Shown here one piece after another: positions 1 to 64,000 of a DNA stretch of 64,000 bases. A program made the position numbers and the translations under genes. A model generated the notes under the pieces. It saw only the letters and a list, made by a program, of their open reading frames with translations, searched no databases and was not told the origin of the DNA. The stretch spans positions 27,824 to 91,823 of the forward strand of contig WGMW01000003.1 of assembly GCA_016124845.1 (NCBI GenBank), in the 5' to 3' direction. Within the stretch, counting starts at the first letter, position 1; each line of letters begins with the position of its first letter. This DNA comes from Flavobacteriales bacterium (lineage in GTDB: Bacteria; Bacteroidota; Bacteroidia; UBA10329).

Positions 1-1291
1 ACACCTTCTCGCTCATCTCGTCCGTTATCTCGAACGTGGATTGCAGGTCGGCACCCGTTTTCTTCACCACCTCATCCATAATTGCCTTGTACAGCGAATT
101 CGTGCCTGGGTCGTTGAACTGACTGGCAATCGTTCCATAAACAGGAACATCCTCGTCCTTCATATCCCACAACTGGCGGTTGCGCTTGTACTGCTTCTTC
201 ACATCGCGAAGCGCATCCAACGCACCGCGCTTATCGAACTTGTTGATGGCCACCAGATCGGCAAAATCAAGCATGTCGATCTTCTCCAACTGCGTGGCCG
301 CTCCGAACTCAGGTGTCATCACATACAACGAAACATCGCTGTGATCCATGATCTCCGTATCGCTCTGGCCAATTCCCGAAGTTTCGAGAATGATCAGGTC
401 GTAATGCGCGGCCTTCAGGATATCCACCGCTTCCTGCACGTGCTTGCTCATCGCCAAATTGCTCTGGCGCGTGGCCAACGAACGCATAAAAACACGCGGG
501 TTTCTGATGGCGTTCATGCGGATACGGTCGCCCAAAAGCGCACCGCCCGTTTTCCGCTTCGTTGGATCCACCGAAACGATCGCGATCGTCTTCTCTGGGA
601 AATCGATCAAGTACCTGCGCACCAGCTCATCCACCAACGATGATTTTCCTGCACCGCCCGTACCCGTAATTCCCAAAACGGGTACCCCTCCTGACCTCCC
701 CGAGGGGGAGGAAATCTGCTTCGCCAGTTCATCCGCATACTTTGCGTGAAATCCCTCATTATCATTCTCCGCAATCGTAATAAGCCGCGCAATTGTGTTG
801 ACACTCGAAGGTTTCAACCTTCGAACTCCCTCCCCTTTGGGGAGGTCAGGAGGGGTCGTATCGCATTGCTCCACCATATCGTTGATCATGCCCTGCAGGC
901 CCATCTCGCGGCCATCGTCAGGGTGATAAATGCGCGAAATGCCGTACGCGTGCAGCTCTTGAATCTCTTCAGGCAGAATGGTTCCGCCACCGCCACCGAA
1001 AATCTTGATGTGCCCCGCGCCCTTCTCCTTCAGCAGGTCGTGCATGTACTTGAAATACTCCGTGTGGCCGCCCTGGTAACTCGTCATCGCAATGGCCTGC
1101 ACATCCTCCTGAATGGCGCAGTTCACCACTTCCTCCACGCTGCGGTCGTGCCCCAAATGGATCACCTCGCAGCCCGTGCTCTGTATGATCCTGCGCATAA
1201 TGTTGATGGCCGCATCGTGCCCGTCAAAAAGGCTGGCCGCGGTCACAATTCTGATCTTATTCTTCGGTCTGTATGGCGCTACTTCCTGCAT
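1..1291 (-). CDS. icmF: Fused isobutyryl-CoA mutase (IcmF-like), 5' part only. It has an N-terminal B12-binding domain and a MeaB/ArgK-type GTPase. The gene runs off the window start.
   Basis: My reverse-complement translation starts at an ATG at 1291..1289 and reads [30 protein letters not shown] (B12-binding DxHxx motif). A G-domain P-loop [12 protein letters not shown] and ETSGIGQSD follow. The ORF is absent from the track because it has no stop inside the window. The plus-strand ORFs 41..643 and 746..1324 are its antisense shadows. Confidence 0.8.
690..860. repeat. GC-rich palindromic element inserted in frame in the IcmF linker. It has inverted repeats of about 25 bp and internal hairpins.
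   Basis: CCCTCCTGACCTCCCCGAGGGGGAGG at 693-720 is nearly the reverse complement of CTCCCCTTTGGGGAGGTCAGGAGGGG at 832-858. Between them lies a second hairpin, TCGAAGGTTTCAACCTTCGA. The same GGGGAGGTCAG / CCCCTTTCAAGGGGAGG motifs recur at 42690-42835. Confidence 0.5.
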
Positions 1292-1339
1292 CGTCTCGTG
1301 TTATTCCGCGAATTTACGATTTAGCCTTTGGGGTTTATT

Positions 1340-2440
1340 GATTCTTGCCCATAGGTAGCCTGCGCTGATTTCTATGACACGACTAAATTATCCTGATACG
1401 GTTTTTGGTTTTTTATCACAGCAAAAGCCCTGTGCAGTATCTTGTTTCTTACTGCATTCAAAACGCTCATTTTGTTTTTGCCCTCGGCTACTTTTCTCAG
1501 ATAATAGGTTCTTAGTTCACCGTCCAAACGGATGGAACTCATTGCGGCCAGATGAAGAATTCCTTTCAGGTCTCTATCAGCATAGTGCGACACCCTACTT
1601 CTGCCTCTGACCGATGTTCCGGATGAGTGTTCAAAAGGTACAACGCCAGCGTAACAGGCCATTTTACGCGGGTCGGATATGGAGATGAACCCGTTGGTCT
1701 TGTAGAGCAGATTCCAACAAAGGACCTTGCCGATGCCTGTAACCGTCCGCAGAAGTTTGCTCTGCTGATTCAGACTTTCATCCTGCTTCACCAGTTCATC
1801 CAGAGCTGTCTCTACGATCTAACATGCTTATTGAGATCTTTGATCAGTCCTCGATTGTTCCCTGTCAATGCTTTTTTGGTGGGACCATTGTCCAAAAGGT
1901 CAAAGTCTTTCTGTGCGCAAAGCGTCTGAGTCTTCATTTTTTTCAATCGTCTGCGTTCAGAGATCAGAACACCCAAGGCGTCTATCACCTTTCTTTTCGG
2001 TTTCCAGGGAGTGAGTTCCGCGTGGTTCTTTCCGATGAAATTGCAGATACGCTTGGCATCTGTCCGGTCATCCTTGCCCCTTACCAGTCCAAGGCTCTTG
2101 CTGATGTGCAGTGGGTTGATGACAAAGACTTTGAAACAATGGTCGCTCAACACACTCAGTAACGGCCAGTTGTACCTTCCGGTGTTCTCCATACCGATAA
2201 TGAAAAAGCCTTCATTCAAATGTTTCTTGAAGAACTTTCGAATGCTGCCGGTGGTGTTATCAATACGATGGTCATCGTAATTGCCGTCCGACCCCAAGCT
2301 GATGTCCAAGGTCTTTTTACTGATGTCCACTCCCACAAATACTTCATGTTTATTCATGATTTTGATTTTAAGAGGTCTACTTAAGGAGAAGGAAGGATAC
2401 ACAGTGGAACTTAACTCCTATAATGGGTCGTGGGTCCGAA
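1340..2440 (-). mobile_element. IS110-family insertion sequence with a disrupted transposase. Boundaries are approximate.
   Basis: Two adjacent minus-strand ORFs cover the two halves of an IS110-type transposase. IS110 elements lack terminal inverted repeats, so the ends cannot be fixed by eye. Confidence 0.6.
1372..2402 (-). pseudogene. IS110-family transposase split into two ORFs by a frameshift or stop. The N-terminal DEDD domain is at 1812..2402 and the C-terminal domain at 1372..1791.
   Basis: The N-terminal ORF reads MNKHEVFVGVDISKKTLD...NTGRYNWPL, typical of the IS110 N-terminal catalytic domain. The C-terminal ORF reads CYAGVVPFEHSSGTSVRGRSRVSHYADRDLKGILHLAAMSSIR, typical of the C-terminal domain. 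The two are in different frames and separated by about 20 bp. Confidence 0.7.
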
Positions 2441-2695
2441 TTTCTATTTGAGTACTGGCTGTGGTAAGAAAGTGGAGGTCTGAATCAGCGCGTAAGCATC
2501 AAAGCTTGGAGCCTGCCGTAGTTCACCTCCTATTTCTTCTTTTCTACATCCTTTTAAAGACTGGTTTACACTTGCAAAATGTCAATGCAAGTCTAAAGGA
2601 GCCTGCCGAACTATCGAAGGATTGGCGTTCCCTTGCGTGTTCGTTCAGTTAACTATTTCATGGATTCAAAGGGGCTCATTATGACCCTGTCGAAT

Positions 2696-3199
2696 TCATT
2701 CATACAGATAAGGCTCCTGCGCGTACGCCATCTTCCGCACGTTCTCCAACACATGCCGCATGTAAATGCGCCAGAAGGTGTTGGCAAACAGCCAATTGAA
2801 CGGGTAGAGCAAAGGCGCGTTGGAATGTAGCGTGTACGTATAGGTGATGGCCGTGGTATCGGTATCTATTGCCGTGGTGCTCCATTCGCCCACAAAGCGG
2901 GTAAAGCCCAGCATCCACGAAGTGAAATTGCCCACTTCGATCTTCCAGTATTCATTTTCCACGCGTTCCAGCACCGTGTCGGTAGAGCCCACGCCTCCTT
3001 TCTGCGTCAGCGAGGGAGCCACATGGATCGCCTTGCTGGCACCCACTTTGCCCCAATCGGCATCATCGGTGGTGTGCGTCACCTTGGGCATCAGCCCGAA
3101 ACCCGTGTGCACCTTCGTCACATCGCAGAGCATGGGCGTTCGGAACGCTCGCTCCAGAGGACAATCAAAAACCGTACATACCGTTACTTTGAACTCCAT
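2696..3199 (-). CDS. Hypothetical protein of 167 aa, possibly SRPBCC/cyclase-like.
   Basis: A clean ORF that overlaps the downstream acyltransferase by 16 bp. I see no diagnostic motif. Confidence 0.4.
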   Translation of the reverse strand: MEFKVTVCTVFDCPLERAFRTPMLCDVTKVHTGFGLMPKVTHTTDDADWGKVGASKAIHVAPSLTQKGGVGSTDTVLERVENEYWKIEVGNFTSWMLGFTRFVGEWSTTAIDTDTTAITYTYTLHSNAPLLYPFNWLFANTFWRIYMRHVLENVRKMAYAQEPYLYE

Positions 3200-4242
3200 T
3201 TCATCAGAATAAGCCGTTTCATCCGCTTTTCAAACAGCAGGTAGCTCGCCACGCTGGTCAGGGTAAGGATGACAAAGTAGAGGTAGAACCGTCCATTGCC
3301 CAGGGCATCATCAGGTACTACTTGTTCAAATACAAGATATATGGGCCATTGAAGGATGTACAGCGCGTAGCTGGCGTTGCCCAGCAGCTCAAGCGGTTTG
3401 GCAGCAAGCAGGCGTGTAAAGGCCGAACGGTCTGCCGCCAACCCCAACAACACCATGAAGTAGATGGGAGAGAGCAGGCCGTTGTGCGTGTAAGGCCGAA
3501 CTGGGTTCTGCGTGGTAAGGATGCCAACGAAGAGAAGCGCTCCTACCACGTAAAGCACTTTGGAGAGCACTGGGCGAGGATTTTCCGTCAACTGCATCTC
3601 TTGAATGAACCGCGCACCCAGCATCCCGAAAACGAACGCGTTGAGATGCCATGGCGGAAAATAAAGGATGAACTGACCGATGGCAGGGTCATTCGGTCGG
3701 TACAGGTACTTGGAGGCAAGCACATGCAGCACACCGCTTATCGCCCATAGCGCAAGGGTGGCAACCGTAGCATTTGTAAGCGAAAGCCTGCGGAATGGTA
3801 CCACCAGCAACGGGAACATGAGATAGAGGAACATCTCCACCGAAATGGACCATCCCGGAAAGTTGATGGCCAGGCAACTGCCCGGGGCCCACGCATGTAG
3901 CGACAACGCCTGTAGAATGATGCTCAACCCACGCGGATAGGCGTTCTTGAAGACCATCATCAGCACCAGCGCGGCCACAAATGCCAGCAGGTACGTGGGA
4001 TAGATGCGGGCAATGCGTTTCAGCATAAAGGGGCCGAACCGTAGCGTTGTATCGTTCATGTAGCGGATGCCCAGCACCATGCCCGACAGGAAAAAAAAGA
4101 AGCTGACCGCAATGGAACCTTCATTTACCAGTTCCTTCAGCCCGCCTTGGTCGAATGGAAAGACATCCTTCCCAAAATGGAATACCACTACCAAAGCGGC
4201 CGCCAGAAAGCGCAGAAACGTGAACTGACCGATGTACCTCAT
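3184..4242 (-). CDS. Acyltransferase family 3 (membrane O-acyltransferase).
   Basis: About 10 predicted transmembrane segments. The N-terminus reads FLRFLAAALVVVFHFGKDVFPF, typical of Acyl_transf_3. Confidence 0.7.
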   Translation of the reverse strand: MRYIGQFTFLRFLAAALVVVFHFGKDVFPFDQGGLKELVNEGSIAVSFFFFLSGMVLGIRYMNDTTLRFGPFMLKRIARIYPTYLLAFVAALVLMMVFKNAYPRGLSIILQALSLHAWAPGSCLAINFPGWSISVEMFLYLMFPLLVVPFRRLSLTNATVATLALWAISGVLHVLASKYLYRPNDPAIGQFILYFPPWHLNAFVFGMLGARFIQEMQLTENPRPVLSKVLYVVGALLFVGILTTQNPVRPYTHNGLLSPIYFMVLLGLAADRSAFTRLLAAKPLELLGNASYALYILQWPIYLVFEQVVPDDALGNGRFYLYFVILTLTSVASYLLFEKRMKRLILMKWSSK

Positions 4243-4363
4243 CCGCCCCGAATGTAGGTTTTAATGAGTATCATTTCCATTGACCGAACCAGATCGACCA
4301 GAAATGTAAAAGAGTGTTAATGCCATACAACCGGTTCGTATTATCCTCACATTTGCTGACGCA

Positions 4364-5641
4364 ATGGGAGCAGACGAACACAATATTCCCACCATCGACC
4401 TGCCAAGGGTTGTGATCATCGGAGGCGGATTTGCCGGCCTCAAACTGGCAAAGGGTATCGACAGCCGCCTGTACCAAACGGTGCTCATCGACAAGAACAA
4501 CTATCACACCTTTCAGCCCTTGATGTATCAGGTGGCAAGCTCTGGCCTCGAACCCGATTCCATTGCTTACCCGCTTCGCAAGATCTTCAAAGGCAAAGAG
4601 CATTTCCATTTCCGCATGGCGGATGTCTCGAAGGTTGATGTTGAAAGTAAGGTGGTTGAAACGAGCATCGGCCCCATTCATTACGATAAATTGGTGGTGG
4701 CCACAGGAGCCGATAGCAATTTCTTCGGAATGGAAAATGTGGAGAAGCACAGCATGCCAATGAAAAATCTCGTGGAGTCATTGAACCTTCGAAGCCGTAT
4801 TCTCAAATGCTTTGAGAAGGCTCTCAATGCAACCGACATTGCCGAACAGGAAGCACTGATGAGTTTCGTCATAGTTGGTGGAGGTCCAACAGGTGTGGAG
4901 TTGGCAGGGGCGCTGGCCGAACTGAAGAAACAGATACTTCCTACCGATTATCCCGATCTGGACATCCGCAGAATGCAGGTGCATGTGGTAGAGGCTGCCG
5001 ACCGACTGTTGGCCAATATGAGTGACCATGCATCCACCGCAACACTCAAATTCCTCAAATCGATGGGCGTGAACGTCTGGCTCGGCCATCAGGTTAAGGA
5101 TTTTGACGGCAAAGAGGTGGTTACCGACAAGCATACGTTCCGCAGTCATACGCTTATCTGGGCGGCAGGTGTAAAAGGAATGCCCATTGGCGGGCTGGAT
5201 GCGAGCTTGACACGCGGCAACCGCCTGGAGACCAATGCCCAGCACGAGGTAAAGGGAATGAGCGACATTTATGCCGTGGGAGATGTTTCAGCTGTAAAAT
5301 CGGAAACCACACCGAACGGATATCCCATGCTGGCTTCCGTGGCAGGGCAGCAGGGCGCGCATCTGGCCAAGAACCTCAACGCCTTGGCCAAAGGCCGCAA
5401 GACCACCGATTTCAAATTCAACGACAAAGGAACCATGGCCACCATTGGCCGTAACCGTGCCGTGGTAGATCTTCCCAATGCCAAGTTCAGCGGGCTGTTC
5501 GCTTGGTTCACTTGGATGTTCGTTCACCTGATGCTGCTTGTCGATTTCCGGAGCCGCTTAGTGGTATTCATCAACTGGGCGTGGAGCTACATCAATTTCG
5601 ATAAGGGAACACGGCTCATCGTTCGTTCGGAGGACGATTGA
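4364..5641 (+). CDS. ndh: Type II NADH dehydrogenase (NDH-2), an FAD-dependent pyridine nucleotide-disulfide oxidoreductase.
   Basis: VVIIGGGFAGLKLAKG is the dinucleotide-binding motif. VIVGGGPTGVELAGALAE is the second GxGxxG. The C-terminus has a membrane-anchoring helix. Confidence 0.8.
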   Translation: MGADEHNIPTIDLPRVVIIGGGFAGLKLAKGIDSRLYQTVLIDKNNYHTFQPLMYQVASSGLEPDSIAYPLRKIFKGKEHFHFRMADVSKVDVESKVVETSIGPIHYDKLVVATGADSNFFGMENVEKHSMPMKNLVESLNLRSRILKCFEKALNATDIAEQEALMSFVIVGGGPTGVELAGALAELKKQILPTDYPDLDIRRMQVHVVEAADRLLANMSDHASTATLKFLKSMGVNVWLGHQVKDFDGKEVVTDKHTFRSHTLIWAAGVKGMPIGGLDASLTRGNRLETNAQHEVKGMSDIYAVGDVSAVKSETTPNGYPMLASVAGQQGAHLAKNLNALAKGRKTTDFKFNDKGTMATIGRNRAVVDLPNAKFSGLFAWFTWMFVHLMLLVDFRSRLVVFINWAWSYINFDKGTRLIVRSEDD

Positions 5642-6047
5642 GCTCTCGTTATATAAAGTTTTCTCTTGAAGGGTTTGGTCATGTCACCACGCATTCAACA
5701 ATGCGACATGATCTTTCAAATCTGATAAATTCTTCCGTGCCGAAAGTCTTAAGGCTTCCGCTGTTTTAAGGGTTTGGAAGGAGGTTCTATGAATTGGATT
5801 CAACAGAAAATCCCACAACTACAAATAAAGGACATTGAAAGTATGACCTTTTCAGCCCATCGGTTTTAGAAAGAACAAGGGGTATAAACATGGAAAATCC
5901 CAAGGATGGTCAGAGGGTTGGTCTCTATTCGGATTTGTTCGTTCGCTTCACGGTCTGGTTATGGAGTCCATGGAAAATCATCCTTTCGACCAGGAAAGAC
6001 GAGAGGATTGAACCTTGCGCCAAATGGATTGTTTACCTTCCACCATG

Positions 6048-6677
6048 AAGTATTCCATCGTTATAGTATCTATCATTCTCATCGGAGCGATGAGTATTTT
6101 CGGAACCACCAAAAACGAACAGAAAATGAGCAGCAGCGAGGCCGCATTGGAGAAAGCAACTTTCGGAGCAGGGTGTTTCTGGTGTGTGGAGGCCATGTTT
6201 CAGGACATCAAAGGCGTTACCAGCGTGGTGTCTGGCTACAGTGGCGGACACGTGAAAAATCCGTCTTACAAGGAGGTTTGCACGGGAAGAACGGGCCATG
6301 CGGAGGTCATTCAAGTGACCTACGACCCCGATATTGTCTCCTACGAAACGCTGCTGGAGGCCTTCTTCCTCTCGCACGACCCAACGCAACTCAACCGCCA
6401 AGGCGCGGATGTAGGTACGCAGTACCGCTCGGTGATCTTCTACCACACGGCTGTGCAACAGCAGTTGGCAGAGGAGAAAAAGGCGGCACTGAACAGGGAA
6501 GATGCCTTCGGTGCACCAGTGGTAACTGAGATCTCAGCGTTTGAAACGTTCTACCCAGCGGAAGATTACCATCAGGATTACTACGCCATCAACCCCAACC
6601 AGCCGTACTGCTCACGCGTGGTGGGCCCCAAACTGGACAAGTTCAGGAAGGTGTTTAAGGACAAACTCAAGCACTAA
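6048..6677 (+). CDS. msrA: Peptide methionine sulfoxide reductase MsrA with a signal peptide.
   Basis: GAGCFWCVEAMF is the catalytic GCFWC motif, followed by HAEVIQVTYDP. The ORF track starts at 6015. MKYSIVIVSIILIGAMS at 6048 is the more likely start. Confidence 0.85.
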   Translation, partial: KYSIVIVSIILIGAMSIFGTTKNEQKMSSSEAALEKATFGAGCFWCVEAMFQDIKGVTSVVSGYSGGHVKNPSYKEVCTGRTGHAEVIQVTYDPDIVSYETLLEAFFLSHDPTQLNRQGADVGTQYRSVIFYHTAVQQQLAEEKKAALNREDAFGAPVVTEISAFETFYPAEDYHQDYYAINPNQPYCSRVVGPKLDKFRKVFKDKLKH

Positions 6678-7081
6678 CCTCTCAGGTGCCGCCACCCTGA
6701 GCCTGCCCCGTTGCAGAACGGGGTTTCAGGGTCTAAACCAACTAATTCATCCGCCTCCGAGAAACCCAACCGGGCATTCGTCAAAGTCTCCTCATCAAAC
6801 CAATCAGCAGCAAGGTCATCCAAATTTGGATTGGCTTCGCTGATAAGATTGAACTTCCATTCACGGTGCCACCGTTTCAGTTGCTTTTCGCGGGAAATGG
6901 CCTGCGTCATATCGGGGAAATCCTCGTAATACAAAAGGTATTTACAGTTGTATTTCGAAGCGAATTCGGAACCCGTACCAACCTTATGTCTCAACATTCG
7001 CTTTTCCAGATTACCTGTTACACCGATATACAGCACGGTTCGTTCATAGTTGCTGATGATATAGAAGTACCCTTTGATCAT
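6674..7081 (-). CDS. GIY-YIG nuclease-family protein.
   Basis: YFYIISNYERTVLYIGVTGNLEKRMLRHK carries the GIY-YIG signature. Its end overlaps the msrA stop. It lies between msrA and a duplicated msrA 3' fragment. Confidence 0.7.
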   Translation of the reverse strand: MIKGYFYIISNYERTVLYIGVTGNLEKRMLRHKVGTGSEFASKYNCKYLLYYEDFPDMTQAISREKQLKRWHREWKFNLISEANPNLDDLAADWFDEETLTNARLGFSEADELVGLDPETPFCNGAGSGWRHLRG

Positions 7082-7132
7082 GGCCTATCAAAGTTAGTCT
7101 CCGTTTCAATCTTCTCAAACGTATCAGGTCGT

Positions 7133-7325
7133 GTCACCCTGAACTCGTTTCAGGGTCTGTGGTTACAAGGTTCTATGTGGATTCAGATGCTGAAACAAGT
7201 TCAGCATGACGCTTCGAGTTATCACACTGCATACGAGAGCGTGTCACCCTGAACTTGTTTCAGGGTCTATCCAATTTGGAACTATGGAATAGATGCTGAA
7301 TCCGCCTGAGGCGGACAGCATGACG
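7133..7325. repeat. Cluster of four hairpin repeats from the two-hairpin element family, in the GTCACCCTGAAC(T/A)(T/C)GTTTCAGGGTC and ATGCTGAAACAAGTTCAGCATGAC forms.
   Basis: Hairpins at 7133-7158, 7185-7211, 7241-7268 and 7291-7325. The last has an extra inner palindrome, CCGCCTGAGGCGG. Confidence 0.7.
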
Positions 7326-7346
7326 CTCCGATGGAGGTTAACAGAG

Positions 7347-7447
7347 GATTACTGCGCCATCAACCCCAACCAGCCGTACTGCTCACGCGTGGTAGGCCCC
7401 AAACCGGAGAAATTCAGAAAGGTGTTTAAGGATAGGTTGAAGAACTA
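7347..7447 (+). repeat. Duplicated 3'-terminal fragment of msrA of about 100 bp.
   Basis: GATTACTGCGCCATCAACCCCAACCAGCCGTACTGCTCACGCGTGGT...GGTGTTTAAGGA...TAA aligns to 6575-6677 at roughly 85% identity. Confidence 0.75.
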
Positions 7448-8503
7448 AGGGTTCAATTTGTAGTAGAGCAGGCATTTCTCTCCAATGACATCTCCATCTT
7501 CATTGAAGGTGTCGACAATAACTCCCAATCCAAGTACTTTCTTCTCGAACCTGAGGTTTTCGGGGTCGAAAAACCATTCTTCATCAAAGCGAAGTTTCTT
7601 GATTGTAGTCCAATCAGAAAGTTCATAACTGTGAGCTTGAATTTTGTTGTCCGTCATACCGGACAATAATGGGTCACTTGAATACCAATTGGATCTACCA
7701 TAAAAGAGGGTGGCTAGACCCGTATTGACGTATTCCGTTCTTTCAATGAGACTGTCAAACGGAAATTCACCCCAGAATGCTGGCAACGGAGTTACTGTAT
7801 CTCGAAGTGCATCAAACTTTAACGCACCAAAAAAACGTTCTCTTTTGGATGGCTCTAGGTAGTTGTGCCACCAGTTATAGTCGTTACACTCATTCTCTTG
7901 CGTTTTTGTAACGGGAACATCATAAATTATCCTACCAAGTGAGAATTTTTCTTGAAAAGAATTGATAGTGCTGTCATTGAGTGACGTGTAGTAATTACAG
8001 GTCATGCCAATGTTATGGGTGTATTTATCTTGAAAAAGAATGACTCCATTTACAACCTTTTTGAACACATTCGTTTTTTCATCATAGTGCCAGCTTTCTA
8101 AGAATGAAAGACTGTTTATCAGGTTTCTGTGTACCTGATTATCTCTTAACGCGTTTTTCCCCTTTTCACATTTGTACTGAATACTATCGTTCCATGAAAA
8201 ACGACCTTCGGCAAGTGCATGTCTCAACTTATTGAAAGGTTGAACCATATTTCCAACCTGATCGCCCCAATAATAGCTCGCTTGTAGTTTCCCATCTCGA
8301 ATTAAGTCGCACAGTTGATTTATGGCCTTGGTTTTTGATGAGTCGTCCAAAAACTCATAATAGTCACCAACCTTGCTCTTCTTTCCGTCAAATCTTACCG
8401 TGTAGATTATTCTATCAGTTATTTCTTCAAATGATTGTGCTCTTACATGGCCTCCATAAAGGCTGAGAAGTACTAGAAGCGAAAAGATGCGAAATGGATT
8501 CAT
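7445..8503 (-). CDS. Hypothetical secreted protein of 352 aa.
   Basis: Signal peptide MNPFRIFSLLVLLSLYGGHVRA. GC is lower than in neighbouring genes. No motif recognised. Confidence 0.5.
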   Translation of the reverse strand: MNPFRIFSLLVLLSLYGGHVRAQSFEEITDRIIYTVRFDGKKSKVGDYYEFLDDSSKTKAINQLCDLIRDGKLQASYYWGDQVGNMVQPFNKLRHALAEGRFSWNDSIQYKCEKGKNALRDNQVHRNLINSLSFLESWHYDEKTNVFKKVVNGVILFQDKYTHNIGMTCNYYTSLNDSTINSFQEKFSLGRIIYDVPVTKTQENECNDYNWWHNYLEPSKRERFFGALKFDALRDTVTPLPAFWGEFPFDSLIERTEYVNTGLATLFYGRSNWYSSDPLLSGMTDNKIQAHSYELSDWTTIKKLRFDEEWFFDPENLRFEKKVLGLGVIVDTFNEDGDVIGEKCLLYYKLNP

Positions 8504-8506
8504 TCC

Positions 8507-9976
8507 TTAGTTATGAAACTCAAAATCCCCATCCTTCACCTTCTTGGTAGCGCGCATGTAATTGAAAGTGAAATCGGGCCAAACGGAGGTGTTCTTGCCC
8601 GTTTTGGAGATGTACCAACTGTTGCAGCCGCCCACAGCCCACACGGTGGTGGCCAGTTTGCGCTGTATGTCCGCGTTGTAGGTTTGCTGCACTTCGGGCT
8701 TCACATCCAGCGCCTTAGCGTGGTGGCGTTGCAGCGCTTTCAGGCATTCGATGGTGTATTGTACTGCAGCCTCTATCATAATGATCATGCTGGTGTGGCC
8801 CAGTCCCGTGTTGGGGCCAATGAGCATGAACATGTTCGGGAAACCGCTCACCACCGTTCCGAGATACGCTTCGGGGCCGTCCTTCCAAACATCCAGCAGT
8901 TGCTGCCCGTCCTTGCCCGAAACCTTGAACCATGTGGGGAAATCGGCCGCCTCGAACCCTGTGGCGTAAATGATCACATCCACCTTGGTCTCGCGGCCAT
9001 CCTTGCCCAGTAGGCCGCTTTCGGTAATGCGCTCAATGCCTTCGGTGTGCAGTTGCACGTTCTCCTTGGCAATGGCAGGGTAGAACACGTTGGATGGCAG
9101 AATGCGCTTGCAACCGGGACTGTAGTTCGGGGTCAGTTTCTCGCGCAGTTCGGGGTCTTTGATGCCTTTTTTCAAATGACGTTTTCCGATGCCTGCAATG
9201 AGTTTCGTCCATTTCGGATTAAACACGATGAGGTTCACCGTGAATTCGTTCTGCCAATAGATGCGCCAACGGTACAGTTTCTGAACCAACGGAAGGTGTT
9301 TGAAAAGCCACTTTTCGAAGCCTTTCATTTCTCGGTCTGGTTTGGGGATGACCCACGCAGGTGTGCGCTGATAAAGGTGCAGTTCCGCAACGGTATCGAC
9401 TATGTTCGGTACAATTTGAACTGCGCTGGCACCCGTGCCCACCACGGCCACTTTCTTGCCTTTCAAGTCTACGTCATGCCGCCATTTCGAAGAATGGAAA
9501 TGCGGCCCTTTGAAATCATTGATTCCTTCCAAATTCGGGAACACGGGACGGTTGAGCGGCCCCATGCCGTTTATCCACTTGTTGCATTTAAAACTGGTGC
9601 CATCCGCCAAGTTGATAGTCCACTCGGAAGTGGCTGCATCATAATCGCCACCCAGCACCGATTTCCCGTAACGGATGTACGGCTCCAGCCCGTATTTCTG
9701 CACGCAATGCTTGGTGTAATCGTATATCTCTCTGTGATTGGCGAACATGCGGCTCCAGTTCGGATTGGGTTCAAACGAGTAGGAGTAGAGGTGCGAGTGC
9801 ACATCGCAGGCCGCACCCGGATAGGTGTTGTCGCGCCACGTGCCGCCCACATCGTCAGAACGTTCGAGAATCAGGAAATCCTTGAAGCCGTTTTCGAGCA
9901 GTTTGATGCCCATGCAAACGCCCGCAAATCCGGTTCCTACAACTACAATGTCAACTTTCGATGGAAGTTCGTTCAC
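8507..9976 (-). CDS. Baeyer-Villiger / flavin-containing monooxygenase (class B).
   Basis: VVGTGFAGV is the FAD GxGxxG. FKGPHFHSSKWRHD matches the BVMO fingerprint FxGxxxHxxxW. VAVVGTGASAVQ is the second, NADP-binding GxGxxG. Confidence 0.75.
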   Translation of the reverse strand: MNELPSKVDIVVVGTGFAGVCMGIKLLENGFKDFLILERSDDVGGTWRDNTYPGAACDVHSHLYSYSFEPNPNWSRMFANHREIYDYTKHCVQKYGLEPYIRYGKSVLGGDYDAATSEWTINLADGTSFKCNKWINGMGPLNRPVFPNLEGINDFKGPHFHSSKWRHDVDLKGKKVAVVGTGASAVQIVPNIVDTVAELHLYQRTPAWVIPKPDREMKGFEKWLFKHLPLVQKLYRWRIYWQNEFTVNLIVFNPKWTKLIAGIGKRHLKKGIKDPELREKLTPNYSPGCKRILPSNVFYPAIAKENVQLHTEGIERITESGLLGKDGRETKVDVIIYATGFEAADFPTWFKVSGKDGQQLLDVWKDGPEAYLGTVVSGFPNMFMLIGPNTGLGHTSMIIMIEAAVQYTIECLKALQRHHAKALDVKPEVQQTYNADIQRKLATTVWAVGGCNSWYISKTGKNTSVWPDFTFNYMRATKKVKDGDFEFHN

Positions 9977-10008
9977 GTTATTTATTGAACAGATGGGTAC
10001 ATGTGTTT

Positions 10009-10091
10009 AGCCACAGATGCACAGATTGACACTGATTTTCACAGAGAATATTTAATCCGTGTTTTCTGTGAAAATCTGTGCATCTGTGGCT
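10009..10091. repeat. Long palindromic intergenic element from the AGCCACAGA...TCTGTGGCT family.
   Basis: AGCCACAGATGCACAGATTGACAC...GTGAAAATCTGTGCATCTGTGGCT. The two arms are near-perfect reverse complements. Confidence 0.75.
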
Positions 10092-11793
10092 ATAAAATGT
10101 TCTGTTTCTTTTCGGCAGGAGTCAATTCCTGAATCCAAGAATTATCATACGGAACGAATATACCCGAATTGTCGGCTTCTTCTTTGGTGATTTTCGTATC
10201 CACGTAATGCGCCAATACCTTGAACGCAGTTGGTTTCATGTCTTTCAGTACCAGCAACGCGGTGTTCATGCCCGATTTAACGGCTATGGGAACGCCACCG
10301 CCAAGGTCTGCCCAATGGCCACCAAGCCAAAGGTTCTTCACGGGCGTTCTGTGCCCCGCAATTTTGGCCTGCATGTTTGCCTTTCCAGGGCGCGCACCCA
10401 TCAGCGAGCCATCGCGGTTTCCCGTGTAGCGCCAGTGCGTAATAGGCGTTGCGATGTCGCAATACTCAATGTGCGAACGGATGTCCTTGCCGAGTTTCTT
10501 CTCCACGCGGTCAATGAGCACATCTGCATATTCCTGCTTGAATTTCTTGTACGCCTCGCCACGTTTCAGATGACCGTGTTCATCGATTTCCGTCATCCAT
10601 TGCTCATTCTGATGGAACCGTGCGTAGCAGTAAATGGTCATGGTGCCTTTGCCTTTCGGTGCCAATGATGGGTCGCGGAACGAAGGAGCGAGAACGCTGA
10701 TGCCCGCTTTGTGCGGGTCGCCTGCGTTGTGCTCCGTGCGTTTCACATCATCACGCACAATGAAAAGCATGGCGTCATCCAGACCGAGTTCTTCCACAGG
10801 GCAATTCAGTGCTAAGTTGATGGTCACAGCCGAGCTGTAGAGTTCCGCGTCCTTCAGTTTCTTCTTGATGGTGGTTGGAACAGCCGTGTCGGGAAGCATC
10901 TTCTCATACAGCGTTTCCACATCGCAAGCGGCAATGATGTGCTTGGCTTTTACGGTGAATTTCTCGCCTTTTCTGTCGAGGGTGACGCCCTTGGCCTGCC
11001 CATTTTCCAGTTCAATTTTCTCAACCCGATATTGGAAATGAACGTCATTTCCGAGTTTCTCGGTCACGTATTGCAACCACTCAGGAAATACCTGACTTCC
11101 ACCTTTCGGTGGACTCTGATAATCGCTATAATACGCCCATCCGATAGGCACCAACGCAGAAAGCAATTCCTCTTCCGACCCAAAGATTTTCAGCATTTCA
11201 GGGTCTTTGAAGTAGCGCTGCAATCCTTTCACCGTTCCTTCGGGTCCTGTAAAACGGATGTGCTTCAGAAACGCCATTGCGAATTCCAACCGTTGCATGT
11301 TGAAGAAGAATTTCTCCAAGAAACCCATTGTTTCCAACGAACGCGAGAAAGCGGGCAGTCCGTCAAACGACTTTCCTATCTGCTTGGCATCCTTGAAAAA
11401 GCGTTCAATGCCGTCCTTCTCGTGCAGGAACTTGGCAATGAGCTCTGCTTTCAGTTCATCGGGATTGTTGGTGAGATGATAGCTGTACGTATCGCCCACA
11501 TATCGCTTGATGTTCGGCTGAATTTCTGCCACAGGATGGTCGTTTCCAATGAAATCGAAAACGCGGGTTACCAGACCTCGCGGTCCGCACTGGTTCAACC
11601 AATGAATGGCGCTATCAAAACGGAAATCCTTCCTGCGGAAACCTGCCAGATAACCCCCTGGCCGACTGTCCATTTCGAAAACGCCAACGGAAAGTCCAGC
11701 ACGGCTTAGCAGCGCAGCAGAGGTCAGTCCGCTAACGCCCGCACCGATGACAACCACATCGTAGGATGGTTTGATGGGTTGGTGACGCATCAA
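10090..11793 (-). CDS. FAD-dependent oxidoreductase of the phytoene-desaturase (CrtI) / amine-oxidase family.
   Basis: DVVVIGAGVSGLTSAALLSRAGLSVGVFE...PGG is the Rossmann FAD motif. Length 567 aa. Confidence 0.7.
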   Translation of the reverse strand: MMRHQPIKPSYDVVVIGAGVSGLTSAALLSRAGLSVGVFEMDSRPGGYLAGFRRKDFRFDSAIHWLNQCGPRGLVTRVFDFIGNDHPVAEIQPNIKRYVGDTYSYHLTNNPDELKAELIAKFLHEKDGIERFFKDAKQIGKSFDGLPAFSRSLETMGFLEKFFFNMQRLEFAMAFLKHIRFTGPEGTVKGLQRYFKDPEMLKIFGSEEELLSALVPIGWAYYSDYQSPPKGGSQVFPEWLQYVTEKLGNDVHFQYRVEKIELENGQAKGVTLDRKGEKFTVKAKHIIAACDVETLYEKMLPDTAVPTTIKKKLKDAELYSSAVTINLALNCPVEELGLDDAMLFIVRDDVKRTEHNAGDPHKAGISVLAPSFRDPSLAPKGKGTMTIYCYARFHQNEQWMTEIDEHGHLKRGEAYKKFKQEYADVLIDRVEKKLGKDIRSHIEYCDIATPITHWRYTGNRDGSLMGARPGKANMQAKIAGHRTPVKNLWLGGHWADLGGGVPIAVKSGMNTALLVLKDMKPTAFKVLAHYVDTKITKEEADNSGIFVPYDNSWIQELTPAEKKQNIL

Positions 11794-13037
11794 GCTTTGG
11801 CCTTGGCCATCTTTTCAATATCCACCACCTGAGCCAGCGTGCGGATGATGGTGTTGTGCTTGCTCACGAACGGATTTGTCTTGTCCCAAACATAGCCTGC
11901 AAGCACAGAAGTGAGTTGCTTTTTCATCAACGGGTTGATGTTCACGTGGAAGAAGATCTTCTGCAAATTGCCTGTGTACCATTCCTTCACATAGGTTCGG
12001 AAAACGTCAATACCGTATTCCAAAAACTCCACGTAATCTTTCTGCCAATCGACTTGTTCGCCTTTCAGTTGGCGGTCAACCAGCTTAGCAGCGGTAATTC
12101 CAGATTGCGTTGCGAACGCCACACCCGAAGAGAAAACAGGGTCGAGGAACTCGGTGGTGTTTCCTGTAAGCACGTAGCGGTCACCGAAGAAACGGTCGGA
12201 ATGACGCGTGTAATCGCCATGCACTTTCGGTTCGAACATGTAGGTCTTATCCTTGAAACGCTCTGCGAATTTCTTCGACCGCTTGAACATATTATTGAAG
12301 GCCGCATTCACATCGGCACCGTCCTGCGTAAACTCATCGAAGTATTTCTTGTTGCCCACAAAACCAAGCGAAGTAATGCCATTATTGAACGGAATCACCC
12401 ACAGCCAAAGGTCTGTTTCGAGGATGTCGAAAGAGATCTGCATCGGTGTTGGGAACGTGTCGCGCGTATCGTCCAGAAAGTGCGTGTAAGTGGCCATGTT
12501 ACTCGTTGGCGAAACATGTGTTGGAATTTCCAGCATCTTGGCCAGAACGCCACCGTAGCCGCTGCTATCTACCACAAATTGGGCTGTGTAATCCACAGTT
12601 CCAGTTGGTGTGTTGACGTTGAAGCGCACTACATCCTCATCAAAACTCAGGTCGCCAAGCGTGCTCTCATAAAGGATTTCAACGCCTTTCTTTTCGGTTT
12701 CATCTGCCAACGTTTTGTCAAATTCGCCTCGCGGGGCTTGCCAGGCGTAGGTCCAGCCAGGCGTGAAATTATCATCGAACGAAATACGGAATTCAATACC
12801 GTCTCGGATGAAAAGCGCTCCTTCCTTGATTTCGAATTGCTTCTCTTCCAAAGCGGGGAGAAGGCCTGTTTCCTCATAATGTTCCATCGAAATGGGAAGC
12901 AGACTCTCACCGATCACAAAGCGTGGAAACTTGGCGCGTTCCACAATCGTGACCTTGTAACCCTGATTGGCCAAATGCGAAGCGGCCACCGATCCAGATG
13001 GTCCTGCTCCTATGACTAAGACATCAATATTTTTCAT
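11790..13037 (-). CDS. Flavin-dependent halogenase of the tryptophan-halogenase family.
   Basis: VLVIGAGPSGSVAAS is the GxGxxG. TDLWLWVIPFNNG carries the WxWxIP motif diagnostic of flavin halogenases. Confidence 0.7.
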   Translation of the reverse strand: MKNIDVLVIGAGPSGSVAASHLANQGYKVTIVERAKFPRFVIGESLLPISMEHYEETGLLPALEEKQFEIKEGALFIRDGIEFRISFDDNFTPGWTYAWQAPRGEFDKTLADETEKKGVEILYESTLGDLSFDEDVVRFNVNTPTGTVDYTAQFVVDSSGYGGVLAKMLEIPTHVSPTSNMATYTHFLDDTRDTFPTPMQISFDILETDLWLWVIPFNNGITSLGFVGNKKYFDEFTQDGADVNAAFNNMFKRSKKFAERFKDKTYMFEPKVHGDYTRHSDRFFGDRYVLTGNTTEFLDPVFSSGVAFATQSGITAAKLVDRQLKGEQVDWQKDYVEFLEYGIDVFRTYVKEWYTGNLQKIFFHVNINPLMKKQLTSVLAGYVWDKTNPFVSKHNTIIRTLAQVVDIEKMAKAKA

Positions 13038-13049
13038 TTACATGGATTT

Positions 13050-13129
13050 GGCCACAGATGCTCAGATTTTCACTGATTCTGCACAGAAAATTGATCAGAG
13101 AAATCTGTGTAAATCCGTGAATCTGTGGC
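13050..13129. repeat. Long palindromic intergenic element from the AGCCACAGA...TCTGTGGCT family.
   Basis: GGCCACAGATGCTCAGATTTTCAC...GTGAATCTGTGGC. Confidence 0.7.
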
Positions 13130-13139
13130 GTTAAAGTGT

Positions 13140-14654
13140 TCACTCGGTGTCCTTAATTCGTTTTAATAATTGCTTCTTATCCAAAAATTGACTGCATGTG
13201 ACGATTGAACTGATGGTAACACCAAAGATGCCATGCAGGTTCAAATATTGTCCAGTCAACCAAAGGTTGGGGATTTTTGTTTGCGGAGAGATGAAATTCG
13301 TCAGCCCTCTGCGGAAATCTTTTTCGGTTCCGTACATGTTTCCATCATCATTGCCGATGTAATCGCGGAAAGTAAGCGGGGTTGAAGCATGCACACTTTG
13401 AATGCAGTTTCTGATCTCAGGGAAACGCTTTTCAACCGCATCCAATAACTGTTCGGTTTTCTGATGTTTCCAAGCTTCGTAATCGGATGGGCGTTCGTGC
13501 GGGGAAACAATCGTGTTCTGCGAATTCGCCCATTGTTCCACTTCATCAAACCGCATGTAGGTCATGATGGAAATGCCGTCTGCCCATTCATCCGACTTTG
13601 AAGTGGCGGGCGTGCAAAGCAGGTATTGCAACGGCCATTCAGCTTCCGTGTAATCAGGTTTGGCCCAAACATGATTGGAAGTGTGGTGATAAACATTGTA
13701 GTTCAGATACGGGAACGATTGTGGCTTGCAAACGATGTGCACCGAAAAGCTGGAAAGCGTGTGTAGAGCGCGCTGAAACCGATTGTAAAATGACGGTTTG
13801 AAATGCTCCTTTCCGATCATCTGCAACAGCACTTTCGGTTGAATGTTGGAGATGAAATTCTTGCCTTGGAAGGTTTCTCCGTCTTCGGTTTTCGCGGCCG
13901 TGAGTTGACCACTTTCCAGTTCAAAACCGACCACTTTCTTTCTTCGCAGCACTTCACCGCCTTTCTCGCGGATGCGCTTGGAAAGTTCCTTGGCCAATTG
14001 CGAACCGCCATCCACGCAACGGTATGCGCTCAACACATATCCATGCGTGACCAACGCATGAATATAGAGTGGACACTTCTCAGCAGAACCCGCGTAAAGC
14101 AAGTTTGAACCCGCCAGGACTGCCCGTAATTTCGGGTTGAGTGTAAGTCCATCGATCAACTCTTTGGCACCAAGACCCAATAGGCCGATGTCTGTATGGT
14201 CTTGCTCCGAGAATTCAAGTTGATCCAACGGGAACGTGGTCACGGTTTCCTGAATGGTTCGGCTGTAAAGTTGAATGGCTTTTTCTTCATCAGGAAACTC
14301 CTTGATCAATTCGTCTTCGAAAGCTTCCCAAGAACTGGTATGATGGAATTTCGAGCCGTCATCAAAACTTATTTGGTCGAAATGGTTGTCCATCTTCTTC
14401 CATTTCACACTTTCTGTAAGTCCGAAGTATTTGAAGTAGGAGTGAAGTGGTTGGCCTTCGTCCAGCGCGGGCAGATAATGCACGCCTGTATCGAAAACCG
14501 TTTTGTCCCTACTGAAAACCTGTAACGAGCCGCCCAACTGTTGGTTCTTTTCCAGCACACAGATACTGAAACCATGGTCAGCCAAGATGTAAGCACATTG
14601 CAAGCCACCCAGCCCACTACCAATGATCACGAAATCGTACACCTTCTCCGTCAT
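13140..14654 (-). CDS. FAD-dependent oxidoreductase, CrtI / retinol-saturase-like.
   Basis: MTEKVYDFVIIGSGLGGLQCAYILADHGFSICVLEKNQQLGGS. The track extends this to a TTG at 14672. The ATG at 14654 is the more likely start. Confidence 0.7.
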   Translation of the reverse strand: MTEKVYDFVIIGSGLGGLQCAYILADHGFSICVLEKNQQLGGSLQVFSRDKTVFDTGVHYLPALDEGQPLHSYFKYFGLTESVKWKKMDNHFDQISFDDGSKFHHTSSWEAFEDELIKEFPDEEKAIQLYSRTIQETVTTFPLDQLEFSEQDHTDIGLLGLGAKELIDGLTLNPKLRAVLAGSNLLYAGSAEKCPLYIHALVTHGYVLSAYRCVDGGSQLAKELSKRIREKGGEVLRRKKVVGFELESGQLTAAKTEDGETFQGKNFISNIQPKVLLQMIGKEHFKPSFYNRFQRALHTLSSFSVHIVCKPQSFPYLNYNVYHHTSNHVWAKPDYTEAEWPLQYLLCTPATSKSDEWADGISIMTYMRFDEVEQWANSQNTIVSPHERPSDYEAWKHQKTEQLLDAVEKRFPEIRNCIQSVHASTPLTFRDYIGNDDGNMYGTEKDFRRGLTNFISPQTKIPNLWLTGQYLNLHGIFGVTISSIVTCSQFLDKKQLLKRIKDTE

Positions 14655-14766
14655 TCGCTGCGAAGGTCGCAAACGCGCGGTTAATTGGATTACGGTGATT
14701 TACGGATGAGGAAATGAAAAACGTGAAACATGTAATTGAAGTTATCTTTTGAGTTAACTTTGCGGT

Positions 14767-15105
14767 GTGGTAAGGAAAATCATCTTCTTCGAAACGCACT
14801 TTATTGAGTTCTATCAGGAGCAGGACGCGAAGGTGAAAGCCAAGATCCAGTACGTGCTTGAACTGATAAAACAGGTTGACCGCGTGCCAGAGAAATTCCT
14901 GAAACACTTGGAGGGAACGGATGGTCTGTATGAGATACGGGTCGAGTTCCAATCGAACATTTACCGCATCTTCTGTTGTTTTGATGAAGGACGGTTGGTG
15001 ATACACTTCAACGGTTTTCAGAAGAAAACGCAGAAGACACCGAAGAACGAAATTGAAAAGGCGCAGCGTTTGATGCGGCAATATTTTGAACAGAAAAGCA
15101 ATTGA
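14767..15105 (+). CDS. Type II toxin of the RelE/ParE superfamily, Gp49/HigB-like.
   Basis: 112 aa. The FYQEQDAKVKAKIQYVLELIKQ...YEIRVEF...RIFC pattern is typical of the phage Gp49-like killer family. Its end overlaps the start of the downstream XRE gene by 4 bp, so the toxin comes first. Confidence 0.65.
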   Translation: MVRKIIFFETHFIEFYQEQDAKVKAKIQYVLELIKQVDRVPEKFLKHLEGTDGLYEIRVEFQSNIYRIFCCFDEGRLVIHFNGFQKKTQKTPKNEIEKAQRLMRQYFEQKSN

Positions 15106-15407
15106 AAATGGACAGATACGCGAACATCAAGGATTTTGACCAGCTTGTTGAACTCGAACATGGAAAGGTCGGTTCTGAAAGTAGAAACCGCTATGAGGAG
15201 AATGCACAGATGTTCATCATCTCTGAGATGTTGAAGGCTGCACGCAAGGAGGCCAATCTTACGCAAGAGCAATTAGCAGAAAAGACAGGCACCAAGAAGA
15301 GCTACATATCCAAATTGGAGAACGCCAAAGGGAACATTCAACTTTCCACGCTCATCCGCATTTTTGAGCAGGGGCTTAACAAGCGAATTGGGCTTACCTT
15401 TCTGTGA
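15102..15407 (+). CDS. HTH_XRE antitoxin, partner of the upstream toxin.
   Basis: LKAARKEANLTQEQLAEKTGTKKSYISKLENAKGN is a canonical XRE helix-turn-helix. Confidence 0.65.
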   Translation: MKMDRYANIKDFDQLVELEHGKVGSESRNRYEENAQMFIISEMLKAARKEANLTQEQLAEKTGTKKSYISKLENAKGNIQLSTLIRIFEQGLNKRIGLTFL

Positions 15408-15417
15408 TGGTTGGAAT

Positions 15418-15502
15418 AGATGCTGAAACAAGTTCAGCATGACGGCAACGGTTTACCATTAAACTTCTCAGAGTGCGTCAACCTGAACTTGTTTCAGGTT
15501 CT
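15418..15502. repeat. Two-hairpin element.
   Basis: AGATGCTGAAACAAGTTCAGCATGACGG at 15418-15445 and GTCAACCTGAACTTGTTTCAGGTTCT at 15477-15502. Confidence 0.7.
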
Positions 15503-15510
15503 GTTTTTCG

Positions 15511-15632
15511 AGATGTACGCACATTGCAGGCCGCCCAGCCCACTACCGATGATCACGAAATCGTACAGCTTCTCCGTCATTCGCTGCGAAGGTCGCAAAC
15601 GCGCGGTTAATTGGATTACGGTGATTTACTGA
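15511..15632. repeat. Duplicate of the 5' end and upstream region of the oxidoreductase gene at 14586-14705, of about 120 bp. It encodes a truncated MTEKLYDFVIIGSGLGGLQCAYIS peptide.
   Basis: It aligns to 14586-14705 with only a few mismatches. It includes the 36-bp motif AAACGCGCGGTTAATTGGATTACGGTGATTTAC. Confidence 0.75.
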
Positions 15633-15635
15633 CTG

Positions 15636-15968
15636 TCACTTCAACACGTCCGCAATGCTTTCATCCTTATCGAAAACGCTTTTCGCATAAGGACAAAGCG
15701 GCAGGATCTTCTTGTTCTCGCGCCTTGCCTTGGAAACTATGGCGTCCAAAAGTTTTCTCCCAACGCCTTGACCGCGGAACTTGTCTGAAACTTCGGTGTG
15801 ATCGATAATGATCAGATCATCTCCAGCGATGGAGTAGGTCATTGCCGCTTCAGGTTTGCTGAATTCGCCAATGTATGCAGCACCTTTGCTGCCTTGTTCT
15901 TTCAGTAGAATTTCCATGGATAGTTTGACAAGCTTGAAGGTAACACCCGAGTTTGTTTGATGGTTCAA
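15636..15968 (-). CDS. GNAT-family N-acetyltransferase (small, YjdJ-like).
   Basis: The FRGQGVGRKLLDAIV acetyl-CoA binding motif is present. Confidence 0.55.
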   Translation of the reverse strand: MNHQTNSGVTFKLVKLSMEILLKEQGSKGAAYIGEFSKPEAAMTYSIAGDDLIIIDHTEVSDKFRGQGVGRKLLDAIVSKARRENKKILPLCPYAKSVFDKDESIADVLK

Positions 15969-16042
15969 TTTTTCGGAAAGCTGGAAAAAGAAAGCGGCCC
16001 GATGGAATTTCCATCGGATCGCCTATTTCAGTGAGTTCAGAA

Positions 16043-16528
16043 TTACTTCTGTGGGCTCATTTTATTGAACATGTAGCGGGCAATTTTCCATTCGCCATTA
16101 ACTTTTTCGAACACGAAAAGCTCGCGGTTTTCTTCTGGAACGGTCTGTCCAAGTGCGTGTATCAGGGTTGTTCCTTTGGATGTAGTTGTGGCAAACGCAA
16201 AGTTGTTCTCTACGGTGATCTCCTCGATGAAGAATTCAATGTTCAGCTGAATTTGCGAGAACACGAATTCATATGCCTTTCTGATATTCTCCGTTCCGTT
16301 GGCAGATGGCGCTTCGGATGGCATGAACACGCCATCTTTCGCATAAAGGCTGGTTGAAAGTTCAGCGTTGGAGGTGTTCAGAGAGGTCTTGTACACTTCC
16401 AGAAGTTGTTCAATCTGTTGTTTGTCTTGTTTTTCCATTGTTGCTGTGTTTTGAGGATTTGACGTTTCGGTTTTTGAGTTACATGCGATGAGTGCCATCG
16501 CGATAATGATTGCTGAGAAATACTTCAT
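16043..16528 (-). CDS. Lipoprotein with an NTF2/SnoaL-like (DUF4440-like) fold.
   Basis: The lipobox ALIACNS is present. The ORF is 161 aa. Confidence 0.45.
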   Translation of the reverse strand: MKYFSAIIIAMALIACNSKTETSNPQNTATMEKQDKQQIEQLLEVYKTSLNTSNAELSTSLYAKDGVFMPSEAPSANGTENIRKAYEFVFSQIQLNIEFFIEEITVENNFAFATTTSKGTTLIHALGQTVPEENRELFVFEKVNGEWKIARYMFNKMSPQK

Positions 16529-16615
16529 GGCGTTTTGTTTTTGGTTCGATACAAAGGTGAACCATGCGAGGCAGCCCCACCCATAAGGTTGATTAAGAAA
16601 TGGTCTTAATGTAGA

Positions 16616-17209
16616 TTAAGATTTGCCATTGCCGAGCACGGTTTCCTTCCGGATCTTACTCAGAAACTCGGGCGTTACGCCAATGTAAGAGGCGATCTGA
16701 ACGTTGGAAATGCGGTTGAAAAGATGCGGATGGTTTTCGAGGAAATCGAGATACCGTTCTTCGGCTGACGAACTGATGTTCTGAAGCACACGCTTCTGAA
16801 GGGCCACAAACGCATCCTCGATCATCACGCGGAAGTTGCGGTCAAACTTGGGGTAGTTGACGTAGAAATGGAGCAGGTCGGGTCGCTCGATCTGAATGAC
16901 CACCGAATTCTCGATGGCTTCGATGTAAAGTTCGCTTGGCTTTTCGGTGTGGAAACTGCCAATGTCGCAGATCCACTCATTCTCAATGGCAAACTGAAGG
17001 TTGTGTTCCTTGCCCGTTCCGTCCACCTTGTACATGCGGAAACAGCCTTCCACCACAAACGTGTAGCGCGTGCAGATATCACCTTCCTGAAGAATGAACT
17101 GGCGTCTTTTTATCCGTCTTTCCGTAGCACGTTTTTCCAACTCCTCAATTTCCTGCTTTTCCAATGGCAGGTAATTAGACAACTGATCGATGACGGGTTG
17201 AAGGTTCAT
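16616..17209 (-). CDS. Crp/Fnr-family transcriptional regulator.
   Basis: An N-terminal cNMP-binding beta-roll and a C-terminal HTH (ASYIGVTPEFLSKIRK). The likely start is MNLQPV at 17209. The track starts at 17239. Confidence 0.7.
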   Translation of the reverse strand: MNLQPVIDQLSNYLPLEKQEIEELEKRATERRIKRRQFILQEGDICTRYTFVVEGCFRMYKVDGTGKEHNLQFAIENEWICDIGSFHTEKPSELYIEAIENSVVIQIERPDLLHFYVNYPKFDRNFRVMIEDAFVALQKRVLQNISSSAEERYLDFLENHPHLFNRISNVQIASYIGVTPEFLSKIRKETVLGNGKS

Positions 17210-17269
17210 TTCGCTTTCCTCAAAACGAAAGTAACACAAGTCAAATTTGGAAACGCGCGGTTAATTGGA

Positions 17270-17776
17270 TTACGGTGATTTACGGAGGGTTTGAGCAAAG
17301 TCAAAATATGTCAGTAGTAGCGTTAACAAAACTATACCCGTGATGAAGGCGAGATGATGAGTAATATTCCTTACCGTCAAACTCAAATGTTTTCTAACAG
17401 TTTTTCCAAAAACGAGAACGAGGAATATTGTGAAGAATAAACAAAGAATTGTAATATAGATTTCCCCATAAGAAATCAGGAAGTCAGCCAAATTTTGACT
17501 TGGCTGAGGATTAGTTTTGTTAAGAACAGAGATTGCCCTGTACAGGTAGAACACCTGAGGGTAAACTGATATCCAAAGTCCGATTTTAACTCTTCTCAGG
17601 ATAAGTGCTAAACCCAAAACCATGAGAAGAATTGGAAACAATTTCTCCAGAAACATAAAATCGGTTGCATCAAAATAACGCAGGTAATGTGTTGATAGAA
17701 TGAGGCTGTTCCCAATTGATACAATCAACCCTGAAATGGCTAAAGGAATTACCACTATGAAATTGGTCGCTCTCAT
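17270..17776 (-). CDS. Hypothetical integral membrane protein of 168 aa with about 5 transmembrane segments.
   Basis: Several hydrophobic helices. The TGTTACTTTCGTTTTG motif lies 12 bp upstream of the start. Confidence 0.5.
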   Translation of the reverse strand: MRATNFIVVIPLAISGLIVSIGNSLILSTHYLRYFDATDFMFLEKLFPILLMVLGLALILRRVKIGLWISVYPQVFYLYRAISVLNKTNPQPSQNLADFLISYGEIYITILCLFFTIFLVLVFGKTVRKHLSLTVRNITHHLAFITGIVLLTLLLTYFDFAQTLRKSP

Positions 17777-17815
17777 TTTTCCCTCCCCAAAACGAAAGTA
17801 ACACTCGAATTTGCT

Positions 17816-18223
17816 TTACGCAGCACTCTTATTCTCCATCAGATCATAGGGACGATTGAATGCCTCCTGCGCCATTTTAAAATGCCCGGCCAGTTTGCGG
17901 ATGCTCTCTTTTGAAAGTCCTTTCTGATAGTTCAGAATTTTGGAGATTGTTCCTTTGGAGAGTTCGAGAATATCAACAAGGTCTTTTGCCTTCAGTCCGT
18001 TTTCATGCATCAGCGCGGTAAGCAGTTCAATCGGGTCTTTCTCCTTGAATGAAGCATGTTCGGCATCCCACGTTCCGATCAGAAGCGTGAGCAGTTCAAT
18101 CTCATCCTGCACATCGGCATTCTGGCTGAAAACCAGTTCTTCCAACGTGTTGCAGTAATCGTTGTATTGCTTTTTGGTTTTGATAACGCTGTATTTCAAC
18201 TCTGCCATGGCTCTGAATTTCAT
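17816..18223 (-). CDS. higA: HigA-type antitoxin with a C-terminal XRE HTH.
   Basis: AKDLVDILELSKGTISKILNYQKGLS is the HTH. It overlaps the upstream toxin by 4 bp. Confidence 0.65.
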   Translation of the reverse strand: MKFRAMAELKYSVIKTKKQYNDYCNTLEELVFSQNADVQDEIELLTLLIGTWDAEHASFKEKDPIELLTALMHENGLKAKDLVDILELSKGTISKILNYQKGLSKESIRKLAGHFKMAQEAFNRPYDLMENKSAA

Positions 18224-18555
18224 TTGTACATATCCACCGAATATTGTTCACCCTTCTTGCAAAGCTTGTCGTATTCGGCATGTGTTCCCATCCATTTTAC
18301 AAAGAGATGCGCCTGGTGTTTCCCAAACATGTAAGCGCAGATCAACCTGTATTTGTTGCCGCCAATATTGAAAACCACTCGATTGGAGCCATTTCCAAGA
18401 ATGTCGGCCGTGTTGAAGGTCGCCACCATGTCAGCAGGTTCGTTCCAGTCGGCCTGACCGAGGATGGACAGCCACGTCTCAAATCCCGTTCTGCTTTGCG
18501 CGTTCTTTCCAATGAAGTCGAGAATGCTTTGCTTTTTGATCAGGTGAACTTTCAT
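18220..18555 (-). CDS. higB: HigB-type mRNA-interferase toxin.
   Basis: 111 aa. MKVHLIKKQSILDF...NRVVFNIGGNKYRLICAY...HLFVKWMGTHAEYDK is typical of the HigB toxin family. The toxin-first order matches HigBA. Confidence 0.65.
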   Translation of the reverse strand: MKVHLIKKQSILDFIGKNAQSRTGFETWLSILGQADWNEPADMVATFNTADILGNGSNRVVFNIGGNKYRLICAYMFGKHQAHLFVKWMGTHAEYDKLCKKGEQYSVDMYK

Positions 18556-18626
18556 TCAACACACTTACAAAGGTAATAAAGTTTCACTAAAGGAAACTTT
18601 TTGGAATTGAATTTTGGGTATTGCCA

Positions 18627-18709
18627 AGATGCTGAAATAAATTCAGCATGACGGCCGAGGTTTGCTGCAACCTTACAAATTCTGTCACCCTGAACTTGTT
18701 TCAGGGTCT
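18627..18709. repeat. Two-hairpin element. It overlaps the stop codon of the large fusion gene.
   Basis: AGATGCTGAAATAAATTCAGCATGACGG at 18627-18654 and GTCACCCTGAACTTGTTTCAGGGTCT at 18683-18709. Confidence 0.7.
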
Positions 18710-21700
18710 ACGCCTCAAAACGAAAGTAACATTCGAGCTTGCCTTGTTCTCCAAGCGTTCTACGCTCAGGTTGAACTGCTCGGCAAAGGAGAGAATGCGC
18801 GCTTCGGGTAGGAATTCCAGTTCGTGTTCGGTCTTGTTGAAACCGAAGAGTTTGGTGCTGAAAACCTCCGTCATTTTGGTCACGCCATGTTTCTGCTGCT
18901 CATCCTCAATACCATCGCGGATGATGATGATACCGCCATCGTTCAGCTTTTCGCCACAGCGTTGCAGCAGCGCTTCCTGTTCGGCCGCAGGGAAATAATG
19001 CAGCACATCTTTAATGATGATACAGTCGGCCGCTTCGGGCGTGAACTGCGTCAGATCCGCCTGCGCAAATGAGATGTTGCCACCGCTGTAATGCGTGTTG
19101 GCCGCCACTTGGATCTTCTCCTCATCGTAATCCAACCCGATCACCTGCCTATCGAACGACTGCATTGCAAGCAGATGCGAGAGATAACCGTATCCGCAAC
19201 CCAGATCGTAGGCTTTTCCTTCTCGCGGCACACGCGAAACAATTTCCTCAAAATTCTTTTCGAGCATCATTTTGATGCGCACGTACCATTCCAGCACAGG
19301 ACCTTTGTACGTGTACAGCCGCTGCACCTTATCCGCAAAGAAATCGGCCGTTTCCACCTCCAGACGCACTTTCTCAAACTCTGATTTGAAATGCCTTGAA
19401 ATAGCCTTGGTGCGTTCGCGGTAACCTGTTCCGTAGCTGGCATCATCGGCAGTAATGCGCGGCAGATATTTCATCGTCATCACGCTCTTCTGAACGGAGA
19501 AATCGCCCTTTCGCAACGCGTGATGAATGCCGTGCAGAATAACGGGTTGAATGTCCAACTGCATCTGCTCGGCCAAGTAGAACGCCCCTTTCTTGAAACG
19601 CCCAATGCGGCCGTCCAAACTGCGCGTTCCTTCAGGAAAAATGAGAATGGAATAACCCTCATCGATCTTCTTGCGGATGTTCTCCAGATCCCACGAGGTC
19701 TCATCCTTGGCGTGGATGAATTCCGCGTAACGGATAAACGCCCCGAAAAAGGGCGAATTCCACACCCAATCGTTCGTAACGAGTAGCAATTTGTTGCTGC
19801 TGCCGATCATCACCATTAGATCCACAAATGAAGCGTGGTTCGCAATGAGAATGGCGGGTTTGTCGAGCGGGTCTTTGTCGATCCAACGCTCCTTCACGTG
19901 CCACATCGTCTTGTAATCCGTCCAGATAAACCAGCTGATAAGCGACAACATCCAATGCTTCTTTTTCTGCGATTTGATGGGCAGCGGAAGCAGCGCGATG
20001 AGGATGACAGTGAGGATGATGCAGCCGATGAAGAACCAGCCGAATGCCAGCGCTGCGCGGAAGAAATCGCGGAGTTCGAGCGGGGAGAAGCCGCGTTTTT
20101 TGCGACTGTCGATGAGGATGTCGTAAAGCAGCGGTTGCAGTGTGAGCGATGCGATGACCACGCAGACCATTCCTGTGACCGAAAGCACCGCGATGGAATG
20201 CAACGCGGGATGCTGCGAGACGATGAGTACACCCGTTCCGATGATGGTGGTAATGGCCGAAAGGATGATGGAGCTGCGGTACGAACGCAGCTTGTCGATA
20301 CCGTATTTGTAGCGGCTCAGGATGCCGTCAGAAACGAAGATGGAATAGTCATCGCCCAGCCCGAAAATGAACGTGGTAACCACCACATTGATCATGTTGA
20401 ATTTGATGTGGAACAGGCCGCAAATGCCGAGGATCCAAACCCAACTGACGGCCATTGGTAGGAAGGTTACGAGCGCCAATTCCAAGCGGCCATAGGTGAG
20501 GAGGAGCACCACGAAAACCAGCCCCGATGTGATGAGCAGCATGAGGTTAAGGTCCTCGCTGACCGTATCCACCAAATTCTGAGCGAGCGAACTACGCGCA
20601 ACGGTTTCCAGTCCTTCCAATTGTTCGGTTTTCTCTGTGAATTCCGCTCGTTTGGCTTTCGGAAGATTGACCGTAGAAACCACATTGTAGCCGTCATCGC
20701 CTTTAAAAATGAACTCGCTGTAGATCGGGTCGTTCAGCAGGAAATCGCGGTAGAATTGCTCATCAGCGACTTCGTAGGTTCGAAACAGGTCTTGATAAAC
20801 AGATAGGAATTGAGGCTGAAAGCCGAGTTCTGTTCCTTGCTCAGAAAGATTGAATTCAATTTCCTCATCTAATTCCGAAACGTATTTGTTCCACGTTTCA
20901 ACGCTTGCTTGGATTTGACTTGGAGTGAGAACAACATCAGTCAGAACCGTAGAGCGGATGGAAGTGTCTTTCAAAGCATTTTGAACTCCAGCACTTTTAG
21001 CAACGGCACTTCCAAGGTTTTCATCAGCAGAAAGCACAAATAGACTTTCGCGGTTGCTGTCTCCGACAATAATGTCCTGAGCGCGCTGAAGATGCTCTGG
21101 GAAGTAGTTGATCTTGTTCAGGTCATTCTCAAATTCGACCTCATCCGCGAAATTCCAAAGGAAGACCGTAGCTCCGATAAGACTGAAAAACAGCAACGCT
21201 TTCCACTTGAAAGCCATGGGTTGCTTTTCCTTCGGTTCGGCCATCGGTTTGAACTTGGCTAACGTGGCAAGATGTGGCAGTCCGAGCAATGCGAAGAAGG
21301 CTGTTCCGATAAGGCTCAAACCTGCAAATGTTCCAAAATCGGCAAGCACTTCGGAATGCAGGAAGTTTAGGCAGAAGAAGGCTGCAACAGTTGTGGCGCA
21401 ACCCAGCAACATGGGCGAACTCACGTCTTTCAGCGTTTCCGAAATGGATCCCGTTTCGCGGTAATGATTGAAGAAGTGGAAGCTGTAATCGATGGCAATT
21501 CCCAGCACAATCGTACCCACTGCAACCGCAATGGCCGAAATAGAACCTTGCCAGAGCGTGATCATCGCCAAGGCGAAAACCAATCCGAAAATGGCAGGGA
21601 TGAAGAATAGAATCGGTAAAAAGAGTTTGCGGAAATAGCCAATGAGCAGCAACAGAATGATCACACCCGCCAGAATACCCACCAGGTTCGTATCCTTCTT

Positions 21701-22492
21701 AATACGTGTGGCATTCCCAACGGCAATCACAGGCCCACCAAAGAGCAGGATTTCCTCTTCGCTCAATTCAGCAGAAACCGTATCAACCGCAGCTTGCAAG
21801 CCTTCCACCAATCTTGTGTTTTCGATGGTTTCCGAAGGTGGATGCGTGGGCTTCACGATCATCAGCAGATACTCGCCATCGGCCGTAAATGTGTAGCCAT
21901 CCACAATTTTGAACGTGCTGCCTTCTTCGAGTTTGCTCAATCGTTTCAGAATGGGCGAACCGAGCTGCAGTGGGTCTTTCATTAGGAACTTCTTGGTTCC
22001 CAAGCTTTCATAGCTGCGAAGACGGTTCAGGGTGGAAGTGAGGCGTGTTTCGATGCCATCTCCCGAAAGGTCTTTGAAAAGCGTATCGATCTCATCCGCG
22101 GTCAGAAAATACGGCAGATCACGTAGGTAATTCCCGTAAGCCTGTTCCAACTTCGCGGCATCCGAACTGAACTGAATGTCCTTGAACAATCCTGTGTCCA
22201 ACTGGTTGAATTGCTCCAAAAGGTTCTCACCGATGGAAACAAGTTCATCACTTGACGATTTCGACAACGGCCCGATCGCTACAACAATGTTTCCAGATAT
22301 AGACGAATTGCGGTATAGATTGTCGTACTTCTTGAACTCCTCAGTCCTCGGAAACGTTTTGGTAATGTCTTCCTCAATGTGGAGCTGGCTCGCTTTCCAG
22401 CCCATCATGACGAAAATCACGGCAAACCCAAACAGCCATAACCATTTGAATTTTAGCGTTTTAAGATAAATAGACTGAAGTATCCGACCCAT
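18701..22492 (-). CDS. Tri-domain fusion: an MMPL/RND-type exporter, a lysophospholipid acyltransferase (PlsC-like) and a SAM-dependent methyltransferase. This architecture is a hallmark of flexirubin/aryl-polyene clusters.
   Basis: About 12 transmembrane segments of MMPL type. NHASFVDLMVMI is the HxxxxD acyltransferase motif and FPEGTRS the second motif. The methyltransferase motif I is LGCGYGYLSHLL. The likely start is MGRILQSIYL at 22492. The track extends to 22633. Confidence 0.7.
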   Translation of the reverse strand: MGRILQSIYLKTLKFKWLWLFGFAVIFVMMGWKASQLHIEEDITKTFPRTEEFKKYDNLYRNSSISGNIVVAIGPLSKSSSDELVSIGENLLEQFNQLDTGLFKDIQFSSDAAKLEQAYGNYLRDLPYFLTADEIDTLFKDLSGDGIETRLTSTLNRLRSYESLGTKKFLMKDPLQLGSPILKRLSKLEEGSTFKIVDGYTFTADGEYLLMIVKPTHPPSETIENTRLVEGLQAAVDTVSAELSEEEILLFGGPVIAVGNATRIKKDTNLVGILAGVIILLLLIGYFRKLFLPILFFIPAIFGLVFALAMITLWQGSISAIAVAVGTIVLGIAIDYSFHFFNHYRETGSISETLKDVSSPMLLGCATTVAAFFCLNFLHSEVLADFGTFAGLSLIGTAFFALLGLPHLATLAKFKPMAEPKEKQPMAFKWKALLFFSLIGATVFLWNFADEVEFENDLNKINYFPEHLQRAQDIIVGDSNRESLFVLSADENLGSAVAKSAGVQNALKDTSIRSTVLTDVVLTPSQIQASVETWNKYVSELDEEIEFNLSEQGTELGFQPQFLSVYQDLFRTYEVADEQFYRDFLLNDPIYSEFIFKGDDGYNVVSTVNLPKAKRAEFTEKTEQLEGLETVARSSLAQNLVDTVSEDLNLMLLITSGLVFVVLLLTYGRLELALVTFLPMAVSWVWILGICGLFHIKFNMINVVVTTFIFGLGDDYSIFVSDGILSRYKYGIDKLRSYRSSIILSAITTIIGTGVLIVSQHPALHSIAVLSVTGMVCVVIASLTLQPLLYDILIDSRKKRGFSPLELRDFFRAALAFGWFFIGCIILTVILIALLPLPIKSQKKKHWMLSLISWFIWTDYKTMWHVKERWIDKDPLDKPAILIANHASFVDLMVMIGSSNKLLLVTNDWVWNSPFFGAFIRYAEFIHAKDETSWDLENIRKKIDEGYSILIFPEGTRSLDGRIGRFKKGAFYLAEQMQLDIQPVILHGIHHALRKGDFSVQKSVMTMKYLPRITADDASYGTGYRERTKAISRHFKSEFEKVRLEVETADFFADKVQRLYTYKGPVLEWYVRIKMMLEKNFEEIVSRVPREGKAYDLGCGYGYLSHLLAMQSFDRQVIGLDYDEEKIQVAANTHYSGGNISFAQADLTQFTPEAADCIIIKDVLHYFPAAEQEALLQRCGEKLNDGGIIIIRDGIEDEQQKHGVTKMTEVFSTKLFGFNKTEHELEFLPEARILSFAEQFNLSVERLENKASSNVTFVLRRRP

Positions 22493-22642
22493 CAGAAAAG
22501 ATTGGCAGTCAATGATAGGGAACAAAATTGATTTAACGTTAAATTTGCGCCCCCTGAGAACGGGCTCACCCAAAACTCGCACGTCATAGGACCAACACTT
22601 ACACTCGATCAGTTTTTCCGCGTTGTTGTACAAGGAGAAAAA

Positions 22643-24127
22643 GTGCGATTGTCAGCGCAGCAGCGAGCCGTTGTTGACGAGAGTTTTCAGTTCCTGACCG
22701 AGTTCTCCAAAGACAAGATCATTTACGGCATCAACACGGGTTTCGGCCCAATGGCGCAATACCGCATTGAGAATGAGGAGTTGGAGCAATTGCAGTACAA
22801 CTTGGTGCGCAGCCATTCTTCAGGTCTTGGAGCAGGATTGCCAGATCAGTACGTGCGTGCCGTAATGCTGAACCGACTGAACACTCTTGCGCTGGGTGGT
22901 TCGGGCATTAGCGAAGGTGTCATCGATCAGTTGGTGGCATATCTCGACAAAGGCATTTACCCGTACATCCCTGAGCACGGAAGTGTAGGGGCGAGTGGCG
23001 ACCTGGTGCAATTGGCGCACTTGGCGTTGGGATTGATCGGAGAAGGAGAGGCCAGCTACAAAGGCGAGGTTCGACCTGTGGCCGACATCCTCAAGGAATT
23101 GAAAATGGAACCTTTGATGTTGCAGCTGCGCGATGGATTGGGATTGATGAACGGAACTTCGTGCATGAGCGGCATCGGGTTACTGAATGTCATCTATGCC
23201 AAGCGATTGCTGCGTTGGGCAACATTGATCGGAGCCGTGATCAACGAGGTGGTCCGTTCGTATGACGATAGTTATTCGGAGTTCCTGAACCGTGCGAAGA
23301 AGCACGAAGGTCAGCAGCGAGTGGCGGCCGCTATGCGCAGATGTTTGGAAACGAGCCAGTTGGTGCGCAAGCGCGAAGACCGACTGTTCAAGGATATTCA
23401 CAAGGTGGGCAACGGCAAGCCGATCAAGGAAAAGGTGCAGGAATACTATTCGTTCCGTTGCATTCCGCAGATCATTGGGCCCATTTTGGAGACCGTTCAG
23501 AACGCAGAGGAAATTCTGTTGGATGAGGTCAACTCAACCAACGACAACCCTGTTGTTGACCTCGAAAACAAGCACGTGTATCACGGTGGCAACTTCCACG
23601 GAGATTATGTGGCATTGGAGATGGACAAGATGAAAATTGCCATTACCAAGTTGAGCATGTTGTGCGAGAGGCAGTTGAATTACCTCGTTAACGAGAAGCT
23701 GAACGACATCTTCCCACCGTTCATGAACTTGGGGAAACTCGGTTACAATTTCGGGGTGCAGGGAATGCAGTTCACGGCCACATCAACCACGGCTGAAAAC
23801 CAGACGCTTTCCTTCCCGATGTACGTGCATTCCATTCCGAACAACAACGATAATCAGGACATCGTGAGCATGGGAACCAACGCTGCGTTGATGACCAAAA
23901 AGGTGATCGACAATTCGTTCCAGGTCATGGCCATTGAAGCCGTTGCCATTGCGCAAGGTGTCGATAGTCTAGGCGTCAAGTCGAAGATGTCAGTAGCTGG
24001 GCAGAAGTTCTACGATACGGTGCGCAAGCATTTGGCAACCTTCGAAGATGACAAGCCGCGTTCAGCACAGTTGGCAGAACTGGCCAATTACCTGCATGAG
24101 AATGATCCACCGATTGAGATTTTTTGA
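22643..24127 (+). CDS. Aromatic amino acid ammonia-lyase (HAL/TAL family), probably a tyrosine ammonia-lyase supplying the pigment starter unit.
   Basis: GSVGASGDLV contains the ASG triad that forms the MIO cofactor. It is divergently oriented to the exporter fusion. Confidence 0.75.
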   Translation: MRLSAQQRAVVDESFQFLTEFSKDKIIYGINTGFGPMAQYRIENEELEQLQYNLVRSHSSGLGAGLPDQYVRAVMLNRLNTLALGGSGISEGVIDQLVAYLDKGIYPYIPEHGSVGASGDLVQLAHLALGLIGEGEASYKGEVRPVADILKELKMEPLMLQLRDGLGLMNGTSCMSGIGLLNVIYAKRLLRWATLIGAVINEVVRSYDDSYSEFLNRAKKHEGQQRVAAAMRRCLETSQLVRKREDRLFKDIHKVGNGKPIKEKVQEYYSFRCIPQIIGPILETVQNAEEILLDEVNSTNDNPVVDLENKHVYHGGNFHGDYVALEMDKMKIAITKLSMLCERQLNYLVNEKLNDIFPPFMNLGKLGYNFGVQGMQFTATSTTAENQTLSFPMYVHSIPNNNDNQDIVSMGTNAALMTKKVIDNSFQVMAIEAVAIAQGVDSLGVKSKMSVAGQKFYDTVRKHLATFEDDKPRSAQLAELANYLHENDPPIEIF

Positions 24128-24182
24128 GGTTGATTGAGTTGACAAAGAGATAAGTTGACAAGAGATAGAGTTTACATGTTAA

Positions 24183-24254
24183 TGCCACAGATGCTTAGAT
24201 TTTCACAGATTTCTCAGATGAATTATTGTCTCTGTGTCTCTGTATCTCTGCGTG
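24183..24254. repeat. Palindromic family element with a degenerate right arm.
   Basis: AATGCCACAGATGCTTAGATTTTCACAGATTTCTCAG...TCTCTGTGTCTCTGTATCTCTGCGTG. Confidence 0.5.
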
Positions 24255-24270
24255 AAAAACAACAAAACTC

Positions 24271-25011
24271 ATGAGCGACCGAAGAATAGCATTGGTAACA
24301 GGTGGTTCACGTGGATTGGGACGCGCCATTTCGGTGCGTTTGGCCAAAGACCACGGACTGCATGTGCTGGTCAATTACGCTTCTAACTCAGCTGCTGCGG
24401 ATGAAACCGTGAAGCTGATTGAAGAAGCAGGCGGCACGGCCGAAGCCATTGGTTTCAATGTGGCCGATAGAGAAGAGACAGATGCGGCTCTGACCAAATG
24501 GTTGGAAGCCAACGAAGGCGAACACATCTCCGTGATCGTGAACAACGCAGGAATTACCAAAGACGGACTTTACATGGTGATGCCTAACGAGGATTGGGAT
24601 AACGTGCTTGGCGTGTCGTTAGGTGGTTTCTACAACGTTACCCGCAAGTTGGTTGACCGCATGATCCGCAAGCGTTGGGGAAGAATTGTCAACGTGGTTT
24701 CCGTATCTGGAATGATGGGCAACGCAGGGCAGGTCAATTACTCAGCTGCAAAAGGTGGAGTAATTGCTGGAACCAAAGCATTAGCAAAAGAGATCGCGAA
24801 GCGAAACGTAACCGTAAATGCCGTTGCACCAGGTTTCATCGAAACAGATATGACAGCCGATTTCGACCAGAAAGAGATGTCAAGGATGATACCGATGGGG
24901 CGTTTCGGAAAGCCGGAAGAAGTAGCCGCAGCCGTTTCGTTCTTGGTGTCTGACGATGCATCGTACATCACAGGAAATGTGATTAATATCAATGGTGGAT
25001 TATATTGTTGA
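24271..25011 (+). CDS. fabG: 3-oxoacyl-ACP reductase (SDR, FabG-like).
   Basis: TGGSRGLGRAIS is the glycine-rich motif. NNAG and the YSAAK catalytic Tyr/Lys are present. Confidence 0.8.
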   Translation: MSDRRIALVTGGSRGLGRAISVRLAKDHGLHVLVNYASNSAAADETVKLIEEAGGTAEAIGFNVADREETDAALTKWLEANEGEHISVIVNNAGITKDGLYMVMPNEDWDNVLGVSLGGFYNVTRKLVDRMIRKRWGRIVNVVSVSGMMGNAGQVNYSAAKGGVIAGTKALAKEIAKRNVTVNAVAPGFIETDMTADFDQKEMSRMIPMGRFGKPEEVAAAVSFLVSDDASYITGNVININGGLYC

Positions 25012-25141
25012 TGAAGTTTACAGAGTTTATAAAGTTGATTAAGAGATAAGATTTGCAGAACGCGGTTCCCCCTTTACAAAGGGGGTGTCGAGAAACGAGA
25101 CGGGGGATTTAATTAGTTGAAAAAGAGTGAATACATTTTAT

Positions 25142-25520
25142 AGCCACAGAAACACAGATTTACACAGAAAGACACAGAGAACATTCTCTGTGAAAACCTC
25201 TGTGCTTTCTGCGCCTCTGTGGCTAAACGATTTTCTCGGTGCATCTCCATTTCTCAGATTTTCTCTGTGCAATAATCCTCTTTGCATCTCTGCGTCTCTG
25301 CGTGAGATAAAAAGAACAGACATGTTAAAGCCACAGAAACACAACTTGTCCCGACACTTCGGGAGATTTACACAGAATGAAAAAGGAGTTTTTTCTGTGA
25401 AAACCTCTGTGCCTTCTGCGCCTCTGTGGCTAAACGATTTTCTCGGTGCATCTCCATTTCTCAGATTTTCTCTGTGCAATAATCCTCTTCGCGCCTTTGC
25501 GCCTTTGCGAGAGGTAAATT
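25142..25520. repeat. Tandem duplication of about 2 x 190 bp of the palindromic element plus its 3' extension.
   Basis: 25142-25223 and 25331-25433 both read AGCCACAGAAACACA...TTCTGTGAAAACCTCTGTGC(C/T)TTCTGCGCCTCTGTGGCT. Each is followed by AAACGATTTTCTCGGTGCATCTCCATTTCTCAGATTTTCTCTGTGCAATAATCCTCTT. The ORFs 25127..25558 (+) and 25138..25479 (-) are translations of this repeat. Confidence 0.75.
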
Positions 25521-25554
25521 GGTCTCTGCGTGAAACAAAAAATATTTCTCAAGC

Positions 25555-26781
25555 ATGAATAACCGAGTGGTGATAACTGGTCTGGGAATTCATTCTTGCC
25601 TTGGCCAAAATGCCGAGGAAGTGACGGCTTCGCTCCGGGACGGAAAATCAGGTATCATCTTCGACCCTGTGCGCAAGGAAATGGGTTTCCGTTCTGCGCT
25701 GGTCGGTGATGTGCCCATGCCCGAATTGAAAGCAGAACTCGGTCGTAAAGACCGCAAGAACATGCCAGAGGAAGCGCTCTACGCCTTCGTTTCTACAAAA
25801 CAGGCGTTGGAAATGGCAGGCATGACCCAAGAGTTCATCGACCAGAACGAGGTCGGTATTCTCTTCGGAAACGATAGTACCGCAGGTGCGGTCATAGAAG
25901 GCGTGGATCTGCTTCGCGAGAAGAAGGACACCACACTTATCGGTTCAGGAAACATCTTCCAGAGCATGAACTGCACCGTAACCATGAACCTCAGCACCAT
26001 CTTCCGCCTCAAAGGCGTCAACTTTACGGTGAGTGCGGCATGCGCCAGCGGTTCGCATTCCATCGGTATGGGCTTCCTGCTCATTAAAATGGGATTGCAG
26101 AAACAGATCATCTGCGGAGGCGCGCAAGAGGTCAACCCGTATGCATTCGGAAGTTTCGATGGCATCGGAACCTTCTCCACCTATGAGGACACCCCAACCG
26201 AAGCCTCACGTCCTTTTGATAAGACACGCAACGGACTGGTACCAAGTGGTGGCGCAGCAACCGTCATTCTCGAAAGTTTGGAAAGCGCACAGGCACGTGG
26301 AGCCAACATCTTGGCCGAAGTGGTCGGTTACGGCTTCAGTTCCAACGGAGAGCACATCTCCAACCCCAATGAAGAAGGGCAGGTGCGCGCGCTCAAAATG
26401 GCCATGGAAATGGGCGGAGTAAAACCCGAAGAGGTCGATTACATCAACGCCCACGCCACCAGTACACCCGTTGGCGATGCGTTCGAAGCACAGGCCATCC
26501 ACAGCGTATTCGGAGACAACGGCCCATTGGTAAGCAGCACCAAAAGCATGACGGGCCACGAGTGCTGGATGGCAGGCGCCTCAGAGGTCGTCTATTCGCT
26601 ACTTATGATGCAGAACGGTTTCGTGGCACCCAACATCAACTTCTCAGAGCCAGATGAAGCCTCGGCCAAGCTCAACATCCCATCAAAAAGTGTGGATAAG
26701 GAATTGAACACGATCCTCTCAAATTCGTTTGGGTTCGGAGGAACAAACTCAACGTTGATAATTCGTAAGTTCGCGCCCTGA
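25555..26781 (+). CDS. Beta-ketoacyl-ACP synthase (KAS I/II-like).
   Basis: VSAACASGSHSIG is the active-site Cys. NAHATSTPVGD and TGHECWMAGASE carry the His/His residues. GFGGTNS is at the C-terminus. Confidence 0.8.
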   Translation: MNNRVVITGLGIHSCLGQNAEEVTASLRDGKSGIIFDPVRKEMGFRSALVGDVPMPELKAELGRKDRKNMPEEALYAFVSTKQALEMAGMTQEFIDQNEVGILFGNDSTAGAVIEGVDLLREKKDTTLIGSGNIFQSMNCTVTMNLSTIFRLKGVNFTVSAACASGSHSIGMGFLLIKMGLQKQIICGGAQEVNPYAFGSFDGIGTFSTYEDTPTEASRPFDKTRNGLVPSGGAATVILESLESAQARGANILAEVVGYGFSSNGEHISNPNEEGQVRALKMAMEMGGVKPEEVDYINAHATSTPVGDAFEAQAIHSVFGDNGPLVSSTKSMTGHECWMAGASEVVYSLLMMQNGFVAPNINFSEPDEASAKLNIPSKSVDKELNTILSNSFGFGGTNSTLIIRKFAP

Positions 26782-26783
26782 AA

Positions 26784-27026
26784 ATGGACAAGCAGCAGAT
26801 CATCGATACCGTAAATGAGTTCCTGATAGAGGAATTCGAGGCAGATGCGGCCGACCTTGTGGCCGATGCCAACATGCACGAAACACTCGACCTCGACAGT
26901 CTCGATTATGTGGACCTCGTGGTGCTTATCGATGAGAATTTCGGTTTCAAAACCACAGCCGAAGACTTCCAGACCATCAAGTCGTTTGACGACTTCTACA
27001 ACTTTATTGCCTCTAAGGTGAGTTGA
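26784..27026 (+). CDS. Acyl carrier protein.
   Basis: 80 aa. LDLDSLDYVDLVVLIDE contains the phosphopantetheine attachment Ser in DSL. Confidence 0.75.
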   Translation: MDKQQIIDTVNEFLIEEFEADAADLVADANMHETLDLDSLDYVDLVVLIDENFGFKTTAEDFQTIKSFDDFYNFIASKVS

Positions 27027-27089
27027 TCAGTTGACTGGGTTGACCAGTTGATCAGTTCGGATTTCCCTGAGTTTATTGTACACGTTTGC

Positions 27090-27151
27090 TGTCACCCTGA
27101 ACTTGTTTCAAGGTCTAATTCAATAGATGCTGAAACAAGTTCAGCATGACG
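27090..27151. repeat. Two-hairpin element at the left edge of the island.
   Basis: GTCACCCTGAACTTGTTTCAAGGTCT, then AATTCAATAG, then ATGCTGAAACAAGTTCAGCATGACG. This is the reverse complement of the copy at 45585-45644. Confidence 0.75.
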
Positions 27152-27305
27152 AGCGGCATGTGCGTTTGGGTAGGCTGAGCGGAGCCGAAGTCTACAGAGG
27201 TAGGCTTGGCTGTACCCTTCGATTGCCCTCAGGGTACGGCTGCTCGCACCACGTTTTACCTTTGTTGATTTTGCGGAAGACGCGTTTGCAAAATGCTGAG
27301 TGGGG

Positions 27306-27454
27306 GTTGCATGCCACTCTATGGTGATTGCATGCCAGCCGTTCGGTGAGGCATACCACCGAGACGCTGAGGCATCCCAGAAAGACGCGGAGGCATACTG
27401 GAAAGACGGGATTGCATACCGCAAAGACGGGGAGGCATGCCAGCTATTGGTGGA
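27306..27454 (+). repeat. Seven degenerate direct repeats of 21 bp, iteron-like.
   Basis: GGTTGCATGCCACTCTATGGT, GATTGCATGCCAGCCGTTCGGT, GAGGCATACCACCGAGACGCT, GAGGCATCCCAGAAAGACGCG, GAGGCATACTGGAAAGACGGG, ATTGCATACCGCAAAGACGGG, GAGGCATGCCAGCTATTGGTGG. Confidence 0.6.
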
Positions 27455-27547
27455 TGAAAACCGCTTTTTGACAGTTGAGAATGGGTTTTCTTTCAGATTA
27501 TTGTTAAGTGCAAGAAATAATTTGGTAAGCCCGTTAAGAAACTAGAT

Positions 27548-30500
27548 GTGAGCTTTCAGAAGGAGGATATGACCTTTTGGAAAGAGGGTATGGGGTTTTG
27601 GAAGGTGCATATTAATTCATCTTATGTTCACTTTTCCCATAATAGTTTGCATATTGTCAAACCATTGATCTACAATACTTCACCGGCAATGAAAACCACA
27701 CTATTTCATATTCCGCCCATACGACTCACAGCGGCAGTGCTTGAAAAGAAATTGAAAGAAGAGATTGAAACAGAAAACAAGTTTCAAAATGGGGTTTGGT
27801 CAGTGCAAACGAAAGAACATGGATTGCTTGTGGACCTTTCCCAGTTACGTTGGGTTGAGTTCGGGGCTGCTGCTCAATTGTTGTTGTTAATTGAAAGTGC
27901 CTTAAAGCAAGATGTGTCTGTGGATATTGCAATGCCTCTGGATCAACCTTCTTCCGGTGAGAATAAGAAAATGTTAGAAATCCAAATTTCCAATCCAAGG
28001 GTTCATCGACAGATGCAAAATGTGGTTGGCCAACGTAGAGTTGCAAGGAACTTTCTGTATCACATACAGTTTGAACGAGCGGCTATGTGTTACCATGTTG
28101 AAACTGGGGATGTACGAATAATTCGAAAATGCGATTTCCGTTCTGGAAAACCACTGATTTATGATGAGCAAAACGTTCTTGAGCGCGCCAATGTTACGGA
28201 ATCTGATTTCGAATCGAAAAAGACTGATGAAATAAGCTATAAGGCAATTGTACCATTGACTTGGGTTCAAGAGTTGGAAGATAGTCTTGAGGTGAAGAAT
28301 CTAAAAGAGTTTTTGCACGACATTATCGGCAATGAGGAGAAAGGGTTGGCCAAAATTGATGCGCGCTCGATTACAGGTGTTGTGCTAAATGAGTTGGTGA
28401 AAAATTTGAAAGAGCATGCCAACCCATTAGGTGAGAGTTCAACTACCCATGCATTACTTGGGGTAATTCTATTGCCGAACTCAGTGATTGATGAGAACTC
28501 AGTTGGAAACAATGAAAGTTTTTTTAGCTGGCTAAAAGAGGGATATGACCATCATCTCGAGATTTATTTCGGAGATACTGGTCAAGGAGTTGTCAATTCT
28601 CTTAAGAAACAATTTGCCTTATCTGAACAGTCATCGACAATGACTGATGATAATATAGTTCTTTGGGCGTTTGATAAATGGTATAGTAGGAAATCAGAAA
28701 GATTTAGAGGGACTAAAGGATTGTACCGTATTCAGCGAATCGTGAATAAGTACGATGGGTTAATGTCGATTCGCTCTGCTAGGGTTGAAGCCGGTTATCA
28801 AAAAGGTGGATACGATGGCCCTGCGAGGAAGTTTTCCGCAAATGAGTTAGGGTACATGCCGGGTTCTTTCATCAAAATGACCATGGTGCCTTATAGGGAA
28901 CTCGCTAAGGTCAATCCGCCTTTAACAACACCTACAGGAAAAACGCCAGGAGTGATAGTTGAGCGTGTTGAGATCACTGCCAATGATTTACGAGTAGATA
29001 ACTTTTTTGAAAAGCAACACATCGAGCTTGAAGATAGATTCAAGAGCATTAAGGATAGAACTGCGACCGTCTTTATTTTTTTGGATTTCAAACTTGAATC
29101 TATTCAACCAATTTCTGAGAAACTGGTGGAGGATATTCTCAATTCATTAACTCAGTTAAGGCATCCGAATCCATTGGTTGTTTATGGTTTTCCTGAGCAA
29201 TATGGATATGAGAAACTAGAAGGATGCACCGATTCCGTGAATGAGTACTTACGAAGAACATTGGTGGAAAGCGGTCTAAATTTCAACGAGGAAGATTCTA
29301 CAATTCAAGATCCTGAATCTTTCGATAGCGAATTCGAGAATATTGCAGATCCGATTCTGGTTTTAACCAAGGAGGGAGAGCATTCGTGGTGCGGCATCTA
29401 CCAAGATGAAATCATGGAACTTCTTAAGGTCCTTTCTTCCGAAGGAAAGGTGGAAGCTACGTCATACCTCTCTAATAAAGGGGGTAATGAAATTCTTGAA
29501 ATAAAGAAGTTTGTGAATAATGACCCGCTAGTTCATCAATATGCAAATGTGGATGGGAAGCTAATATGGGAACTGCTTTATGGTCTTAACGGTTTGATTA
29601 GATACTATGGAGACAAGTTGATTCAGGAACTTGAGAAACAAGTTTCAGAACAAAAAAAGGGCTATTGCGATATTAGTCCAAATCTGAGTTGGGTTAAGCG
29701 ATGGGTTAATATGGAAACCTTACTTGAATTTGAAGAAGATGGTTTCGGTATTGCTTTGACCTTGTTGTTCAAAAGTAGGCATGGAAATGCGCGTATAGAC
29801 TTGAAATCAATTAAAATTCTCGTTGATAATGAAGAGGCTAGAAAAATAGCGAAACCGTTCTGCAAATGGATGGGGATAGATGTTGATAAGATTGTTGTTC
29901 TAAGTGATGAAGTTGATAGAAGAATACCTCGAAGATCCCCCATTTTCAGCAGAGGGGATCAAGTGTTGATCTTAACAACTCTAATCTCCTCTTTTGAAAC
30001 GGTCAATCGCTTGGCGAAGACGGTGTACAGGGGACTTGCCCATCCGATTGCAATCCTCGGTTTAGTACAGCCCAAAACCCAAGGTTCAGTGAATATATGG
30101 GGACATGATGAACTTGAGATTCTGTCTTTGGCTGAATACGATTTATCTGTTACTCCAATGATGGAATCAATTAAGAGTGGAGTCAAGTTCATTGAGCCGT
30201 ATAGTTATGAATCGATAATAGCGAAGACAAAAGAGGCCTTGATATCAACGGACTTAGGGCATCGCAATCAAGATCTTGATGAGGTACTTGAAATGGTGGA
30301 GAAGGGAAGTGCATTGCATTTTAGTCATGTTGGTAAGAATGCAGGAAGACATTTCACTTTTTACCTAAGTGCAATTGATTTTCTAGCAAAAAATGATGAA
30401 GTCATTATGCAGCGTTACTATGATGAGATTGACAGTTGGGCCGAAAGTCAAGGGATAGAAGACTTTGAAATTTGGACACCAACACCGGTACTCAAGGTTA

Positions 30501-32701
30501 ATCACCTAGAACAAATCTCAAAGCACTTGGAGGAAAGATATCACAAGTATAGTGCTGAATTGGCGGTTTGTGTTGCAAGAAAAGTTATCAAGAGAAACAA
30601 CGTACTTGGGAACTGGGTGTTTTATAACGAGAAAATGCACCGTGGAAGTAAATCCGACAATGTCTTGATAATTGATTGGGGTAGTTTGAATGGAACCACG
30701 GTTCAGCAAATGGTCAATTTTGCTGCTTCGGAGGCAAAGACCAACATTAAGGTTTGCATCCTGTTCTCTCAATTATGGAAGCCTGAGCAAGAGATGCTTG
30801 AGAAAATTGTTCAGGTAAAGCGCAATCCTAGGGTTGAAAATATTCCAGTTGACATATTTACAAATAGCGTCAAAGTTGCTGAGTCGGAGTCGGTGGAAGA
30901 CCTTTCGTCAACCGTGTCGGTTAAATTCCTTTACAGGCTGCCATTGCGTTATTTTGAAATGGAGGAATGCCCGGTATGTGCCCAAATTGAAGCTTTAAAG
31001 CAGTTTGAGGTTCCCAATAAATTGATCAATGATTTTAATGTTTCCCGAAAGGAACGACTTCAAATACGAGATAGGACAACAGAGGTCAATCATAGACCAA
31101 GGGATTTTTACGGTGAGCAACTAACGGGGTCAATCATCTCTGAGATGATGAAGTTCAAGGTTTTGCTTGATGAAGCCTTGTTGTCAACAGAAAAGCGATT
31201 CTTGGTTGTGGAGCATCTAAGGAAACTGGAAGAAGGTTTCCAAGTGGGAAAAATTCAAGGCAATACGGTCGTCCAAGCCGTCATTTATTTTTTGTCGGTT
31301 GAAAAGATATGGATGCACCGCCCACCTTTGGAGTTTCGAATTGCGCGCGATTTAATTGCTCAAATCAGCTTAAAGATTGCTTTAGCTGAGTCTACTCCAA
31401 TGCAACAGCAACTAAAGACTCGATCAAATGTCGTCCGAATAAAGTTTGCTGCGGTAACCGTACTGCGTTCTGCGGATAAAGTTCTGTTTATTGAGAACTT
31501 GGGAGGTATTTTTAGAAGTGCTTTTATTGAAGAAAAGTTTTCCGAAGCAATCGTTCAGAATCTGTTTTATCACTTGCATTCTTTCATTACGCGAGATTAT
31601 CATTCCAGTCAAGAATACTATGATACAATCATCCAAGAGTTGAATGACATAAGGCTGATAGAGGGTATTTCAGATTCTATGCAAGATGCAACTCAATTTT
31701 TAGAACTTATAACCGAAAAACGAAAAACTGGACTTAGAATTCCTTTTGATTCTAAACTGGCGGTAGTTAAAAGTTTAATGGTGCAGAGAAAAAGGAACTT
31801 TGACAGAAAGTACAACCATTATGACATAATTGAACGCTACCGCGCACTTAGCCCAGCATATAGGGGGAAAATTGAGAATTTTATTCAAGGAGTAAACAAT
31901 GATCAGTCGTTTGTGACAACAGATTACTTCCAAAGTTGGTGTCAGAAATTGATGACCGACTGGAAATATGTTGCACAATACCTGAATGATGTGATCTTCG
32001 GTCACCTGGAAAAAATCAAAGACCTCTTTGATAGTAAGAGTTTTAATGTCTATTACATGTTTAGGAGGGATTTGGAAGAGGCAATGCGGCCTGGAGTTGT
32101 TATTGGAAGTAATGATGACTTTACAATTTTGGTCAAACTTATTCAGGATGAACCCAGTGTTTTATTAGAAAAAAATGTATTTGAAAAATACATTGGTCTC
32201 TTAGAAAGCATGTATGTAAATTATTTGAGGTTTGACAAGCGTCAGTTGGAGAACAACTCAGTCTTAAATACTATTTTGTCTCAATTGAATGTTGATTTGG
32301 TTGATAATGTCAATCACGCATTGGAATCATTCAAGGCAATATGTAAGACTGGGCTCGACTACAGTTTTAGTAGGGATGAAGCAACTATTTATCAGGCGTT
32401 TATTTTTGAACCCCTTCTAAAGAATCTGCTTCAACACATTTTCGAAGATAATATTCACGAAAAGGATGAAGATGAACAGTCGCAAACCCCACTTAGTGTT
32501 CAGGTTTCGCTTAAACAGATTGATAATTCATTTGAACTTCTGATTGAGAACTCGGTATCAGATCCAGAACAAAAGAACAACCTGATGGGTGGACTGTCTA
32601 AGTGGCGAGAACAAATATTGGATTTTGATGGAGAGTTGAAGTGGGGTTTTAATAAAGATAGGACCAAATTTTATCGACAGATTATTTTATTGAAATTTTA
32701 A
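27548..32701 (+). CDS. Giant multidomain protein of 1717 aa (1670 aa from the ATG at 27689). It has an N-terminal GHKL/histidine-kinase-like ATPase domain, two PRTase-like Rossmann domains and a long alpha-helical C-terminal region. No family assignment.
   Basis: GHKL N-box GVVLNELVKNLKEHANP, G1 box EIYFGDTGQGVV and G2 box GTKGLYRIQRIV, with canonical spacing. PRTase-like cores: GDQVLILTTLISSFETVNRLAKTV...IAILGLV, and SDNVLIIDWGSLNGTTVQQMVNFAASEAKTNIKVCILFS. The second aligns residue-for-residue with the HGPRT core [21 protein letters not shown]...VKVASLL. A single CPVC motif is present. GC is about 38%, against 50-55% in the flanks. Confidence 0.7.
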   Translation: MSFQKEDMTFWKEGMGFWKVHINSSYVHFSHNSLHIVKPLIYNTSPAMKTTLFHIPPIRLTAAVLEKKLKEEIETENKFQNGVWSVQTKEHGLLVDLSQLRWVEFGAAAQLLLLIESALKQDVSVDIAMPLDQPSSGENKKMLEIQISNPRVHRQMQNVVGQRRVARNFLYHIQFERAAMCYHVETGDVRIIRKCDFRSGKPLIYDEQNVLERANVTESDFESKKTDEISYKAIVPLTWVQELEDSLEVKNLKEFLHDIIGNEEKGLAKIDARSITGVVLNELVKNLKEHANPLGESSTTHALLGVILLPNSVIDENSVGNNESFFSWLKEGYDHHLEIYFGDTGQGVVNSLKKQFALSEQSSTMTDDNIVLWAFDKWYSRKSERFRGTKGLYRIQRIVNKYDGLMSIRSARVEAGYQKGGYDGPARKFSANELGYMPGSFIKMTMVPYRELAKVNPPLTTPTGKTPGVIVERVEITANDLRVDNFFEKQHIELEDRFKSIKDRTATVFIFLDFKLESIQPISEKLVEDILNSLTQLRHPNPLVVYGFPEQYGYEKLEGCTDSVNEYLRRTLVESGLNFNEEDSTIQDPESFDSEFENIADPILVLTKEGEHSWCGIYQDEIMELLKVLSSEGKVEATSYLSNKGGNEILEIKKFVNNDPLVHQYANVDGKLIWELLYGLNGLIRYYGDKLIQELEKQVSEQKKGYCDISPNLSWVKRWVNMETLLEFEEDGFGIALTLLFKSRHGNARIDLKSIKILVDNEEARKIAKPFCKWMGIDVDKIVVLSDEVDRRIPRRSPIFSRGDQVLILTTLISSFETVNRLAKTVYRGLAHPIAILGLVQPKTQGSVNIWGHDELEILSLAEYDLSVTPMMESIKSGVKFIEPYSYESIIAKTKEALISTDLGHRNQDLDEVLEMVEKGSALHFSHVGKNAGRHFTFYLSAIDFLAKNDEVIMQRYYDEIDSWAESQGIEDFEIWTPTPVLKVNHLEQISKHLEERYHKYSAELAVCVARKVIKRNNVLGNWVFYNEKMHRGSKSDNVLIIDWGSLNGTTVQQMVNFAASEAKTNIKVCILFSQLWKPEQEMLEKIVQVKRNPRVENIPVDIFTNSVKVAESESVEDLSSTVSVKFLYRLPLRYFEMEECPVCAQIEALKQFEVPNKLINDFNVSRKERLQIRDRTTEVNHRPRDFYGEQLTGSIISEMMKFKVLLDEALLSTEKRFLVVEHLRKLEEGFQVGKIQGNTVVQAVIYFLSVEKIWMHRPPLEFRIARDLIAQISLKIALAESTPMQQQLKTRSNVVRIKFAAVTVLRSADKVLFIENLGGIFRSAFIEEKFSEAIVQNLFYHLHSFITRDYHSSQEYYDTIIQELNDIRLIEGISDSMQDATQFLELITEKRKTGLRIPFDSKLAVVKSLMVQRKRNFDRKYNHYDIIERYRALSPAYRGKIENFIQGVNNDQSFVTTDYFQSWCQKLMTDWKYVAQYLNDVIFGHLEKIKDLFDSKSFNVYYMFRRDLEEAMRPGVVIGSNDDFTILVKLIQDEPSVLLEKNVFEKYIGLLESMYVNYLRFDKRQLENNSVLNTILSQLNVDLVDNVNHALESFKAICKTGLDYSFSRDEATIYQAFIFEPLLKNLLQHIFEDNIHEKDEDEQSQTPLSVQVSLKQIDNSFELLIENSVSDPEQKNNLMGGLSKWREQILDFDGELKWGFNKDRTKFYRQIILLKF
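27635..27655 (+). promoter_or_regulatory. Candidate Bacteroidetes-type -7 promoter element upstream of the giant ORF.
   Basis: ATAATAGTTTGCATATTG is about 35 bp upstream of the ATG at 27689 and loosely resembles the TAnnTTTG -7 consensus. This is weak evidence. Confidence 0.2.
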
Positions 32702-32705
32702 GTCC

Positions 32706-34355
32706 ATGGATTCATTTGCAATATATTTTTTTGACGATGTAAAGGCTGATCAAAGGCTCATCAAGGATTATATAGAACCATTGTTTGATGGTTTTTCTCC
32801 CTCGAGAACTGTTAGTCCAAAGATAGAGGCGGATATTGAGAAGTTTGAATCAGCATTGTTGGAAGCCCAGAGGATTGACTTGGTCATATTGGATATTATA
32901 GAGAAGCAGGTGGATGCCAAAGGCGATGTAAAACTTGAAAAAGCTGGATTGAAACTCCTAAACAAGCCATTGATAACGGAGAAACTTCGAAGCTTAAATA
33001 CACCTGTTCTAATTTATTCATCAGATGATGATAGTATTCTCGCAGCAAGACAAATAGCTCAAGACCAAGGGATTAAAGTTGGTGAACTTCGCAAGGAATT
33101 TAGTGCAAAAACAGGAGCATTTCAAACTGTAAGAAAGGCAATTGAGGGTATAGTAGATTTTGGTGAACTGTTAGGCAGGTATAAAATAATTTTGACTCCC
33201 AACTTAAGGACACTATCATTGAATGATAGCGTTGGAGAGTCAGTGATTTCAAGTATTCTGGCGAAGTATTCAAGTTTTAGTTCGACCATTCCTGAAAATG
33301 GAAGTATAACTATTAAAGCTCTTACCCCAGGTTGGTCTGGTGCTTATATCTTCTTGGCAGATTTTGGGGCATCAAAACATGTTCTGTTCAAATTGTCGAA
33401 CGATTTACAGGAACTTGGAAAAGAGTTTAAGAATGTTGAGGACTATTATGAACCTCTTAGGTCAAAAACAACGGTCAAAGTTGGCAAAGTATCTCCGAGT
33501 AAACTTCAGTACAAAGGTTGGTCTGCTCTTTCATTTGAATTTGCCTCCGAAACAAATTCCTGTTTTAATTGGTTACAGACCAATCCTACTGATACTAAGG
33601 TTAAGAAAAACCTTAGGACGATTTTTTCTGACACCTGTTTAATGGGACTTTATAAAGTTACTGGAGAGTCAGAGTTGGATTGTAAAAGTACCTTGGATTT
33701 AGTACTGCTAGGACTTTCAAGAAACAAGAAGTTGCAAGTCAAAGCAAGCATAGAAGAGTTACATGGGGTTTTGCTTAACTATAACGCAGATTACGAAAAT
33801 TCATTGCTGCCGCTTGTTTCAATCATCAAGGAAAATGGGTCTTTTGACATGTTGGCTAATGAGCATATGGATCCAGGATTTAAAGCTCAAATATGCCACG
33901 GTGACCTTCATGCTAACAATTTATTGATAGATGCTAATGATGATCCGATTCTTATCGATGCGGGAAGCATAGGTTACGGTCATTCAACCTCAGATGTATG
34001 TCTTTTGATGGTTGATTTATTAATTAGGGGTATTGATCATGGTAAATTGGCGTATTTTGACCTAACGGCTATAGGAGAACATTTTAAATTGTTGGAAAAA
34101 GTTATTGACCAGAAAAAAATCGATTCAAACACAGATTCCAATAAAGGAATCTGTAGAGCGATAAATTACCTAAACCTGAACGTCAATAACTTGGTGGAAA
34201 TTCCCTTTGAACCTTGGGAGTTTTCATTGAACTTGGCGGTTGAATTTGCGAAAGCGGCATGTCGGAACACTTTTCCACCAAGTAAAAGAGTTGTGGCGCT
34301 TTTGGCAGCTGCAAGGGCAATTGAGGAGGCAAATAGTCGATTTAAATCACCTTAG
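32706..34355 (+). CDS. Receiver (REC)-like domain fused to an APH/protein-kinase-like kinase.
   Basis: N-terminal AIYFFDDVKAD...IDLVILDII...TPVLIYSSDDD...ELRK shows the acidic pocket, phospho-acceptor Asp, Ser/Thr and Lys in the order expected for CheY-like receivers. The C-terminal half has a Gly-rich loop LTPGWSGAYIFLADFG and VLFKL Lys. The Brenner catalytic motif is ICHGDLHANNLLID. ILIDAGSIGYG is the DFG equivalent. Confidence 0.65.
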   Translation: MDSFAIYFFDDVKADQRLIKDYIEPLFDGFSPSRTVSPKIEADIEKFESALLEAQRIDLVILDIIEKQVDAKGDVKLEKAGLKLLNKPLITEKLRSLNTPVLIYSSDDDSILAARQIAQDQGIKVGELRKEFSAKTGAFQTVRKAIEGIVDFGELLGRYKIILTPNLRTLSLNDSVGESVISSILAKYSSFSSTIPENGSITIKALTPGWSGAYIFLADFGASKHVLFKLSNDLQELGKEFKNVEDYYEPLRSKTTVKVGKVSPSKLQYKGWSALSFEFASETNSCFNWLQTNPTDTKVKKNLRTIFSDTCLMGLYKVTGESELDCKSTLDLVLLGLSRNKKLQVKASIEELHGVLLNYNADYENSLLPLVSIIKENGSFDMLANEHMDPGFKAQICHGDLHANNLLIDANDDPILIDAGSIGYGHSTSDVCLLMVDLLIRGIDHGKLAYFDLTAIGEHFKLLEKVIDQKKIDSNTDSNKGICRAINYLNLNVNNLVEIPFEPWEFSLNLAVEFAKAACRNTFPPSKRVVALLAAARAIEEANSRFKSP

Positions 34356-34391
34356 CAATAAGGCGTTTGGTAAATAAATGAGAGAAAAAAT

Positions 34392-35321
34392 ATGATGGAA
34401 AATTTTGCTGACCGACTAATACGTTCAGTTGAACGTAAAGCTACTCCGTGTATAGTTGGGCTGGACCCCCGTTTAGAACTCATTCCAGATTTTATTCTTA
34501 CAAATGCTCAGAAAGGGTCGCTGAATGAGGCTATAGCTTCAGCAATCACCACATTTCATACAATCATATTAGACTCAATCCAAGACCTTGTTCCTTGTGT
34601 AAAACCTCAAATTGCCTTCTATGAGCAATATGGCCTACCGGGGATGATTGCATTTGAGAACACAGTTAAGGCTGCAAAGGAGCGAGGACTTCTTGTGATT
34701 GTGGATGCCAAAAGAAATGACATTGGTTCAACCGCAACTGCTTATGCAAATGCGTTTCTTGGTGCCTCGGTTGTGTTTGGAGAGCGTAAACCAATGTTTG
34801 ATGTTGATGCTGTGACGGTAAATGGATACATGGGTGAGGAAACTTTGGTGCCGTTTGTAAATGTTTGCAAGGATTATGGAAAGGGAATTTTTGTCCTTGT
34901 CAAAACATCAAACCCTGGTTCAGGTGATGTTCAGGACCAAATCTTGGAGGAGTCGAAGCTTCCGCTTTATGTAAAGATGGCACGAACGGTTAATAGGTTA
35001 GGAATGGATATGGTCGGTAAAAACGGTTACAGTTCGGTAGGAGCGGTCGTAGGGGCAACTTATTCGGAAGCAGCAAAAGAATTGCGCGCTGAAATGTACA
35101 ACAACGTTTTTTTAGTGCCAGGCTATGGAGCACAAGGAGCCTCTGGAAAGGATGTCGTACATAATTTCAATTCAGATGGTCTGGGAGCCTTAATAAATGC
35201 ATCTCGAAGTATCACTTTTGCTGGTTATGATAAGGATGTTTCGATGATAGAATTTGAAAGTATTATTCGCCAGAATACGGAGGATATGGTGGTAGATGTT
35301 CGAAATAGTTTGAATAGTTAG
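34392..35321 (+). CDS. Orotidine-5'-phosphate decarboxylase, type 2 (PyrF family-2 architecture).
   Basis: PCIVGLDP. VIVDAKRNDIGSTA matches the DxKxxDIxxT signature. VTVNGYMG, VLVKTSNPGSGDVQ, GAVVGAT and LVPGYGAQG are all type-2 OMPDC hallmarks. Confidence 0.7.
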   Translation: MMENFADRLIRSVERKATPCIVGLDPRLELIPDFILTNAQKGSLNEAIASAITTFHTIILDSIQDLVPCVKPQIAFYEQYGLPGMIAFENTVKAAKERGLLVIVDAKRNDIGSTATAYANAFLGASVVFGERKPMFDVDAVTVNGYMGEETLVPFVNVCKDYGKGIFVLVKTSNPGSGDVQDQILEESKLPLYVKMARTVNRLGMDMVGKNGYSSVGAVVGATYSEAAKELRAEMYNNVFLVPGYGAQGASGKDVVHNFNSDGLGALINASRSITFAGYDKDVSMIEFESIIRQNTEDMVVDVRNSLNS

Positions 35322-35327
35322 TCTGAG

Positions 35328-35981
35328 ATGTCGATTAGGTCGATTGTTCCGAAGACAAGGATTGTTTTAGCGTTAGACTGTGAAACTGAGGAGGAATGTG
35401 TTCGAGTTTTAAACAGTTGCTACGAACAAATAGATTTAATCAAAGTTAATTACCCTCTTATTTTATCTGAAGGTCTCCCAATTATTGGCAGGCTTAAGAA
35501 AGTATTTGGCAAGCCAATTATTGCAGATTTCAAAGTTGCTGATGCACCAGTAACGAATAATCGAATCGTGAAATTGGTCAAAGATGCTGGTGCTGATTCA
35601 ATAATGGTTCATGCTATAGTAGGTACTGATGCGATTTATGAAATAAAGCAAATTGGAGGTGGCGAATTGGAAATAATAGTGGTAACGGAATTAACTCATC
35701 CTGGAGGTCTGGAGTTTACAAGAAAGTACGCAGAGGAGGCGGCAAAACTTGCATTGGAGATGGGGTGTTTGGGAATTCAAGCTCCTGGTACTCGGCCGGA
35801 ACAAATTGAAAAACTCAGGCAAATTGTAGGTCAGGACATGATTATCGTGGCTTGTGGTGTAGGAGCGCAGGGGGGACAGTATTCCGAAGTTATTAAAGCT
35901 GGAGCTGATTACGCTATCATTGGAAGGGCGATTTATGAATCAAGTAATCCGTCCTTAGCCATTGAATCTATTATTACTTGA
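35328..35981 (+). CDS. OMP-decarboxylase-superfamily TIM-barrel protein, HPS/KGPDC/type-1-OMPDC-like.
   Basis: RIVLALDCETEEE is the ALD start. PIIADFKVADAPVT matches DxKxxD. SIMVHAIVG. IIGRAIYES is the GR-I phosphate loop. Confidence 0.6.
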   Translation: MSIRSIVPKTRIVLALDCETEEECVRVLNSCYEQIDLIKVNYPLILSEGLPIIGRLKKVFGKPIIADFKVADAPVTNNRIVKLVKDAGADSIMVHAIVGTDAIYEIKQIGGGELEIIVVTELTHPGGLEFTRKYAEEAAKLALEMGCLGIQAPGTRPEQIEKLRQIVGQDMIIVACGVGAQGGQYSEVIKAGADYAIIGRAIYESSNPSLAIESIIT

Positions 35982-36139
35982 GTTTGAAGGTGGTTGCCCA
36001 AGGTCTGGTATTTCCTTAAAGTACCATAAGTTTCTGAGGGTCTTTGGCTTTTGAAGAGGCTTCCCGGCTCGCGCGAGTGTTCCGAAGGGTCACTCGTGTG
36101 GAGGTAAATACAATCAGTTTCCAAACTGATCTTCAAAGA

Positions 36140-36380
36140 TTAAATAAGATCGCCACTGCCTCCGCTTCCCGTTAGCGTTTGCAACGCGTGCTTTCTTACC
36201 TGAAAACCGCCATCAGTCCTAACCGTCTGATAACCAGCGTTCTCAGTCCACTCCCGATCTATCTCCGTCTTCTCCCGATCATTCTCGGTCGAGTCCCGAT
36301 CATTCTCGGTCGAGTCCCGATCTATCTCGGTCAAGCCCCGATCTATCTCGGTCAAGCCCACGATCTATCTCAGTCTTGCC
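36140..36380. repeat. Left copy of a large inverted repeat. It has about 110 bp of unique sequence plus an array of six 21-bp tandem repeats (CCCGATCWWTCTCGGTCRAGY).
   Basis: Six tandem units at 36253-36380. 36205-36252 is homologous in reverse complement to 53997-54040. ORFs 36140..36361 (-) and 36179..36481 (+) are 7-aa-periodic translations of the array. Confidence 0.7.
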
Positions 36381-36589
36381 CCAAAAATCTACCCTTAAAG
36401 CACCGATCAACCTCTGTTCAGTCCCGGGTATTCACCAAAGGGCAACAACTCATATCAGTTTTAATTAAAAGATGCCAGTAGAACCGCGGCCTTCCCTCTT
36501 GGCTGGTCAGCCTATCATAATCTGAGCCCCCAAAAGAACACGCAAATCCACGTATCCCCGAACTTCCGAACCTTACTAAATTCGCGCCC

Positions 36590-37456
36590 ATGAGCGAATG
36601 GAGCGGAAAGAGTAGAGGAAACGCCTTAGGTTACTGGTTCTTCATCTTCTTTATGAAGCATCTGGGCCTTGGGTTCACCTACGGTTTCCTGCATTTTGTG
36701 GTGCTGTATTTCTTCCTGTTCTCGTGGAGCAGCAGCAAATGGATCTACCGCTACTACCGCGATGGCCTGCGCTATGGCGTACTGAAAAGCATTGCGGGCA
36801 TTTACCGCACCTACTACGTGTTCGGGCAGGTAATTATAGACAAGGTGGCCATGGCATCGGGCATCAAAGACCGCTTTAACCTAACGCACAACGGGGCCGA
36901 GCACATCCGCAACATGGTAGAGAACCAGACGGGCGGCATTCTTATTTCGGGCCACATGGGCAATTGGGAAATAGCCAGCCACCTGATGCGCGGCTATGGC
37001 GGCAAGGTGAACGTGGTGATGTACGATGAGGAGCACCAGCAGATAAAGAAGCAGATGGACGGCACCACGGGCGGCCGCAAGTTCAACGTAATACCCATTA
37101 AGGACGATATTTCGCACGTATTCCTCATCAGTAAAGCCCTGCTGAACAAGGAATTGGTGTGCATACACGGAGACCGCTTCCGCGAAGGCATGCGTACTCT
37201 CAAAGAGGATTTTCTGGGCAAGGAAGCGCAGTTTCCTTACGGTCCGTTTGCCATTGCCGCCAAGTTCGATGTGCCCAAGGTTTTCGTGTACGGCTTTAAG
37301 ACCGGAACGTACGATTACAGCTTCTACTGCACGCAACCCATAGAGGGCAAATTGAAGCCCGAACTTTTACTCACAAAGTATGTTGATGAAATGGCCCACA
37401 TGGTGCGGAAATACCCGAACCAGTGGTTCAATTTTTACGACTTTTGGAAGCCTTAA
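36590..37456 (+). CDS. Lysophospholipid / lipid A-type acyltransferase (LpxL/HtrB-like).
   Basis: N-terminal transmembrane helix. The HxxxxD-type motif GHMGNWE is present. A typical pigment-cluster acyltransferase. Confidence 0.65.
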   Translation: MSEWSGKSRGNALGYWFFIFFMKHLGLGFTYGFLHFVVLYFFLFSWSSSKWIYRYYRDGLRYGVLKSIAGIYRTYYVFGQVIIDKVAMASGIKDRFNLTHNGAEHIRNMVENQTGGILISGHMGNWEIASHLMRGYGGKVNVVMYDEEHQQIKKQMDGTTGGRKFNVIPIKDDISHVFLISKALLNKELVCIHGDRFREGMRTLKEDFLGKEAQFPYGPFAIAAKFDVPKVFVYGFKTGTYDYSFYCTQPIEGKLKPELLLTKYVDEMAHMVRKYPNQWFNFYDFWKP

Positions 37457-37464
37457 CATGAGTT

Positions 37465-37568
37465 AGCCACAGATTCACGGATTAGCACTGATTTTTCACA
37501 GAATATATTCGCAAAGCGAAAAGAAAACAATCTGTGTTTTTTCTGTGAAAATCTGAGCATCTGTGGCT
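37465..37568. repeat. Palindromic family element.
   Basis: AGCCACAGATTCACGGATTAGCAC...GTGAAAATCTGAGCATCTGTGGCT. Confidence 0.7.
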
Positions 37569-37584
37569 CTTACATGTTTTTTGA

Positions 37585-38004
37585 ATGAAAGAATTAACCA
37601 ACAGCACAACTTTCCGAGTACGGTTCAGCGAAGTGGACAGCCTGCGCATAGTATGGCATGGCAATTTTCTGAAGTATTTTGAAGATGGGAGAGACGCTTG
37701 GGCCAAGCAGTACGATTTCGATTTTACCGATGTGTACGAGCAGCACGGGCTGCTGATGCCATTGGCGTCATCGCACATGGATTACAAGTATCCGTTGCGG
37801 TACAACGAGATCGGGCTGGTGGAAACAACCTTTGTCAATTCGCCTGCGGCCAAGATGATCTTCCGCTTTAAGGTGTACAACGAGGATAGAACGCAGCTGA
37901 AGGCAACAGGCGAAACGGTGCAGGTTTTCATGGACACGGACCACGTGTTGCAACTGAACACACCACCGTTCTTCGAAGAGTGGAAACAAAGGCATGGTTT
38001 GTAA
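37585..38004 (+). CDS. Hotdog-fold acyl-CoA/ACP thioesterase (4HBT/YbgC-like).
   Basis: RVRFSEVDSLRIVWHGNFLKYFEDGRDAW is the hotdog thioesterase N-terminal signature. Confidence 0.7.
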   Translation: MKELTNSTTFRVRFSEVDSLRIVWHGNFLKYFEDGRDAWAKQYDFDFTDVYEQHGLLMPLASSHMDYKYPLRYNEIGLVETTFVNSPAAKMIFRFKVYNEDRTQLKATGETVQVFMDTDHVLQLNTPPFFEEWKQRHGL

Positions 38005-38135
38005 ATGAATTGGACAGAAAATACACAGCTATTTCGCTTCTTTTTCGAGGCTCAGAACCTGCGTATAGCAGAGTTAAACAAAGGTTATAGAACGAAGAAA
38101 AAGGACGAAAGAGCGAGTAGGGATTTTCAATTTGT

Positions 38136-39287
38136 TTGCGAACAATGCCTAAAGTACGGACTGGTTTGAGCGAGGTTTACGTAGGCGCAAAATCTGTTAT
38201 CTGCCCCTTGGGCGATACACCCGCCAAGGTGTATGATGCCATGCTACGTGGCGAAACAGGTTTGCAGCAGGTGGAGCAGCCGTTCGGGGTGGAAACCACC
38301 AGCCACGTGGGGCTGATACCCAACAGTTTCATCATAGAGGAACATATAGACAGCACCAAGCTGGAGAATATGCTGGCCAAGTGCTACGAGCATTCGGTAA
38401 GCAAGCTGCGCTTCGACCCCTTTCAGGACGAGGACGGCCTGGTGATCATCTGCACGACCAAGGGCAACATTGATAAGATAGATAGGGACAACGACCCGCG
38501 CTTGCCGCTTACGCGATTGAGCAAGTTCATGCGGCAGTCGTTCGATCTGGCCAATGAACCGATAATCATCAGCAATGCCTGTATTTCGGGCGTGTTGAGC
38601 ATCATTACCGCAGCGCGTTTGATACGTGCTGGCAAGTACGAACACGTATTGGTGTTGGGTGGCGATGTGGTTTCGGAATTCACCCTTTCGGGATTTGCTG
38701 CTCTGCACGCCTTGACGGAAGGTGTGTGCAAGCCATACGATAAGAACAGAACGGGCATCAACCTGGGCGAAGCAGCCGCAGGTCTGGTGCTTTCGAATGA
38801 CGATACGCTATTTAAAGGAAGATGCGATGAGTACGTGTCGGGCGCCAGTGCCAACGATGCGAACCATATTTCGGGTCCATCCCGAACGGGAGAAGGGCTG
38901 CACCGCAGCATAGAACGGACGTTGAACCCTGCTTCGGTCAGTGCCACGCAGATAGGTTATCTGTCGGCCCACGGAACGGGCACTTCCTTTAATGATGAGA
39001 TGGAAAGCATAGCGTTTGAGCGCAGCGGACTGTCTGATGTTCCCATCAACAGCATGAAAGGCTATTTCGGCCACACGCTGGGCGCGGCAGGTGTGATAGA
39101 AACCCTCCTCGGATTGGAAGCCATGAAGCGCAAGGAACTTGTTGCTTCGCTTGGTTATGAGGAACAAGGCGTTTCTCGACTCATGAACATCATCACAGCA
39201 ACCACTCAGCCCACCTCGGGTTATTTCCTCAAGACCGCATCAGGTTTTGGCGGATGCAATGCGGCAGCTTTATTCAAGACGAGATGA
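38136..39287 (+). CDS. Beta-ketoacyl synthase.
   Basis: ISNACISGVLSI is the active Cys. SAHGTGTSFND and GHTLGAAG follow. GFGGCNAA is at the C-terminus. Confidence 0.75.
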   Translation: MRTMPKVRTGLSEVYVGAKSVICPLGDTPAKVYDAMLRGETGLQQVEQPFGVETTSHVGLIPNSFIIEEHIDSTKLENMLAKCYEHSVSKLRFDPFQDEDGLVIICTTKGNIDKIDRDNDPRLPLTRLSKFMRQSFDLANEPIIISNACISGVLSIITAARLIRAGKYEHVLVLGGDVVSEFTLSGFAALHALTEGVCKPYDKNRTGINLGEAAAGLVLSNDDTLFKGRCDEYVSGASANDANHISGPSRTGEGLHRSIERTLNPASVSATQIGYLSAHGTGTSFNDEMESIAFERSGLSDVPINSMKGYFGHTLGAAGVIETLLGLEAMKRKELVASLGYEEQGVSRLMNIITATTQPTSGYFLKTASGFGGCNAAALFKTR

Positions 39288-39312
39288 AATTGAGTACCTT
39301 GGAGGCTGAAAA

Positions 39313-39534
39313 ATGTTGGTCATGAGCACGAAAGAACTGATTTCGAAAATAGACGCGCTTCCTCCTGAATTCCGAAGGGAAGTGGAAGATTTCATTGACT
39401 TTCTGAAGCAGAAATTGGAACGTGAGGAAACGAAGAAACCTCTTGAAAAACGACAGTTCGGCTATGCCAAGGGCTTTTTCAAAATGTCTGACGATTTCGA
39501 TGAACCATTGGAGGATTTCAAAGATTATATGTGA
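39313..39534 (+). CDS. Antitoxin (DUF2281-like) paired with the downstream PIN toxin.
   Basis: 73 aa. Its end overlaps the start of the downstream PIN gene by 4 bp. Confidence 0.5.
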   Translation: MLVMSTKELISKIDALPPEFRREVEDFIDFLKQKLEREETKKPLEKRQFGYAKGFFKMSDDFDEPLEDFKDYM

Positions 39535-39917
39535 TGAATATTCTCCTTGATACGCACGCGTTTGTTTGGTTCATGAACGCGGATGGTAAGTTTCCTAAGC
39601 ATCTTATCAAGGACATTGAGAATTTTGAGAACACCTGCTATTTGAGTGTTGCCAGCCTTTGGGAAATGGCCATCAAGGTAAATCTTGGTAAACTTGAACT
39701 GGTTGATGATTTCGAGAACATTCTGGAATTCTGTTCTTCCAACAGGATTATTCTTCTGCCCATTGAATTCGAAGACACACGGTCGGTAATTGGTCTTCCA
39801 GACCATCATCGCGACCCTTTCGATAGAATGTTAGTGGTTCAGGCCAATCGGCAAGAGGCAATTCTCCTTACCAAAGACCGCATGTTTGACCGCTATGAAG
39901 TTCAGACCCGTTGGTAA
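39531..39917 (+). CDS. vapC: PIN-domain ribonuclease toxin (VapC).
   Basis: ILLDTHAFVWF carries the first acidic residue, SLWEMAIK the second, and the later DPFDRMLVVQA the third. Confidence 0.65.
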   Translation: MMNILLDTHAFVWFMNADGKFPKHLIKDIENFENTCYLSVASLWEMAIKVNLGKLELVDDFENILEFCSSNRIILLPIEFEDTRSVIGLPDHHRDPFDRMLVVQANRQEAILLTKDRMFDRYEVQTRW

Positions 39918-39955
39918 GTGTCATCTCTTGAAAACCCCTTTCTTCGCGAACTGAT

Positions 39956-40558
39956 TTGAGTTTGAGCCTGAAAACATATTGCCGCATCAAGGACAACGAG
40001 GTTCACATCAATGGCGAACTCTTCTGTCAGCACATGGACGAGGAACCATTCCTACGGTCGGTTTACAAGCACATCGGGCTCAGTTACCCGAAGTTCTTCA
40101 AGATGGATGCGCTTTCGCAACTTGGTTTCCTTGGTGCCGAAATGACGCTGATGCGTTCCGAATTGGAAACGTATGCCGATGATGAAGTGGCGGTGGTGTA
40201 TTCCAACCGTTCCTCCAGTTTGGAAACAGACCATGCGTACTACAACTCGCTGAAGGAAAGCGGCATTGCCAGTCCTGCGCTGTTCGTGTACACGCTTCCG
40301 AACATTGAAGTGGGCGAGATATGCATCCGCCACAAGTTGTATGGCGAGAACAACTTCCTAATCACCGAGCGGTTTGATGCTGCGCAACTCTTGGAGCAAT
40401 GCGAGGCGCTGTTCGCGGATAATGCCGCCAAGGCCGTGCTCATTGGCTGGACCGAAGTGAATGGAGAGGAACACGATGGTTTCTTCGCGTTCATCACCAA
40501 CTCAGGAGTTGACGAATTGACAGCGGAACATTTGACAGATTTGTATTTAGACAGATGA
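39956..40558 (+). CDS. KAS-related protein lacking the catalytic Cys, chain-length-factor-like.
   Basis: ALFVYTLPNIEVGEICIRHKLYGENNFL resembles the region around the KAS active site, but has no Cys. Confidence 0.45.
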   Translation: MSLSLKTYCRIKDNEVHINGELFCQHMDEEPFLRSVYKHIGLSYPKFFKMDALSQLGFLGAEMTLMRSELETYADDEVAVVYSNRSSSLETDHAYYNSLKESGIASPALFVYTLPNIEVGEICIRHKLYGENNFLITERFDAAQLLEQCEALFADNAAKAVLIGWTEVNGEEHDGFFAFITNSGVDELTAEHLTDLYLDR

Positions 40559-40567
40559 ACATGATAA

Positions 40568-40649
40568 AGCCACAGAAACACAGATTTACACAGAATGAAA
40601 AAGGAATTTTTTCTGTGAAAACCTCAGTGTCTTCAGTGCCTCTGTGGCT
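40568..40649. repeat. Palindromic family element.
   Basis: AGCCACAGAAACACAGATTTACACAGAA...TTCTGTGAAAACCTCAGTGTCTTCAGTGCCTCTGTGGCT. Confidence 0.75.
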
Positions 40650-40664
40650 AACTTATGTGAATGA

Positions 40665-41858
40665 ATGATGGAGATTGCTGTCACAGGCATAGGAGCGATT
40701 TCGGCCATCGGCAACGATGTGCAGGAAAACTTGGCTTCGCTTTTAGCGAAGAAAACAGGCGTTGGTAAAACCGAACTGCTCAGATCCAAGCTCACAGAAA
40801 CACATCTTTTAGGAGAAGTGAAGTTGAGCAACGACCAACTGAAAGCAGGCCTGAACTGGAAAGGCGATGCTGTTTCCAGAACCACGCTTCTGAGTTCTTG
40901 GGCCATGAAAGAGGCCATCGAGCAATCGGGTTTTGAGATGGACAACCATGTTGGGTTGGTGTCATCGACCTCGGTAGGCGGCATGGACAGAAGCGAGGGC
41001 TTCTTCGAGCCTTACTACCTCGAACAGGACTTTTCGAATGTGTTCCTACTCGGAACGCACGATTGCGGCACCTGTACCAAACAGGCCGCAGCGCATTTCG
41101 GCATTACAGGATATGCAACAACCATAAGCACGGCCTGTTCTTCTGCCGCCAATGCCATTGCAATGGGCGCACGCTTGCTACGTCAAGGCAAGTTGAAGCG
41201 CGTCATCGTGGGCGGAACAGATGCCTTGTGCCGATTTACGGCCAATGGCTTCAACTCGTTGATGATCTTGGACACGGAATGGTGCAAGCCGTTCTCTGCC
41301 AATCGCGCTGGATTGAACTTGGGAGAAGCTGCGGCTTATCTCGTGCTGGAAAGCAAGGAAGAGGCGGAAGCACGTGGCGCGAAGATCCACGGTCTGGTAA
41401 CAGGTTGGGCCAATACGAACGATGCGTACCATCAAACGGCTTCATCACCTGATGGAAATGGGGCGTTCATGGCCATGTCGCAAGCGTTGGAGAAAGCAGG
41501 TTTGAAGTCGACAGACATCGGCTACATCAACGCCCACGGTACTGGCACACAGAATAACGACCAGTCGGAAAGTATTGCCATCCACCGAGTTTTTGGGGCG
41601 CAGAAACCGCCTATCAGTTCTACCAAAGCTTATACAGGTCATACGTTGGCTGCGGCTGGAGCCATTGAGGCGGTGTATTCGCTATTGGCGTTGAAGGAGC
41701 AAAAGTTCCTTCCCAATTTGAACTATCAGGACCCGATTGAGGACAACGATTGGAAACCGCAGTTGGAAGTGGAGAGTGGTGAGATTAATCATGTGCTTTC
41801 CAACTCATTCGGGTTTGGCGGTAATAATTCAACGGTGATTTTTAGTAGGTACAGTTGA
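40665..41858 (+). CDS. Beta-ketoacyl-ACP synthase II-like.
   Basis: ISTACSSAANAI is the active Cys. NAHGTGTQNND and TGHTLAAAGAIE follow. GFGGNNS is at the C-terminus. Confidence 0.8.
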   Translation: MMEIAVTGIGAISAIGNDVQENLASLLAKKTGVGKTELLRSKLTETHLLGEVKLSNDQLKAGLNWKGDAVSRTTLLSSWAMKEAIEQSGFEMDNHVGLVSSTSVGGMDRSEGFFEPYYLEQDFSNVFLLGTHDCGTCTKQAAAHFGITGYATTISTACSSAANAIAMGARLLRQGKLKRVIVGGTDALCRFTANGFNSLMILDTEWCKPFSANRAGLNLGEAAAYLVLESKEEAEARGAKIHGLVTGWANTNDAYHQTASSPDGNGAFMAMSQALEKAGLKSTDIGYINAHGTGTQNNDQSESIAIHRVFGAQKPPISSTKAYTGHTLAAAGAIEAVYSLLALKEQKFLPNLNYQDPIEDNDWKPQLEVESGEINHVLSNSFGFGGNNSTVIFSRYS

Positions 41859-41875
41859 CATGATTGAGCCACAGA

Positions 41876-41958
41876 TGCACAGATTTACACAGAAATTTCA
41901 CAGAGATTTATTTTCTCCGTGTATCTCAAATACTCCAGTTTTCTCTGTGCAATCACCA
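41876..41958. repeat. Palindromic family element with a degenerate right arm.
   Basis: AGCCACAGATGCACAGATTTACACAGAAATTTCACAGAG...TTTTCTCTGTGCAATCACC. Confidence 0.6.
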
Positions 41959-42044
41959 TGCGTTAAGGTAGGTTCGCATATTATTTCACTTCGTTCAATG
42001 AGAACGCTTCGCTTAGTTCGTACTCCATTCGTAATTAGTAACCC

Positions 42045-43031
42045 GTGTATTTAGGAGCCGCCAGTTGCATAACGTATCAGGACACGTTTGGAGGTGAAAA
42101 ACCTTGGAGCGCGTTGGTGGAAGCAAATGTGGAAAGCCAACTCATTCAGCCTGACTACAAGGAATTTGTAAGCCCTGCGATGCTGCGTAGAATGAGCAGC
42201 GCGCTGAAAATGGGCGTGGCAGGAGGGAAGTCGTGCTTGCAGAAATCAGGTTTGGAAACCTGTGATGCCATTACGGTAGGTACAGGACTTGGCTGTGTGA
42301 GAGACACCCTGCGCTTTATGAAAGTGATGTACGAGGAAGCTGAGACAGGACTTTCCCCGACCTCGTTCATTCAGTCAACACACAATTCTATTGCTGGGCA
42401 GATTGCGTTGCTGCTGGGAAATCATGGTTACAACATGACGCATGTGCAAGGCGGGTTGTCGTTGGGCTATGCGCTCTCCGATGCTGAACTGCTTATTGGA
42501 GAAGGTGATGCCGAAACGGTGCTTGTCGGTGCGGTGGATGAGAAAACAGATGAGTTGGTTGAACTGCTTACCAAGCTTGCTGCCACCTCCAACTACGAGT
42601 TGCCAGCCATTGGAGAAGGTGGAGCATTCTTCTTGGCATCCAAAGAGAAGTTGGGTTCTTCCGTTGCGAAAGTGGTGGAGTTGAGTTTGGTAAATGACCC
42701 CTCCGTCCGCCTGAGGCGGACACCTCCCCTTTCAAGGGGAGGAACTGGCGCGCTGATCCAAGGTCAGAGCGAAGAGCAACTCCCCTCCTTGGAAGGAGGG
42801 GGTGGGGGAGGTCAGATTGACCTCCTCCTTTCAAACACAGGCGAAGGCTTTAATTACGTGAAGTATTCTGGAGAGCATTTCACTTCTGCTGGTTTTGGGT
42901 TGTTTATGGCATTGAAAGCATTTGAAGCTGGTACAGTAAACTTTAATGGCTCTTCCGTTGAACCAAAAAGCATTCTTGTCCGCCACAGTCTGTTCGGACA
43001 GGAGTTCAGTATTCTATTAGAGAAGGTTTGA
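42045..43031 (+). CDS. KAS-like protein without the catalytic Cys, carrying an in-frame repeat-element insertion.
   Basis: KAS-like N-terminal region (TSFIQSTHNSIAGQIALLLGNHGYNMT). An odd Gly/Pro/Arg-rich insert reads VNDPSVRLRRTPPLSRGGTGALIQGQSEEQLPSLEGGGGGGQIDL. Confidence 0.55.
   Translation: MYLGAASCITYQDTFGGEKPWSALVEANVESQLIQPDYKEFVSPAMLRRMSSALKMGVAGGKSCLQKSGLETCDAITVGTGLGCVRDTLRFMKVMYEEAETGLSPTSFIQSTHNSIAGQIALLLGNHGYNMTHVQGGLSLGYALSDAELLIGEGDAETVLVGAVDEKTDELVELLTKLAATSNYELPAIGEGGAFFLASKEKLGSSVAKVVELSLVNDPSVRLRRTPPLSRGGTGALIQGQSEEQLPSLEGGGGGGQIDLLLSNTGEGFNYVKYSGEHFTSAGFGLFMALKAFEAGTVNFNGSSVEPKSILVRHSLFGQEFSILLEKV
42690..42835. repeat. GC-rich palindromic element inserted in frame. It belongs to the same family as 690-860.
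   Basis: Shares the hairpin TCCGCCTGAGGCGGAC with the 7291-7325 repeat. CCTCCCCTTTCAAGGGGAGG and GGGGGAGGTCAGATTGACCTCCTCC match the IcmF insert. Confidence 0.55.
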
Positions 43032-43657
43032 AGGACGCAGACATTATCGAGTTTGATTATCAGGAACGATTAAATGCCGTTCTCGATCAATCTTGGAAAA
43101 TATTCAAGTCGCAGTTCATTCATGGAAGGCATGAAATAAACAAGGAAGCACCTTTTCAGCACCATTTTGCTCAGATCATCAGAAGTGTTGGGAATCTCTA
43201 TTCTCTTGGAGAAAAAGATCTTTTCAAAGTTGACCTCGAAGCCAAATGTTCTGATGTAAAAGGAAAATCAAAGTATTTGGATATTACCTGTGAGTTTGTC
43301 GATCACATTAGCTGTGCGATTGAACTGAAATTCAAAACAGCAAAGCAAGGAGCTCAAGATTATGGAAGAATTGACGCTTACGTTGATATTGAGGCACTTG
43401 AATTAGTGACGGCTTCTCAGTACGATAGTGGAAAATTCTACATGATTACTGATAGCAGAGCTTATGTGAATGCTTCTGAAAAAGGCGTTGGAACTGAGTT
43501 TGCCATGCATAGTGGAAACAAAACTGAGGCTGGAACATACTTCAACTATCCGAAGTGTAAGGGTAGAGAAGATGTGCGTGTGTTTTTGAATAAATCTTAT
43601 CTCTTTGAATGGGAGAAGATCGGTAACTGGTATTTCTTAGAATTGACCGTCCATTGA
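43028..43657 (+). CDS. Hypothetical protein of 209 aa, possibly a PD-(D/E)xK nuclease. GC is low.
   Basis: YLDITCEFVDHISCAIELKFK gives D...E...ELK spacing compatible with PD-(D/E)xK. GC is about 38%. It overlaps its neighbours by 4 bp on each side. Confidence 0.35.
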   Translation: MKDADIIEFDYQERLNAVLDQSWKIFKSQFIHGRHEINKEAPFQHHFAQIIRSVGNLYSLGEKDLFKVDLEAKCSDVKGKSKYLDITCEFVDHISCAIELKFKTAKQGAQDYGRIDAYVDIEALELVTASQYDSGKFYMITDSRAYVNASEKGVGTEFAMHSGNKTEAGTYFNYPKCKGREDVRVFLNKSYLFEWEKIGNWYFLELTVH

Positions 43658-44412
43658 ATTTCCTGCGACTGAATATCCTTGCCATCGGGTTGGTGTTGGT
43701 CTTGTTGCCTGCCATCACGTTGGGATTTGTTCCGTGGTGGTCGCTGCTCATTCTGTTAGCGGTTTATTCGGTCATTCTCGGCTGGGGCGTGTTCGATATC
43801 GGCTCACAGTTCTTTATGAAAACATATTGGAAAGGCGAGCCTGGGAAAATCGCCATCACGTTTGATGATGGTCCGCACCCCGAACATACGCCACGAATTT
43901 TAGATGTTCTGAGGCAGGAAAATGTAAAGGCCACCTTTTTCTGCATTGGCAGGAATGCCGAGAAAAATCCATTATTGCTGAAGGAAATGTTCGAAGATGG
44001 ACACACCATCGGAAATCACACGTACAACCACGCATATGTGTTTTCTAAGTCGGCTGCGGAGCGGCAAGTGACAGAAGGACAGGAAGCAATTCAGAATATC
44101 ATTGGCAAAAAGACGATGTATTTCCGTCCGCCATTTGGCGTGATGACGCCTGAAATTGCCCGTGCGGTGAAGAAGGAAAACTGTGTGGTCATTGGCTGGG
44201 ATTTGCGTTCGCGGGACGGAACAACCAAATCGAAAGACCTTATTCTAAAACGCGTGAAAAAGCTTTTGAACGGCTCGTCCATTCTTCTTTTTCACGACAC
44301 GAACCCCGTTACGTCCGAGGCTCTGCGAGAAGTTATTCATCTTTGCCGTGAGAATGGCATGAAGATCGTTTCGTTGCCCGAACTCGTTGGCGTTGAACCT
44401 TATCATGCGTAG
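43654..44412 (+). CDS. Polysaccharide deacetylase (NodB homology domain).
   Basis: ITFDDGPHPEHT contains the DD of the TFDDG motif. GHTIGNHTYNH is the His-His metal-binding motif. Confidence 0.8.
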   Translation: MNFLRLNILAIGLVLVLLPAITLGFVPWWSLLILLAVYSVILGWGVFDIGSQFFMKTYWKGEPGKIAITFDDGPHPEHTPRILDVLRQENVKATFFCIGRNAEKNPLLLKEMFEDGHTIGNHTYNHAYVFSKSAAERQVTEGQEAIQNIIGKKTMYFRPPFGVMTPEIARAVKKENCVVIGWDLRSRDGTTKSKDLILKRVKKLLNGSSILLFHDTNPVTSEALREVIHLCRENGMKIVSLPELVGVEPYHA

Positions 44413-45031
44413 AACTCTTACGATTTTCCTTTGTCTCGTTTTCCCATTTTTCCTCTCAGCACAGGATTGGAAAAGCTTGGACGCTAACGACCCGATGCTA
44501 AAAGGACTCAAATCGACCTTGGATGGCATGACGAGCATCAAAGGCGATATTCAGCAGGAGAAGTCGTTCGCTTTTCTCACAGAGAAACTCATCTCCAAAG
44601 GCGTTTTCATCTACCAGAAGGAGAGTAAACTGCGCTGGCAGTTCAATGAGCCTATTGAGTACATCATTCTCATCAACGAGAATTCGATGCGCCTGAAGGA
44701 AGATGGCGAGGAGAAGAAGTACAAGGGGATGAACCAGATCCTGCGGCAGGTGAAGGAGATCATTCTCGGCTGCATTGATGGTTCTATCATGAGCAACGCG
44801 AATTACAAGACGGTATTTTCGACCAACGGAACTAACATCCGAATTCAGCTACAACCGAAGGAGAAGAACCTGAAGGAGTTCATTCAACAGATAGAGGTGC
44901 AGTTTGCCAAGGAAGGCTCGGTATTGAAAAAGGTAACTTTGACCGACCCTTCGGGCGATATGACCGATATTTTCTTCTCCAACGTGAAAACAAACCAACT
45001 GAACGATGCGCGCGTTTTTGCTGATTTTTAG
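44387..45031 (+). CDS. LolA-like outer-membrane lipoprotein carrier.
   Basis: Signal peptide. Its size and position in a pigment cluster fit a LolA-like protein. The motif-level call is moderate. Confidence 0.5.
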   Translation: MALNLIMRRTLTIFLCLVFPFFLSAQDWKSLDANDPMLKGLKSTLDGMTSIKGDIQQEKSFAFLTEKLISKGVFIYQKESKLRWQFNEPIEYIILINENSMRLKEDGEEKKYKGMNQILRQVKEIILGCIDGSIMSNANYKTVFSTNGTNIRIQLQPKEKNLKEFIQQIEVQFAKEGSVLKKVTLTDPSGDMTDIFFSNVKTNQLNDARVFADF

Positions 45032-45563
45032 TCTGTTGGTTTCTTCCGCAGCTGTTGCGGGGCAAGGTATAGAGATACTTCCGCGCGGCAAGGAGGCTAT
45101 CTACAAAGCGGAGATCAAAGTGACGGGAACGACCATTACGGGTTTTCTTGCGGTACAGCATAAGCGCAACGATGTACTTCACGTAGAATTTACTTCGCCT
45201 ATGGGCAATAACCTTTTGGAGATGGAGTGGAAGAAAGGTCGCTGGAAGAAGATCTATGCGACCAAGAAATTGAGCGGTCGGGTCATATTTGACATGATGG
45301 CGGAGGATATTCTGCTTCTATTTGCGCACTATCAGTACGACAAGGATTTTGTGGATCTTGGCGATGAATGGACGTGGGACAAAAAGAAACTGCTTCCCGT
45401 TTTTGAAGATGGAAAGCTGACTTCTGTAAAGGTGGTCACACGCAGACATCATCCAACCAGAACTGTGAAATACGAGCATGGTGCGGAGTGCATTGAGAAG
45501 TTGAATATTGATCATCAGGGATTTCCGTTTGGAATCGTGCTTGAACCATTGAAGAAAAAGTAA
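45006..45563 (+). CDS. Hypothetical secreted protein associated with the pigment cluster.
   Basis: Signal peptide MRAFLLIFSLLVSSAAVAG. Confidence 0.45.
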   Translation: MRAFLLIFSLLVSSAAVAGQGIEILPRGKEAIYKAEIKVTGTTITGFLAVQHKRNDVLHVEFTSPMGNNLLEMEWKKGRWKKIYATKKLSGRVIFDMMAEDILLLFAHYQYDKDFVDLGDEWTWDKKKLLPVFEDGKLTSVKVVTRRHHPTRTVKYEHGAECIEKLNIDHQGFPFGIVLEPLKKK

Positions 45564-45584
45564 TCGAGTTTTAACACCTTTGCG

Positions 45585-45644
45585 GTCATGCTGAACTCGT
45601 TTCAGCATCTAATCAATAGACCCTGAAACAAGTTCAGGGTGACG
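45585..45644. repeat. Two-hairpin element in inverted orientation relative to 27090-27151.
   Basis: GGTCATGCTGAACTCGTTTCAGCATCTAATCAATAGACCCTGAAACAAGTTCAGGGTGACG. Confidence 0.75.
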
Positions 45645-45655
45645 AATCGGAAAGA

Positions 45656-46018
45656 ATGGCAACACTAACTGGATTTTACGAACGAACCTCCGAAGAGAAG
45701 ACAGAAAGCGGCTTCATTGTCAACGTGGATTTGAACGCTGGTCATGAGGTTTACGAAGGTCATTTTGTAGGAAAACCTGTTGCGCCTGGTGCGGCTTTGA
45801 CGCAAATGGTGTTGGATGAGGCCATTCGATTGACCGATGGTAAGAAGAAAGTGACCGAGTTCCGCCAGATCAAGTTCCTTTCGGTTATCGATCCGACCAA
45901 GGTTAACCAACTGGTATTGGAATACGACTTCAAAGAGCGGAATGGTGTTGATATGTTCACTTGCACAGGCCGTTCTGGCGAAACCAATTACTTCAAGCTG
46001 AATGGCATCTTCGGCTGA
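45656..46018 (+). CDS. Hotdog-fold dehydratase (FabZ/FabA-like).
   Basis: 120 aa. HEVYEGHFVGKPVAPGAALTQMV matches the FabZ catalytic His region. Confidence 0.65.
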   Translation: MATLTGFYERTSEEKTESGFIVNVDLNAGHEVYEGHFVGKPVAPGAALTQMVLDEAIRLTDGKKKVTEFRQIKFLSVIDPTKVNQLVLEYDFKERNGVDMFTCTGRSGETNYFKLNGIFG

Positions 46019-47198
46019 ATTTGAGCATTATCGGCAGGAAATGAAGCGCATGGGAATATGCGTGATCGTTCCTACCTACAACAATCATAGGACCATTGCC
46101 CGCGTCATTGAAGGTGTGCTGGAATACACCGATGACCTGATCGTGGTGAATGATGGCGCCACAGACGAAACGCCAAGGATTCTGGACGGTTTTGGTGACA
46201 AAATCGTTCGCGTGAGTTATGCTCCTAACAAGGGGAAAGGCTATGCGCTGCGAATGGGTTTTCAAAAGGCAACCGAACTCGGCTATCACTATGCCATTAC
46301 ACTTGATAGTGACGGACAGCATTTTCCAAACGACATTCCGAAGTTCATTGAAGTACACAAATCGCATCCGAATGCGGTGATAATGGGTGCTCGAAACTTG
46401 GAAGCCGATGGAATGCCTGCCAAGAACAGTTTCGCCAATCGTTTTTCGAATTTCTGGTTCCGATTGCAGACGGGAATTTTCATGCCTGATACGCAGACGG
46501 GCTTCCGTTTATATCCGCTTCAGAAGATCAAGAACATCAACTTCTTCACCACGCGTTTTGAGTTTGAGATTGAAGTTATTGTGAAGTTGGCGTGGCGCGA
46601 TGTTCCGTTTGTTTCAGTTCCGATTCAAGTGAAGTACGACCCGAATGAGCGCGTGTCACATTTCCGTCCTGGACCAGATTTTACACGCATCAGTTTCCTG
46701 AATGCGTGGTTTACGATTCTTACGGCTGCATATCATCTTCCAAGAAGACTGCTGCTGAAAGGAAAACTTTTCCGATTGATCAAAGAGGAAGCCATCAAAC
46801 CAGAGGAAACCAATCTGAGAAAAGCTGCCAGTATCGGTTTCGGATTCTTCTTCGGAATCATACCGATCTGGGGATTTCAGTTACTCATAGGTATTCCGAT
46901 AGCGGTGCTCTTGAGAATGAATAAAGTGCTGTTCATTGCTGCGGCCAACATCAGTATTCCCCCGATGATTCCATTCATCATCTTTTTCAGCTACTTGATG
47001 GGGCAACCGTTCTCCGATGCGGAACCAATTCCATTTGAGAAGCTGTCTACACTTACGCTTGAGAACATTCACGACAACTTCATTCAGTATGTTATCGGAG
47101 CAATTATCCTCTCAATCGCGGTTGGACTTGCCGGTTTCTTGGTGAGTTGGGCAGCCCTTTCTGCTTTGCGGAAGAACCCAGAACTGATTGAAAGCTAG
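46002..47198 (+). CDS. Family-2 glycosyltransferase with a C-terminal membrane domain.
   Basis: CVIVPTYNNHRTIARVIEGV, then VVNDGATDET, then a DSD at TLDSDGQ. The C-terminal 150 aa has transmembrane helices. The start may instead be MKRMG at 46041. Confidence 0.75.
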   Translation: MASSAEFEHYRQEMKRMGICVIVPTYNNHRTIARVIEGVLEYTDDLIVVNDGATDETPRILDGFGDKIVRVSYAPNKGKGYALRMGFQKATELGYHYAITLDSDGQHFPNDIPKFIEVHKSHPNAVIMGARNLEADGMPAKNSFANRFSNFWFRLQTGIFMPDTQTGFRLYPLQKIKNINFFTTRFEFEIEVIVKLAWRDVPFVSVPIQVKYDPNERVSHFRPGPDFTRISFLNAWFTILTAAYHLPRRLLLKGKLFRLIKEEAIKPEETNLRKAASIGFGFFFGIIPIWGFQLLIGIPIAVLLRMNKVLFIAAANISIPPMIPFIIFFSYLMGQPFSDAEPIPFEKLSTLTLENIHDNFIQYVIGAIILSIAVGLAGFLVSWAALSALRKNPELIES

Positions 47199-47218
47199 TT
47201 TTATTTTTCCTTCCAACC

Positions 47219-47587
47219 TTAGTGAATTCTGTTTTGAGATACGATTTGATATTCATCTTCGTATAGTATCATTCCAGGTTTGTCCGTCCTCAATACGCGA
47301 ACCTGATATCCATTTTCTTTCAAGATTGCTGTAAGGTCTCTCATCTTGTCTATAAAGTTGTTCGCATCGTCTTTAAACCATGAAATTGCATCAACTGACC
47401 AGTTTTTCTTCGAGTAGGGTGGTACTGGTAAATTCTCGTTAAAGTATTCGAATACCTCTTTGATAATATCTACTTGATACGGTTGAAGTTTCCCCTCAGA
47501 TTTCAGGTGTTCAATTTCAGTAAACAAGCCATTTTGTATTCTTGGAGAATCTGATTCAGAACCAACAACAAATCTTATGTAGTTCAT
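47219..47587 (-). CDS. Hypothetical protein of 122 aa.
   Basis: Clean ORF with no recognisable motif. Confidence 0.4.
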   Translation of the reverse strand: MNYIRFVVGSESDSPRIQNGLFTEIEHLKSEGKLQPYQVDIIKEVFEYFNENLPVPPYSKKNWSVDAISWFKDDANNFIDKMRDLTAILKENGYQVRVLRTDKPGMILYEDEYQIVSQNRIH

Positions 47588-47620
47588 GTCTGGGGTTCTT
47601 TGTCCATTAATTCCCGATTG

Positions 47621-48193
47621 CTATAGGCTTTTCACCTCCTCATGCCGAAAGCAATCCATTGTGTGATCGTTCACCATGCCTGTGGCTTGCATGTGTGCGT
47701 AAACAACCGTTGGTCCAACGAATTTGAACCCACGTTTCTTGAGGTCTTTGCTGATGGCTTCGGCCAATTCTGTTTTAGCGGGAATATCTTTCAGTGATCT
47801 CAGGTCAGGCTGCAACGGTTTTCCATCCACAAAATCCCAGATGTATTTACGGAACGAACCGAAATCTTTCTGAACTTGAATGAATGCCTGTGCGTTGGAA
47901 ACCGCAGCACGGATCTTTGCGCCATTGCGGATAATGCCAGCGTCTTCCATCAGTAAGGCGATCTTCGCTTCATCAAAAGCCGCCACTTTCTCCACATCAA
48001 AGCCTTCAAAAGCTCTTCGGAAGTTCTCGCGCTTGCGCAACACGGTGATCCAACTCAAACCTGCTTGGAACGTTTCCAGAATCAGGAATTCGAACAATTT
48101 CTGCTCGTCATAGAGCGGAACGCCCCATTCCTCATCATGATATTGGATGTAAAGCGGGTCGTCAGAAACCCAGCCGCAACGCACTTTTTCCAT
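47621..48193 (-). CDS. tag: DNA-3-methyladenine glycosylase I.
   Basis: RCGWVSDDPLYIQYHDEEWGVP and ETFQAGLSWITVLRKRENFRRAF are highly characteristic of Tag. Confidence 0.85.
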   Translation of the reverse strand: MEKVRCGWVSDDPLYIQYHDEEWGVPLYDEQKLFEFLILETFQAGLSWITVLRKRENFRRAFEGFDVEKVAAFDEAKIALLMEDAGIIRNGAKIRAAVSNAQAFIQVQKDFGSFRKYIWDFVDGKPLQPDLRSLKDIPAKTELAEAISKDLKKRGFKFVGPTVVYAHMQATGMVNDHTMDCFRHEEVKSL

Positions 48194-48222
48194 TGCGCAA
48201 GTATGTAAAAGGGTAGAAGTGG

Positions 48223-48441
48223 TTACTTCTTCTTCACCACCTTCGGGTCGTTGATGAACTTCCCGTTTACCGATTCGCCCAGAATCACAACTTCCTTCGA
48301 CTTCTCGTAATCCTTCACCGCCAGCATCATCTCATCTTCCGTATCTCTTCTGATCTTAATGCCCGAGGTTGCACCCGTGTTCCGCACTTCAATGTAGTAG
48401 CCGTCTTTCAGCTTCTTCGGTCTTGTAGGAGGTCTTCCCAT
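48223..48441 (-). CDS. Small hypothetical protein of 72 aa.
   Basis: ORF with a plausible start and a Lys-rich C-terminus. Confidence 0.35.
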   Translation of the reverse strand: MGRPPTRPKKLKDGYYIEVRNTGATSGIKIRRDTEDEMMLAVKDYEKSKEVVILGESVNGKFINDPKVVKKK

Positions 48442-48743
48442 ATCGTCTTTAACTCTTTTGCTACGCCAGTTTATCGAACATTCGTGTTTGGCGTTTCATT
48501 CTTGTCTTGGTGGGGAAATATAGGTAATTGAACCATACTCGAACCAATTATATGTTAATTAGTCTTAACCACCTGTTGTTCATTGCGTTTTCAATGTATG
48601 GCCGTAGGATTATTTGGGCGTTCCCACGCACATAATGCGAGGCAGTTATGTGCGCGGTCAGGCTGTCCGCTATATTCCCGCAAATGCGGGAGATGCCGCT
48701 TCCATCCTTAACGCGCGCCATCTGCCAGCCGCATCAAAAAACA

Positions 48744-48780
48744 GAAACGGTGGCCGAATTCAACTATCGGCCACCGTTTT
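48744..48780. terminator. Rho-independent-like hairpin downstream of the minus-strand lipoprotein gene.
   Basis: AAACGGTGGCCGA, then ATTCAACTATC, then GGCCACCGTTTT. The stem is 10-12 bp and is followed by a T-run. Confidence 0.5.
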
Positions 48781-48802
48781 CAGTTTCGATCAACATGCTT
48801 CA

Positions 48803-49195
48803 TCACATCGGATGCACATGAAATGATTCGGTGTCGGTCGTCATCGCATCATCATGGTCAGTCGCAGTGGCCGTTATCACGAAATTCGAAGGTTCCGCAG
48901 TTGTGAAAACCGTGTCCATATTCAGCGAATAGGTGGCCGCATCAGGATGCGCATGCATGTGAAAAACCGTCAGGCTGTCCACTTCACGGACGATCTCAAC
49001 CGACAGTTCATGCAGCTGATCATCATCTGTGAACTCAATATGCAGATTGACCGTGCTATCGCTCATGTACACGCCACCAGCGGCAGTTGGACTTATGATG
49101 GTTACGGTTGGAGGCTCATTTTTCACCGTTTTGGTGCAGGATGAAACAGCCACGACAATTGCTGCCGCGAGCATCATCAAAAGGGTCTTTTTCAT
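48803..49195 (-). CDS. His-rich secreted lipoprotein.
   Basis: Lipobox VAVSSC. FHMHAHPD and HVHPM motifs suggest metal binding. Confidence 0.45.
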   Translation of the reverse strand: MKKTLLMMLAAAIVVAVSSCTKTVKNEPPTVTIISPTAAGGVYMSDSTVNLHIEFTDDDQLHELSVEIVREVDSLTVFHMHAHPDAATYSLNMDTVFTTAEPSNFVITATATDHDDAMTTDTESFHVHPM

Positions 49196-49202
49196 TGAAT
49201 AA

Positions 49203-50117
49203 TTATATCGTTATCAGAATCGACAAATTCACTTGATGCTTTGGCGTGGTTTCTCCTTGGCTCAGGTTGAAAAACATCGGTTGAGAATAACTCACCGAAC
49301 CGATCAACCGCTTGAAACTCACTTGCAGGCCGCCTGTGGCCGAAACCTGATAACCGCCTGAATGCGTCTGCAACCGTTTTCCGTCAATGTCTTGGAATGC
49401 ATAATCCAAGTTGACTCCCACTTGCGGCATGAAGGTCACGTTTCTGTAAACCGTCCAATAAAATACTCCGACCATCGAAGTGATTCGATCGCCATATTTA
49501 TAATGGTCGCGATTCGTTGTGTTCAAACGGTAATTGGCCGCAGCACTTACGCCCCAACGCTTTATGCGCGCCAAGTAACGCAGGCTCATGTCCACATCCC
49601 AACTTCCTGTTCCTGGCTGAAGATTCCGATGCAGCAGTTCGCCATTTGACTTCAGATCGGTTTTTCCCGTGGGAGTTTTCAATCCTGTGCCCACAAACAC
49701 ATGGTGGCGCACCTTCTTTGTTAAGCTATCTGGCGAAGCGAAAACGGTGTAATTGGCACCAAGCCAAACGTCCCCCAGTCCATAACTCGTAGAGGAACCT
49801 TCGGTGTCTGAGATCTGCGAGCGATACACCAACGGCACCGCTGCCAGCAACTGCACCCGTTTGTGTGGGTAGTAGCTTCCGCGCAGTTCCATCGTGTGGA
49901 AGTATTCACGGCTTCGCGCAGTTTTTGCCGACACATCCAGCAAACTGGTGTGTCGGGTTTCAAATTGCTGGAACTGATACCTCAGGCCGACATAATGACG
50001 ACCGAACTGGGGTACAATTCCCATATATCCGCTTGAGGCACAGCCGCATTGGTCGCAGGCTTGCGCGCCCAAACTTGACATGGCCAACAGGCCAAGCCCA
50101 AGTATGAATTGTCTCAT
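49203..50117 (-). CDS. Outer-membrane beta-barrel protein.
   Basis: Signal peptide. Alternating amphipathic beta-strands and a C-terminal aromatic residue. CDQCGC lies just after the signal peptide. Confidence 0.5.
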   Translation of the reverse strand: MRQFILGLGLLAMSSLGAQACDQCGCASSGYMGIVPQFGRHYVGLRYQFQQFETRHTSLLDVSAKTARSREYFHTMELRGSYYPHKRVQLLAAVPLVYRSQISDTEGSSTSYGLGDVWLGANYTVFASPDSLTKKVRHHVFVGTGLKTPTGKTDLKSNGELLHRNLQPGTGSWDVDMSLRYLARIKRWGVSAAANYRLNTTNRDHYKYGDRITSMVGVFYWTVYRNVTFMPQVGVNLDYAFQDIDGKRLQTHSGGYQVSATGGLQVSFKRLIGSVSYSQPMFFNLSQGETTPKHQVNLSILITI

Positions 50118-50170
50118 TAAAAATGTGTGTGAGTTGAAAATCGCGGCTTGGAGGCCGCAGTAACGTCAAT

Positions 50171-50545
50171 TCACACTACGGGCGGTGGATGGAAAATGGA
50201 ACTTGGGATATCCGCTCCGTGTAGATTGGAAATGTTTGGAACGAGGCGTGTCTCGTTCTCAAATTGCCTCAACTCAAAATCTGAGGTCTGCGTAAAGAAC
50301 AGCAGCACTTCTTCCAATTGCGATGGAAGCGCGGGCATTTTTTTCGAGCCTTCTTCTGATTTCTTCAACTGCTTGGCCAAATGACATTTCCCGTTGCAGG
50401 TGTTCATTTTTGTGTCTTTCTGCACGCAGATGGTCTGGCTAATTAATTGCTGATGGATCTTGAAATCCAAGAACACGAAACTCTTCAGAAAAACATTGCT
50501 GAAAAGCAGTCCGATCAATCCTATGGCGGCTATGGCGCGAAGCAT
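50171..50545 (-). CDS. Hypothetical small membrane protein. The gene call is uncertain.
   Basis: The track ORF 50171..50653 would overlap the glycosyltransferase start. The internal Met at 50545 avoids the overlap. Confidence 0.25.
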   Translation of the reverse strand: MLRAIAAIGLIGLLFSNVFLKSFVFLDFKIHQQLISQTICVQKDTKMNTCNGKCHLAKQLKKSEEGSKKMPALPSQLEEVLLFFTQTSDFELRQFENETRLVPNISNLHGADIPSSIFHPPPVV

Positions 50546-50635
50546 CACGGCAAATATACCAAGCGATTCAACTGCAAATATGATTTTCGGCACTCTCGGT
50601 TCATTTATACGGTATCCTATTTTTGCAACTACAGC

Positions 50636-51718
50636 ATGAGCTCGCAGCCGCAACGCATTCTCTTCTTGGTTCCCTACCCATTGGGAATTGCGCCCAGCCA
50701 GCGTTTCCGCTTCGAGCAGTACTTCGATAAGCTGACGGAAGCAGGTTTTGAGTTTGATGTAAAGCCGTTCTTGGACGAACGCGCCATGATCTACCTCTAC
50801 GAACCTGGCAACTTTTTCCGCAAGGTTTGGAAGGTGAAGCTCGGTTTGTTGAAGCGATTCCTCCAGCTATTTTCTATTGCGAAGTACGATTACGTTTTCA
50901 TTCATCGCGAAGCCGCAGCCATCGGTCCGCCCGTTTTTGAATGGATCATCACGAAGGTTTTTAGGAAGAAGGTCATCTTTGATTTTGATGACGCCATTTG
51001 GCTGAAGAACACGTCAAGCACCAATTCGGTTATTGCGTTCTTTAAGCGGTATCGCAACGCTAACGATACCTGCAAATGGGCGTGGAAGGTTAGTTGTGGG
51101 AACGATTACTTGGCCGATCATGCGCGGCAATTCAATCAGAACGTTTTTGTCAATCCGACCACGATTGATACGGAGCATCATCACAATCAGGTGAAGAAGT
51201 TCTCGGGTGAGAAGATCACCATTGGTTGGACAGGTACGCATTCCACCATCAAATACTTGGATGCGCTTATTCCGATCTTGAAGAAGCTGGAAGGTGAGTT
51301 CGATTTCAACTTTGTGGTAATCGCTGACCGCAAGCCCGATTTCGACCTGAAAGGACTTCAGTTCGTTCCATGGAACAAGCAATCGGAGATCGATGACCTG
51401 CTGAAAATGGATGTGGGCGTGATGCCGCTGGAGAACGACAAATGGGCGAAAGGCAAGTGCGGCTTCAAGGCGTTGCAGTACATGGCGCTGGGCATTCCCG
51501 CCATTGTTTCGCCTGTTGGGGTGAATACGAAGATCGTTGACCACGAGGTGAACGGTTGGATATGTGACACACCCGAGGAATGGGAGCAGACGCTTCGTTC
51601 CATCTTGGAGAAGAAGGTAGATCTGAAGGATTTTTCTACCGCTGCCCGAACCAAGATCGAGGAGCATTATTCGGTCAAGTCCAACACCCGCGATTTTCTA
51701 CTTTTGTTCGCCAATTAA
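50636..51718 (+). CDS. GT-B fold glycosyltransferase (GT1/GT4-like).
   Basis: The C-terminal ALQYMALGIPAIVSPVGVNTKIVDHEVNGWIC is typical of GT4 nucleotide-sugar binding. The likely start is MSSQPQRILFLV at 50636. Confidence 0.65.
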   Translation: MSSQPQRILFLVPYPLGIAPSQRFRFEQYFDKLTEAGFEFDVKPFLDERAMIYLYEPGNFFRKVWKVKLGLLKRFLQLFSIAKYDYVFIHREAAAIGPPVFEWIITKVFRKKVIFDFDDAIWLKNTSSTNSVIAFFKRYRNANDTCKWAWKVSCGNDYLADHARQFNQNVFVNPTTIDTEHHHNQVKKFSGEKITIGWTGTHSTIKYLDALIPILKKLEGEFDFNFVVIADRKPDFDLKGLQFVPWNKQSEIDDLLKMDVGVMPLENDKWAKGKCGFKALQYMALGIPAIVSPVGVNTKIVDHEVNGWICDTPEEWEQTLRSILEKKVDLKDFSTAARTKIEEHYSVKSNTRDFLLLFAN

Positions 51719-51731
51719 AACGACATTTTAT

Positions 51732-51810
51732 AGCCACAGAAACACAGATTTCCACTGAATAAATGAAATCCTTCAGCGAAAACCTCTGTGCCTTCTGTGT
51801 TTCTGTGGCT
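51732..51810. repeat. Palindromic family element.
   Basis: AGCCACAGAAACACAGATTTCCACTG...AAACCTCTGTGCCTTCTGTGTTTCTGTGGCT. Confidence 0.75.
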
Positions 51811-51853
51811 ATCTAATTTGAATACATTCACTCCGATAAATAACTCTATCTCC

Positions 51854-52963
51854 ATGTCTGATACTACTGAACTTACCGAGCTGAAAAGCACCGCGCTGAC
51901 CGCGAAACACATTGAATTGGGAGCCAAAATGGTTCCGTTTGCAGGCTACAACATGCCATTGCAGTACGAAGGACTGCTGGTTGAACATGACACGGTTCGC
52001 AATGCGATGGGCGTGTTCGATGTGTCGCACATGGGTGAGTTCATCGTGCGTGGTGAGGGCGCGTTCGAGTTGGTTCAGAAGGTGACTTCGAATGACGTTT
52101 CTGCCTTGGTGGACGGAAAGGTGCAGTACTCGTGCCTTCCGAACGAGACGGGCGGTATTGTGGATGACCTTTTGGTTTACCGCATTGATGAGAAGACGTA
52201 CATGTTGGTGGTGAACGCTTCCAATATCGACAAGGATTGGGCGCATATCAGCAAGTACAACACGGCTGGGGTGGAGATGATCAACATTTCGGATAAGACC
52301 ACGCTTTTGGCGGTTCAAGGCCCGAAGGCTGCGGAGGCTTTGCAGAAGTTGACGGACATCAACCTTTCGGAGATGACCTACTATACGTTTAAGAAGGGTG
52401 TTTTTGCGGGTGTGGAGAATGTGCTGGTGAGTGCTACGGGCTACACAGGTGCAGGTGGTTTCGAGATCTACTTTGAGAACAAGGATGCCGACAAGATCTG
52501 GAATGCCGTTTTTGAAGCGGGTGCTGAATATGGCATCAAGCCGATAGGCTTGGGCGCGCGTGACACGCTGCGTTTGGAAATGGGTTTCTGTCTGTACGGA
52601 AATGATATTGACGATACGACTTCTCCGCTGGAAGCGGGATTGGGTTGGATTACCAAGTTCAACGGTGAGTTTACCAATTCGGCTGCGTTGCTGAAGCAGA
52701 AGGAGGAAGGCGTTTCCAAGAAATTGGTAGGGTTTGAGATGATCGACCGTGGTATTCCGCGCCATGATTATGTGATTGTGGATGCGGATGGCAAGGAGAT
52801 CGGGAAGGTTACTTCGGGCACGCAGTCGCCAAGTTTGAAGAAGGCCATCGGTCTTGGGTATGTGAACACGGAGTTTTCGAAAGTGGGCACGGAGATCTAC
52901 ATCAGCATCCGCGATAAGAAGATAAAGGCGGTTGTGGTAAGGCCACCGTTTTATAAGGGGTGA
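51854..52963 (+). CDS. gcvT: Glycine cleavage system aminomethyltransferase (T protein).
   Basis: [36 protein letters not shown] is the canonical GcvT N-terminus. Confidence 0.9.
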
Positions 52964-53003
52964 TTGAGTTTATAAAGTTTATAAAGTTGACAGGTTCAGC
53001 TGA

Positions 53004-53771
53004 TTGAGTTCAATCGCAAATCGTCAATTGCAAATTGTCAATCGCAGATCATTGAACTCAGTAGAAGTCTGTTTCTCTCCACCGTTGTTCGACCTTTTCG
53101 CGAGGAAGGGAAGCATTGTGGTGGTGGTTGACATCTTCCGTGCGACCTCGGCCATGGTCACGGCTTTCCATCATGGGGCGGCCAGCATCATTCCGGTTTC
53201 AACCATTAAAGAGGCGAAGGACTACAAGGACAAAGGTTTCTTGGCAGGAGGTGAGCGGAACGGGGAAGTGGTGAAGGGATTTGAGTTCGGGAACAGTCCG
53301 TTCTCGTATATGAACGAAGGCATCAAGGGCCGTGAGATTGCGCTGACGACCACCAACGGCACCCGCGCCATCAACATTGCCAAGAAGGGAGCCGATACGG
53401 TTCTCATTGGTTCATTTCTGAATCTTCAAGCGTTAGCTGATCACATTCAAACCCAAGGCAAGGATGTGGTGATCTTCTGCGCGGGTTGGAAGGACCGTTT
53501 CAATATGGAGGATAGCCTTTTTGCGGGTGCACTCACCAATTTGCTACTTACCAGCGGCAAGTTCTATTCGGATTGCGACAGCGCGAATGCCAGCAGTCTG
53601 GTTTACCGCACGGGCCGCAAAAATCTGATGACCTTTTTGAAGAGTTGTTCTCATCGGAAGCGTTTGGCGCATCTTCACCTTGAGAAGGATGTGGAATACT
53701 GTCTTCAGCGGGATGTAACAGACGTGATCCCTGTGCTGCGAGATGGGAAGTTGGTGCGATTGACCGACTAA
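53004..53771 (+). CDS. comB: 2-phosphosulfolactate phosphatase (ComB family).
   Basis: VVVVDIFRATSAMVTAF and TTTNGTRAI are present. The start codon choice is uncertain. Confidence 0.7.
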   Translation: MSSIANRQLQIVNRRSLNSVEVCFSPPLFDLFARKGSIVVVVDIFRATSAMVTAFHHGAASIIPVSTIKEAKDYKDKGFLAGGERNGEVVKGFEFGNSPFSYMNEGIKGREIALTTTNGTRAINIAKKGADTVLIGSFLNLQALADHIQTQGKDVVIFCAGWKDRFNMEDSLFAGALTNLLLTSGKFYSDCDSANASSLVYRTGRKNLMTFLKSCSHRKRLAHLHLEKDVEYCLQRDVTDVIPVLRDGKLVRLTD

Positions 53772-53912
53772 GCTGTAAGACTGCGGTTCCGCGAGTTTGT
53801 CTTTCTATTTACCGAAATGATTTGTTGCTTTTTTGAGAAAGGCCGTTGCTTGACCGTGGATGTGTGTGCTCGGACCGATGGTGATCGATGCTTGTCTGGT
53901 AGATTTTTGTGG

Positions 53913-54040
53913 TAAGACCGAGAATGATCGGGGCTTGACCGAGATAGATCGGGAGAAGACGGAGATAGATCGGGACTCGACCGAGAATGATCGGGAATGG
54001 ACTGATGATGTTGGTTATCAGGTGGTTACGGTTTGTGTCG
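53913..54040. repeat. Right copy of the large inverted repeat. It has four inverted copies of the 21-bp unit plus about 45 bp of adjoining sequence.
   Basis: GACCGAGAATGATCGGG and GACCGAGATAGATCGGG are reverse complements of the 36253-36380 units. 53997-54040 matches the reverse complement of 36205-36252. Confidence 0.7.
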
Positions 54041-54078
54041 GGTTTTAGGTCGGTCATTGGCCGATCATACGTATTTCG

Positions 54079-54423
54079 GTGCAAGATGTACTTCACAGAT
54101 CCTGCGAGTGCGTGGGGAGACCATTCATTAGGAAGATGCCATGTACCTTCGTGCCAATGAGTGAATTGAACGAAGAGCAGTACCGATTGGCGCAGCAATT
54201 GGCCGAGAACACCATTAGGGCGTATCAACTGGCTGCCACTGCGGAGGTACGACAGAAACTGGATGAACTGATGGCCGACATTGGGCCTCAGCAGGTGCAG
54301 TTGCGCGAAACACTCCGCCAAAGGCCACTTACTGAGGAGGAAATGACACAGCTGAACAACTTGAACGAGGCGACCCTCTACATTCTGGAAATGTTGGATT
54401 ACGCAGGAAAGCAGGAGGAATAG
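54079..54423 (+). CDS. Hypothetical coiled-coil protein.
   Basis: The likely true start is MSELNEEQYRLAQQ, further downstream. Confidence 0.35.
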   Translation: MQDVLHRSCECVGRPFIRKMPCTFVPMSELNEEQYRLAQQLAENTIRAYQLAATAEVRQKLDELMADIGPQQVQLRETLRQRPLTEEEMTQLNNLNEATLYILEMLDYAGKQEE

Positions 54424-54511
54424 TAGAGGCGTTATCCCGCTTTGCGCGTGCCTCAAATGGACATCCGATTTGACATCGTGCCTTTGGACACCTACCTTTA
54501 AAGGAAAAAAC

Positions 54512-55126
54512 ATGAAAAAAATCTACACTATCCTTTTCGTTTTTATCGCTTTTTCGGTCAACTCGGTATTTGCTACCAGTTACACCATCAACATCAGCGG
54601 ATTGACCTACACGCCAGCTACTTTGAATGCGGTTGTGGGAGATGAGATCACCATTCAGGCCACAGGAAACCACCCGTTGGTCCAGGTGAGCCAGACCACA
54701 TGGGATGCCGATGGCACAACACAACTTTCGGGTGGTTTTGGGCCAGAAACTTCGGATTACACATTCACCATCACCAGCACGGATGACATTTACTACGTCT
54801 GCATGAACCATGTTTCTTTGGGCATGAAAGGAAAGATCATTGTTTCGGCCGCAACTGGAATTGTGGATGCTGCACGTGGCGTTTCGCTGCAGGTGTTCCC
54901 GAATCCTGTGGTGAAGGGCGACTTTATGGTCAGAGGCAACGGCCAGACCTTGGACAATACCAAGTTGGAGATCTATAACATTAGCGGTCAGTTGGTAAGG
55001 TCGTTGAACCTGAAAGGCGAGGAAGCAAAACTGCATGCAACGCTGGCAGATGGCGTTTACTCGGTGATCATCAGCAAAGATGACAAGGCCATTCTGCGCG
55101 AGCGACTGGTCTTTCTTTCTGAATGA
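54512..55126 (+). CDS. Secreted cupredoxin-like protein with a type IX secretion (Por) C-terminal sorting domain.
   Basis: Signal peptide MKKIYTILFVFIAFSVNSVFA. YYVCMNHVSLGMKGKIIV is a plastocyanin-like Cys/His/Met copper site. The C-terminal EIYNISGQLV...GVYSVII matches the T9SS CTD. Confidence 0.65.
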   Translation: MKKIYTILFVFIAFSVNSVFATSYTINISGLTYTPATLNAVVGDEITIQATGNHPLVQVSQTTWDADGTTQLSGGFGPETSDYTFTITSTDDIYYVCMNHVSLGMKGKIIVSAATGIVDAARGVSLQVFPNPVVKGDFMVRGNGQTLDNTKLEIYNISGQLVRSLNLKGEEAKLHATLADGVYSVIISKDDKAILRERLVFLSE

Positions 55127-55207
55127 TCGAGCAGACGCTCTAAGGTTTATTGGAACCCTCATAGATCAATTCTGTGAGGGTTTCTTTTTGATGATCGGTA
55201 CATTGCG

Positions 55208-55918
55208 GTGATGCTCAAGAATGTTCTGTTATGGTACTTGGCCGTGCTGTTGTTCGGAAGCCTGCAAGCGCAGGAGAAGGGAGCGCTTGTCTACGCCAAT
55301 TCGTTTACGCAACGCGATTCGTTGAACGATTGGGTGATGGAAGGCGCGGGCGTGGTTGCGACAGACAGCAGCGGAATGACCATGTATTCGCCTGATGAGG
55401 CGGGGCATCATGTGTTCTGGTGTCCGCAGGAATTGCCAGCGCGTTTTGTGGCCGAGTGGGACGTAAGAAACCTCCATCCCGAAGCAGGGCTCTGCATCGT
55501 TTTCTTTGCGGCCAAAGGGCGCCATGGCGAAGACATCTTCGACCCGCAACTGACCAAGCGAACGGGCATTTTCAGGCAGTACACCAAAGGTGATATTGAC
55601 AATTACCACATCTCGTACTACGCCAACACGCCTACGCAAAAGGACCGTCCGCACAGCCACTTGCGTAAGAACCACGGTTTCAAGAAGGTGCAGGCAGGAG
55701 AGTTGGGCATTCCGCCCGATTCGGAGGAGGTGCACCACATCCGATTGGTGAAAGACCAGGGTCACATTACCATGTCGGTGGATGGCCGCATGATCATCGA
55801 TTGGACGGATGATGGAAAGACCTTTGGCGAAGTGCTGGGTTCAGGAAAACTCGGTTTCCGCCAGATGAAATGGACGCGGATGGTCTATCGGAACTTGCGT
55901 GTTTGGGAGTTGCTCTGA
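55208..55918 (+). CDS. DUF1080-family (3-keto-disaccharide hydrolase-like) secreted protein.
   Basis: Signal peptide. The concanavalin-like pattern YTKGDIDNYHISYYANTPT fits DUF1080. Confidence 0.5.
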   Translation: MMLKNVLLWYLAVLLFGSLQAQEKGALVYANSFTQRDSLNDWVMEGAGVVATDSSGMTMYSPDEAGHHVFWCPQELPARFVAEWDVRNLHPEAGLCIVFFAAKGRHGEDIFDPQLTKRTGIFRQYTKGDIDNYHISYYANTPTQKDRPHSHLRKNHGFKKVQAGELGIPPDSEEVHHIRLVKDQGHITMSVDGRMIIDWTDDGKTFGEVLGSGKLGFRQMKWTRMVYRNLRVWELL

Positions 55919-56113
55919 CATAGATCGGTATTCGGTAGCGATAAATTTATAGCAGACCGGGAGTGTTGGTTGAATGGTTTGGCTGGCGGCTTTAGATCAG
56001 TTACAACTTAGCGCAGCGTTCTCTCTGCATTTGGCAGAAAACTGGTCGTGTCTATTTCCACACAAGTGATTCTTTGGAAGACTGGCGCGGCCATGGGGCG
56101 TTTGGATATTGGA

Positions 56114-56386
56114 TTAGTGGTAGTGCTTAAAGTCAAGTAAGAACCAATTAATCAATAGAAAAAGAGTGCCAACGACAACATCAATGATTATCAATTTGAC
56201 TCTTTTGTCGAGTAGAAAGTATCGATACATAACTGCTGTTGCGGTGAGCAATAGGATTGCTGGAATACTTAGATAATGAAGAATTATGAAATCTACGAAT
56301 TCAAAGTACTCTTGGAATAGCATTCTCCAAGCAAGAATTATCAATGAACCGAATATGAGTAGTACTGTGGGAAGGTATGTAGGCAT
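56114..56386 (-). CDS. Small membrane protein of 90 aa with 3 transmembrane segments.
   Basis: Hydrophobic ORF. Confidence 0.35.
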   Translation of the reverse strand: MPTYLPTVLLIFGSLIILAWRMLFQEYFEFVDFIILHYLSIPAILLLTATAVMYRYFLLDKRVKLIIIDVVVGTLFLLINWFLLDFKHYH

Positions 56387-56493
56387 GAATGCTCGATAAG
56401 TAAATTTAGACGAAATTATTCAGATTCATGATCACCCTAAATTCACATCCCCGCAACCTTCCACAAACCCCTAATCCGTAATTTGGCGGCAAT

Positions 56494-57489
56494 ATGCTGA
56501 GGCGCATTCTTCTACGTACGGTGCTGGTGGTGTTGCTGATGGTTCCGTTCAGCAGTAACATGCTTTTCTCGTGGGGGTTCTTTGCGCATAAGCGCATCAA
56601 CCGTTTGGCGGCCTTTACGCTTCCGCCTGAGATGATCGGGTTCTACAAACGCAACCTCAACTACATCACGGAGCATGCGGTGGACCCTGACAAGAGGCGC
56701 TACATTGCCAAGGATGAGGCGCCACGGCATTACATTGACATCGACCATTTCGGCCCTGGCATGGAGTGCTTTGAGGCCATGCCGCGCCAATGGAACGAGG
56801 CGGTGCAGAAGTACACGGAAGACACGCTACAGGCGTACGGCATTGTGCCGTGGCACATTGATGTGATGGTGTTCCGTTTGACGAAGGCCTTTCAGGAAGG
56901 CAACTTGGACCGCATTCTGCGGAATTCGGCCGAGATAGGCCATTACATTGCCGATGCGCATGTGCCGCTGCACACCAGCGAGAACTACAATGGCGACATG
57001 ACGAACCAGCATGGCATCCATGGTTTCTGGGAAAGCCGTCTGCCCGAGCTCTTCTCCGATCAGTATGATTTTTTGGTGGGGCGCGCCCAGTATATTGACG
57101 ACCCGTTGGATTTTGCGTGGAACGTGGTGGAGGACAGTCATGCCGCGCTGGACAGCGTGCTGCTGTTTGAGGCCGAGCTGAATGCCGAATGGCCCAGCGA
57201 CCGCAAATACACCATGGAGAACCGTGGGCAGGTGCTGCTGAAAGTGTATTCGCAGGAATATTCGGAGGAGTACCACAACCGCCTGAACGGCATGGTGGAA
57301 AGACGCATGCGCGGAGCCATTTACAGCATCGGCTGCATCTGGTACACGTGCTGGGTGAATGCGGGGCAGCCCGACCTTTCGAAGCTGTATGACGAGAAGC
57401 TTTCGCCTGAGGAAGAGGAGGAGATGATCGAGTTGGAACTGAAGGTGAAGGGCTCGGACGGCATCAAGGGGCGGTCGCATGAGAATTGA
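56494..57489 (+). CDS. S1/P1 nuclease / zinc-dependent PLC-like protein.
   Basis: The WGFFAHKRINRLAA N-terminus follows the signal peptide. His and Asp-rich metal ligands HYIDIDHF and HVPLHTSEN are present. Confidence 0.55.
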   Translation: MLRRILLRTVLVVLLMVPFSSNMLFSWGFFAHKRINRLAAFTLPPEMIGFYKRNLNYITEHAVDPDKRRYIAKDEAPRHYIDIDHFGPGMECFEAMPRQWNEAVQKYTEDTLQAYGIVPWHIDVMVFRLTKAFQEGNLDRILRNSAEIGHYIADAHVPLHTSENYNGDMTNQHGIHGFWESRLPELFSDQYDFLVGRAQYIDDPLDFAWNVVEDSHAALDSVLLFEAELNAEWPSDRKYTMENRGQVLLKVYSQEYSEEYHNRLNGMVERRMRGAIYSIGCIWYTCWVNAGQPDLSKLYDEKLSPEEEEEMIELELKVKGSDGIKGRSHEN

Positions 57490-57563
57490 TTGTTGTTTTG
57501 TCATGCTGACGAAGGAAGCATCTCATTCAGATTGAGAGATTCCTCGTTCCTCGGAATGACAAA

Positions 57564-58634
57564 TTGGAAATGAACGACAAACCACTATCAGGACTGAAAG
57601 TATTGGAGTTGGCATCCGTGTTGGCGGGGCCAGCGGTGGGCATGTTCTTGGCGGAGCTTGGTGCGGAGGTGATCAAGATTGAGAATCCGAAAACAGGCGG
57701 AGATGTAACGCGGAGTTGGAAGCTGACCACCGAAGACCCGAACGCGGACATCAGCGCGTATTTCGCGTCTGTGAACTATGGAAAGCAGCACCGATTTCTT
57801 GATCTGAAGAACGCTTCTGAATTGGCGGAAGTGCAGCAATTGGCTGCGAAAGCCGACATCATCATTGCCAATTACCGAACAGGACAGGCCGAAGCTTTCC
57901 AGTTGGATTTTGATGCCATCAACAAACACAATCCGAAGGTCATTTATGGAAACATCACGGGGTTTGGGGCGGAGGAAGGTCGCCCTGCGTTCGATGTGGT
58001 GTTGCAGGCCGAAACGGGCTATATGTTCATGAACGGTCAGCCGGAAAGCGAACCGACCAAGATGCCCGTGGCGCTGATCGATGTGCTGGCTGCGCATCAA
58101 TTGAAGGAAGCCATTCTGTTAGCGCTGCTCCAGCGCGAAAAGACAGGAAACGGTGCGTTTGTGGAAGTTTCGCTGTTCGATGCGGCTGTTTCCGCATTGA
58201 CGAATCAGGCCAGCAATTGGCTGATGAACAGTCACATTCCGCAGCGCATGGGTTCGTTGCATCCGAATATTGCGCCTTATGGCGAGATATTGAACACGCA
58301 GGACGGCAAGCAGATCGTGCTGGCCATTGGTTCCAATGCGCAGTTCGAAGCACTCTGTGGAGTATTGGGTTTGGAGGAATTGCCAGCGGATGAACGGTTT
58401 GAGACCAATCAGCACCGCGTGGAAAACCGAACCGAGTTGCAACAGCAACTTCAGCAAAAGGCCAGTTCGATGAACTGTGATATTTTGATGGATTCGTTCT
58501 TGGAAAGGAACATTCCCGCAGGGGTTATCCGAAACTTGAAGGAGGTTTTTGCCACGGAAGCAGCCCAAGCTTTGGTACGAAAGGAAGGGGAAACCGAACG
58601 TGTTTCGCAAATTGCGTTCAAAATGCGCTCATGA
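57564..58634 (+). CDS. Family III CoA-transferase (CaiB/BaiF).
   Basis: LSGLKVLELASVLAGPAVGMFLAELGAEVIKIE matches the N-terminal signature. Confidence 0.8.
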   Translation: MEMNDKPLSGLKVLELASVLAGPAVGMFLAELGAEVIKIENPKTGGDVTRSWKLTTEDPNADISAYFASVNYGKQHRFLDLKNASELAEVQQLAAKADIIIANYRTGQAEAFQLDFDAINKHNPKVIYGNITGFGAEEGRPAFDVVLQAETGYMFMNGQPESEPTKMPVALIDVLAAHQLKEAILLALLQREKTGNGAFVEVSLFDAAVSALTNQASNWLMNSHIPQRMGSLHPNIAPYGEILNTQDGKQIVLAIGSNAQFEALCGVLGLEELPADERFETNQHRVENRTELQQQLQQKASSMNCDILMDSFLERNIPAGVIRNLKEVFATEAAQALVRKEGETERVSQIAFKMRS

Positions 58635-59107
58635 GTCTGCGTTGGGAATGGAAACGGTTCGATGACCTTACGGCCGATGAGGTTTACACGATCCTGTGCG
58701 TGCGGCAGCAGGTGTTTGTGCTTGAGCAGGAATGTCTGTACTTGGATGCCGATGGCAAAGACCGTCAGTCGTTCCATTTGATGGGTTTTGATGGGGATGA
58801 GCTGGTGGCCTACGCACGTATTCTGGATGCGGGTGTGAGCTACGAGGAGGTTTCGATGGGACGCATTCTCACCACCGAAAAGGTGCGTGGAAAAGGTGCT
58901 GGAATGGAACTGATGGAAGTAGGCTTGAAGAAGATCACGGAACACTACGGGAACGTTCCTGTCCGCATTTCAGCACAAACGTACCTACTTGATTTCTATG
59001 AGAAGTTCGGTTTCCGTTCCACGGGAAAGGAATACTTGGAAGATGAGATCCCGCATACGGAGATGCTAAGAAACCCCCTCGATCCCCCAAAGGGGGAAGC
59101 TGACTGA
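58631..59107 (+). CDS. GNAT N-acetyltransferase (ElaA-like).
   Basis: FHLMGFDGDELVAYARIL...RGKGAG. The C-terminus ends in a CCCCCAAAGGGGG hairpin. Confidence 0.65.
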   Translation: MSLRWEWKRFDDLTADEVYTILCVRQQVFVLEQECLYLDADGKDRQSFHLMGFDGDELVAYARILDAGVSYEEVSMGRILTTEKVRGKGAGMELMEVGLKKITEHYGNVPVRISAQTYLLDFYEKFGFRSTGKEYLEDEIPHTEMLRNPLDPPKGEAD

Positions 59108-59208
59108 AAGATCACCGGTCAGAAGGTTGATGTTTCAAAGGTGCTTCGATCTGGCGGCCACCTTCTCTGTGTAACTCCTCAACTCAGACGCTCTCTGTGC
59201 AAGTTCAA

Positions 59209-59628
59209 TTAGAAGGCATTGAATTTGACCACTTTCATGGCTTCGGTCTTGCCGTCTATCAGCAGTTGGCAGACCAATGGTTTGCGCAGATTTCCTTCGG
59301 CCGCGTAGCTGAATTCGTACTGACCTTCTTTCAATTCGCCTTTGTGCAGCGTGGCCAATTCCTGTCCGTTCATATCGGTCACTTTCACTTCGGCATCGTG
59401 TGCCTTTTTCATGCTCACTTCCATCTTGGCGGTCTGAAGCGAAGTGAGTGTGCGCACGCGCATGTAAAAATCATTGCTCACGGCCTTTGCCCGATGTTCC
59501 TCGCGGGCCTTGCGTGCCGCATTGAGCGCTTCCTTGCGTTCGTCCTTGAACACGTACAGTTCGGTGGATTGCGCCAAGGCAGATGTTACCCATCCCGACA
59601 GGAGTAGAATAAAGATTGCTGATCTCAT
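59209..59628 (-). CDS. Hypothetical secreted protein.
   Basis: Signal peptide MRSAIFILLLSGWVTSALA. Confidence 0.45.
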   Translation of the reverse strand: MRSAIFILLLSGWVTSALAQSTELYVFKDERKEALNAARKAREEHRAKAVSNDFYMRVRTLTSLQTAKMEVSMKKAHDAEVKVTDMNGQELATLHKGELKEGQYEFSYAAEGNLRKPLVCQLLIDGKTEAMKVVKFNAF

Positions 59629-59737
59629 ACTTTCTGGTTTCGGTGTCTTTTACCGGACATTGCACGTTGGTGTTATGGTCGTTGGTAGATGAAATCGGTT
59701 GTTTGCCGATAAACCAGCGGTGCTACCTTTGCCGCGC

Positions 59738-60772
59738 ATGTACAAATACATTTTCCGACCGCTCTTTTTTATCCTCGATCCTGAATCTGCACATCACTTC
59801 GTCACGGATCTTTTTACGCTTCTGATGAAGATTCCCGGTGTGAAACAGATCACCGAAAGCATGTATAAGGTGGAGGACAAACGTCTTGAACGGGAACTGT
59901 TCGGGTTGAAATTCCCGAATCCGGTCGGGTTGGCCGCAGGGTTTGATAAGCAGGCTTCGTTTTACAAGGAATTCAGCTCGTTGGGGTTCGGTTTCATTGA
60001 GGTGGGGACCATCACGCCCCAGCCTCAGAACGGGAATCCGCAGCCGCGTATGTTCCGCCTGCCAAAAGATCAAGGGTTGATCAACCGCATGGGGTTCAAC
60101 AATGGCGGGTTGGACATGGCCCGCAAGAACCTCGAAGGCCGTGATCGCAGTTTCATTATCGGGGGCAACATCGGTAAGAACAAGGTAACGCCCAACGAGA
60201 ACGCGGTGGATGATTACATCCTCTGTTTTCAAGGCCTGCACGATCTGGTAGACTATTTCGTGGTGAACGTGTCCTCACCGAACACGCCCGGTCTGCGCGA
60301 GTTGCAGGACAAGGAACCCTTGCTTCGAATTCTGAACGCGCTGAAGGAGGAGAACACGAAGATCCCTGTGCCACGGCCGATCCTTCTGAAAATTGCGCCA
60401 GATCTTACCGATTCGCAGTTGGACGACATTGTGGAAATTGTGGCCGAATCGAAGATCGATGGAGTAATTGCCACCAACACCACCATTTCCCGCGAGGGCT
60501 TGAAGTCTTCTGAATCCATTACAAAGGAAGTTGGAGGTTTGAGTGGGAAACCGGTCCGTGAGCGAAGCACGGAAGTGATACGCTACCTTCATCAGAAAAG
60601 CAATGGTTCGTTCCCGATCATTGGTGTGGGTGGAATCCATTCTGCCGAGGATGCGATAGAAAAGTTGAATGCGGGCGCGAGTCTGGTGCAGGTTTATACG
60701 GGGTTCATTTATGAGGGGCCGGGATTGGTGAAGCGGATAAATAAAGCGTTGGTAAAGTTGACGAAGAGATAG
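59738..60772 (+). CDS. pyrD: Dihydroorotate dehydrogenase (quinone), class 2.
   Basis: [21 protein letters not shown]-terminus. [42 protein letters not shown]. Confidence 0.9.
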
Positions 60773-60920
60773 AGTTGACGAGGAGATAGAGTTGACGGAG
60801 AGATAGAGTTGACGAAGAGATAGAGTTGATGGAGAGATAGAGTTGACGGAGAGATAGAGTTGACGAAGAGATAAAGTTTACAAAGAGATAAAGTTGACGG
60901 AGAGATAAAGTTGACGGAGT
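60755..60920. repeat. Tandem repeat of about 9.5 copies of a 17-bp unit, (A/G)AGAGATAGAGTTGACG.
   Basis: Starts inside the last codons of pyrD. The units are nearly identical. ORF 60705..60992 (-) is its 51-bp-periodic translation. Confidence 0.8.
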
Positions 60921-60982
60921 TGATTGAGACCGAACTCTCGGTGTCGCTCTGTGTTTCTCAACTGAACTGTGTGAAATAACGA

Positions 60983-61837
60983 ATGAAAGCAATCCAACTC
61001 ATAGAATGTCCGCGCGATGCCATGCAAGGCATCCATGAGTTTATTCCAACGGATAAGAAAGTGGCGTACATCAACGCATTGCTGCAATGTGGTTTCCATA
61101 CGTTGGATTGCGGCAGTTTCGTATCGCCAAAGGCCATTCCGCAGATGGCAGATACTTCCGCAGTGCTGGACAGACTGAGTGAGGAGCACTCCACGAAACT
61201 CTCAGTTATTGTGGCCAATAAACGCGGAGCGCTGGATGCGGCCAATCATCCTCGCGTGGATATTCTGGGTTTTCCATTCTCTGTTTCGGATGAGTTTCAG
61301 AAGCGCAATACCAACGCTTCGCGCGAAGAGGCTTTGGACCGCGTGAAGGAAGTAAAGGAACTCGCCACCAAGCACGACAAGGAACTGCTCATTTATCTTA
61401 GCATGGCGTTCGGAAATCCGTATGGCGAGGTTTGGGATGCAGAAATTGTAGCGGAGTGGACAGCTAAGCTCGCTGCGCTGGATATTCAGCTTTTCATGCC
61501 ATCCGACACCATCGGTTCGTCCACCAAAGAGTCCATTTCTGCGGTTTACAAATTGCTCAATCAGGAATTCCCAAAACTGGACATCGGGGCACATTTGCAC
61601 ACCACGCCCGACACGTGGAAAGAGAAGTTGGATGCTGCTTGGGACAATGGTTGTCGCAGGTTCGACTCTGCTTTGAAAGGTTTCGGTGGCTGTCCCATGG
61701 CCAAGGACGACCTGACGGGAAACATGCCCACCGAGCGTGTGCTTCAGTTCTTGGAGGAAAAAAAGGTCGATACGGGCATCGATGAAAATGCGTGGATGGA
61801 AGCGATGAAACTTTCCAGCCAGACATTCCCAGTATGA
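60983..61837 (+). CDS. Hydroxymethylglutaryl-CoA lyase.
   Basis: IECPRDAMQGIHEFIPTDKKVAYINALLQCGFHTLDCGSFVSPKAIPQM matches the HMGL-like N-terminus. Confidence 0.8.
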   Translation: MKAIQLIECPRDAMQGIHEFIPTDKKVAYINALLQCGFHTLDCGSFVSPKAIPQMADTSAVLDRLSEEHSTKLSVIVANKRGALDAANHPRVDILGFPFSVSDEFQKRNTNASREEALDRVKEVKELATKHDKELLIYLSMAFGNPYGEVWDAEIVAEWTAKLAALDIQLFMPSDTIGSSTKESISAVYKLLNQEFPKLDIGAHLHTTPDTWKEKLDAAWDNGCRRFDSALKGFGGCPMAKDDLTGNMPTERVLQFLEEKKVDTGIDENAWMEAMKLSSQTFPV

Positions 61838-63090
61838 ATATGAGAAATCGCAAAGCCTCGCTGGCGTTCATTTTCGGTACAGTTGCGGTCGATATGATCG
61901 GTATCGGCATCATCATTCCTGTGATTCCTCAGTTGATCGGAAATGTGGCGCAGGTGTCGCTTTCTGAAGCGGCTGCCATCGGAGGTATGATGATGATGGT
62001 CTATTCGGGCATGCAGTTCTTTTTTGCCCCTGTGATGGGTGAGCTGAGTGACCGATTTGGCAGACGTCCGCTTCTGCTCACAACCCTGCTCGTACTTTCC
62101 ATCGACTATCTTTTTCATGCATTTGCCCCTTCTGTGGCTTGGCTTTTTGTGGGAAGAATACTGGCAGGGATCTCTGGGGCGAGTTATACCGTTGCCAATG
62201 CTTACATAGCCGATATTTCGAAGGCGGAAGACCGAGCGAAGAACTTTGGGTTGGTGGGTGCAGCGTTCGGTCTTGGGTTCATTCTCGGACCGGTAATAGG
62301 TGGTGTGTGTGGCGAATATTGGGGCTTCCGTGCGCCCTTCTTTCTGGCGGCCGCCTTGGGTTTTCTGAACTTCCTTTTCGGAATGTTCTTCGTTCCCGAA
62401 TCGTTGGAAGAGGAGAAGAGGCGGCCTATCGAATTCAGTAAGATGATCCCGGGCGCAAGCCTGTTGAATCTTACCAAATACCGATCGGTAGGAGGATTTA
62501 TCGTTGCGTTTTTCTTTGCGTTTCTGGCAGGGCAGGCCATGCCATCAACATGGACCTTCTTCGTCATCGAGAAATTGAACTGGTCGGAACTGGACATTGG
62601 GATAAGTTTGGGTTTTGTGGGGATACTCATCTCCTTTGTGCAGGCGGTATTTGTGGGTTGGAGTACCAGAAAGTTCGGCACAGAGCGGGTCATTGTCGGT
62701 GGTTATTTTTTGGCCGCGCTCGGCATGGGACTCCTTTCTCAGGCGGAGGTCGGTTGGCAAGTGTATGCTTTTACCATTCCATATTGCTTGGGAGGCGTGG
62801 CCACGCCCACGCTGCAAGGATTGCTTTCCAATCATGTTTCGTCAAGCGAGCAGGGCAAATTGCAGGGAGCCATTACAAGTCTCATCAGTATTTCGGCCAT
62901 TCTGGGGCCGTTGATCCACACGCGTTTGTTCGAACTGTTCACAGGGAAGGATGCCATCACTTATTTCCCAGGGATGCCGTTTGCAACAGCAGCCGTCATG
63001 CTTCTCATCTCGTTCACATTGGCCATCGTTACCATAGCAAGAACGAATAGGAAGGGCGCAGATGCCGAGACCGTGTCAACCGCTGGTTGA
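61834..63090 (+). CDS. MFS transporter, Tet/TCR-like drug:H+ antiporter type.
   Basis: About 12 transmembrane segments. ELSDRFGRRP is motif A. The start overlaps the lyase stop. Confidence 0.75.
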   Translation: MNMRNRKASLAFIFGTVAVDMIGIGIIIPVIPQLIGNVAQVSLSEAAAIGGMMMMVYSGMQFFFAPVMGELSDRFGRRPLLLTTLLVLSIDYLFHAFAPSVAWLFVGRILAGISGASYTVANAYIADISKAEDRAKNFGLVGAAFGLGFILGPVIGGVCGEYWGFRAPFFLAAALGFLNFLFGMFFVPESLEEEKRRPIEFSKMIPGASLLNLTKYRSVGGFIVAFFFAFLAGQAMPSTWTFFVIEKLNWSELDIGISLGFVGILISFVQAVFVGWSTRKFGTERVIVGGYFLAALGMGLLSQAEVGWQVYAFTIPYCLGGVATPTLQGLLSNHVSSSEQGKLQGAITSLISISAILGPLIHTRLFELFTGKDAITYFPGMPFATAAVMLLISFTLAIVTIARTNRKGADAETVSTAG

Positions 63091-63131
63091 AGCGTTGATC
63101 GGAATCTCATTGTTTGCTGAGGGAAAGATTC

Positions 63132-64000
63132 CTACTTCGAAACGAAAACAGGGCCGTATGTATTACGGATGGATTCGTCAAGCGAGTTCAGAAAGCGATT
63201 GTCGCTGTTGGAAAGCTGACCTGATGAAGCTACTTCCTGAATGACAATTCTCCCTTTTACAAGCGCATACGTGCGGTGAAAGGTCGTCTGTGGGTTCTCA
63301 CTCTTCAATTTGCGGATCAACACGGGTTCATCGAGATTCGCATCAATGGTTTCGGTATTGTCGGAAGTGATTGTCGTTCCGTACGCAGTACCTCTCTGTG
63401 CCTCTTCACGATTGACGAATGTGATGAACTGCATGTAGCTGACGTCTGATTCCAATTTCACCACCTTCTCCGAATAGGCAGTTTCGCCACTTCTCAGGCT
63501 GTAATCCGTTTCATGGCGATGAGTGGTCACGATCGGAGCTCCCGGCCATGAGGTGATCAACGAAGTTCCCGGAATGGAAGTATGGGTTTTGGTAGCAGTC
63601 GGTTGCGTTCCGGCTGCATCGGCCTGATAGCAGAGGTTTCCCTCCTTTGTATCGTAAACCGAGTACGAACTGGCAAAGAAATGCCCCGGAACCGAGAGCT
63701 CTCGATGGTCGGAGTAGAGGAAGATGGTGATGACATCCTCGGTGGCTATTGCGTCCACATGAAAGTCGGCATAACCTCCGGTTGAATTTCCGGAAAGGGT
63801 CAGGTTGCCATTCTCCGTTTGCACGGCATCCCATTTCAGGTCACCCAATGGAAGTCCATACACCTTTTCCAACTCTGCCGAAAACTCTTCCGTGCGGCAT
63901 TGAATGTCGTACGGGTCCGGGTTTTCCATTTTCACGGCCAGATACAGTTCATCATTGTTCGCGGCAGCCGCCATGTAGCCATAGGCGAGGGTGGTTGTCA
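63132..64000 (-). CDS. Hypothetical protein, C-terminal part only. The gene continues past the window end.
   Basis: Open on the minus strand up to the window edge. Confidence 0.35.
   Translation of the reverse strand, partial: TTTLAYGYMAAAANNDELYLAVKMENPDPYDIQCRTEEFSAELEKVYGLPLGDLKWDAVQTENGNLTLSGNSTGGYADFHVDAIATEDVITIFLYSDHRELSVPGHFFASSYSVYDTKEGNLCYQADAAGTQPTATKTHTSIPGTSLITSWPGAPIVTTHRHETDYSLRSGETAYSEKVVKLESDVSYMQFITFVNREEAQRGTAYGTTITSDNTETIDANLDEPVLIRKLKSENPQTTFHRTYALVKGRIVIQEVASSGQLSNSDNRFLNSLDESIRNTYGPVFVSK

Follow-up and report, generated by a model that had tools for sequence, protein, structure and literature searches.

We hold with moderate confidence that the palindromic elements of the window, the 64,000-nucleotide stretch of DNA analysed here, belong to a REP/ERIC-like repeat that forms hairpins, is non-autonomous and is probably mobilised by an enzyme encoded elsewhere. 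The foot AGCCACAGA occurred 14 times in the window, where 0.56 occurrences were expected, and a count of 14 was reached in none of 100 shuffles. Clusters of at least four CNCNGA/TCNGNG units were found at nine loci and nowhere else. On these counts, every one of the nine copies listed in the initial annotation is real, and all belong to a single family.

The repeat family and its anatomy

The nine copies are listed in Table 1. The description as long palindromes held for seven of them (80-105 nt), with DNA folding z-scores of -4.1 to -9.4 and RNA folding energies of -25 to -51 kcal/mol. It did not hold for 24183-24254 and 41867-41958, one-armed variants in which the left arm is kept and the right half differs (CTCTGTGCAAT / TCTCTGCG units). 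The coordinates were revised in two cases: the copy given as 41876-41958 begins at 41867, and the fifth copy, given as 25331-25433, was displaced by 2 nt (25329-25431). The intergenic position that had been reported was found for all copies. The ORFs 25127-25558 and 25138-25479, which span the repeats, are probably spurious.

Table 1. Copies of the repeat in the window, with DNA folding and gene context
Position	Strand	Form	DNA fold	Site
10009..10091	.	full copy, type A (ATGCACAGATT arms)	-27.4 kcal/mol, z -9.4	between stop of 10090-11793 (-) and start of 8507-9976 (-); outer pair: ACAT at 9999, ATGT ending at 10100
13050..13129	.	full copy; arms mismatched at several positions	z -4.7	between amine-oxidase-like gene 13140-14672 (-) and halogenase-like gene 11790-13037 (-)
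24183..24254	+	one-armed degenerate copy, left arm then TCTCTGTG/TCTCTGCG units	z +0.1	between aromatic amino-acid lyase and ketoreductase genes; empty in L129 and L125
25142..25224	.	full copy, type B (AAACACAGATTTACACAGA as left arm; three units in right arm)	z -4.8	
25329..25431	.	full type B copy	z -4.2	
37465..37568	.	full copy	z -6.7	between lipid-A-type acyltransferase stop (TAA 37454-37456) and thioesterase ATG (37585)
40568..40649	.	full type B copy (site B)	z -4.1	between ORF 39956-40558 and ketosynthase 40665-41858
41867..41958	+	one-armed degenerate copy, left arm then CTCCGTGTATCTCAAA...TTTTCTCTGTGCAAT	z -2.0	
51732..51810	.	full type B-like copy	z -7.6	between glycosyltransferase 50447-51718 and glycine-cleavage T protein gene

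Each full copy is an imperfect palindrome with the foot AGCCACAGA...TCTGTGGCT and no ORF inside. The arms, 28-40 nt long within elements of 80-105 nt, consist of two to four units of 8-10 nt with the core C-N-C-N-G-A (CACAGA, CACGGA, CACTGA). Across 79 copies the foot consensus was T-T-T-A-GCC, and at variable spacer positions the two arms agreed in 55/79 and 46/79 copies, against 33 and 25 expected if they were independent. Isolated single arms, which are composed of direct repeats, folded at 0 to -5.8 kcal/mol. On either strand, T-rich sequence flanks the element 5' and A-rich sequence flanks it 3'. The conserved part extends further than annotated: Flavobacteriales copies have an outer ACAT...ATGT pair, 9-10 nt outside the AGCC/GGCT foot, and the likeness among near-identical copies begins at ACAT. 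A wider palindrome, GGGCAATCGGGTCTTA, was found in some MAGs and not in the window.

The copy at 25142 is followed by a tail module of about 104 nt (25225-25328; CGATTTTCTCGGTGCATCTCC...CTCTGTGCAAT...TCTCTGCGTGAGATAAA). The copy at 25329, which holds a nested 21-nt mini-hairpin (25344-25364), is a tandem duplicate of the 25142 copy plus its tail, and a second tail lies at 25432-25540. At the foot of the 10009 copy, a CTA supplies the TAG stop of the gene 10090-11793 (-).

Insertion at gene junctions and spread of the family

The window contains a Flavobacteriales-type flexirubin/aryl-polyene cluster. Orthologous flexirubin-type loci were collected by protein homology and mapped onto the window. 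Six of the sites were empty in orthologous loci of relatives, often as overlapping stop/start junctions, and in other lineages different repeat types occupied those same junctions, indicating that the copies are insertions and dispensable for the cluster. At compact gene junctions the inserted length was about 110-200 nt. The 37465 junction consists of overlapping GCTTGATGAAG, with no element, in L126, L127, L129 and L144. The 41867 copy lies in an insert of about 200 nt that separates two ketosynthase-type genes, a junction of 12 nt (TCGAAAGCGTGA) in seven relatives, and the 51732 copy is missing from the corresponding spacer of L125.

The presence, number and subtype of the elements vary among close relatives. 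At the tandem site, the duplication of the window corresponds to a single copy in L033 and to a junction of 15-16 nt in L126 and L129. The 24183 copy has an internal deletion compared with its orthologue in L033. The 40568 copy displays 94% identity to the 25329 copy, and six relatives share a different, type A copy at that junction.

Among the genome matches to the element, 77/120 were from Bacteroidota, with many contigs from single MAGs; similar hairpins were also found in MAGs of Acidobacteriota, Nitrospirota and Verrucomicrobiota. Viral contigs gave just three matches, and hence no phage link. In relatives the neighbours of the elements belong to every gene class, and the flanking genes include those for lysyl-tRNA synthetase, Ffh, fumarase, GlnA (glutamine synthetase), RibBA and malate synthase. 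Since the same repeat stands beside housekeeping genes in related Bacteroidota, it behaves as a selfish REP/MITE-like element and not as a pigment switch. The spacers of 60 classified copies were co-directional in 38 cases, divergent in 13 and convergent in 9.

Rfam 15 gave no match at the gathering score, with chance miRNA-precursor-like matches below threshold, and no description of the element was found in the literature searched for the motif and for Bacteroidetes repeats or MITEs; the family thus appears undescribed. A MITE of Cardinium, an IS982 derivative, proved to be unrelated. The family is abundant across Bacteroidota. Its hairpins break short-read assemblies (that of the same organism was broken at an element), create spurious ORFs such as 25127-25558 and put very stable stem-loops between biosynthetic cistrons, and therefore matter for the annotation and heterologous expression of such clusters.

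Element ends, mobilising enzymes and known systems

The initial annotation had suggested MITE-like elements. In a broad sense this is supported, the copies being small, non-coding, palindromic and present or absent at orthologous junctions; the more specific expectations of a target-site duplication and a parental transposase found no counterpart. No direct repeat occurred outside ACAT...ATGT in 21 Flavobacteriales copies, and the excess of shared k-mers at the element ends stems from the palindromic CATG itself. Filled and empty orthologous junctions likewise revealed no duplication; the genomes with empty sites are 75-90% identical, which places the insertion boundaries only approximately. 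An IS with these ends was looked for in related loci totalling about 1.2 Mb and did not turn up. No ORF was found between distant arms or beside tandem arrays, no transposase near the tandem arrays of a Chitinophagales MAG or the repeated one-armed copies in L096, and the searches yielded no mobilising enzyme. The sole transposase gene of the window (1372-2402, IS110 family) was rejected as source: it is broken, and CACAGA elements are missing from its ends.

RAYT genes were surveyed by a motif scan of all loci, which revealed two, and then by protein searches and context look-ups. None of the seven RAYT loci, which belong to two subfamilies (L011, L029, L147-L151), was flanked by this element. 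They carry their own REPs of the GTAGAGACG or CGGTCGGGGCGCT type (L011, L147-L150 and L029, L151), and a pairing of the element with the RAYTs examined was discarded because each had its own, different REPs. The GT[AG]G foot was absent, G being rare at the required position across 79 copies. The class 3 HuH 'CnGA-foot' structures (PMC6006769) seemed promising, since CNGA is how the unit of the present arms ends; the sequences tabulated for them (CnGAGCCGCGACCGTAAGGGAGCGG) show no relationship.

Quentin et al. 2018 (supplementary table 1, PMC6006769) list RAYT-associated REPs that have the core seen here, among them GTAGCACAGATTAGTAATCTGTGCTAC of Ignavibacterium album, one of the 'long, double-foot' REPs. 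The present elements share the stem core (CACAGATT/AATCTGTG) with these REPs, whose hosts include Bacteroidota and sister phyla. Like REPs and REPINs, they are extragenic, many-copy imperfect palindromes with a conserved foot at both hairpin ends and no target-site duplication. They differ in the foot, (T)TAGCC instead of GT[AG]G, in the hairpin, three to four times longer and made of repeated units, and in the lack of an element-flanked RAYT in the seven loci. A REPIN consists of two inverted REPs, each a hairpin; here the arms do not fold alone, and the element is therefore not a REP doublet.

ERIC/IRU of enterobacteria and the Correia elements (CREE/NEMIS) of Neisseria form long RNA hairpins with reported mRNA-processing effects. 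The present elements resemble both in being imperfect palindromes of 80-150 bp in transcribed operon spacers, variably present between strains and conserved in sequence across genera. There is no sequence similarity to either, the TA duplication, IHF sites and promoters of Correia were not seen, and the present family, unlike ERIC and Correia, spans orders of Bacteroidota with look-alikes in other phyla. The cleavage sites of IS608 are found a constant distance beyond the foot of the hairpin. The elements are similar to IS200/IS605-derived PATEs in being hairpin-based and duplication-free, with ACAT/ATGT at a fixed distance (9-10 nt) outside the foot. PATEs, however, have two different subterminal hairpins and the target tetranucleotide on one side only, whereas a single symmetric hairpin with the motif on both sides is found here; a TnpA linked to the element was not detected.

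The repeat would have spread by a copy-and-insert process with the single-stranded hairpin as substrate, most likely through a HUH/Y1-type enzyme (RAYT- or IS200-like) whose gene lies elsewhere in the genome, and its insertions would have survived almost only between stop and start codons. Copies in the pigment operons are co-transcribed, so that cistrons are separated by a stable stem-loop (-25 to -50 kcal/mol), which may change processing, decay or translational coupling as a by-product. An individual copy can later become fixed. Identification of the mobilising enzyme would carry the REP/RAYT model into a phylum in which only 'atypical' structures have been noted.

Alternative readings and the copy at site B

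The statement that most copies lie in the pigment region was true within the window, where 7/20 pigment-block junctions and 1/41 others were occupied (p = 0.001, with blocks drawn after the data had been seen). This enrichment, a point against the favoured reading, probably reflects the insertion history of this strain and no conserved association. The shared operator that had been proposed for the pigment cluster is not supported: orthologous clusters contain 0-2 copies each, and the same hairpins flank housekeeping genes in relatives. These two observations also speak against arrays of CACAGA iterons bound by a pigment regulator or a nucleoid-associated protein, as does the position of the copies inside operons, between stop and start codons and not at promoters; even with a CNCNGA core that recurs every 8-10 nt on both arms, and with the enrichment in blocks defined after the fact, such arrays are very improbable. 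If the elements were classical MITEs, derived by deletion from a DDE-type insertion sequence whose transposase moves them via the terminal inverted repeats, this would account for the long inverted repeats, small size, lack of coding capacity and insertion polymorphism, and the repeated subterminal units look like multiple transposase-binding sites. This origin is nevertheless quite improbable given the missing direct repeats, a k-mer excess attributable to CATG, the absence of an IS with these ends from the related loci and a window whose one transposase gene is broken and lacks such ends.

The initial annotation had also considered bidirectional terminators and mRNA-stabilising structures. 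Intrinsic termination in both directions would agree with strong symmetric hairpins within intergenic DNA. It is extremely improbable, as T-rich sequence before and A-rich sequence after the hairpin on either strand is the reverse of a terminator, the terminator scan remained at shuffle level without flagging the full hairpins, and the genes on either side of most copies are biosynthetic, co-directional and tightly spaced, other copies lying in divergent spacers. Less improbable, though still unlikely, is a reading in which selection acts mainly on the hairpins as RNA elements of polycistronic mRNAs and their repeat nature is secondary; they would serve processing or stability, or would hold a restart codon near the stop codon despite the inserted spacer. 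The copies begin 9-14 nt past stop codons and end 12-32 nt before starts, 55/68 Flavobacteriales ends have an ATG that faces outward, 5-6 nt away from the foot, and at several sites this ATG starts an ORF of 1-4 codons ending at the next start. Between lineages, identity is 82-93% for the site-B copy with its private loop, as against 41-59% for the 4-fold degenerate sites next to it. Yet clusters are intact in relatives without elements at the same junctions, 13/60 classified copies lie in divergent spacers, and the stability of sense and antisense hairpins did not differ significantly (25 vs 15, p = 0.18). Compensatory pairs were absent from the orthologous alignment, pairing is lost where the N of CNGA is substituted, and the lengths of ORFs from the outward-facing ATG were widely scattered, as by chance. 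The orientation of type B copies, counted by hand, was 9 vs 3 (not significant). An mRNA-stabilising or processing effect is possible as a side effect of the mobile repeat favoured here.

The conservation of site B would not be expected of a purely selfish element, and this orthologous copy offers a concrete test case for whether elements become functional parts of operons. A bolder and distinctly unlikely proposal is a cross-phylum superfamily of hairpin repeats that grows by CNCNGA units, is moved by a non-GTAG, duplication-free mobiliser and has copies domesticated between cistrons; its series would run from 27-nt one-unit REPs (Ignavibacteria) through forms of about 50 nt (Chitinophagales) to the 80-105-nt elements of Flavobacteriales. 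On this proposal site B would be under purifying selection, and because one of its feet has a stop codon and the other an outward ATG, ribosomes may terminate and restart across the stem. The 16-nt loop of the site-B copy is identical in five lineages and occurs nowhere else.

Structure of the CACAGA elements

The palindromic repeat family, here termed CACAGA elements, was recovered by the inverted-repeat scan of the window, which returned the reported repeat pairs. The 9-mer AGCCACAGA occurs 14 times (0.56 expected), a count reached in none of 100 shuffles. Clusters of at least four CNCNGA/TCNGNG units were found exactly at the nine places listed in the initial annotation and nowhere else in the 64 kb, the start of one copy being corrected from 41876 to 41867. 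Each arm is built as GCCACAGA, followed by NN-CACAGA and NNNN-CAC(A/G/T)GA, and the opposite arm is the mirror image; no independent folding of single arms was seen. The number of units per arm is about two in Chitinophagales copies and three or four in Flavobacteriales copies. In 21 of 34 Flavobacteriales copies an outer ACAT...ATGT lies in inverted arrangement 9-10 nt beyond the foot, and the resemblance between near-identical copies starts exactly at ACAT.

The proposal that every copy could form a very long hairpin held for seven of them, which form a single long hairpin with DNA z-scores of -4.1 to -9.4 and RNA folding energies of -25 to -51 kcal/mol on one or other strand. It failed for the 24183 and 41867 copies, which retain the left arm only and fold no better than shuffles. 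Arm-to-arm agreement at variable spacer positions was 55/79 and 46/79, against 33 and 25 expected; the arms covary, and palindromy is thus maintained copy by copy. Conservation of the outer units of one arm in the scanned set is partly by construction, as the scan pattern fixed them; the same design was found in copies reached through protein homology.

Nested and enclosing structures were also observed. The 25329 copy holds, in its left arm, a 21-nt mini-hairpin, ACTTGTCCCGACACTTCGGGA, occurring once in the window, and a different nested insert is present in copies of the 'Chryseobacterium gleum' MAG (loci L006, L031, L119). In Tobar13m-G11-like MAGs the hairpin lies inside a wider palindrome, GGGCAATCGGGTCTTA...TAAGACCCGATTGCCC, which is absent from the window.

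Orthologous junctions and distribution

Orthologous clusters were collected by homology to the ketosynthase at 40665-41858 and mapped onto the window. Since the same junctions are empty or otherwise filled in relatives, the elements are not needed by the pigment cluster. They are insertional, turn over between relatives, insert without duplication, keep their hairpin and occupy genome-wide contexts in relatives. It is at stop/start-codon junctions that insertions from several repeat families persist; hairpins related to the G-rich repeats occupy, in relatives, junctions where the window has CACAGA elements.

Positions of the elements and other features (window coordinates unless a locus is named; L-numbers are fetched loci of related genomes or MAGs; sites A-F are gene junctions holding window copies)
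Feature	Position	State or detail
Site A	37465	Copy common to window and L125; overlapping junction GCTTGATGAAG in L126, L127, L129, L144; different, asymmetric repeat in L130, L131, L028
Site B	40568	Type B copy in window (94% identity to the window's 25329 copy); type A copy common to L125, L126, L130, L131, L144, L028; empty in L127, L129, L136
Site C	41867	12-nt junction TCGAAAGCGTGA in seven relatives; other hairpin repeats in L133, L139
Site D	25142, 25329	15-16 nt in L126, L129; one copy in L033; GGGGAGG-type hairpins in L125
Site E	24183	Empty in L129, L125
Site F	51732	L125 without element
Mini-hairpin	25344-25364	
Wider palindrome	L007 5412-5561, L019 1811-1963, L011 4727-4860	
Second repeat family	7139-7263, 15415-15505, 18632-18704, 27091-27150, 45591-45640	
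G-rich hairpin repeats	684-711 / 829-856, about 25080-25100	Also junctions of L125, L133, L139
RAYT genes with in-frame REP insertions	L011 3974-4603 (-), L147-L150	
Low-GC island	27020-36577	Missing in L125, L126, L129
Toxin genes	39531-39917, 18220-18555	
Segment	39278-39957	Counterpart absent in relatives
IS110-family transposase	1372-2402 (-)	DEDD_Tnp_IS110 1812-2402; Transposase_20 1372-1791
Flavo-1 RNA motif	48652-48723 (-)	

The window is 72-79% identical to L125 up to about 25.5 kb and 91-96% identical beyond that point (window 24999-25561 against L125; 20.4-25.0 kb compared with 25.5-42 kb). This jump points to a recombination breakpoint at the junction there, which is filled with repeats.

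At least 120 loci matched when a collection with one genome per species was scanned for a pattern. Bacteroidota account for 77 of the 120 matches listed (Flavobacteriales, Chitinophagales, Sphingobacteriales, Cytophagales and Marinifilum), 47 of these 77 with a complete hairpin by strict criteria; many contigs among the matches listed come from single MAGs. Hairpins built in this way also turn up in MAGs labelled Pyrinomonadaceae, Acidobacteria gp4, Nitrospirota, Verrucomicrobiae, Piscinibacter and Roseateles, where binning errors are possible. About 70 one-arm chance matches are expected across the whole collection, so isolated one-armed matches mean little. The 25142 copy is the exact end of a short-read contig from the same organism, the repeat therefore being common enough to break that assembly.

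In Bacteroidota relatives the copies lie beside genes for lysyl-tRNA synthetase, Ffh, fumarase, glutamine synthetase, RibBA, malate synthase and a dicarboxylate symporter, in spacers that are co-directional (38), divergent (13) or convergent (9). Such housekeeping neighbours, together with the empty junctions, speak against the shared operator once suggested for the pigment cluster, and the family is not specific to pigment genes.

Nature of the elements

CACAGA elements form a genuine, clearly delimited repeat family whose general kind is known and which is apparently undescribed so far; the Rfam search matched no family. Their stem core is common to REPs associated with RAYTs (REP-associated transposases) tabulated in the supplement of Quentin et al. 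2018 (PMC6006769), namely those of Ignavibacterium album (GTAGCACAGATTAGTAATCTGTGCTAC, a 'double-foot' form), Chloroflexus aggregans (GTAGCACAGGATTAATCCTGTGCTAC), Cytophaga hutchinsonii (GGTCTGTGTGCCACAGACC) and Flavobacterium johnsoniae (CACGGATTGCAAATCCGCG). The elements resemble such hairpins lengthened through unit duplication. In general terms, they are very probably selfish REP/ERIC-like hairpin repeats and not pigment regulators. Mobilisation would proceed as a single-stranded hairpin through an HUH/Y1-type enzyme encoded elsewhere, with the ACAT/ATGT motifs at fixed distance as candidate cleavage sites. Taken alone, this HUH step is doubtful; the statement as a whole, repeat type plus HUH-type mobilisation, is considered somewhat probable.

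Other identities were discarded. A bidirectional terminator, one of the roles first proposed, has the wrong polarity, with T-rich 5' and A-rich 3' flanks, and the terminator scan stayed at the shuffle level. A classical MITE is contradicted by the target-site duplication check, which found none at the copies. The foot lacks the GTAG of a canonical REP, and no transposase adjoins the tandem arrays, as an array-linked transposon would have it. The element is not the cognate repeat of the seven RAYT loci examined (two subfamilies, some in genomes carrying the element), each being flanked by its own REPs. In some RAYT genes of Flavobacteriales MAGs, their own REPs (GTAGAGACG...CGTCTCTAC) have inserted in frame, giving peptide repeats VQTLHATSLPP; such insertions have been described for subclass 2.4 (PMC6006769).

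Two observations are at odds with a purely selfish element. At site B, lineages share 82-93% identity in the orthologous type A copy but only 41-59% at 4-fold degenerate sites of the adjoining ketosynthase, which would favour a function of the hairpins as RNA. Five lineages have exactly the same 16-nt loop in this copy, and the fetched DNA contains that loop at no other place, so that homogenisation from other copies does not account for the conservation. Substitutions at the N of CNGA disrupt pairs in the orthologous site-B copies, which show no compensatory pair; overall, an RNA function is unlikely. Of 68 Flavobacteriales ends, 55 have an ATG facing outward at 5-6 nt from the foot, and at sites A and B this ATG starts an ORF of 1-4 codons ending at the start of the next gene. 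Termination-reinitiation across the stem from this ATG is a lead, nothing more. The second observation is the enrichment in pigment blocks, defined post hoc, where 7/20 window junctions are occupied against 1/41 outside (p = 0.001). The statement that most copies sit in the pigment region is true of the window; in relatives the same cluster holds 0-2 copies. The enrichment is interpreted as copies having multiplied locally, in a region whose other insertions include a 9.5-kb island, toxin genes and further hairpin repeats.

Pigment cluster setting and other repeats

By Pfam assignments, the genes around the copies form a flexirubin/aryl-polyene type cluster, with an aromatic amino-acid lyase, a ketoreductase, several ketosynthases, a thioesterase, a lipid-A-type acyltransferase, an MMPL-acyltransferase-methyltransferase fusion, halogenase-like and amine-oxidase-like enzymes, a LolA-like protein and glycosyltransferases. 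The nearest sequences are from Flavobacteriales MAGs and freshwater metagenomes. The low-GC island (39-40%) interrupting the cluster encodes a 1717-aa protein with no match in Pfam or PADLOC, a 549-aa TCAD9/APH-like kinase and two OMP-decarboxylase-like proteins. The toxin gene at 39531-39917, within the cluster, is of the PIN-domain type, and the one at 18220-18555, HigB-like, adjoins the MMPL fusion gene.

A small hairpin, (A)GATGCTGAAACAAGTTCAGCATGAC / GTCACCCTGAACTTGTTTCAGGGTCT, arranged in inverted doublets makes up a second repeat family, which is REPIN-like; with at most 2 mismatches, CTGAAACAAGTTCAG was counted 11 times where 0.17 were expected. G-rich hairpin repeats (ACCCCTCCTGACCTCCCC...GGGGAGG; CCCCCTTTACAAAGGGGG) are also present, one pair within a long ORF. 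The IS110-family transposase gene, split into two ORFs, is probably a pseudogene and has no CACAGA element at its ends. The Flavo-1 RNA motif gave a match below threshold, with 34.5 bits over the full model length (gathering score 42, E = 0.0015).

What the first reader, a model, noticed from the sequence alone, without database searches (positions are those of the whole stretch)
14586..15632. Toxin-antitoxin cassette inserted with a 120-bp duplication of a gene's 5' end and promoter
15511-15632 is a near-exact copy of 14586-14705. That region holds the first 24 codons of the CrtI-like oxidoreductase plus about 50 bp upstream, including a conserved 36-bp motif. Between the copies are a RelE/Gp49-like toxin, its XRE antitoxin and a two-hairpin repeat. 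The duplicated copy encodes a truncated peptide. A 120-bp target duplication is far larger than classical transposon target-site duplications, which points to a recombination or integrase-mediated cassette insertion. It may also give the downstream GNAT gene a second copy of the promoter.
Basis: seen in the sequence. Interest (0 to 1): 0.6.

Follow-up and report, generated by a model that had tools for sequence, protein, structure and literature searches.

The report
Toxin-antitoxin insertion flanked by duplicated gene-start
A toxin-antitoxin gene pair in a Flavobacteriales pigment gene cluster lies between two copies of the first 122 bases of the neighbouring gene, and this is the youngest layer of a recombination hotspot where foreign genes have repeatedly been spliced in with duplication of the bordering gene ends, which is a known kind of event rather than a new mobile element.

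Summary
14585-14706 and 15511-15632 are 122-nt direct repeats (116/122 identical). They flank a Gp49/RelE-type toxin, its XRE antitoxin and a REP-pair hairpin. Each repeat holds 52 nt upstream of the CrtI-like gene plus its first 70 coding nt.

The "36-bp motif" is not a mobile-element end. It is the native, conserved sequence upstream of this gene in about 20 related lineages. In two lineages with an empty site, its left half is the real 3' end of the upstream 1310-aa gene.

The gap between these two core genes of a flexirubin-like cluster is a hypervariable hotspot. Extra copies of the same upstream block flank unrelated inserts in at least five lineages. The left boundary is fixed and the right boundary varies (-16, -3, ATG, about +22 to +33, +70). 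Stubs of the upstream gene's 3' end also recur, for example around the HigBA pair.

The same cassette sits at the same place in two other lineages. There it is 94-98% identical while the neighbouring gene is 81% identical, which indicates horizontal spread.

No integrase, transposase or inverted-repeat ends were found. The best explanation is homology-anchored insertion-duplication, that is "insertion with long target duplication". The GNAT-promoter idea is wrong, because GNAT ends at the copy.

The parts
13140..14654 (-). CrtI-like / amine-oxidase-family FAD oxidoreductase. It is a core gene of the flexirubin-like cluster, and its 5' end is the duplicated sequence.
   Evidence: Pfam Amino_oxidase E 8e-21 and NAD_binding_8. 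Orthologues at 77-93% aa identity in L001-L044.
14585..14706 (-). Copy 1, the proximal and functional copy: 52 nt of native upstream block plus the first 70 nt of the gene.
   Evidence: The upstream block is conserved in relatives.
14707..14766 (+). Toxin upstream region. It has a Bacteroidota-type -7 box TAACTTTG (14749-14756) overlapping the palindrome AGTTAACT, a putative autoregulatory operator.
   Evidence: Read from the sequence. Homologous, with indels, in L011 and L028. Function is inferred.
14767..15105 (+). Gp49/HigB-RelE-type toxin, 112 aa.
   Evidence: PF05973 E 4.7e-24. Homologues at 97-100% identity occur only at this locus.
15108..15407 (+). XRE-family HTH antitoxin, 99 aa (101 aa if it starts at the TTG at 15102).
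   Evidence: HTH_3 E 2e-14. 100% aa identity to the L011 copy.
15415..15505 (.). REPIN-like inverted pair of a dispersed REP hairpin. It is the likely terminator of the toxin-antitoxin operon.
   Evidence: Inverted repeat I1. 7 REP copies in the window. Fold -40.2 kcal/mol, z -4.4. Hairpin followed by a T-run on the + strand. The first hairpin is also present after the antitoxin in L028.
15511..15632 (-). Copy 2, the distal and displaced copy: the same 122 nt, ending at coding position +70. It is a pseudogene stub with a 28-aa ORF.
   Evidence: Its left edge abuts the GNAT stop codon, as in the empty-site relative L002.
15636..15917 (-). GNAT acetyltransferase, 93 aa, whose 3' end abuts copy 2. 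GNAT directly upstream of the CrtI-like gene is the arrangement in L002, L018, L043 and L044.
   Evidence: Acetyltransf_CG E 2e-23..
16043..17209 (-). SnoaL-like lipoprotein (16043-16528) and Crp/cNMP-binding regulator (16616-17209). With GNAT they form the block between motif copies 2 and 3.
   Evidence: The same genes occur in L024, L018, L041 and L043.
17218..17236 (-). Stub of the 3' end of the 1310-aa upstream gene, 19/19 identical, just upstream of the Crp ATG.
   Evidence: 0 expected by chance. nhmmer E 0.037.
17249..17288 (-). Motif copy 3. It is 36 nt identical to copy 1, or 39 of 40 nt matching the L001 allele, and it is truncated at -16 relative to the ATG.
17270..17776 (-). 168-aa hydrophobic ORF with 37% GC and no Pfam hit. 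It lies between a 3'-end stub and motif copy 3, and its last codons (LRKSP*) are read from the motif.
17785..17808 (-). Stub of the 3' end of the upstream gene, 22/24 identical, directly after the HigA stop codon. HigBA is therefore also flanked by a gene-end duplication.
   Evidence: 0 expected by chance. nhmmer 17775-17817, E 1.4e-4. L003 has the same arrangement.
17816..18555 (-). Second toxin-antitoxin pair: HigB toxin (18220-18555) and HTH antitoxin (17816-18223).
   Evidence: HigB_toxin E 2.7e-25.
18701..22633 (-). The 1310-aa MMPL / acyltransferase / methyltransferase fusion gene, the other core gene bordering the hotspot. Its real 3' end is at 18713-18736.
   Evidence: Orthologues in relatives.

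Best explanation
The 122-nt repeat is the scar of a homology-anchored insertion-duplication at a recombination hotspot.

The setting. Two core genes of a flexirubin-like pigment cluster were originally adjacent: the 1310-aa MMPL/acyltransferase/methyltransferase gene and the CrtI-like oxidoreductase. In empty-site lineages they are 35 nt apart. In most lineages the gap now holds accessory genes that differ from lineage to lineage.

The event (inferred). DNA from a related lineage carried [REP hairpins - antitoxin - toxin - native upstream block - start of the CrtI-like gene]. On one side it paired by homology with the resident CrtI-like gene. At its other end it was joined illegitimately to the resident copy at coding position +70. 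Two routes give the same product:
- a linear fragment with homology at one end only (homology-facilitated illegitimate recombination);
- a circularised fragment integrating by a single Campbell-type crossover.
The product has an intact gene with its upstream block (copy 1), the cassette, and a displaced stub of the resident gene start (copy 2) still attached to GNAT.

Recurrence. The same process has happened repeatedly on both sides of the hotspot. It has left nested stubs of the CrtI-like gene's 5' region and of the upstream gene's 3' end.

Present function. The cassette is an ordinary type II toxin-antitoxin operon, with a Gp49/RelE-fold toxin, an XRE antitoxin, a promoter-operator at 14740-14760 and the REP hairpin as terminator. 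Once flanked by two copies of a conserved block, it can be lost by recombination between the repeats. It can also be moved into relatives by ordinary homologous recombination, with the distal copy serving as a short left arm. This fits its spread among lineages.

Shown versus inferred. Shown: the anatomy, the native origin of the repeated block, the hotspot, the recurrence with a fixed left and a variable right boundary, the lower divergence of the cassette, and the absence of recombinase genes. Inferred: the recombination pathway, which copy came from the donor, and promoter and terminator function.
For: 1. The repeated block is native sequence. It aligns with the region upstream of the orthologous gene in about 20 lineages. 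In the two empty-site lineages, L005 and L042, its left part encodes the real C-terminus of the upstream gene..TFILRKSA*.

2. The gap is a hotspot. Its content is different in L001, L002, L003, L004, L008, L011, L018, L024, L033, L040, L043 and L044, and it is empty in L005 and L042.

3. The event recurs. A profile of the 59-nt upstream block finds extra, co-oriented copies that flank unrelated inserts:
- window: two extra copies;
- L011-type: 52 nt, 94% identical;
- L003: 57 nt, 82%;
- L033-type: 70 nt, 87%;
- L044: 51 nt, 86%.
In all of them the left boundary lies at about GTAAATCA. The right boundary lies at -16, ATG, ATG, about +22 to +33, -3 and +70. A fixed boundary where homology between lineages ends, combined with a variable other boundary, is what homology plus an illegitimate joint predicts.

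4. The other side shows the mirror image. Stubs of the upstream gene's 3' end lie at 17785-17808 (after HigA) and 17218-17236 (before Crp), and after HigA in L003.

5. The same cassette sits at the same place in L011-type contigs (7 independent assemblies) and in L028. Third-codon-position differences are 4-6% in the toxin and 13-17% in the antitoxin, against about 42% in the adjacent CrtI-like gene. Closer relatives L001, L018 and L024 lack the cassette. Together this indicates horizontal spread among lineages.

6. The two copies look like different alleles, not like decay in place. Copy 1 carries 4 derived changes, all at third codon positions. The non-functional copy 2 has only 2 changes in 122 nt (Fisher p = 0.006).

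7. The CrtI-like gene is mosaic between lineages, with segment identities ranging from 59% to 94%. Inter-lineage homologous recombination therefore acts here.

8. There is no evidence of a dedicated mobile element. There are no integrase or transposase genes in or beside the site, in the window or in relatives. No inverted repeats bound the cassette. There are no tRNA genes. The motif and the cassette are absent from viral contigs, phages and plasmids.

9. There is precedent. "Insertion with long target duplication" of restriction-modification addiction modules involves repeats from over 30 bp to about 400 bp, no mobility genes, and mostly naturally competent species (PMC2853133). [quoted passage not shown]
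Against: - The donor sequence left of the hairpin pair is unknown, because the L028 contig stops there. Microhomology at the illegitimate joint could not be examined, so the pathway is inferred from products only.
- The distal junction differs between the window (+70, then hairpins) and the L011 type (ATG, then 16 nt). At least one extra event must be assumed, either independent insertions or a later deletion.
- The polarity argument rests on 6 differences.
- Natural competence or another DNA-uptake route in this uncultured lineage is unknown.
- The copy 2/hairpin junction in this window comes from a single metagenome assembly.
- Recurrence at one place could also reflect an unrecognised recombinase acting in trans.
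Confidence: 0.62

Rival explanations
1. Site-specific integration. The conserved block would be an attachment site (attB) for a tyrosine or serine recombinase encoded elsewhere. The cassettes would be small integrase-less elements mobilised in trans, accumulating in tandem as at tRNA-gene islands or integrons.
For: Direct repeats of the same block occur at the borders of successive gene blocks, three copies in the window, all co-oriented. The pattern recurs at one site in five lineages. Integrating elements that restore a gene end by carrying a copy of it are well known (own knowledge; tRNA examples are discussed in PMC2853133).
Against: - No integrase or recombinase is in the window near the site or in any relative's hotspot.
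- The right boundary of the repeat varies from -16 to +70, and repeat length varies from 36 to 122 nt.
- Duplications occur in lineages whose block sequence differs substantially, for example L003 against the window.
- The upstream gene's 3' end is duplicated in the same manner at a different sequence.
- No attP-like copy was found in viral, phage or plasmid collections.
Confidence: 0.1
2. Duplication in place, followed by an unrelated insertion. A 122-nt tandem duplication would arise by slippage or unequal crossing-over, and the cassette would later land between the copies.
For: Tandem duplications are common. The two copies are 95% identical.
Against: - It needs two events at exactly the same point, in several lineages independently.
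- No genome shows the duplication without an insert.
- The distribution of differences does not fit decay in place: 4 synonymous changes in the functional copy against 2 changes in 122 nt of the dead copy, p = 0.006.
Confidence: 0.07
3. Transposition with an unusually long target duplication. Candidates are an IS of the kind that makes long, variable direct repeats, the IS110 element in the window, or a REP-associated (RAYT) transposase acting on the hairpin pair.
For: A REPIN-like hairpin pair lies exactly at the distal joint. A split IS110-family transposase lies at 1372-2402. Transposons that form long, variable repeats are mentioned in PMC2853133.
Against: - The L011-type cassette has the duplication but no hairpin pair.
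- Other inserts with the same duplication carry no REP or IS.
- The cassette has no terminal inverted repeats.
- Close homologues of the cassette are never found at another locus.
- The IS110 element is 12 kb away and looks disrupted.
Confidence: 0.05
4. Assembly chimera. Two co-existing strains, one with GNAT-block-gene and one with cassette-block-gene, would have been joined wrongly in the metagenome-assembled contig.
For: The window comes from a metagenome-assembled genome; the identical toxin P0001 is on a 100.7-kb MAG contig. The copy 2/hairpin junction is seen only once.
Against: - The copies differ at 6 positions, and no shared k-mer exists between the gene at +70 and the hairpin flank that could mislead an assembler.
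- Analogous duplications are present in 7 independent assemblies of the L011 type and in several of the L033 type.
- The independent contig L041 ends in the motif on both sides, as expected for a true repeat.
Confidence: 0.04

Closest known systems
Insertion with long target duplication of restriction-modification gene complexes (Nobusato et al. 2000, Gene 259:99; Furuta, Abe and Kobayashi 2010, PMC2853133)
   Same: A small addiction-type gene unit is inserted into a chromosome with no mobility genes. It is flanked by direct repeats of tens to hundreds of bp. The repeats are a single-copy native sequence in empty-site genomes, and they often overlap the end of a neighbouring gene. Repeat lengths are long and variable. 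The mechanism has not been shown experimentally.
   Different: The cargo is a type II toxin-antitoxin pair, and in relatives ordinary metabolic genes, rather than a restriction-modification system. The host is an uncultured Flavobacteriales lineage. The events are stacked at one hotspot and involve both bordering gene ends. The authors' suggestion that double-strand breakage by the restriction enzyme drives the event cannot apply here.
Homology-facilitated illegitimate recombination, and the displacement arrays attributed to it (Rhs, CDI and T6SS effector-immunity arrays; Kirchberger et al. 2017, PMC5361080; PMC3240628)
   Same: A conserved stretch acts as an anchor for incoming DNA from relatives, and the non-homologous end is joined illegitimately. 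Successive events push older material outward. They leave arrays in which pieces of the conserved sequence recur.
   Different: In those arrays the conserved anchor is the 5' body of a toxin gene, and what accumulates is orphan toxin tips and immunity genes. Here the anchors are the ends of two biosynthetic core genes and the cargo is miscellaneous. The pathway was not demonstrated here.
Integrative elements that target a gene end and carry a replacement copy of it (tRNA-gene islands, prophages)
   Same: An intact gene is retained next to the insert, a displaced partial copy sits at the far end, and repeats can be longer than 30 bp.
   Different: There is no integrase. The identity-block boundary is not fixed. 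The insert is 0.8 kb. The duplicated end is a 5' end together with its upstream region.
Gp49/HigB-type toxin with XRE/HigA-type antitoxin (type II toxin-antitoxin)
   Same: Pfam Gp49 and HTH_3 domains, toxin gene first, the two genes 2 nt apart or overlapping. Thousands of homologues in Bacteroidota are annotated RelE/ParE-family toxin.
   Different: Nothing unusual in the proteins themselves. Activity was not tested.

Membership tests
Type II toxin-antitoxin (Gp49/HigB-RelE toxin + XRE antitoxin) | Toxin matches the family profile above the curated threshold. | tested here: met
   PF05973 scored 84.7 bits against a cut-off of 23.9, E 4.7e-24.
Type II toxin-antitoxin (Gp49/HigB-RelE toxin + XRE antitoxin) | An adjacent small DNA-binding antitoxin gene in the same operon. 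| tested here: met
   HTH_3 scored 53.7 bits against a cut-off of 23. The genes are 2 nt apart or overlap by 4 nt, depending on the antitoxin start codon.
Type II toxin-antitoxin (Gp49/HigB-RelE toxin + XRE antitoxin) | Toxicity of the toxin and its neutralisation by the antitoxin. | not testable with these tools
   This needs expression experiments.
Insertion with long target duplication (criteria of PMC2853133) | Flanking direct repeats longer than 30 bp. | tested here: met
   122 nt, 116/122 identical.
Insertion with long target duplication (criteria of PMC2853133) | The repeated sequence is present once, at the same place, in genomes without the insert. | tested here: met
   There is a single copy upstream of the orthologous gene in L001, L002, L018, L024, L040, L005 and L042. 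These are related species, not strains of the same species.
Insertion with long target duplication (criteria of PMC2853133) | Insert shorter than 20 kb, with no mobility genes in or beside it. | tested here: met
   The insert is 804 nt and holds only the toxin, the antitoxin and the hairpin pair. Neighbouring genes have no integrase or transposase domains.
Insertion with long target duplication (criteria of PMC2853133) | Cargo is a restriction-modification system, as the class was originally defined. | tested here: not met
   The cargo is a toxin-antitoxin pair. This is therefore the same kind of event with a different cargo.
Homology-facilitated illegitimate recombination product | One joint lies within homology shared by donor and recipient, and the other joint is illegitimate, usually at a microhomology. 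| tested here: inconclusive
   The fixed left and variable right boundaries fit. The donor sequence at the illegitimate joint is unknown because the L028 contig ends there.
Classical transposon / IS insertion | A transposase gene, or terminal inverted repeats, at the ends of the insert. | tested here: not met
   No inverted repeat bounds 14707-15510, and the only local one is the internal hairpin pair. There is no transposase domain.
Classical transposon / IS insertion | A short target-site duplication of fixed length. | tested here: not met
   The duplication is 122 nt here and 36-70 nt in other cases at the same site.
Integrase-mediated island (attL/attR) | An integrase or recombinase gene in the element or beside it. 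| tested here: not met
   Pfam scans of window ORFs from 1 to 36 kb and of hotspot genes in relatives found none. The only hit is a split IS110-family transposase 12 kb away.
Integrase-mediated island (attL/attR) | An identity block with fixed boundaries, shared by all insertions at the site. | tested here: not met
   The right boundary lies at -16, -3, ATG, about +22 to +33 and +70.
Integron cassette array | An IntI integrase with attI, and attC sites at the cassette ends. | tested here: not met
   No integrase was found. The repeated block is native gene-flanking sequence. attC-type structure was not specifically searched for.

The most novel reading that the evidence does not exclude
Duplicated core-gene ends may act as portable homology arms. 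Once a cassette is bracketed by two copies of a block conserved across species, it becomes a recombinase-free mobile unit. It can loop out as a circle and can be installed in any relative that carries the single block by ordinary RecA recombination, while the toxin-antitoxin pair selects against its loss. This would be a general route for the unexplained mobility of chromosomal toxin-antitoxin and other small accessory modules. It parallels the virus-like cycle that Kobayashi's group hypothesised for restriction-modification systems.
Probability: 0.2. Interest if true: 0.6.

Novelty: new member of a known kind. Interest (0 to 1): 0.4.

Why it matters
How small chromosomal toxin-antitoxin modules move without transposases or integrases is poorly documented. 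This locus gives a clear natural record of one route. The same cassette has spread among lineages whose neighbouring gene is only about 81% identical, always next to one conserved gene start, and each time it is bracketed by a duplicated piece of that gene. Other cargo has entered the same gap in the same way, leaving stacked stubs of both bordering genes.

This extends "insertion with long target duplication" from restriction-modification systems to toxin-antitoxin and ordinary genes, and to Bacteroidota. It also shows a hotspot inside a pigment biosynthesis cluster. In practice, it warns annotators that short N-terminal pseudo-ORFs and repeated "motifs" next to accessory genes can be recombination scars rather than regulatory or mobile-element signals.

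Tried and rejected
- Rfam and tRNA scans of the window found nothing, so the motif is not a known RNA and not a tRNA-type att site.
- The exact CrtI-like protein is not on record.
- An exact 27-mer of the motif found nothing in metagenome contigs. A 24-mer found nothing in viral contigs. Close toxin relatives are absent from viral contigs. The whole finding has no near match in phages, and in plasmids only a 74%-identical toxin fragment.
- The repeat finder at a minimum length of 25 showed no duplications in the relatives scanned; the range scanned in L003 did not reach its second copy. They appeared only with a profile search (nhmmer).
- I considered the motif as a binding site for the adjacent Crp-like regulator, and as a dif/att-like recombination site. 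I dropped both because the sequence is not conserved as a palindrome in lineages that also show the duplication, and because its left half is coding sequence of the upstream gene in empty-site lineages.
- I looked for a Bacteroidota -7 box (TAnnTTTG) in the repeated block and found none. The sigma-70 scan was also negative.
- I tried to find a recombination breakpoint in the CrtI-like gene that would identify donor and recipient parts. The gene is mosaic between lineages, but no relative is close enough (at most 90% nt identity) to place a breakpoint.
- A possible decayed gene fragment between the distal ATG and the antitoxin stop in L011 (14 of 19 matches with one gap) is too weak to count.
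- Two PMC ids for the original papers on homology-facilitated illegitimate recombination were not held.


Full report
**1. The observation**

The window holds a 122-nt direct repeat, 14585-14706 and 15511-15632, 116/122 identical. Read on the minus strand, each copy is 52 nt of upstream sequence followed by the first 70 coding nt of a 504-aa FAD oxidoreductase of the amine-oxidase/CrtI type at 13140-14654.

Between the copies lie three things:
- a Gp49/RelE-type toxin at 14767-15105;
- an XRE antitoxin ending at 15407;
- an inverted pair of hairpins at 15415-15505.

The hairpin is a dispersed REP-like element with seven copies in the window. The pair folds into one long REPIN-like hairpin (-40.2 kcal/mol, z -4.4) followed by a T-run, so it is a plausible terminator of the toxin-antitoxin operon.

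GNAT (15636-15917) is on the minus strand and its stop codon lies 3 nt from copy 2. The copy is therefore downstream of GNAT and cannot be its promoter.

An independent assembly contig, L041, is identical to 15600-17280 and breaks inside the motif at both ends. That is the behaviour of a true repeat.

**2. What the repeated sequence is**

Relatives of the oxidoreductase were fetched from genome and metagenome collections and through protein look-ups. All are Flavobacteriales/Bacteroidota metagenome contigs.

The gene belongs to a flexirubin-like aryl-polyene cluster. The cluster contains a tyrosine/aromatic ammonia-lyase, a ketoreductase, a ketosynthase, a 1310-aa MMPL/acyltransferase/methyltransferase fusion, two amine-oxidase-type genes, a halogenase-like gene and a flavin monooxygenase.

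The block upstream of the ATG is conserved in about 20 lineages at 77-93% protein identity. This includes GTAAATCA..., a small palindrome TGCGAnCTTCGCA, and the ATG context.

In L005 and L042 the fusion gene and the oxidoreductase are only 35 nt apart. There the left part of the block is the real end of the fusion gene...TFILRKSA*. The "motif" is therefore native junction sequence, not the end of a mobile element.

**3. A hotspot**

In nearly every other lineage, different genes lie between the two core genes:

| Lineage | Content of the gap |
|---|---|
| L002 | GNAT alone |
| L001 | a 484-aa gene on the opposite strand |
| L024 (closest relative, 89% nt) | Crp and SnoaL abutting the block |
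| L018 | SnoaL and GNAT |
| L008 | secreted proteins |
| L003 | SDR, TPP enzyme, epimerase and beta-propeller genes |
| L033 | two alanine racemases, a peptidase, a transporter and a GNAT |
| L044 | AraC, pirin, nitroreductase and GNAT |
| L043 | HigBA, Crp, SnoaL, a ParE toxin-antitoxin pair and GNAT |

None of these genes is an integrase or transposase. The window has none near the site either; the only one is a split IS110-family transposase 12 kb away.

**4. The duplication is recurrent**

A profile of the 59-nt block finds extra, co-oriented copies in five lineages:

| Lineage | Repeat | Right boundary | Insert between the copies |
|---|---|---|---|
| window, copy 2 | 122 nt, 95% | +70 | hairpin pair and toxin-antitoxin cassette |
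| window, copy 3 | 36-40 nt, 100% | -16 | Crp, SnoaL, GNAT |
| L011 type | 52 nt, 94% | ATG | the same toxin-antitoxin cassette |
| L003 | 57 nt, 82% | ATG | four unrelated genes (5.4 kb) |
| L033 type | 70 nt, 87% | about +22 to +33 | five unrelated genes (5.4 kb) |
| L044 | 51 nt, 86% | -3 | four genes |

The left boundary is always at about GTAAATCA, which is where sequence shared between lineages begins. The right boundary differs each time.

The other core gene shows the mirror image. Its last 19-24 nt recur at 17785-17808, directly after the HigA stop codon, and at 17218-17236, just before the Crp ATG. None is expected by chance. L003 has the same stub after its HigA.

Read in the direction of the oxidoreductase gene, the window's hotspot is:

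fusion gene - REP - HigBA - 3' stub - membrane ORF - 5' stub - 3' stub - Crp-SnoaL-GNAT - 5' stub (copy 2) - REPIN - toxin-antitoxin - intact block (copy 1) - oxidoreductase.

**5. The cassette has moved between lineages**

Toxins at least 97% identical occur only at this locus. They are in seven independent assemblies of the L011 type and in L028, where the same first hairpin follows the antitoxin before the contig ends.

The three lineages are about 81% identical in the oxidoreductase gene, with about 42% of third codon positions different. In the toxin they are 98% identical (4-6% of third positions different) and in the antitoxin 94% (13-17%). Closer relatives L001, L018 and L024 lack the cassette. 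This patchy distribution, together with the lower synonymous divergence, indicates horizontal spread to the same site.

The toxin-proximal joint is homologous in all three lineages. The distal joint differs: +70 followed by hairpins in the window, against the ATG followed by 16 nt in L011.

**6. The two copies look like two alleles**

At the six sites where the copies differ:
- copy 1 (functional) carries four derived states, all at third codon positions;
- copy 2 (dead) carries two, in 122 nt.

Decay in place would do the opposite (Fisher p = 0.006). The oxidoreductase gene is also mosaic between lineages.

**7. Mechanism**

The best-supported reading is homology-anchored insertion-duplication.

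- Incoming DNA from a related lineage carried its own hotspot content plus the conserved gene start.
- It paired with the resident gene on one side.
- Its other end was joined illegitimately a few tens of nt inside the resident conserved block.
- A circularised fragment integrating by one crossover gives the same product.

This explains the intact gene, the displaced stub still attached to GNAT (GNAT next to the block is the arrangement in L002, L018, L043 and L044), the fixed left and variable right boundary, the mirror-image stubs on the other side, and the absence of recombinase genes.

The pathway itself is inferred, because the donor sequence at the illegitimate joint is not available. 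Confidences for the alternatives are: site-specific integration about 0.1; duplication in place followed by insertion about 0.07; transposition with a long duplication about 0.05; assembly chimera about 0.04.

**8. Comparison with what is known**

The closest described phenomenon is "insertion with long target duplication" of restriction-modification gene complexes. Its repeats run from over 30 bp to about 400 bp, no mobility genes are involved, the repeat is a single copy in empty-site genomes, it occurs mostly in naturally competent species, and its mechanism is unproven (PMC2853133). All its structural criteria are met here except the cargo.

[quoted passage not shown] The layered stubs here are the same logic applied to the ends of two biosynthetic genes.

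I found no report of this for toxin-antitoxin modules in the searchable library. That search is not exhaustive.

**9. Verdict**

It is a new member of a known kind of event. Its value is mainly as a clean, multi-layered natural example, and as a hint that duplicated core-gene ends can serve as portable homology arms for cassette spread.

Noticed in passing
window 17785-17808 and 17218-17236, compared with 18713-18736: The last 19-24 nt of the 1310-aa MMPL/acyltransferase/methyltransferase gene recur twice as stubs. One lies right after the HigA stop codon, so the HigBA pair is itself flanked by a gene-end duplication. The other lies just upstream of the Crp ATG, next to motif copy 3.
   Followed up: yes
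window 7189, 15422, 15476, 18631, 27129, 45584, 45622: There is a dispersed REP-like hairpin, GCTGAAACAAGTTCAGCATGACG, with 7 copies. Two inverted pairs (15422/15476 and 45584/45622) look like REPINs. The same element occupies the same intergenic region in L008, L013, L015, L017 and L028. No RAYT-type transposase was looked for.
   Followed up: partly
window 1372-2402 (minus strand): An IS110-family transposase is split into two ORFs, DEDD_Tnp_IS110 at 1812-2402 and Transposase_20 at 1372-1791. It is probably frameshifted.
   Followed up: no
window 13051-13129 and 37466-37493: A second hairpin-repeat family (GCCACAGAT...AATCTGTGTAAATCCGTGAATCTGTGGC) lies between the CrtI-like stop codon and the halogenase-like start codon. 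One arm recurs at 37.5 kb. A similar CACAGA-type hairpin follows the fusion gene in L003.
   Followed up: partly
L043 9012-9595 (Logan SRR23403440): A different toxin-antitoxin pair, a ParE toxin with a 65-aa partner on the opposite strand, is inserted between SnoaL and GNAT in the same hotspot. Beside it is a weak, decayed copy of the upstream block (nhmmer E 0.019).
   Followed up: partly
window 13140-14654 compared with L040, L011 and L028: The CrtI-like gene is mosaic between lineages. For example, L040 is 59-70% identical over nt 270-540 but 87-94% identical over nt 810-1440. This indicates inter-lineage homologous recombination inside the pigment cluster.
   Followed up: partly
window 17270-17776 (minus strand): A 168-aa hydrophobic ORF has 37% GC against 47.5% for the window and no Pfam match. 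Its start overlaps one gene-end stub and its last codons are read from motif copy 3. It may be foreign, or not a real gene.
   Followed up: no
window 14708-14728 and L003 3237-3262: An A-rich sequence next to the motif (GAGGAAATGAAAAACGTGAAA) resembles, in the opposite orientation, the tail after the fusion gene's stop codon in L003. It may be a decayed stub or only low-complexity similarity. It remains unexplained.
   Followed up: no
window 6674-7081 (minus strand): A stand-alone GIY-YIG nuclease-domain protein lies next to a REP copy at 7189-7211.
   Followed up: no

Follow-up and report, generated by a model that had tools for sequence, protein, structure and literature searches.

A horizontally acquired cassette carrying a multidomain sensor gene, a receiver-kinase gene and two OMP decarboxylase genes splits a flexirubin/aryl-polyene-type pigment cluster

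The insert and its borders

We analyzed a 64,000-nucleotide stretch of DNA (the window, to which all positions refer) that contains a flexirubin/aryl-polyene-type cluster, with genes for an aromatic amino-acid lyase, KR, KS and ACP on its left flank and for a lipid-A-type acyltransferase, a thioesterase and KS on its right. Between the stop of the ACP gene and the start of the acyltransferase gene lies an insert of 9.56 kb (27027..36589, forward strand), which holds four open reading frames, g1 to g4, read in one direction, with 4, 36 and 6 nt between one frame and the next. GC over 27-36 kb was 0.36-0.45, as against ~0.49-0.51 on either side, with values of 0.392 for g1, 0.378 for g2, 0.420 for g3 and 0.405 for g4. 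GC3 of the four genes was 0.31-0.38, while that of the host cluster genes was 0.51-0.71. In two close relatives (L051 and L052, whose acyltransferases are 86% and 79% identical to that of the window), the ACP gene ends 6 nt before the acyltransferase gene begins, and g1-g4 are all missing. Because this junction is intact in the relatives, the insertion into the pigment cluster is real, and we took the junction, together with the drop in GC and GC3, to delimit it. The first-pass annotation had described a low-GC island of about 9.5 kb with four co-directional, tightly spaced genes splitting a pigment cluster, and had suggested a comparison with orthologous clusters; the description held, and we take the cassette to have been acquired horizontally.

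The two edges of the insert (27027-27500 and 36200-36589, ~0.5 kb each) have host-like GC and carry repeats with further copies in the window; the clearly foreign portion is ~27.5-36.2 kb. The left border (27091..27438, no strand assigned) consists of a palindromic dispersed host repeat at 27091-27150, with copies near 7.1-7.3, 15.4, 18.7 and 45.6 kb, and a 21-nt tandem array at 27348-27438. The right border is another 21-nt tandem array (36241..36375, likewise without strand), of which a ~90% identical copy lies on the opposite strand at 53898-53996. We considered the arrays and the palindrome as signatures of the island border and rejected them, as they are host-wide repeats. The borders show neither an integrase nor a tRNA gene, and terminal repeats, whether direct or inverted, are absent as well; no Rfam RNA (riboswitches included) was detected at E<=1 within 26.5-37 kb, and a scan for sigma-70 promoters and terminators did not rise above shuffled sequence. 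The same pigment cluster holds three separate foreign insertions.

Domain architecture of the four gene products

The first gene, g1 (27689..32701, forward strand), encodes a large cytoplasmic sensor protein of 1,670 aa with multiple domains. The reading frame is also open from 27548, a start that would give the 1,717 aa assigned in the first-pass annotation; the start at 27689 is most likely, since it agrees with the NCBI model P0001 and with the aligned N-termini of 28 homologues (alignment A1). The whole window protein had no significant match in Pfam, NCBIfam or PADLOC, its full-length profile gave marginal matches only against PDB sequences, and a scan of all 29 homologues returned weak but recurrent matches to STAS, HATPase_c and PRTase_2, so that assignment of domains required structure prediction. 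The resulting order is STAS, a SpoIIAB/RsbW-type GHKL domain, a winged helix, two OPRT-like PRTase domains, a CPxC motif and a C-terminal histidine-kinase/PDK-like module. A GHKL ATPase with tandem PRTases had been proposed for this protein, a receiver-kinase fusion for the second and OMP decarboxylases for the last two. Profiles and structure comparison confirmed these calls, Foldseek recovering both the PRTase and the histidine-kinase-like folds, but the description of g1 was incomplete in that it lacked the STAS domain, the winged helix and the C-terminal module.

At the N-terminus of g1, the STAS-like domain (~aa 10-135; 27716..28093, forward strand, as for all features of this gene) has the expected fold, and the family consensus at its canonical phospho-site is x-L/F-x-A-A, without Ser or Thr, in the register that we assume from the DLS motif of SpoIIAA. 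The GHKL domain that follows (~aa 186-400; 28244..28888) has a Ser-kinase fold and is motif-complete, with N, G1 and G2 boxes. A PurR-like winged helix probably lies at ~aa 570-630 (29396..29578). PRTase-like domain 1 (~aa 675-845; 29711..30223; PRPP loop VLILTTLISSFET) is supported as a type I PRTase fold by structure comparison, and in 28 of 29 homologues the acidic pair of its PRPP loop is replaced by T-T/S, with the phosphate-binding loop S-S-x-E-T retained. In PRTase-like domain 2 (~aa 860-1085; 30266..30943; PRPP loop VLIIDWGSLNGTT) the loop has D/E followed by W or F, leaving one acidic residue, and the phosphate loop is again retained. Orotate PRTases were the top structural matches of these domains; a Foldseek search with the PRTase region placed PurR first, with UMP synthase also among the matches. 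Since the acidic pair is lost in domain 1 and halved in domain 2, we read both folds as probable ligand sensors and not enzymes, although domain 2, with its one remaining acidic residue, could still be an enzyme.

A C-P-x-C motif (aa 1094-1097; 30968..30979), whose columns are invariant in alignment A1, lies in a region where confidence in the structure model is low. It is followed by a helical bundle and the histidine-kinase/PDK-like module (31127..32698), modeled with a pLDDT of 82 and a pTM of 0.78. Foldseek matched this part to the entire cytoplasmic portion of HK853 (DHp plus CA) and to PDKs, with E values of 5e-5 to 5e-4. Alignment of the g1 C-terminus with a single histidine kinase by hhalign paired the N and G2 boxes at low probability and did not locate the phospho-His. 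The CA-like domain (~aa 1525-1670; 32261-32698) lacks the G1 motif, Asp-x-Gly-x-Gly, the Asp of which is needed for ATP binding. We found no canonical H-box in the module; H1295 and H1377, kept in 28 of 29 sequences, are candidates only for the phospho-His, and the route by which phosphate would reach the receiver therefore stays a candidate as well.

The second gene, g2 (32706..34355, forward strand), encodes a fusion of a receiver domain (aa 1 to ~135; 32706-33110, same strand) with an APH/TCAD9-type kinase (aa ~195-549). A g2 profile matched many response regulators in the PDB (best 3.6e-5), and Pfam Response_reg was matched by 3 of 15 family members, down to 3e-8. The receiver has its acceptor Asp, an acidic pocket (D11 and D63, both invariant) and a conserved Lys near aa 130. 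All 15 members matched TCAD9 and APH; the window protein itself scored 29.1 for APH (cut-off 23.2) and 31 bits for TCAD9, which is below the gathering cut-off of 40. Besides the two receiver residues, K229, E240, H398, D400, N405 and D418 are invariant in the family, and the kinase is motif-complete, with an H-x-D-x-x-x-x-N catalytic loop, a DFG-like Asp and a Lys-Glu pair. Among the solved kinases closest to it are methylthioribose kinase and aminoglycoside kinases, enzymes whose targets are sugar hydroxyls.

The remaining two genes, both on the forward strand, encode OMP decarboxylases. The g3 protein (34392..35321) is of type 2 (TIGR02127, 276 bits against a cut-off of 110.6), conserves D25, K71 and D105-x-K107-x-x-D110 in all copies of the system, and is closest to the solved structure 3r89 (6e-41). 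The g4 protein (35328..35981) is of an archaeal-like type 1 (PRK13813, 210.6 bits against 208; TIGR01740, 152 against 92.3), conserves D17, K39 and D67-x-K69-x-x-D72, and is closest to the OMP decarboxylase entries 3lhy/2cz5 (2.5e-50). Both pass PyrF equivalog cut-offs and, with their catalytic residues all kept, are predicted to be active. They had been called paralogs, but they belong to separate subfamilies and are not close paralogues. Between copies of the system, each decarboxylase remains 56-68% identical where g1 and g2 drop to 24-33%.

Conservation, distribution and gene neighborhoods

Wherever the downstream sequence could be read, in 30 distinct loci, g1 and g2 lay side by side. No conserved third gene adjoined the pair in any locus, and a search upstream of g1 likewise found none. 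OMP decarboxylase genes were present in 8 loci, namely 7 of these 30 and one more in which g1 is cut by a contig end; about three quarters of loci had neither an OMP decarboxylase nor any other metabolic enzyme. The conserved unit is thus g1+g2, and the four-gene set, which had been proposed as the system, is real yet a sub-variant of this module, in which the role of the decarboxylases cannot be central. As to its reality, all four genes occur together outside pigment clusters at L021, L022/23, L027 and L054, and three of the four at L026. The decarboxylases were arranged around the pair in three ways: as a downstream pair, as a single upstream gene (L041), and upstream with GTP cyclohydrolase II and an SDR (L049/50). 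In a neighbor-joining tree of g1 the loci bearing them were scattered, a pattern that, the tree being rough, is compatible with one gain followed by losses or with several gains. The decarboxylase pair also occurred without g1/g2 in a nucleoside-type cluster (L053) with a dNK-like kinase, a nucleotidyltransferase, a glycosyltransferase and a HAD enzyme, which favors a biosynthetic reading, and g4-like enzymes of Bacilli were found within a metabolic cluster (L024).

The g1 family comprised 302 clusters (50% identity, E<=1e-3) among 1.84 billion representatives and was distributed patchily over Bacteroidota, Ignavibacteriota, Chlorobiota, Balneola, Cloacimonadales, Acidobacteriota and Gemmatimonadaceae. 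Within the family g1 and g2 have diverged fast, to identities of only 23-33%. Plasmid, phage and IMG/VR collections yielded no relatives of g1, and pigment genes adjoined it in 0 of 35 other loci. Hallmark defense or mobile genes lay beside the pair at several loci, a locus-by-locus listing and not a rate against the genomic background: Gabija (GajA, 5e-260, and GajB, 2e-98) at L009, LmuB of Lamassu at L017 and L036, PDC-S56 (1e-238) at L039, a type IIG restriction-modification gene (3e-198) at L033, putAbiC, methyltransferases and AAA_15/DUF4276 at L027, AbiH and an EcoRV fragment at L041, a relaxase, MobC, an integrase and CHAT-TPR at L003, ArdC at L054 and a PIN pair at L001. The copy in the window stands alone in the pigment cluster, outside any defense island. 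An antiviral or conflict role, as raised in the first-pass annotation, fits the neighbors of g1-g2 at these other loci.

A candidate sensor-effector module and its alternatives

No system like g1-g2 or the four-gene set is named in PADLOC, Pfam or NCBIfam, and literature searches on TCAD9 and on OMP decarboxylases or PRTases in anti-phage defense found no description of the gene set, in line with the earlier statement that no described system has exactly these genes. Neither g1 nor g2 had a significant match in PADLOC 2.0.0, a model set that may not include Detocs. HATPase/REC and PRTase systems do appear in the accessible part of the DefensePredictor paper, where none corresponds to the g1-g2 set. 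Detocs (DtcA/DtcB/DtcC), a defensive two-component system and the precedent for receiver-effector defense, had been cited for its similar logic. Like g1-g2, it sets a sensor that is large, cytoplasmic and equipped with a histidine-kinase-like module beside a protein that joins a receiver to a cell-affecting effector; Detocs occurs in defense islands and swaps modules, as g1-g2 appears to do. The likeness in layout stands, but membership was rejected: Detocs has three genes including a stand-alone receiver "buffer" (DtcB) that g1-g2 lacks, its effector is a PNP nucleosidase, a nuclease or a transmembrane domain in place of an APH/TCAD9 kinase, its sensor carries TPRs where g1 has STAS, GHKL, winged-helix and PRTase domains, and the CA-like domain of g1 lacks a G1 box. 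The proposed resemblance to a switch of a GHKL ATPase and a receiver-effector also survives, except that the part of g1 resembling a receiver partner is the C-terminal module and not the N-terminal GHKL domain.

Other parts of the module recall other systems. CapK/CapS, in which a STAS protein partners an anti-sigma-like kinase, is one precedent; there, as in SpoIIAB-SpoIIAA and RsbW-RsbV, the two are separate proteins, whereas g1 fuses both domains in one protein, its STAS domain lacks the canonical phospho-Ser, and the sigma factor or repressor output of the partner-switching pairs is not evident for g1-g2. In PurR of Bacillus subtilis, too, a winged helix precedes a type I PRTase fold, which binds PRPP or ppGpp instead of catalyzing; g1 differs in that two such folds, in which the acidic pair is degenerate, stand in tandem inside a kinase-rich giant protein, and DNA binding by its winged helix is putative. 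As with UMP synthase (OPRT plus OMP decarboxylase) and PyrF, the cassette combines genes for OPRT-like folds with genes for true OMP decarboxylases, but the PRTase folds of g1 lack the full catalytic motif, and the two decarboxylases, of different subfamilies, are optional partners of a core pair. Conflict systems are already known to use APH-like kinases as effector domains (PMC7159879). The TCAD9 kinases of the vWA-MoxR "ternary" conflict systems, proposed to phosphorylate low-molecular-weight substrates, belong to the same Pfam family as the g2 homologues; g2 loci, however, lack vWA, MoxR and VMAP partners, and the kinase is fused to a receiver.

The reading we favor, to which we give a little less than even credence, is that g1 and g2 form a two-component-like anti-phage or conflict module that senses a phosphoribosyl metabolite and activates a kinase effector, with the decarboxylases, where present, tuning the ligand pool. 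The PRTase-like pockets, in which the catalytic acidic pair is partly or wholly lost and the 5'-phosphate loop kept, would, in the manner of PurR, bind (p)ppGpp or a phosphoribosyl ligand, for example PRPP, OMP or UMP. The STAS-GHKL switch would be released when this ligand changes in the course of infection or when the winged helix touches nucleic acid; ATP-dependent phosphorylation would then pass through the C-terminal module of g1 to Asp63 of g2, and the activated kinase would phosphorylate a small molecule or protein and so halt growth or phage replication. In the sub-variant seen here, the two decarboxylases would turn an OMP-like ligand into UMP, setting a threshold or resetting the sensor, akin to a buffer against self-activation. 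Patchy distribution, fast divergence of g1 and g2, hallmark defense neighbors and recurrent linkage to OMP decarboxylases argue for this reading; the missing G1 Asp of the CA-like domain, the lack of a canonical H-box, the missing Ser/Thr phospho-site of the STAS domain and the position of the window's copy, alone in a pigment cluster, argue against it. We regard as possible, though rather unlikely, the broader proposal that the module represents an unrecognized immune class that watches or rewires pyrimidine/PRPP metabolism. One giant protein would then couple an intramolecular STAS-GHKL switch and PRTase-fold sensors to a phosphorelay, which would drive a receiver-gated small-molecule kinase, with the OMP decarboxylases as accessory enzymes dedicated to immunity.

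The pairing of PRTases with OMP decarboxylases had led to the suggestion that an unusual nucleotide or base analog is made or destroyed under regulation. By this route a base analogue would be coupled to PRPP by PRTase 2 and its 6-carboxy product processed by the decarboxylases, while the APH-type kinase would act on the sugar or on the nucleotide. The outcome would be either an antimetabolite directed against viruses or the depletion of PRPP. The pairing itself is borne out, and the structural matches to OPRT and UMP synthase, the repeated recruitment of decarboxylases, GTP cyclohydrolase II and the SDR beside a g1 homologue, the same decarboxylase pair in the nucleoside-type cluster and the sugar-hydroxyl chemistry of the kinases nearest to g2 are all in keeping with this route. 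It is nevertheless weakened to the point of being doubtful by the PRPP-loop acids, of which both are gone from PRTase 1 and one from PRTase 2, by the many loci without a metabolic enzyme, and by the absence of base-synthesis genes from the window. It also appears improbable that the module is a non-defensive stress or metabolic regulator on mobile DNA, a PurR-like, partner-switching, two-component hybrid that adjusts pyrimidine/PRPP metabolism with the extra decarboxylases as regulated output or back-up enzymes. Its STAS/RsbW, PurR-like and receiver parts do come from housekeeping signaling, g3 and g4 score as PyrF, g4-like enzymes sit in a metabolic cluster of Bacilli, and UMP synthesis is reported to be down-regulated in Lactococcus upon phage infection (PMC10986495). 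Yet the family is rare and patchy, g1 and g2 diverge fast, the pair lies repeatedly beside Gabija, Lamassu, restriction-modification and Abi genes and integrases, the host's close relatives lack the module, and the output domain is a kinase and not DNA-binding.

Two further explanations concern the cassette as found in the window. Two divergent OMP decarboxylases might shield the cell from a nucleoside antimetabolite that inhibits this enzyme, whether its source is a competitor, a phage or the system, with g1/g2 sensing the block. OMP decarboxylase is the target of several nucleoside antibiotics, whose producers carry pyrimidine-salvage genes for self-protection, and the two enzyme types stay together and are highly conserved; still, genes for inhibitor biosynthesis are absent from the window and most g1-g2 loci have no decarboxylase, which makes such target duplication very unlikely. 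The location and shared strand of the four genes might also suggest that they serve the pigment cluster in a tailoring or regulatory capacity; this is refuted by the intact clusters of the two relatives, the lack of pigment genes beside g1 elsewhere and the foreign GC3.

Biosynthetic clusters can evidently be split by defense-type cargo, which matters for automatic calls of cluster boundaries. The favored sensor-effector reading is directly testable, the system being compact (2-4 genes) and its catalytic residues readily mutated. The repeated association of OMP decarboxylases with the pair suggests that OMP, UMP or PRPP is contested during infection; our literature searches found no paper on such a contest or on OMP decarboxylases as immune accessories. 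If g1 and g2 do protect against phage, they would constitute a second, unrelated two-component-like defense family beside Detocs, with a receiver-gated APH-type kinase as a new effector and with metabolite sensing by repurposed PRTase folds as a new principle.

An insertion in the pigment cluster

The region at 27-36 kb of the window has a GC content of 0.36-0.45, compared with about 0.49-0.51 outside it, and carries four co-directional open reading frames: g1 (27548/27689-32701), which encodes a multidomain putative sensor, g2 (32706-34355), which encodes a receiver-kinase, and g3 (34392-35321) and g4 (35328-35981), which encode OMP decarboxylases (OMPDC). The gaps between successive genes are 4, 36, and 6 nt, and GC3 is 0.31-0.38 in the four genes versus 0.51-0.71 in neighbouring cluster genes. 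The flanking cluster is of the flexirubin/aryl-polyene type. Its left part encodes an aromatic amino-acid lyase, KR, KS, and ACP; its right part continues with a lipid-A-type acyltransferase, thioesterase, and KS. Two close relatives, loci L051 and L052, contain the same cluster, with acyltransferases 86% and 79% identical to the window copy. Because in both the acyltransferase begins 6 nt after the ACP stop codon and all of g1-g4 are missing, the 9.56-kb insertion is real and g1-g4 are not members of the pigment cluster. The first-pass annotation had described a low-GC island of four genes between ACP and acyltransferase, and GC, GC3, and the insert-free relatives confirm it.

We found no tRNA, integrase, or terminal repeat at the insert borders. 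At its edges lie 21-nt tandem arrays and a palindrome; these repeats also occur at other places in the window and were therefore assigned to the host. The host's short intergenic repeat families comprise 21-nt tandem arrays (27348-27438, 36241-36375, and 53898-53996), a palindromic element of ~60 nt (27091-27150, with copies near 7.13-7.27, 15.42-15.50, 18.63-18.71, and 45.59-45.64 kb), and a 17-nt unit repeated 9.5 times (60756-60916). These repeats enlarge the intergenic spacers of the window's pigment cluster relative to those of its relatives.

A 143-aa ORF without a Pfam match (25127-25558, GC3 0.375) lies between KR and KS and appears to be a second, small insertion of foreign DNA into the pigment cluster, since KR and KS directly abut in L051 and L052. 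At 39313-39917, between the second KS and a 200-aa gene, a 73-aa ORF and a PIN-domain gene form a toxin-antitoxin-like pair. The site is empty in L052, holds a DUF6602 gene in L051, and is a second insertion hot spot of the same cluster.

Distribution and neighbours of the g1-g2 pair

Homologues of g1 form a genuine but rare family. A word-indexed search returned 30 clusters; an exhaustive one returned 302, clustered at 50% identity, with proteins almost always 1,550-1,750 aa long. From genomes and metagenomes we gathered another 36 distinct loci (L-numbers). A g2 homologue directly followed g1 in all 29 loci with readable downstream sequence (30 including the window), and no other gene was conserved beside the pair in the collected loci; the core is a two-gene module, g1 plus g2.

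Decarboxylase genes accompanied g1-g2 in a minority of loci, in three arrangements. A downstream pair, as in the window, was present in L021, L022/23, L027, and L054, and was inferred for the g1-family protein P0006, as the longest contig of P0038, a protein 65% identical to g4, is equally 8,474 nt. L026 had g3 only. Upstream of g1 lay either a single decarboxylase (L041) or GTP cyclohydrolase II, OMPDC, and SDR genes, the latter directly preceding a g1 homologue cut by the contig end (L049, 7443-11505, and L050). In OMPDC-bearing loci g3 and g4 were 56-68% identical to the window copies and g1 and g2 only 24-33%; the upstream decarboxylases were 33% (L041) and 53% (L049/50) identical to g3. 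The first-pass annotation would have been refuted had the four genes never occurred together in other genomes; the set does recur in further loci, but only as a sub-variant, the conserved unit being g1 plus g2.

In L054 (467-8744), g1 of the four-gene locus is broken up into three ORFs (461, 1,137, and 90 aa), and the locus is followed by an ArdC-N/MPTase-PolyVal gene, a type typical of conjugative elements. L045-L047 encode a 526-aa protein (e.g., L046 3864-5444; Pfam HATPase_c 3e-5) that corresponds to the STAS and GHKL region of g1 alone; because IS1595-type transposases flank it, it may be a truncated g1. L047 also encodes, close by, a 1,357-aa protein that combines a TCAD9/APH kinase with methyltransferase domains.

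The two-type OMPDC pair behaves like an independent cassette. In L053 (SRR30832649, 5535-8810), a g4-like (58%) and a g3-like (45%) decarboxylase occur without g1 or g2. The low-GC cluster around them, which may serve a nucleoside-derived metabolite, also has a dNK/thymidylate-kinase-like gene, a class V aminotransferase, an MBL (Apyc1-like) hydrolase, an NTP_transf_5 nucleotidyltransferase, a glycosyltransferase, a HAD enzyme, and a PTS EIIC. A g4-like decarboxylase (59%) with a C-terminal extension of ~100 aa was also seen in Robertmurraya massiliosenegalensis (L024, 10001-10957), clustered with PucR, a TRAP transporter, an M20 peptidase, and DHOD-B-like and dihydroorotase-like genes, suggesting a separate, metabolic use of the archaeal-type OMPDC in Bacilli.

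Directly beside the pair we found a complete Gabija system in L009 (GajA 5e-260, GajB 2e-98), Lamassu LmuB in L017 and L036, PDC-S56 in L039 (1e-238), a type IIG restriction-modification enzyme in L033 (3e-198), putAbiC with two methyltransferases and AAA_15/DUF4276 in L027, AbiH and an EcoRV fragment in L041, a relaxase, MobC, integrase, and CHAT-TPR in L003, ArdC in L054, and a PIN pair in L001. A scan of 140 neighbouring genes, three per side at 28 loci, also matched AriA, AbiLi, HEC-01, MADS, and methyltransferase models, and included three integrases. This defence-gene neighbourhood is an association, not a statistic. The g1 family was absent from plasmid, phage, and IMG/VR collections.

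Predicted domains of the four proteins

The start of g1 is most likely at 27689, giving 1,670 aa, and no library searched (Pfam, NCBIfam, PADLOC) named the protein. Its structure was predicted from an alignment of 29 homologues as two overlapping parts, aa 1-1130 (pLDDT 74) and aa 1061-1670 (pLDDT 82, pTM 0.78). Of the top 50 Foldseek matches of the N-terminal part, 49 were type I phosphoribosyltransferases (PRTases), the first being PurR, a winged helix plus PRTase. The N, G1, and G2 boxes of the N-terminal GHKL domain hardly vary among the 29 sequences. Both PRTase folds retain the phosphate-binding loop. The acidic pair, which in PRTases holds the ribose of PRPP, is replaced by T-T/S in PRTase 1 of 28 of the 29 homologues; in PRTase 2 it reads D/E and then an aromatic residue.

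The C-terminal part matched the entire cytoplasmic portion of histidine kinase HK853, as well as pyruvate dehydrogenase kinases. In its CA-like domain the N and G2 boxes could be aligned, the G1 Asp-x-Gly-x-Gly is absent, and the domain looks, from these motifs, unable to bind ATP. We looked for a canonical H-box in this module and found none; H1295 and H1377 are kept in 28 of 29 sequences. Two well-folded regions gave no specific fold match: an alpha/beta domain after the GHKL (aa 420-560, window ~28946-29368) and a long helical stretch that follows the invariant CPxC motif (aa 1100-1500, window ~30986-32188).

The g2 protein fuses two domains: a receiver, in which D11 and D63 are invariant, and an APH/TCAD9-type kinase, invariant at every catalytic residue. 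A profile of 15 g2 homologues matched many response regulators, and three family members matched Pfam Response_reg, down to 3e-8. Both g3 and g4 exceed NCBI PyrF equivalog cut-offs, for two different subfamilies, and both retain the catalytic set Asp/Lys/Asp-x-Lys-x-x-Asp. The solved type-1 OMP decarboxylase entries 3lhy/2cz5 matched g4 at 2.5e-50; the nearest solved structure to g3 was 3r89 (6e-41).

A possible sensing mechanism

What the data show directly is the domain architecture, the state of each motif, the strict linkage of g1 to g2, an OMPDC linkage that is optional but recurs, and the neighbouring genes; the mechanism that follows is interpretation. A model in which g1 is the sensor and g2 the effector of an anti-phage defence is quite possible, though we hold it tentatively. 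PurR uses its PRTase fold to bind PRPP or ppGpp without catalysis. Because the catalytic acidic pair is lost, the PurR-like folds of g1 would be pockets for a phosphoribosyl ligand, the most likely class being OMP, UMP, or PRPP, as orotate PRTase is the closest structure and OMP-removing decarboxylases were recruited several times. The decarboxylases may act as a buffer that keeps the ligand low in healthy cells. They might instead complete a biosynthetic PRTase-decarboxylase reaction, a role that we consider unlikely.

Under the defence-sensor model, g1 would be both sensor and transducer. Judged by its complete motifs, the N-terminal GHKL appears to be the sole evident ATP user, and the STAS domain beside it may, by analogy, form an intramolecular partner switch of the CapK/CapS kind, which controls immune operons. 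The C-terminal histidine-kinase-like module would be a natural docking site for the g2 receiver, whose Asp63 would take up the phosphate. The receiver-kinase would then be the output: in Detocs a receiver gates an effector, and APH-like kinases of g2's Pfam family have been proposed as small-molecule-acting effectors in other conflict systems (PMC7159879).

In outline the pair would work much like Detocs, but it does not belong there: DtcB is missing, the effector differs, and the sensor is unrelated. PADLOC gave no match. Parts of g1-g4 are shared with partner-switching modules, PurR, UMP synthesis, and TCAD9 effectors; library scans and literature searches did not return the gene set, and no described system is known to combine these parts. 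There is a fair, though less than even, chance of a new class centred on pyrimidine/PRPP sensing. As a whole, the first-pass observation of four genes splitting the cluster stands, while its interpretation is supported only in part. We rate g1-g2 as a putative defence module that transduces a signal to an effector gated by its receiver, and g1-g4 as a solid, testable candidate for an undescribed defence system that would carry an unusual metabolic accessory, with function and mechanism as inferred here.
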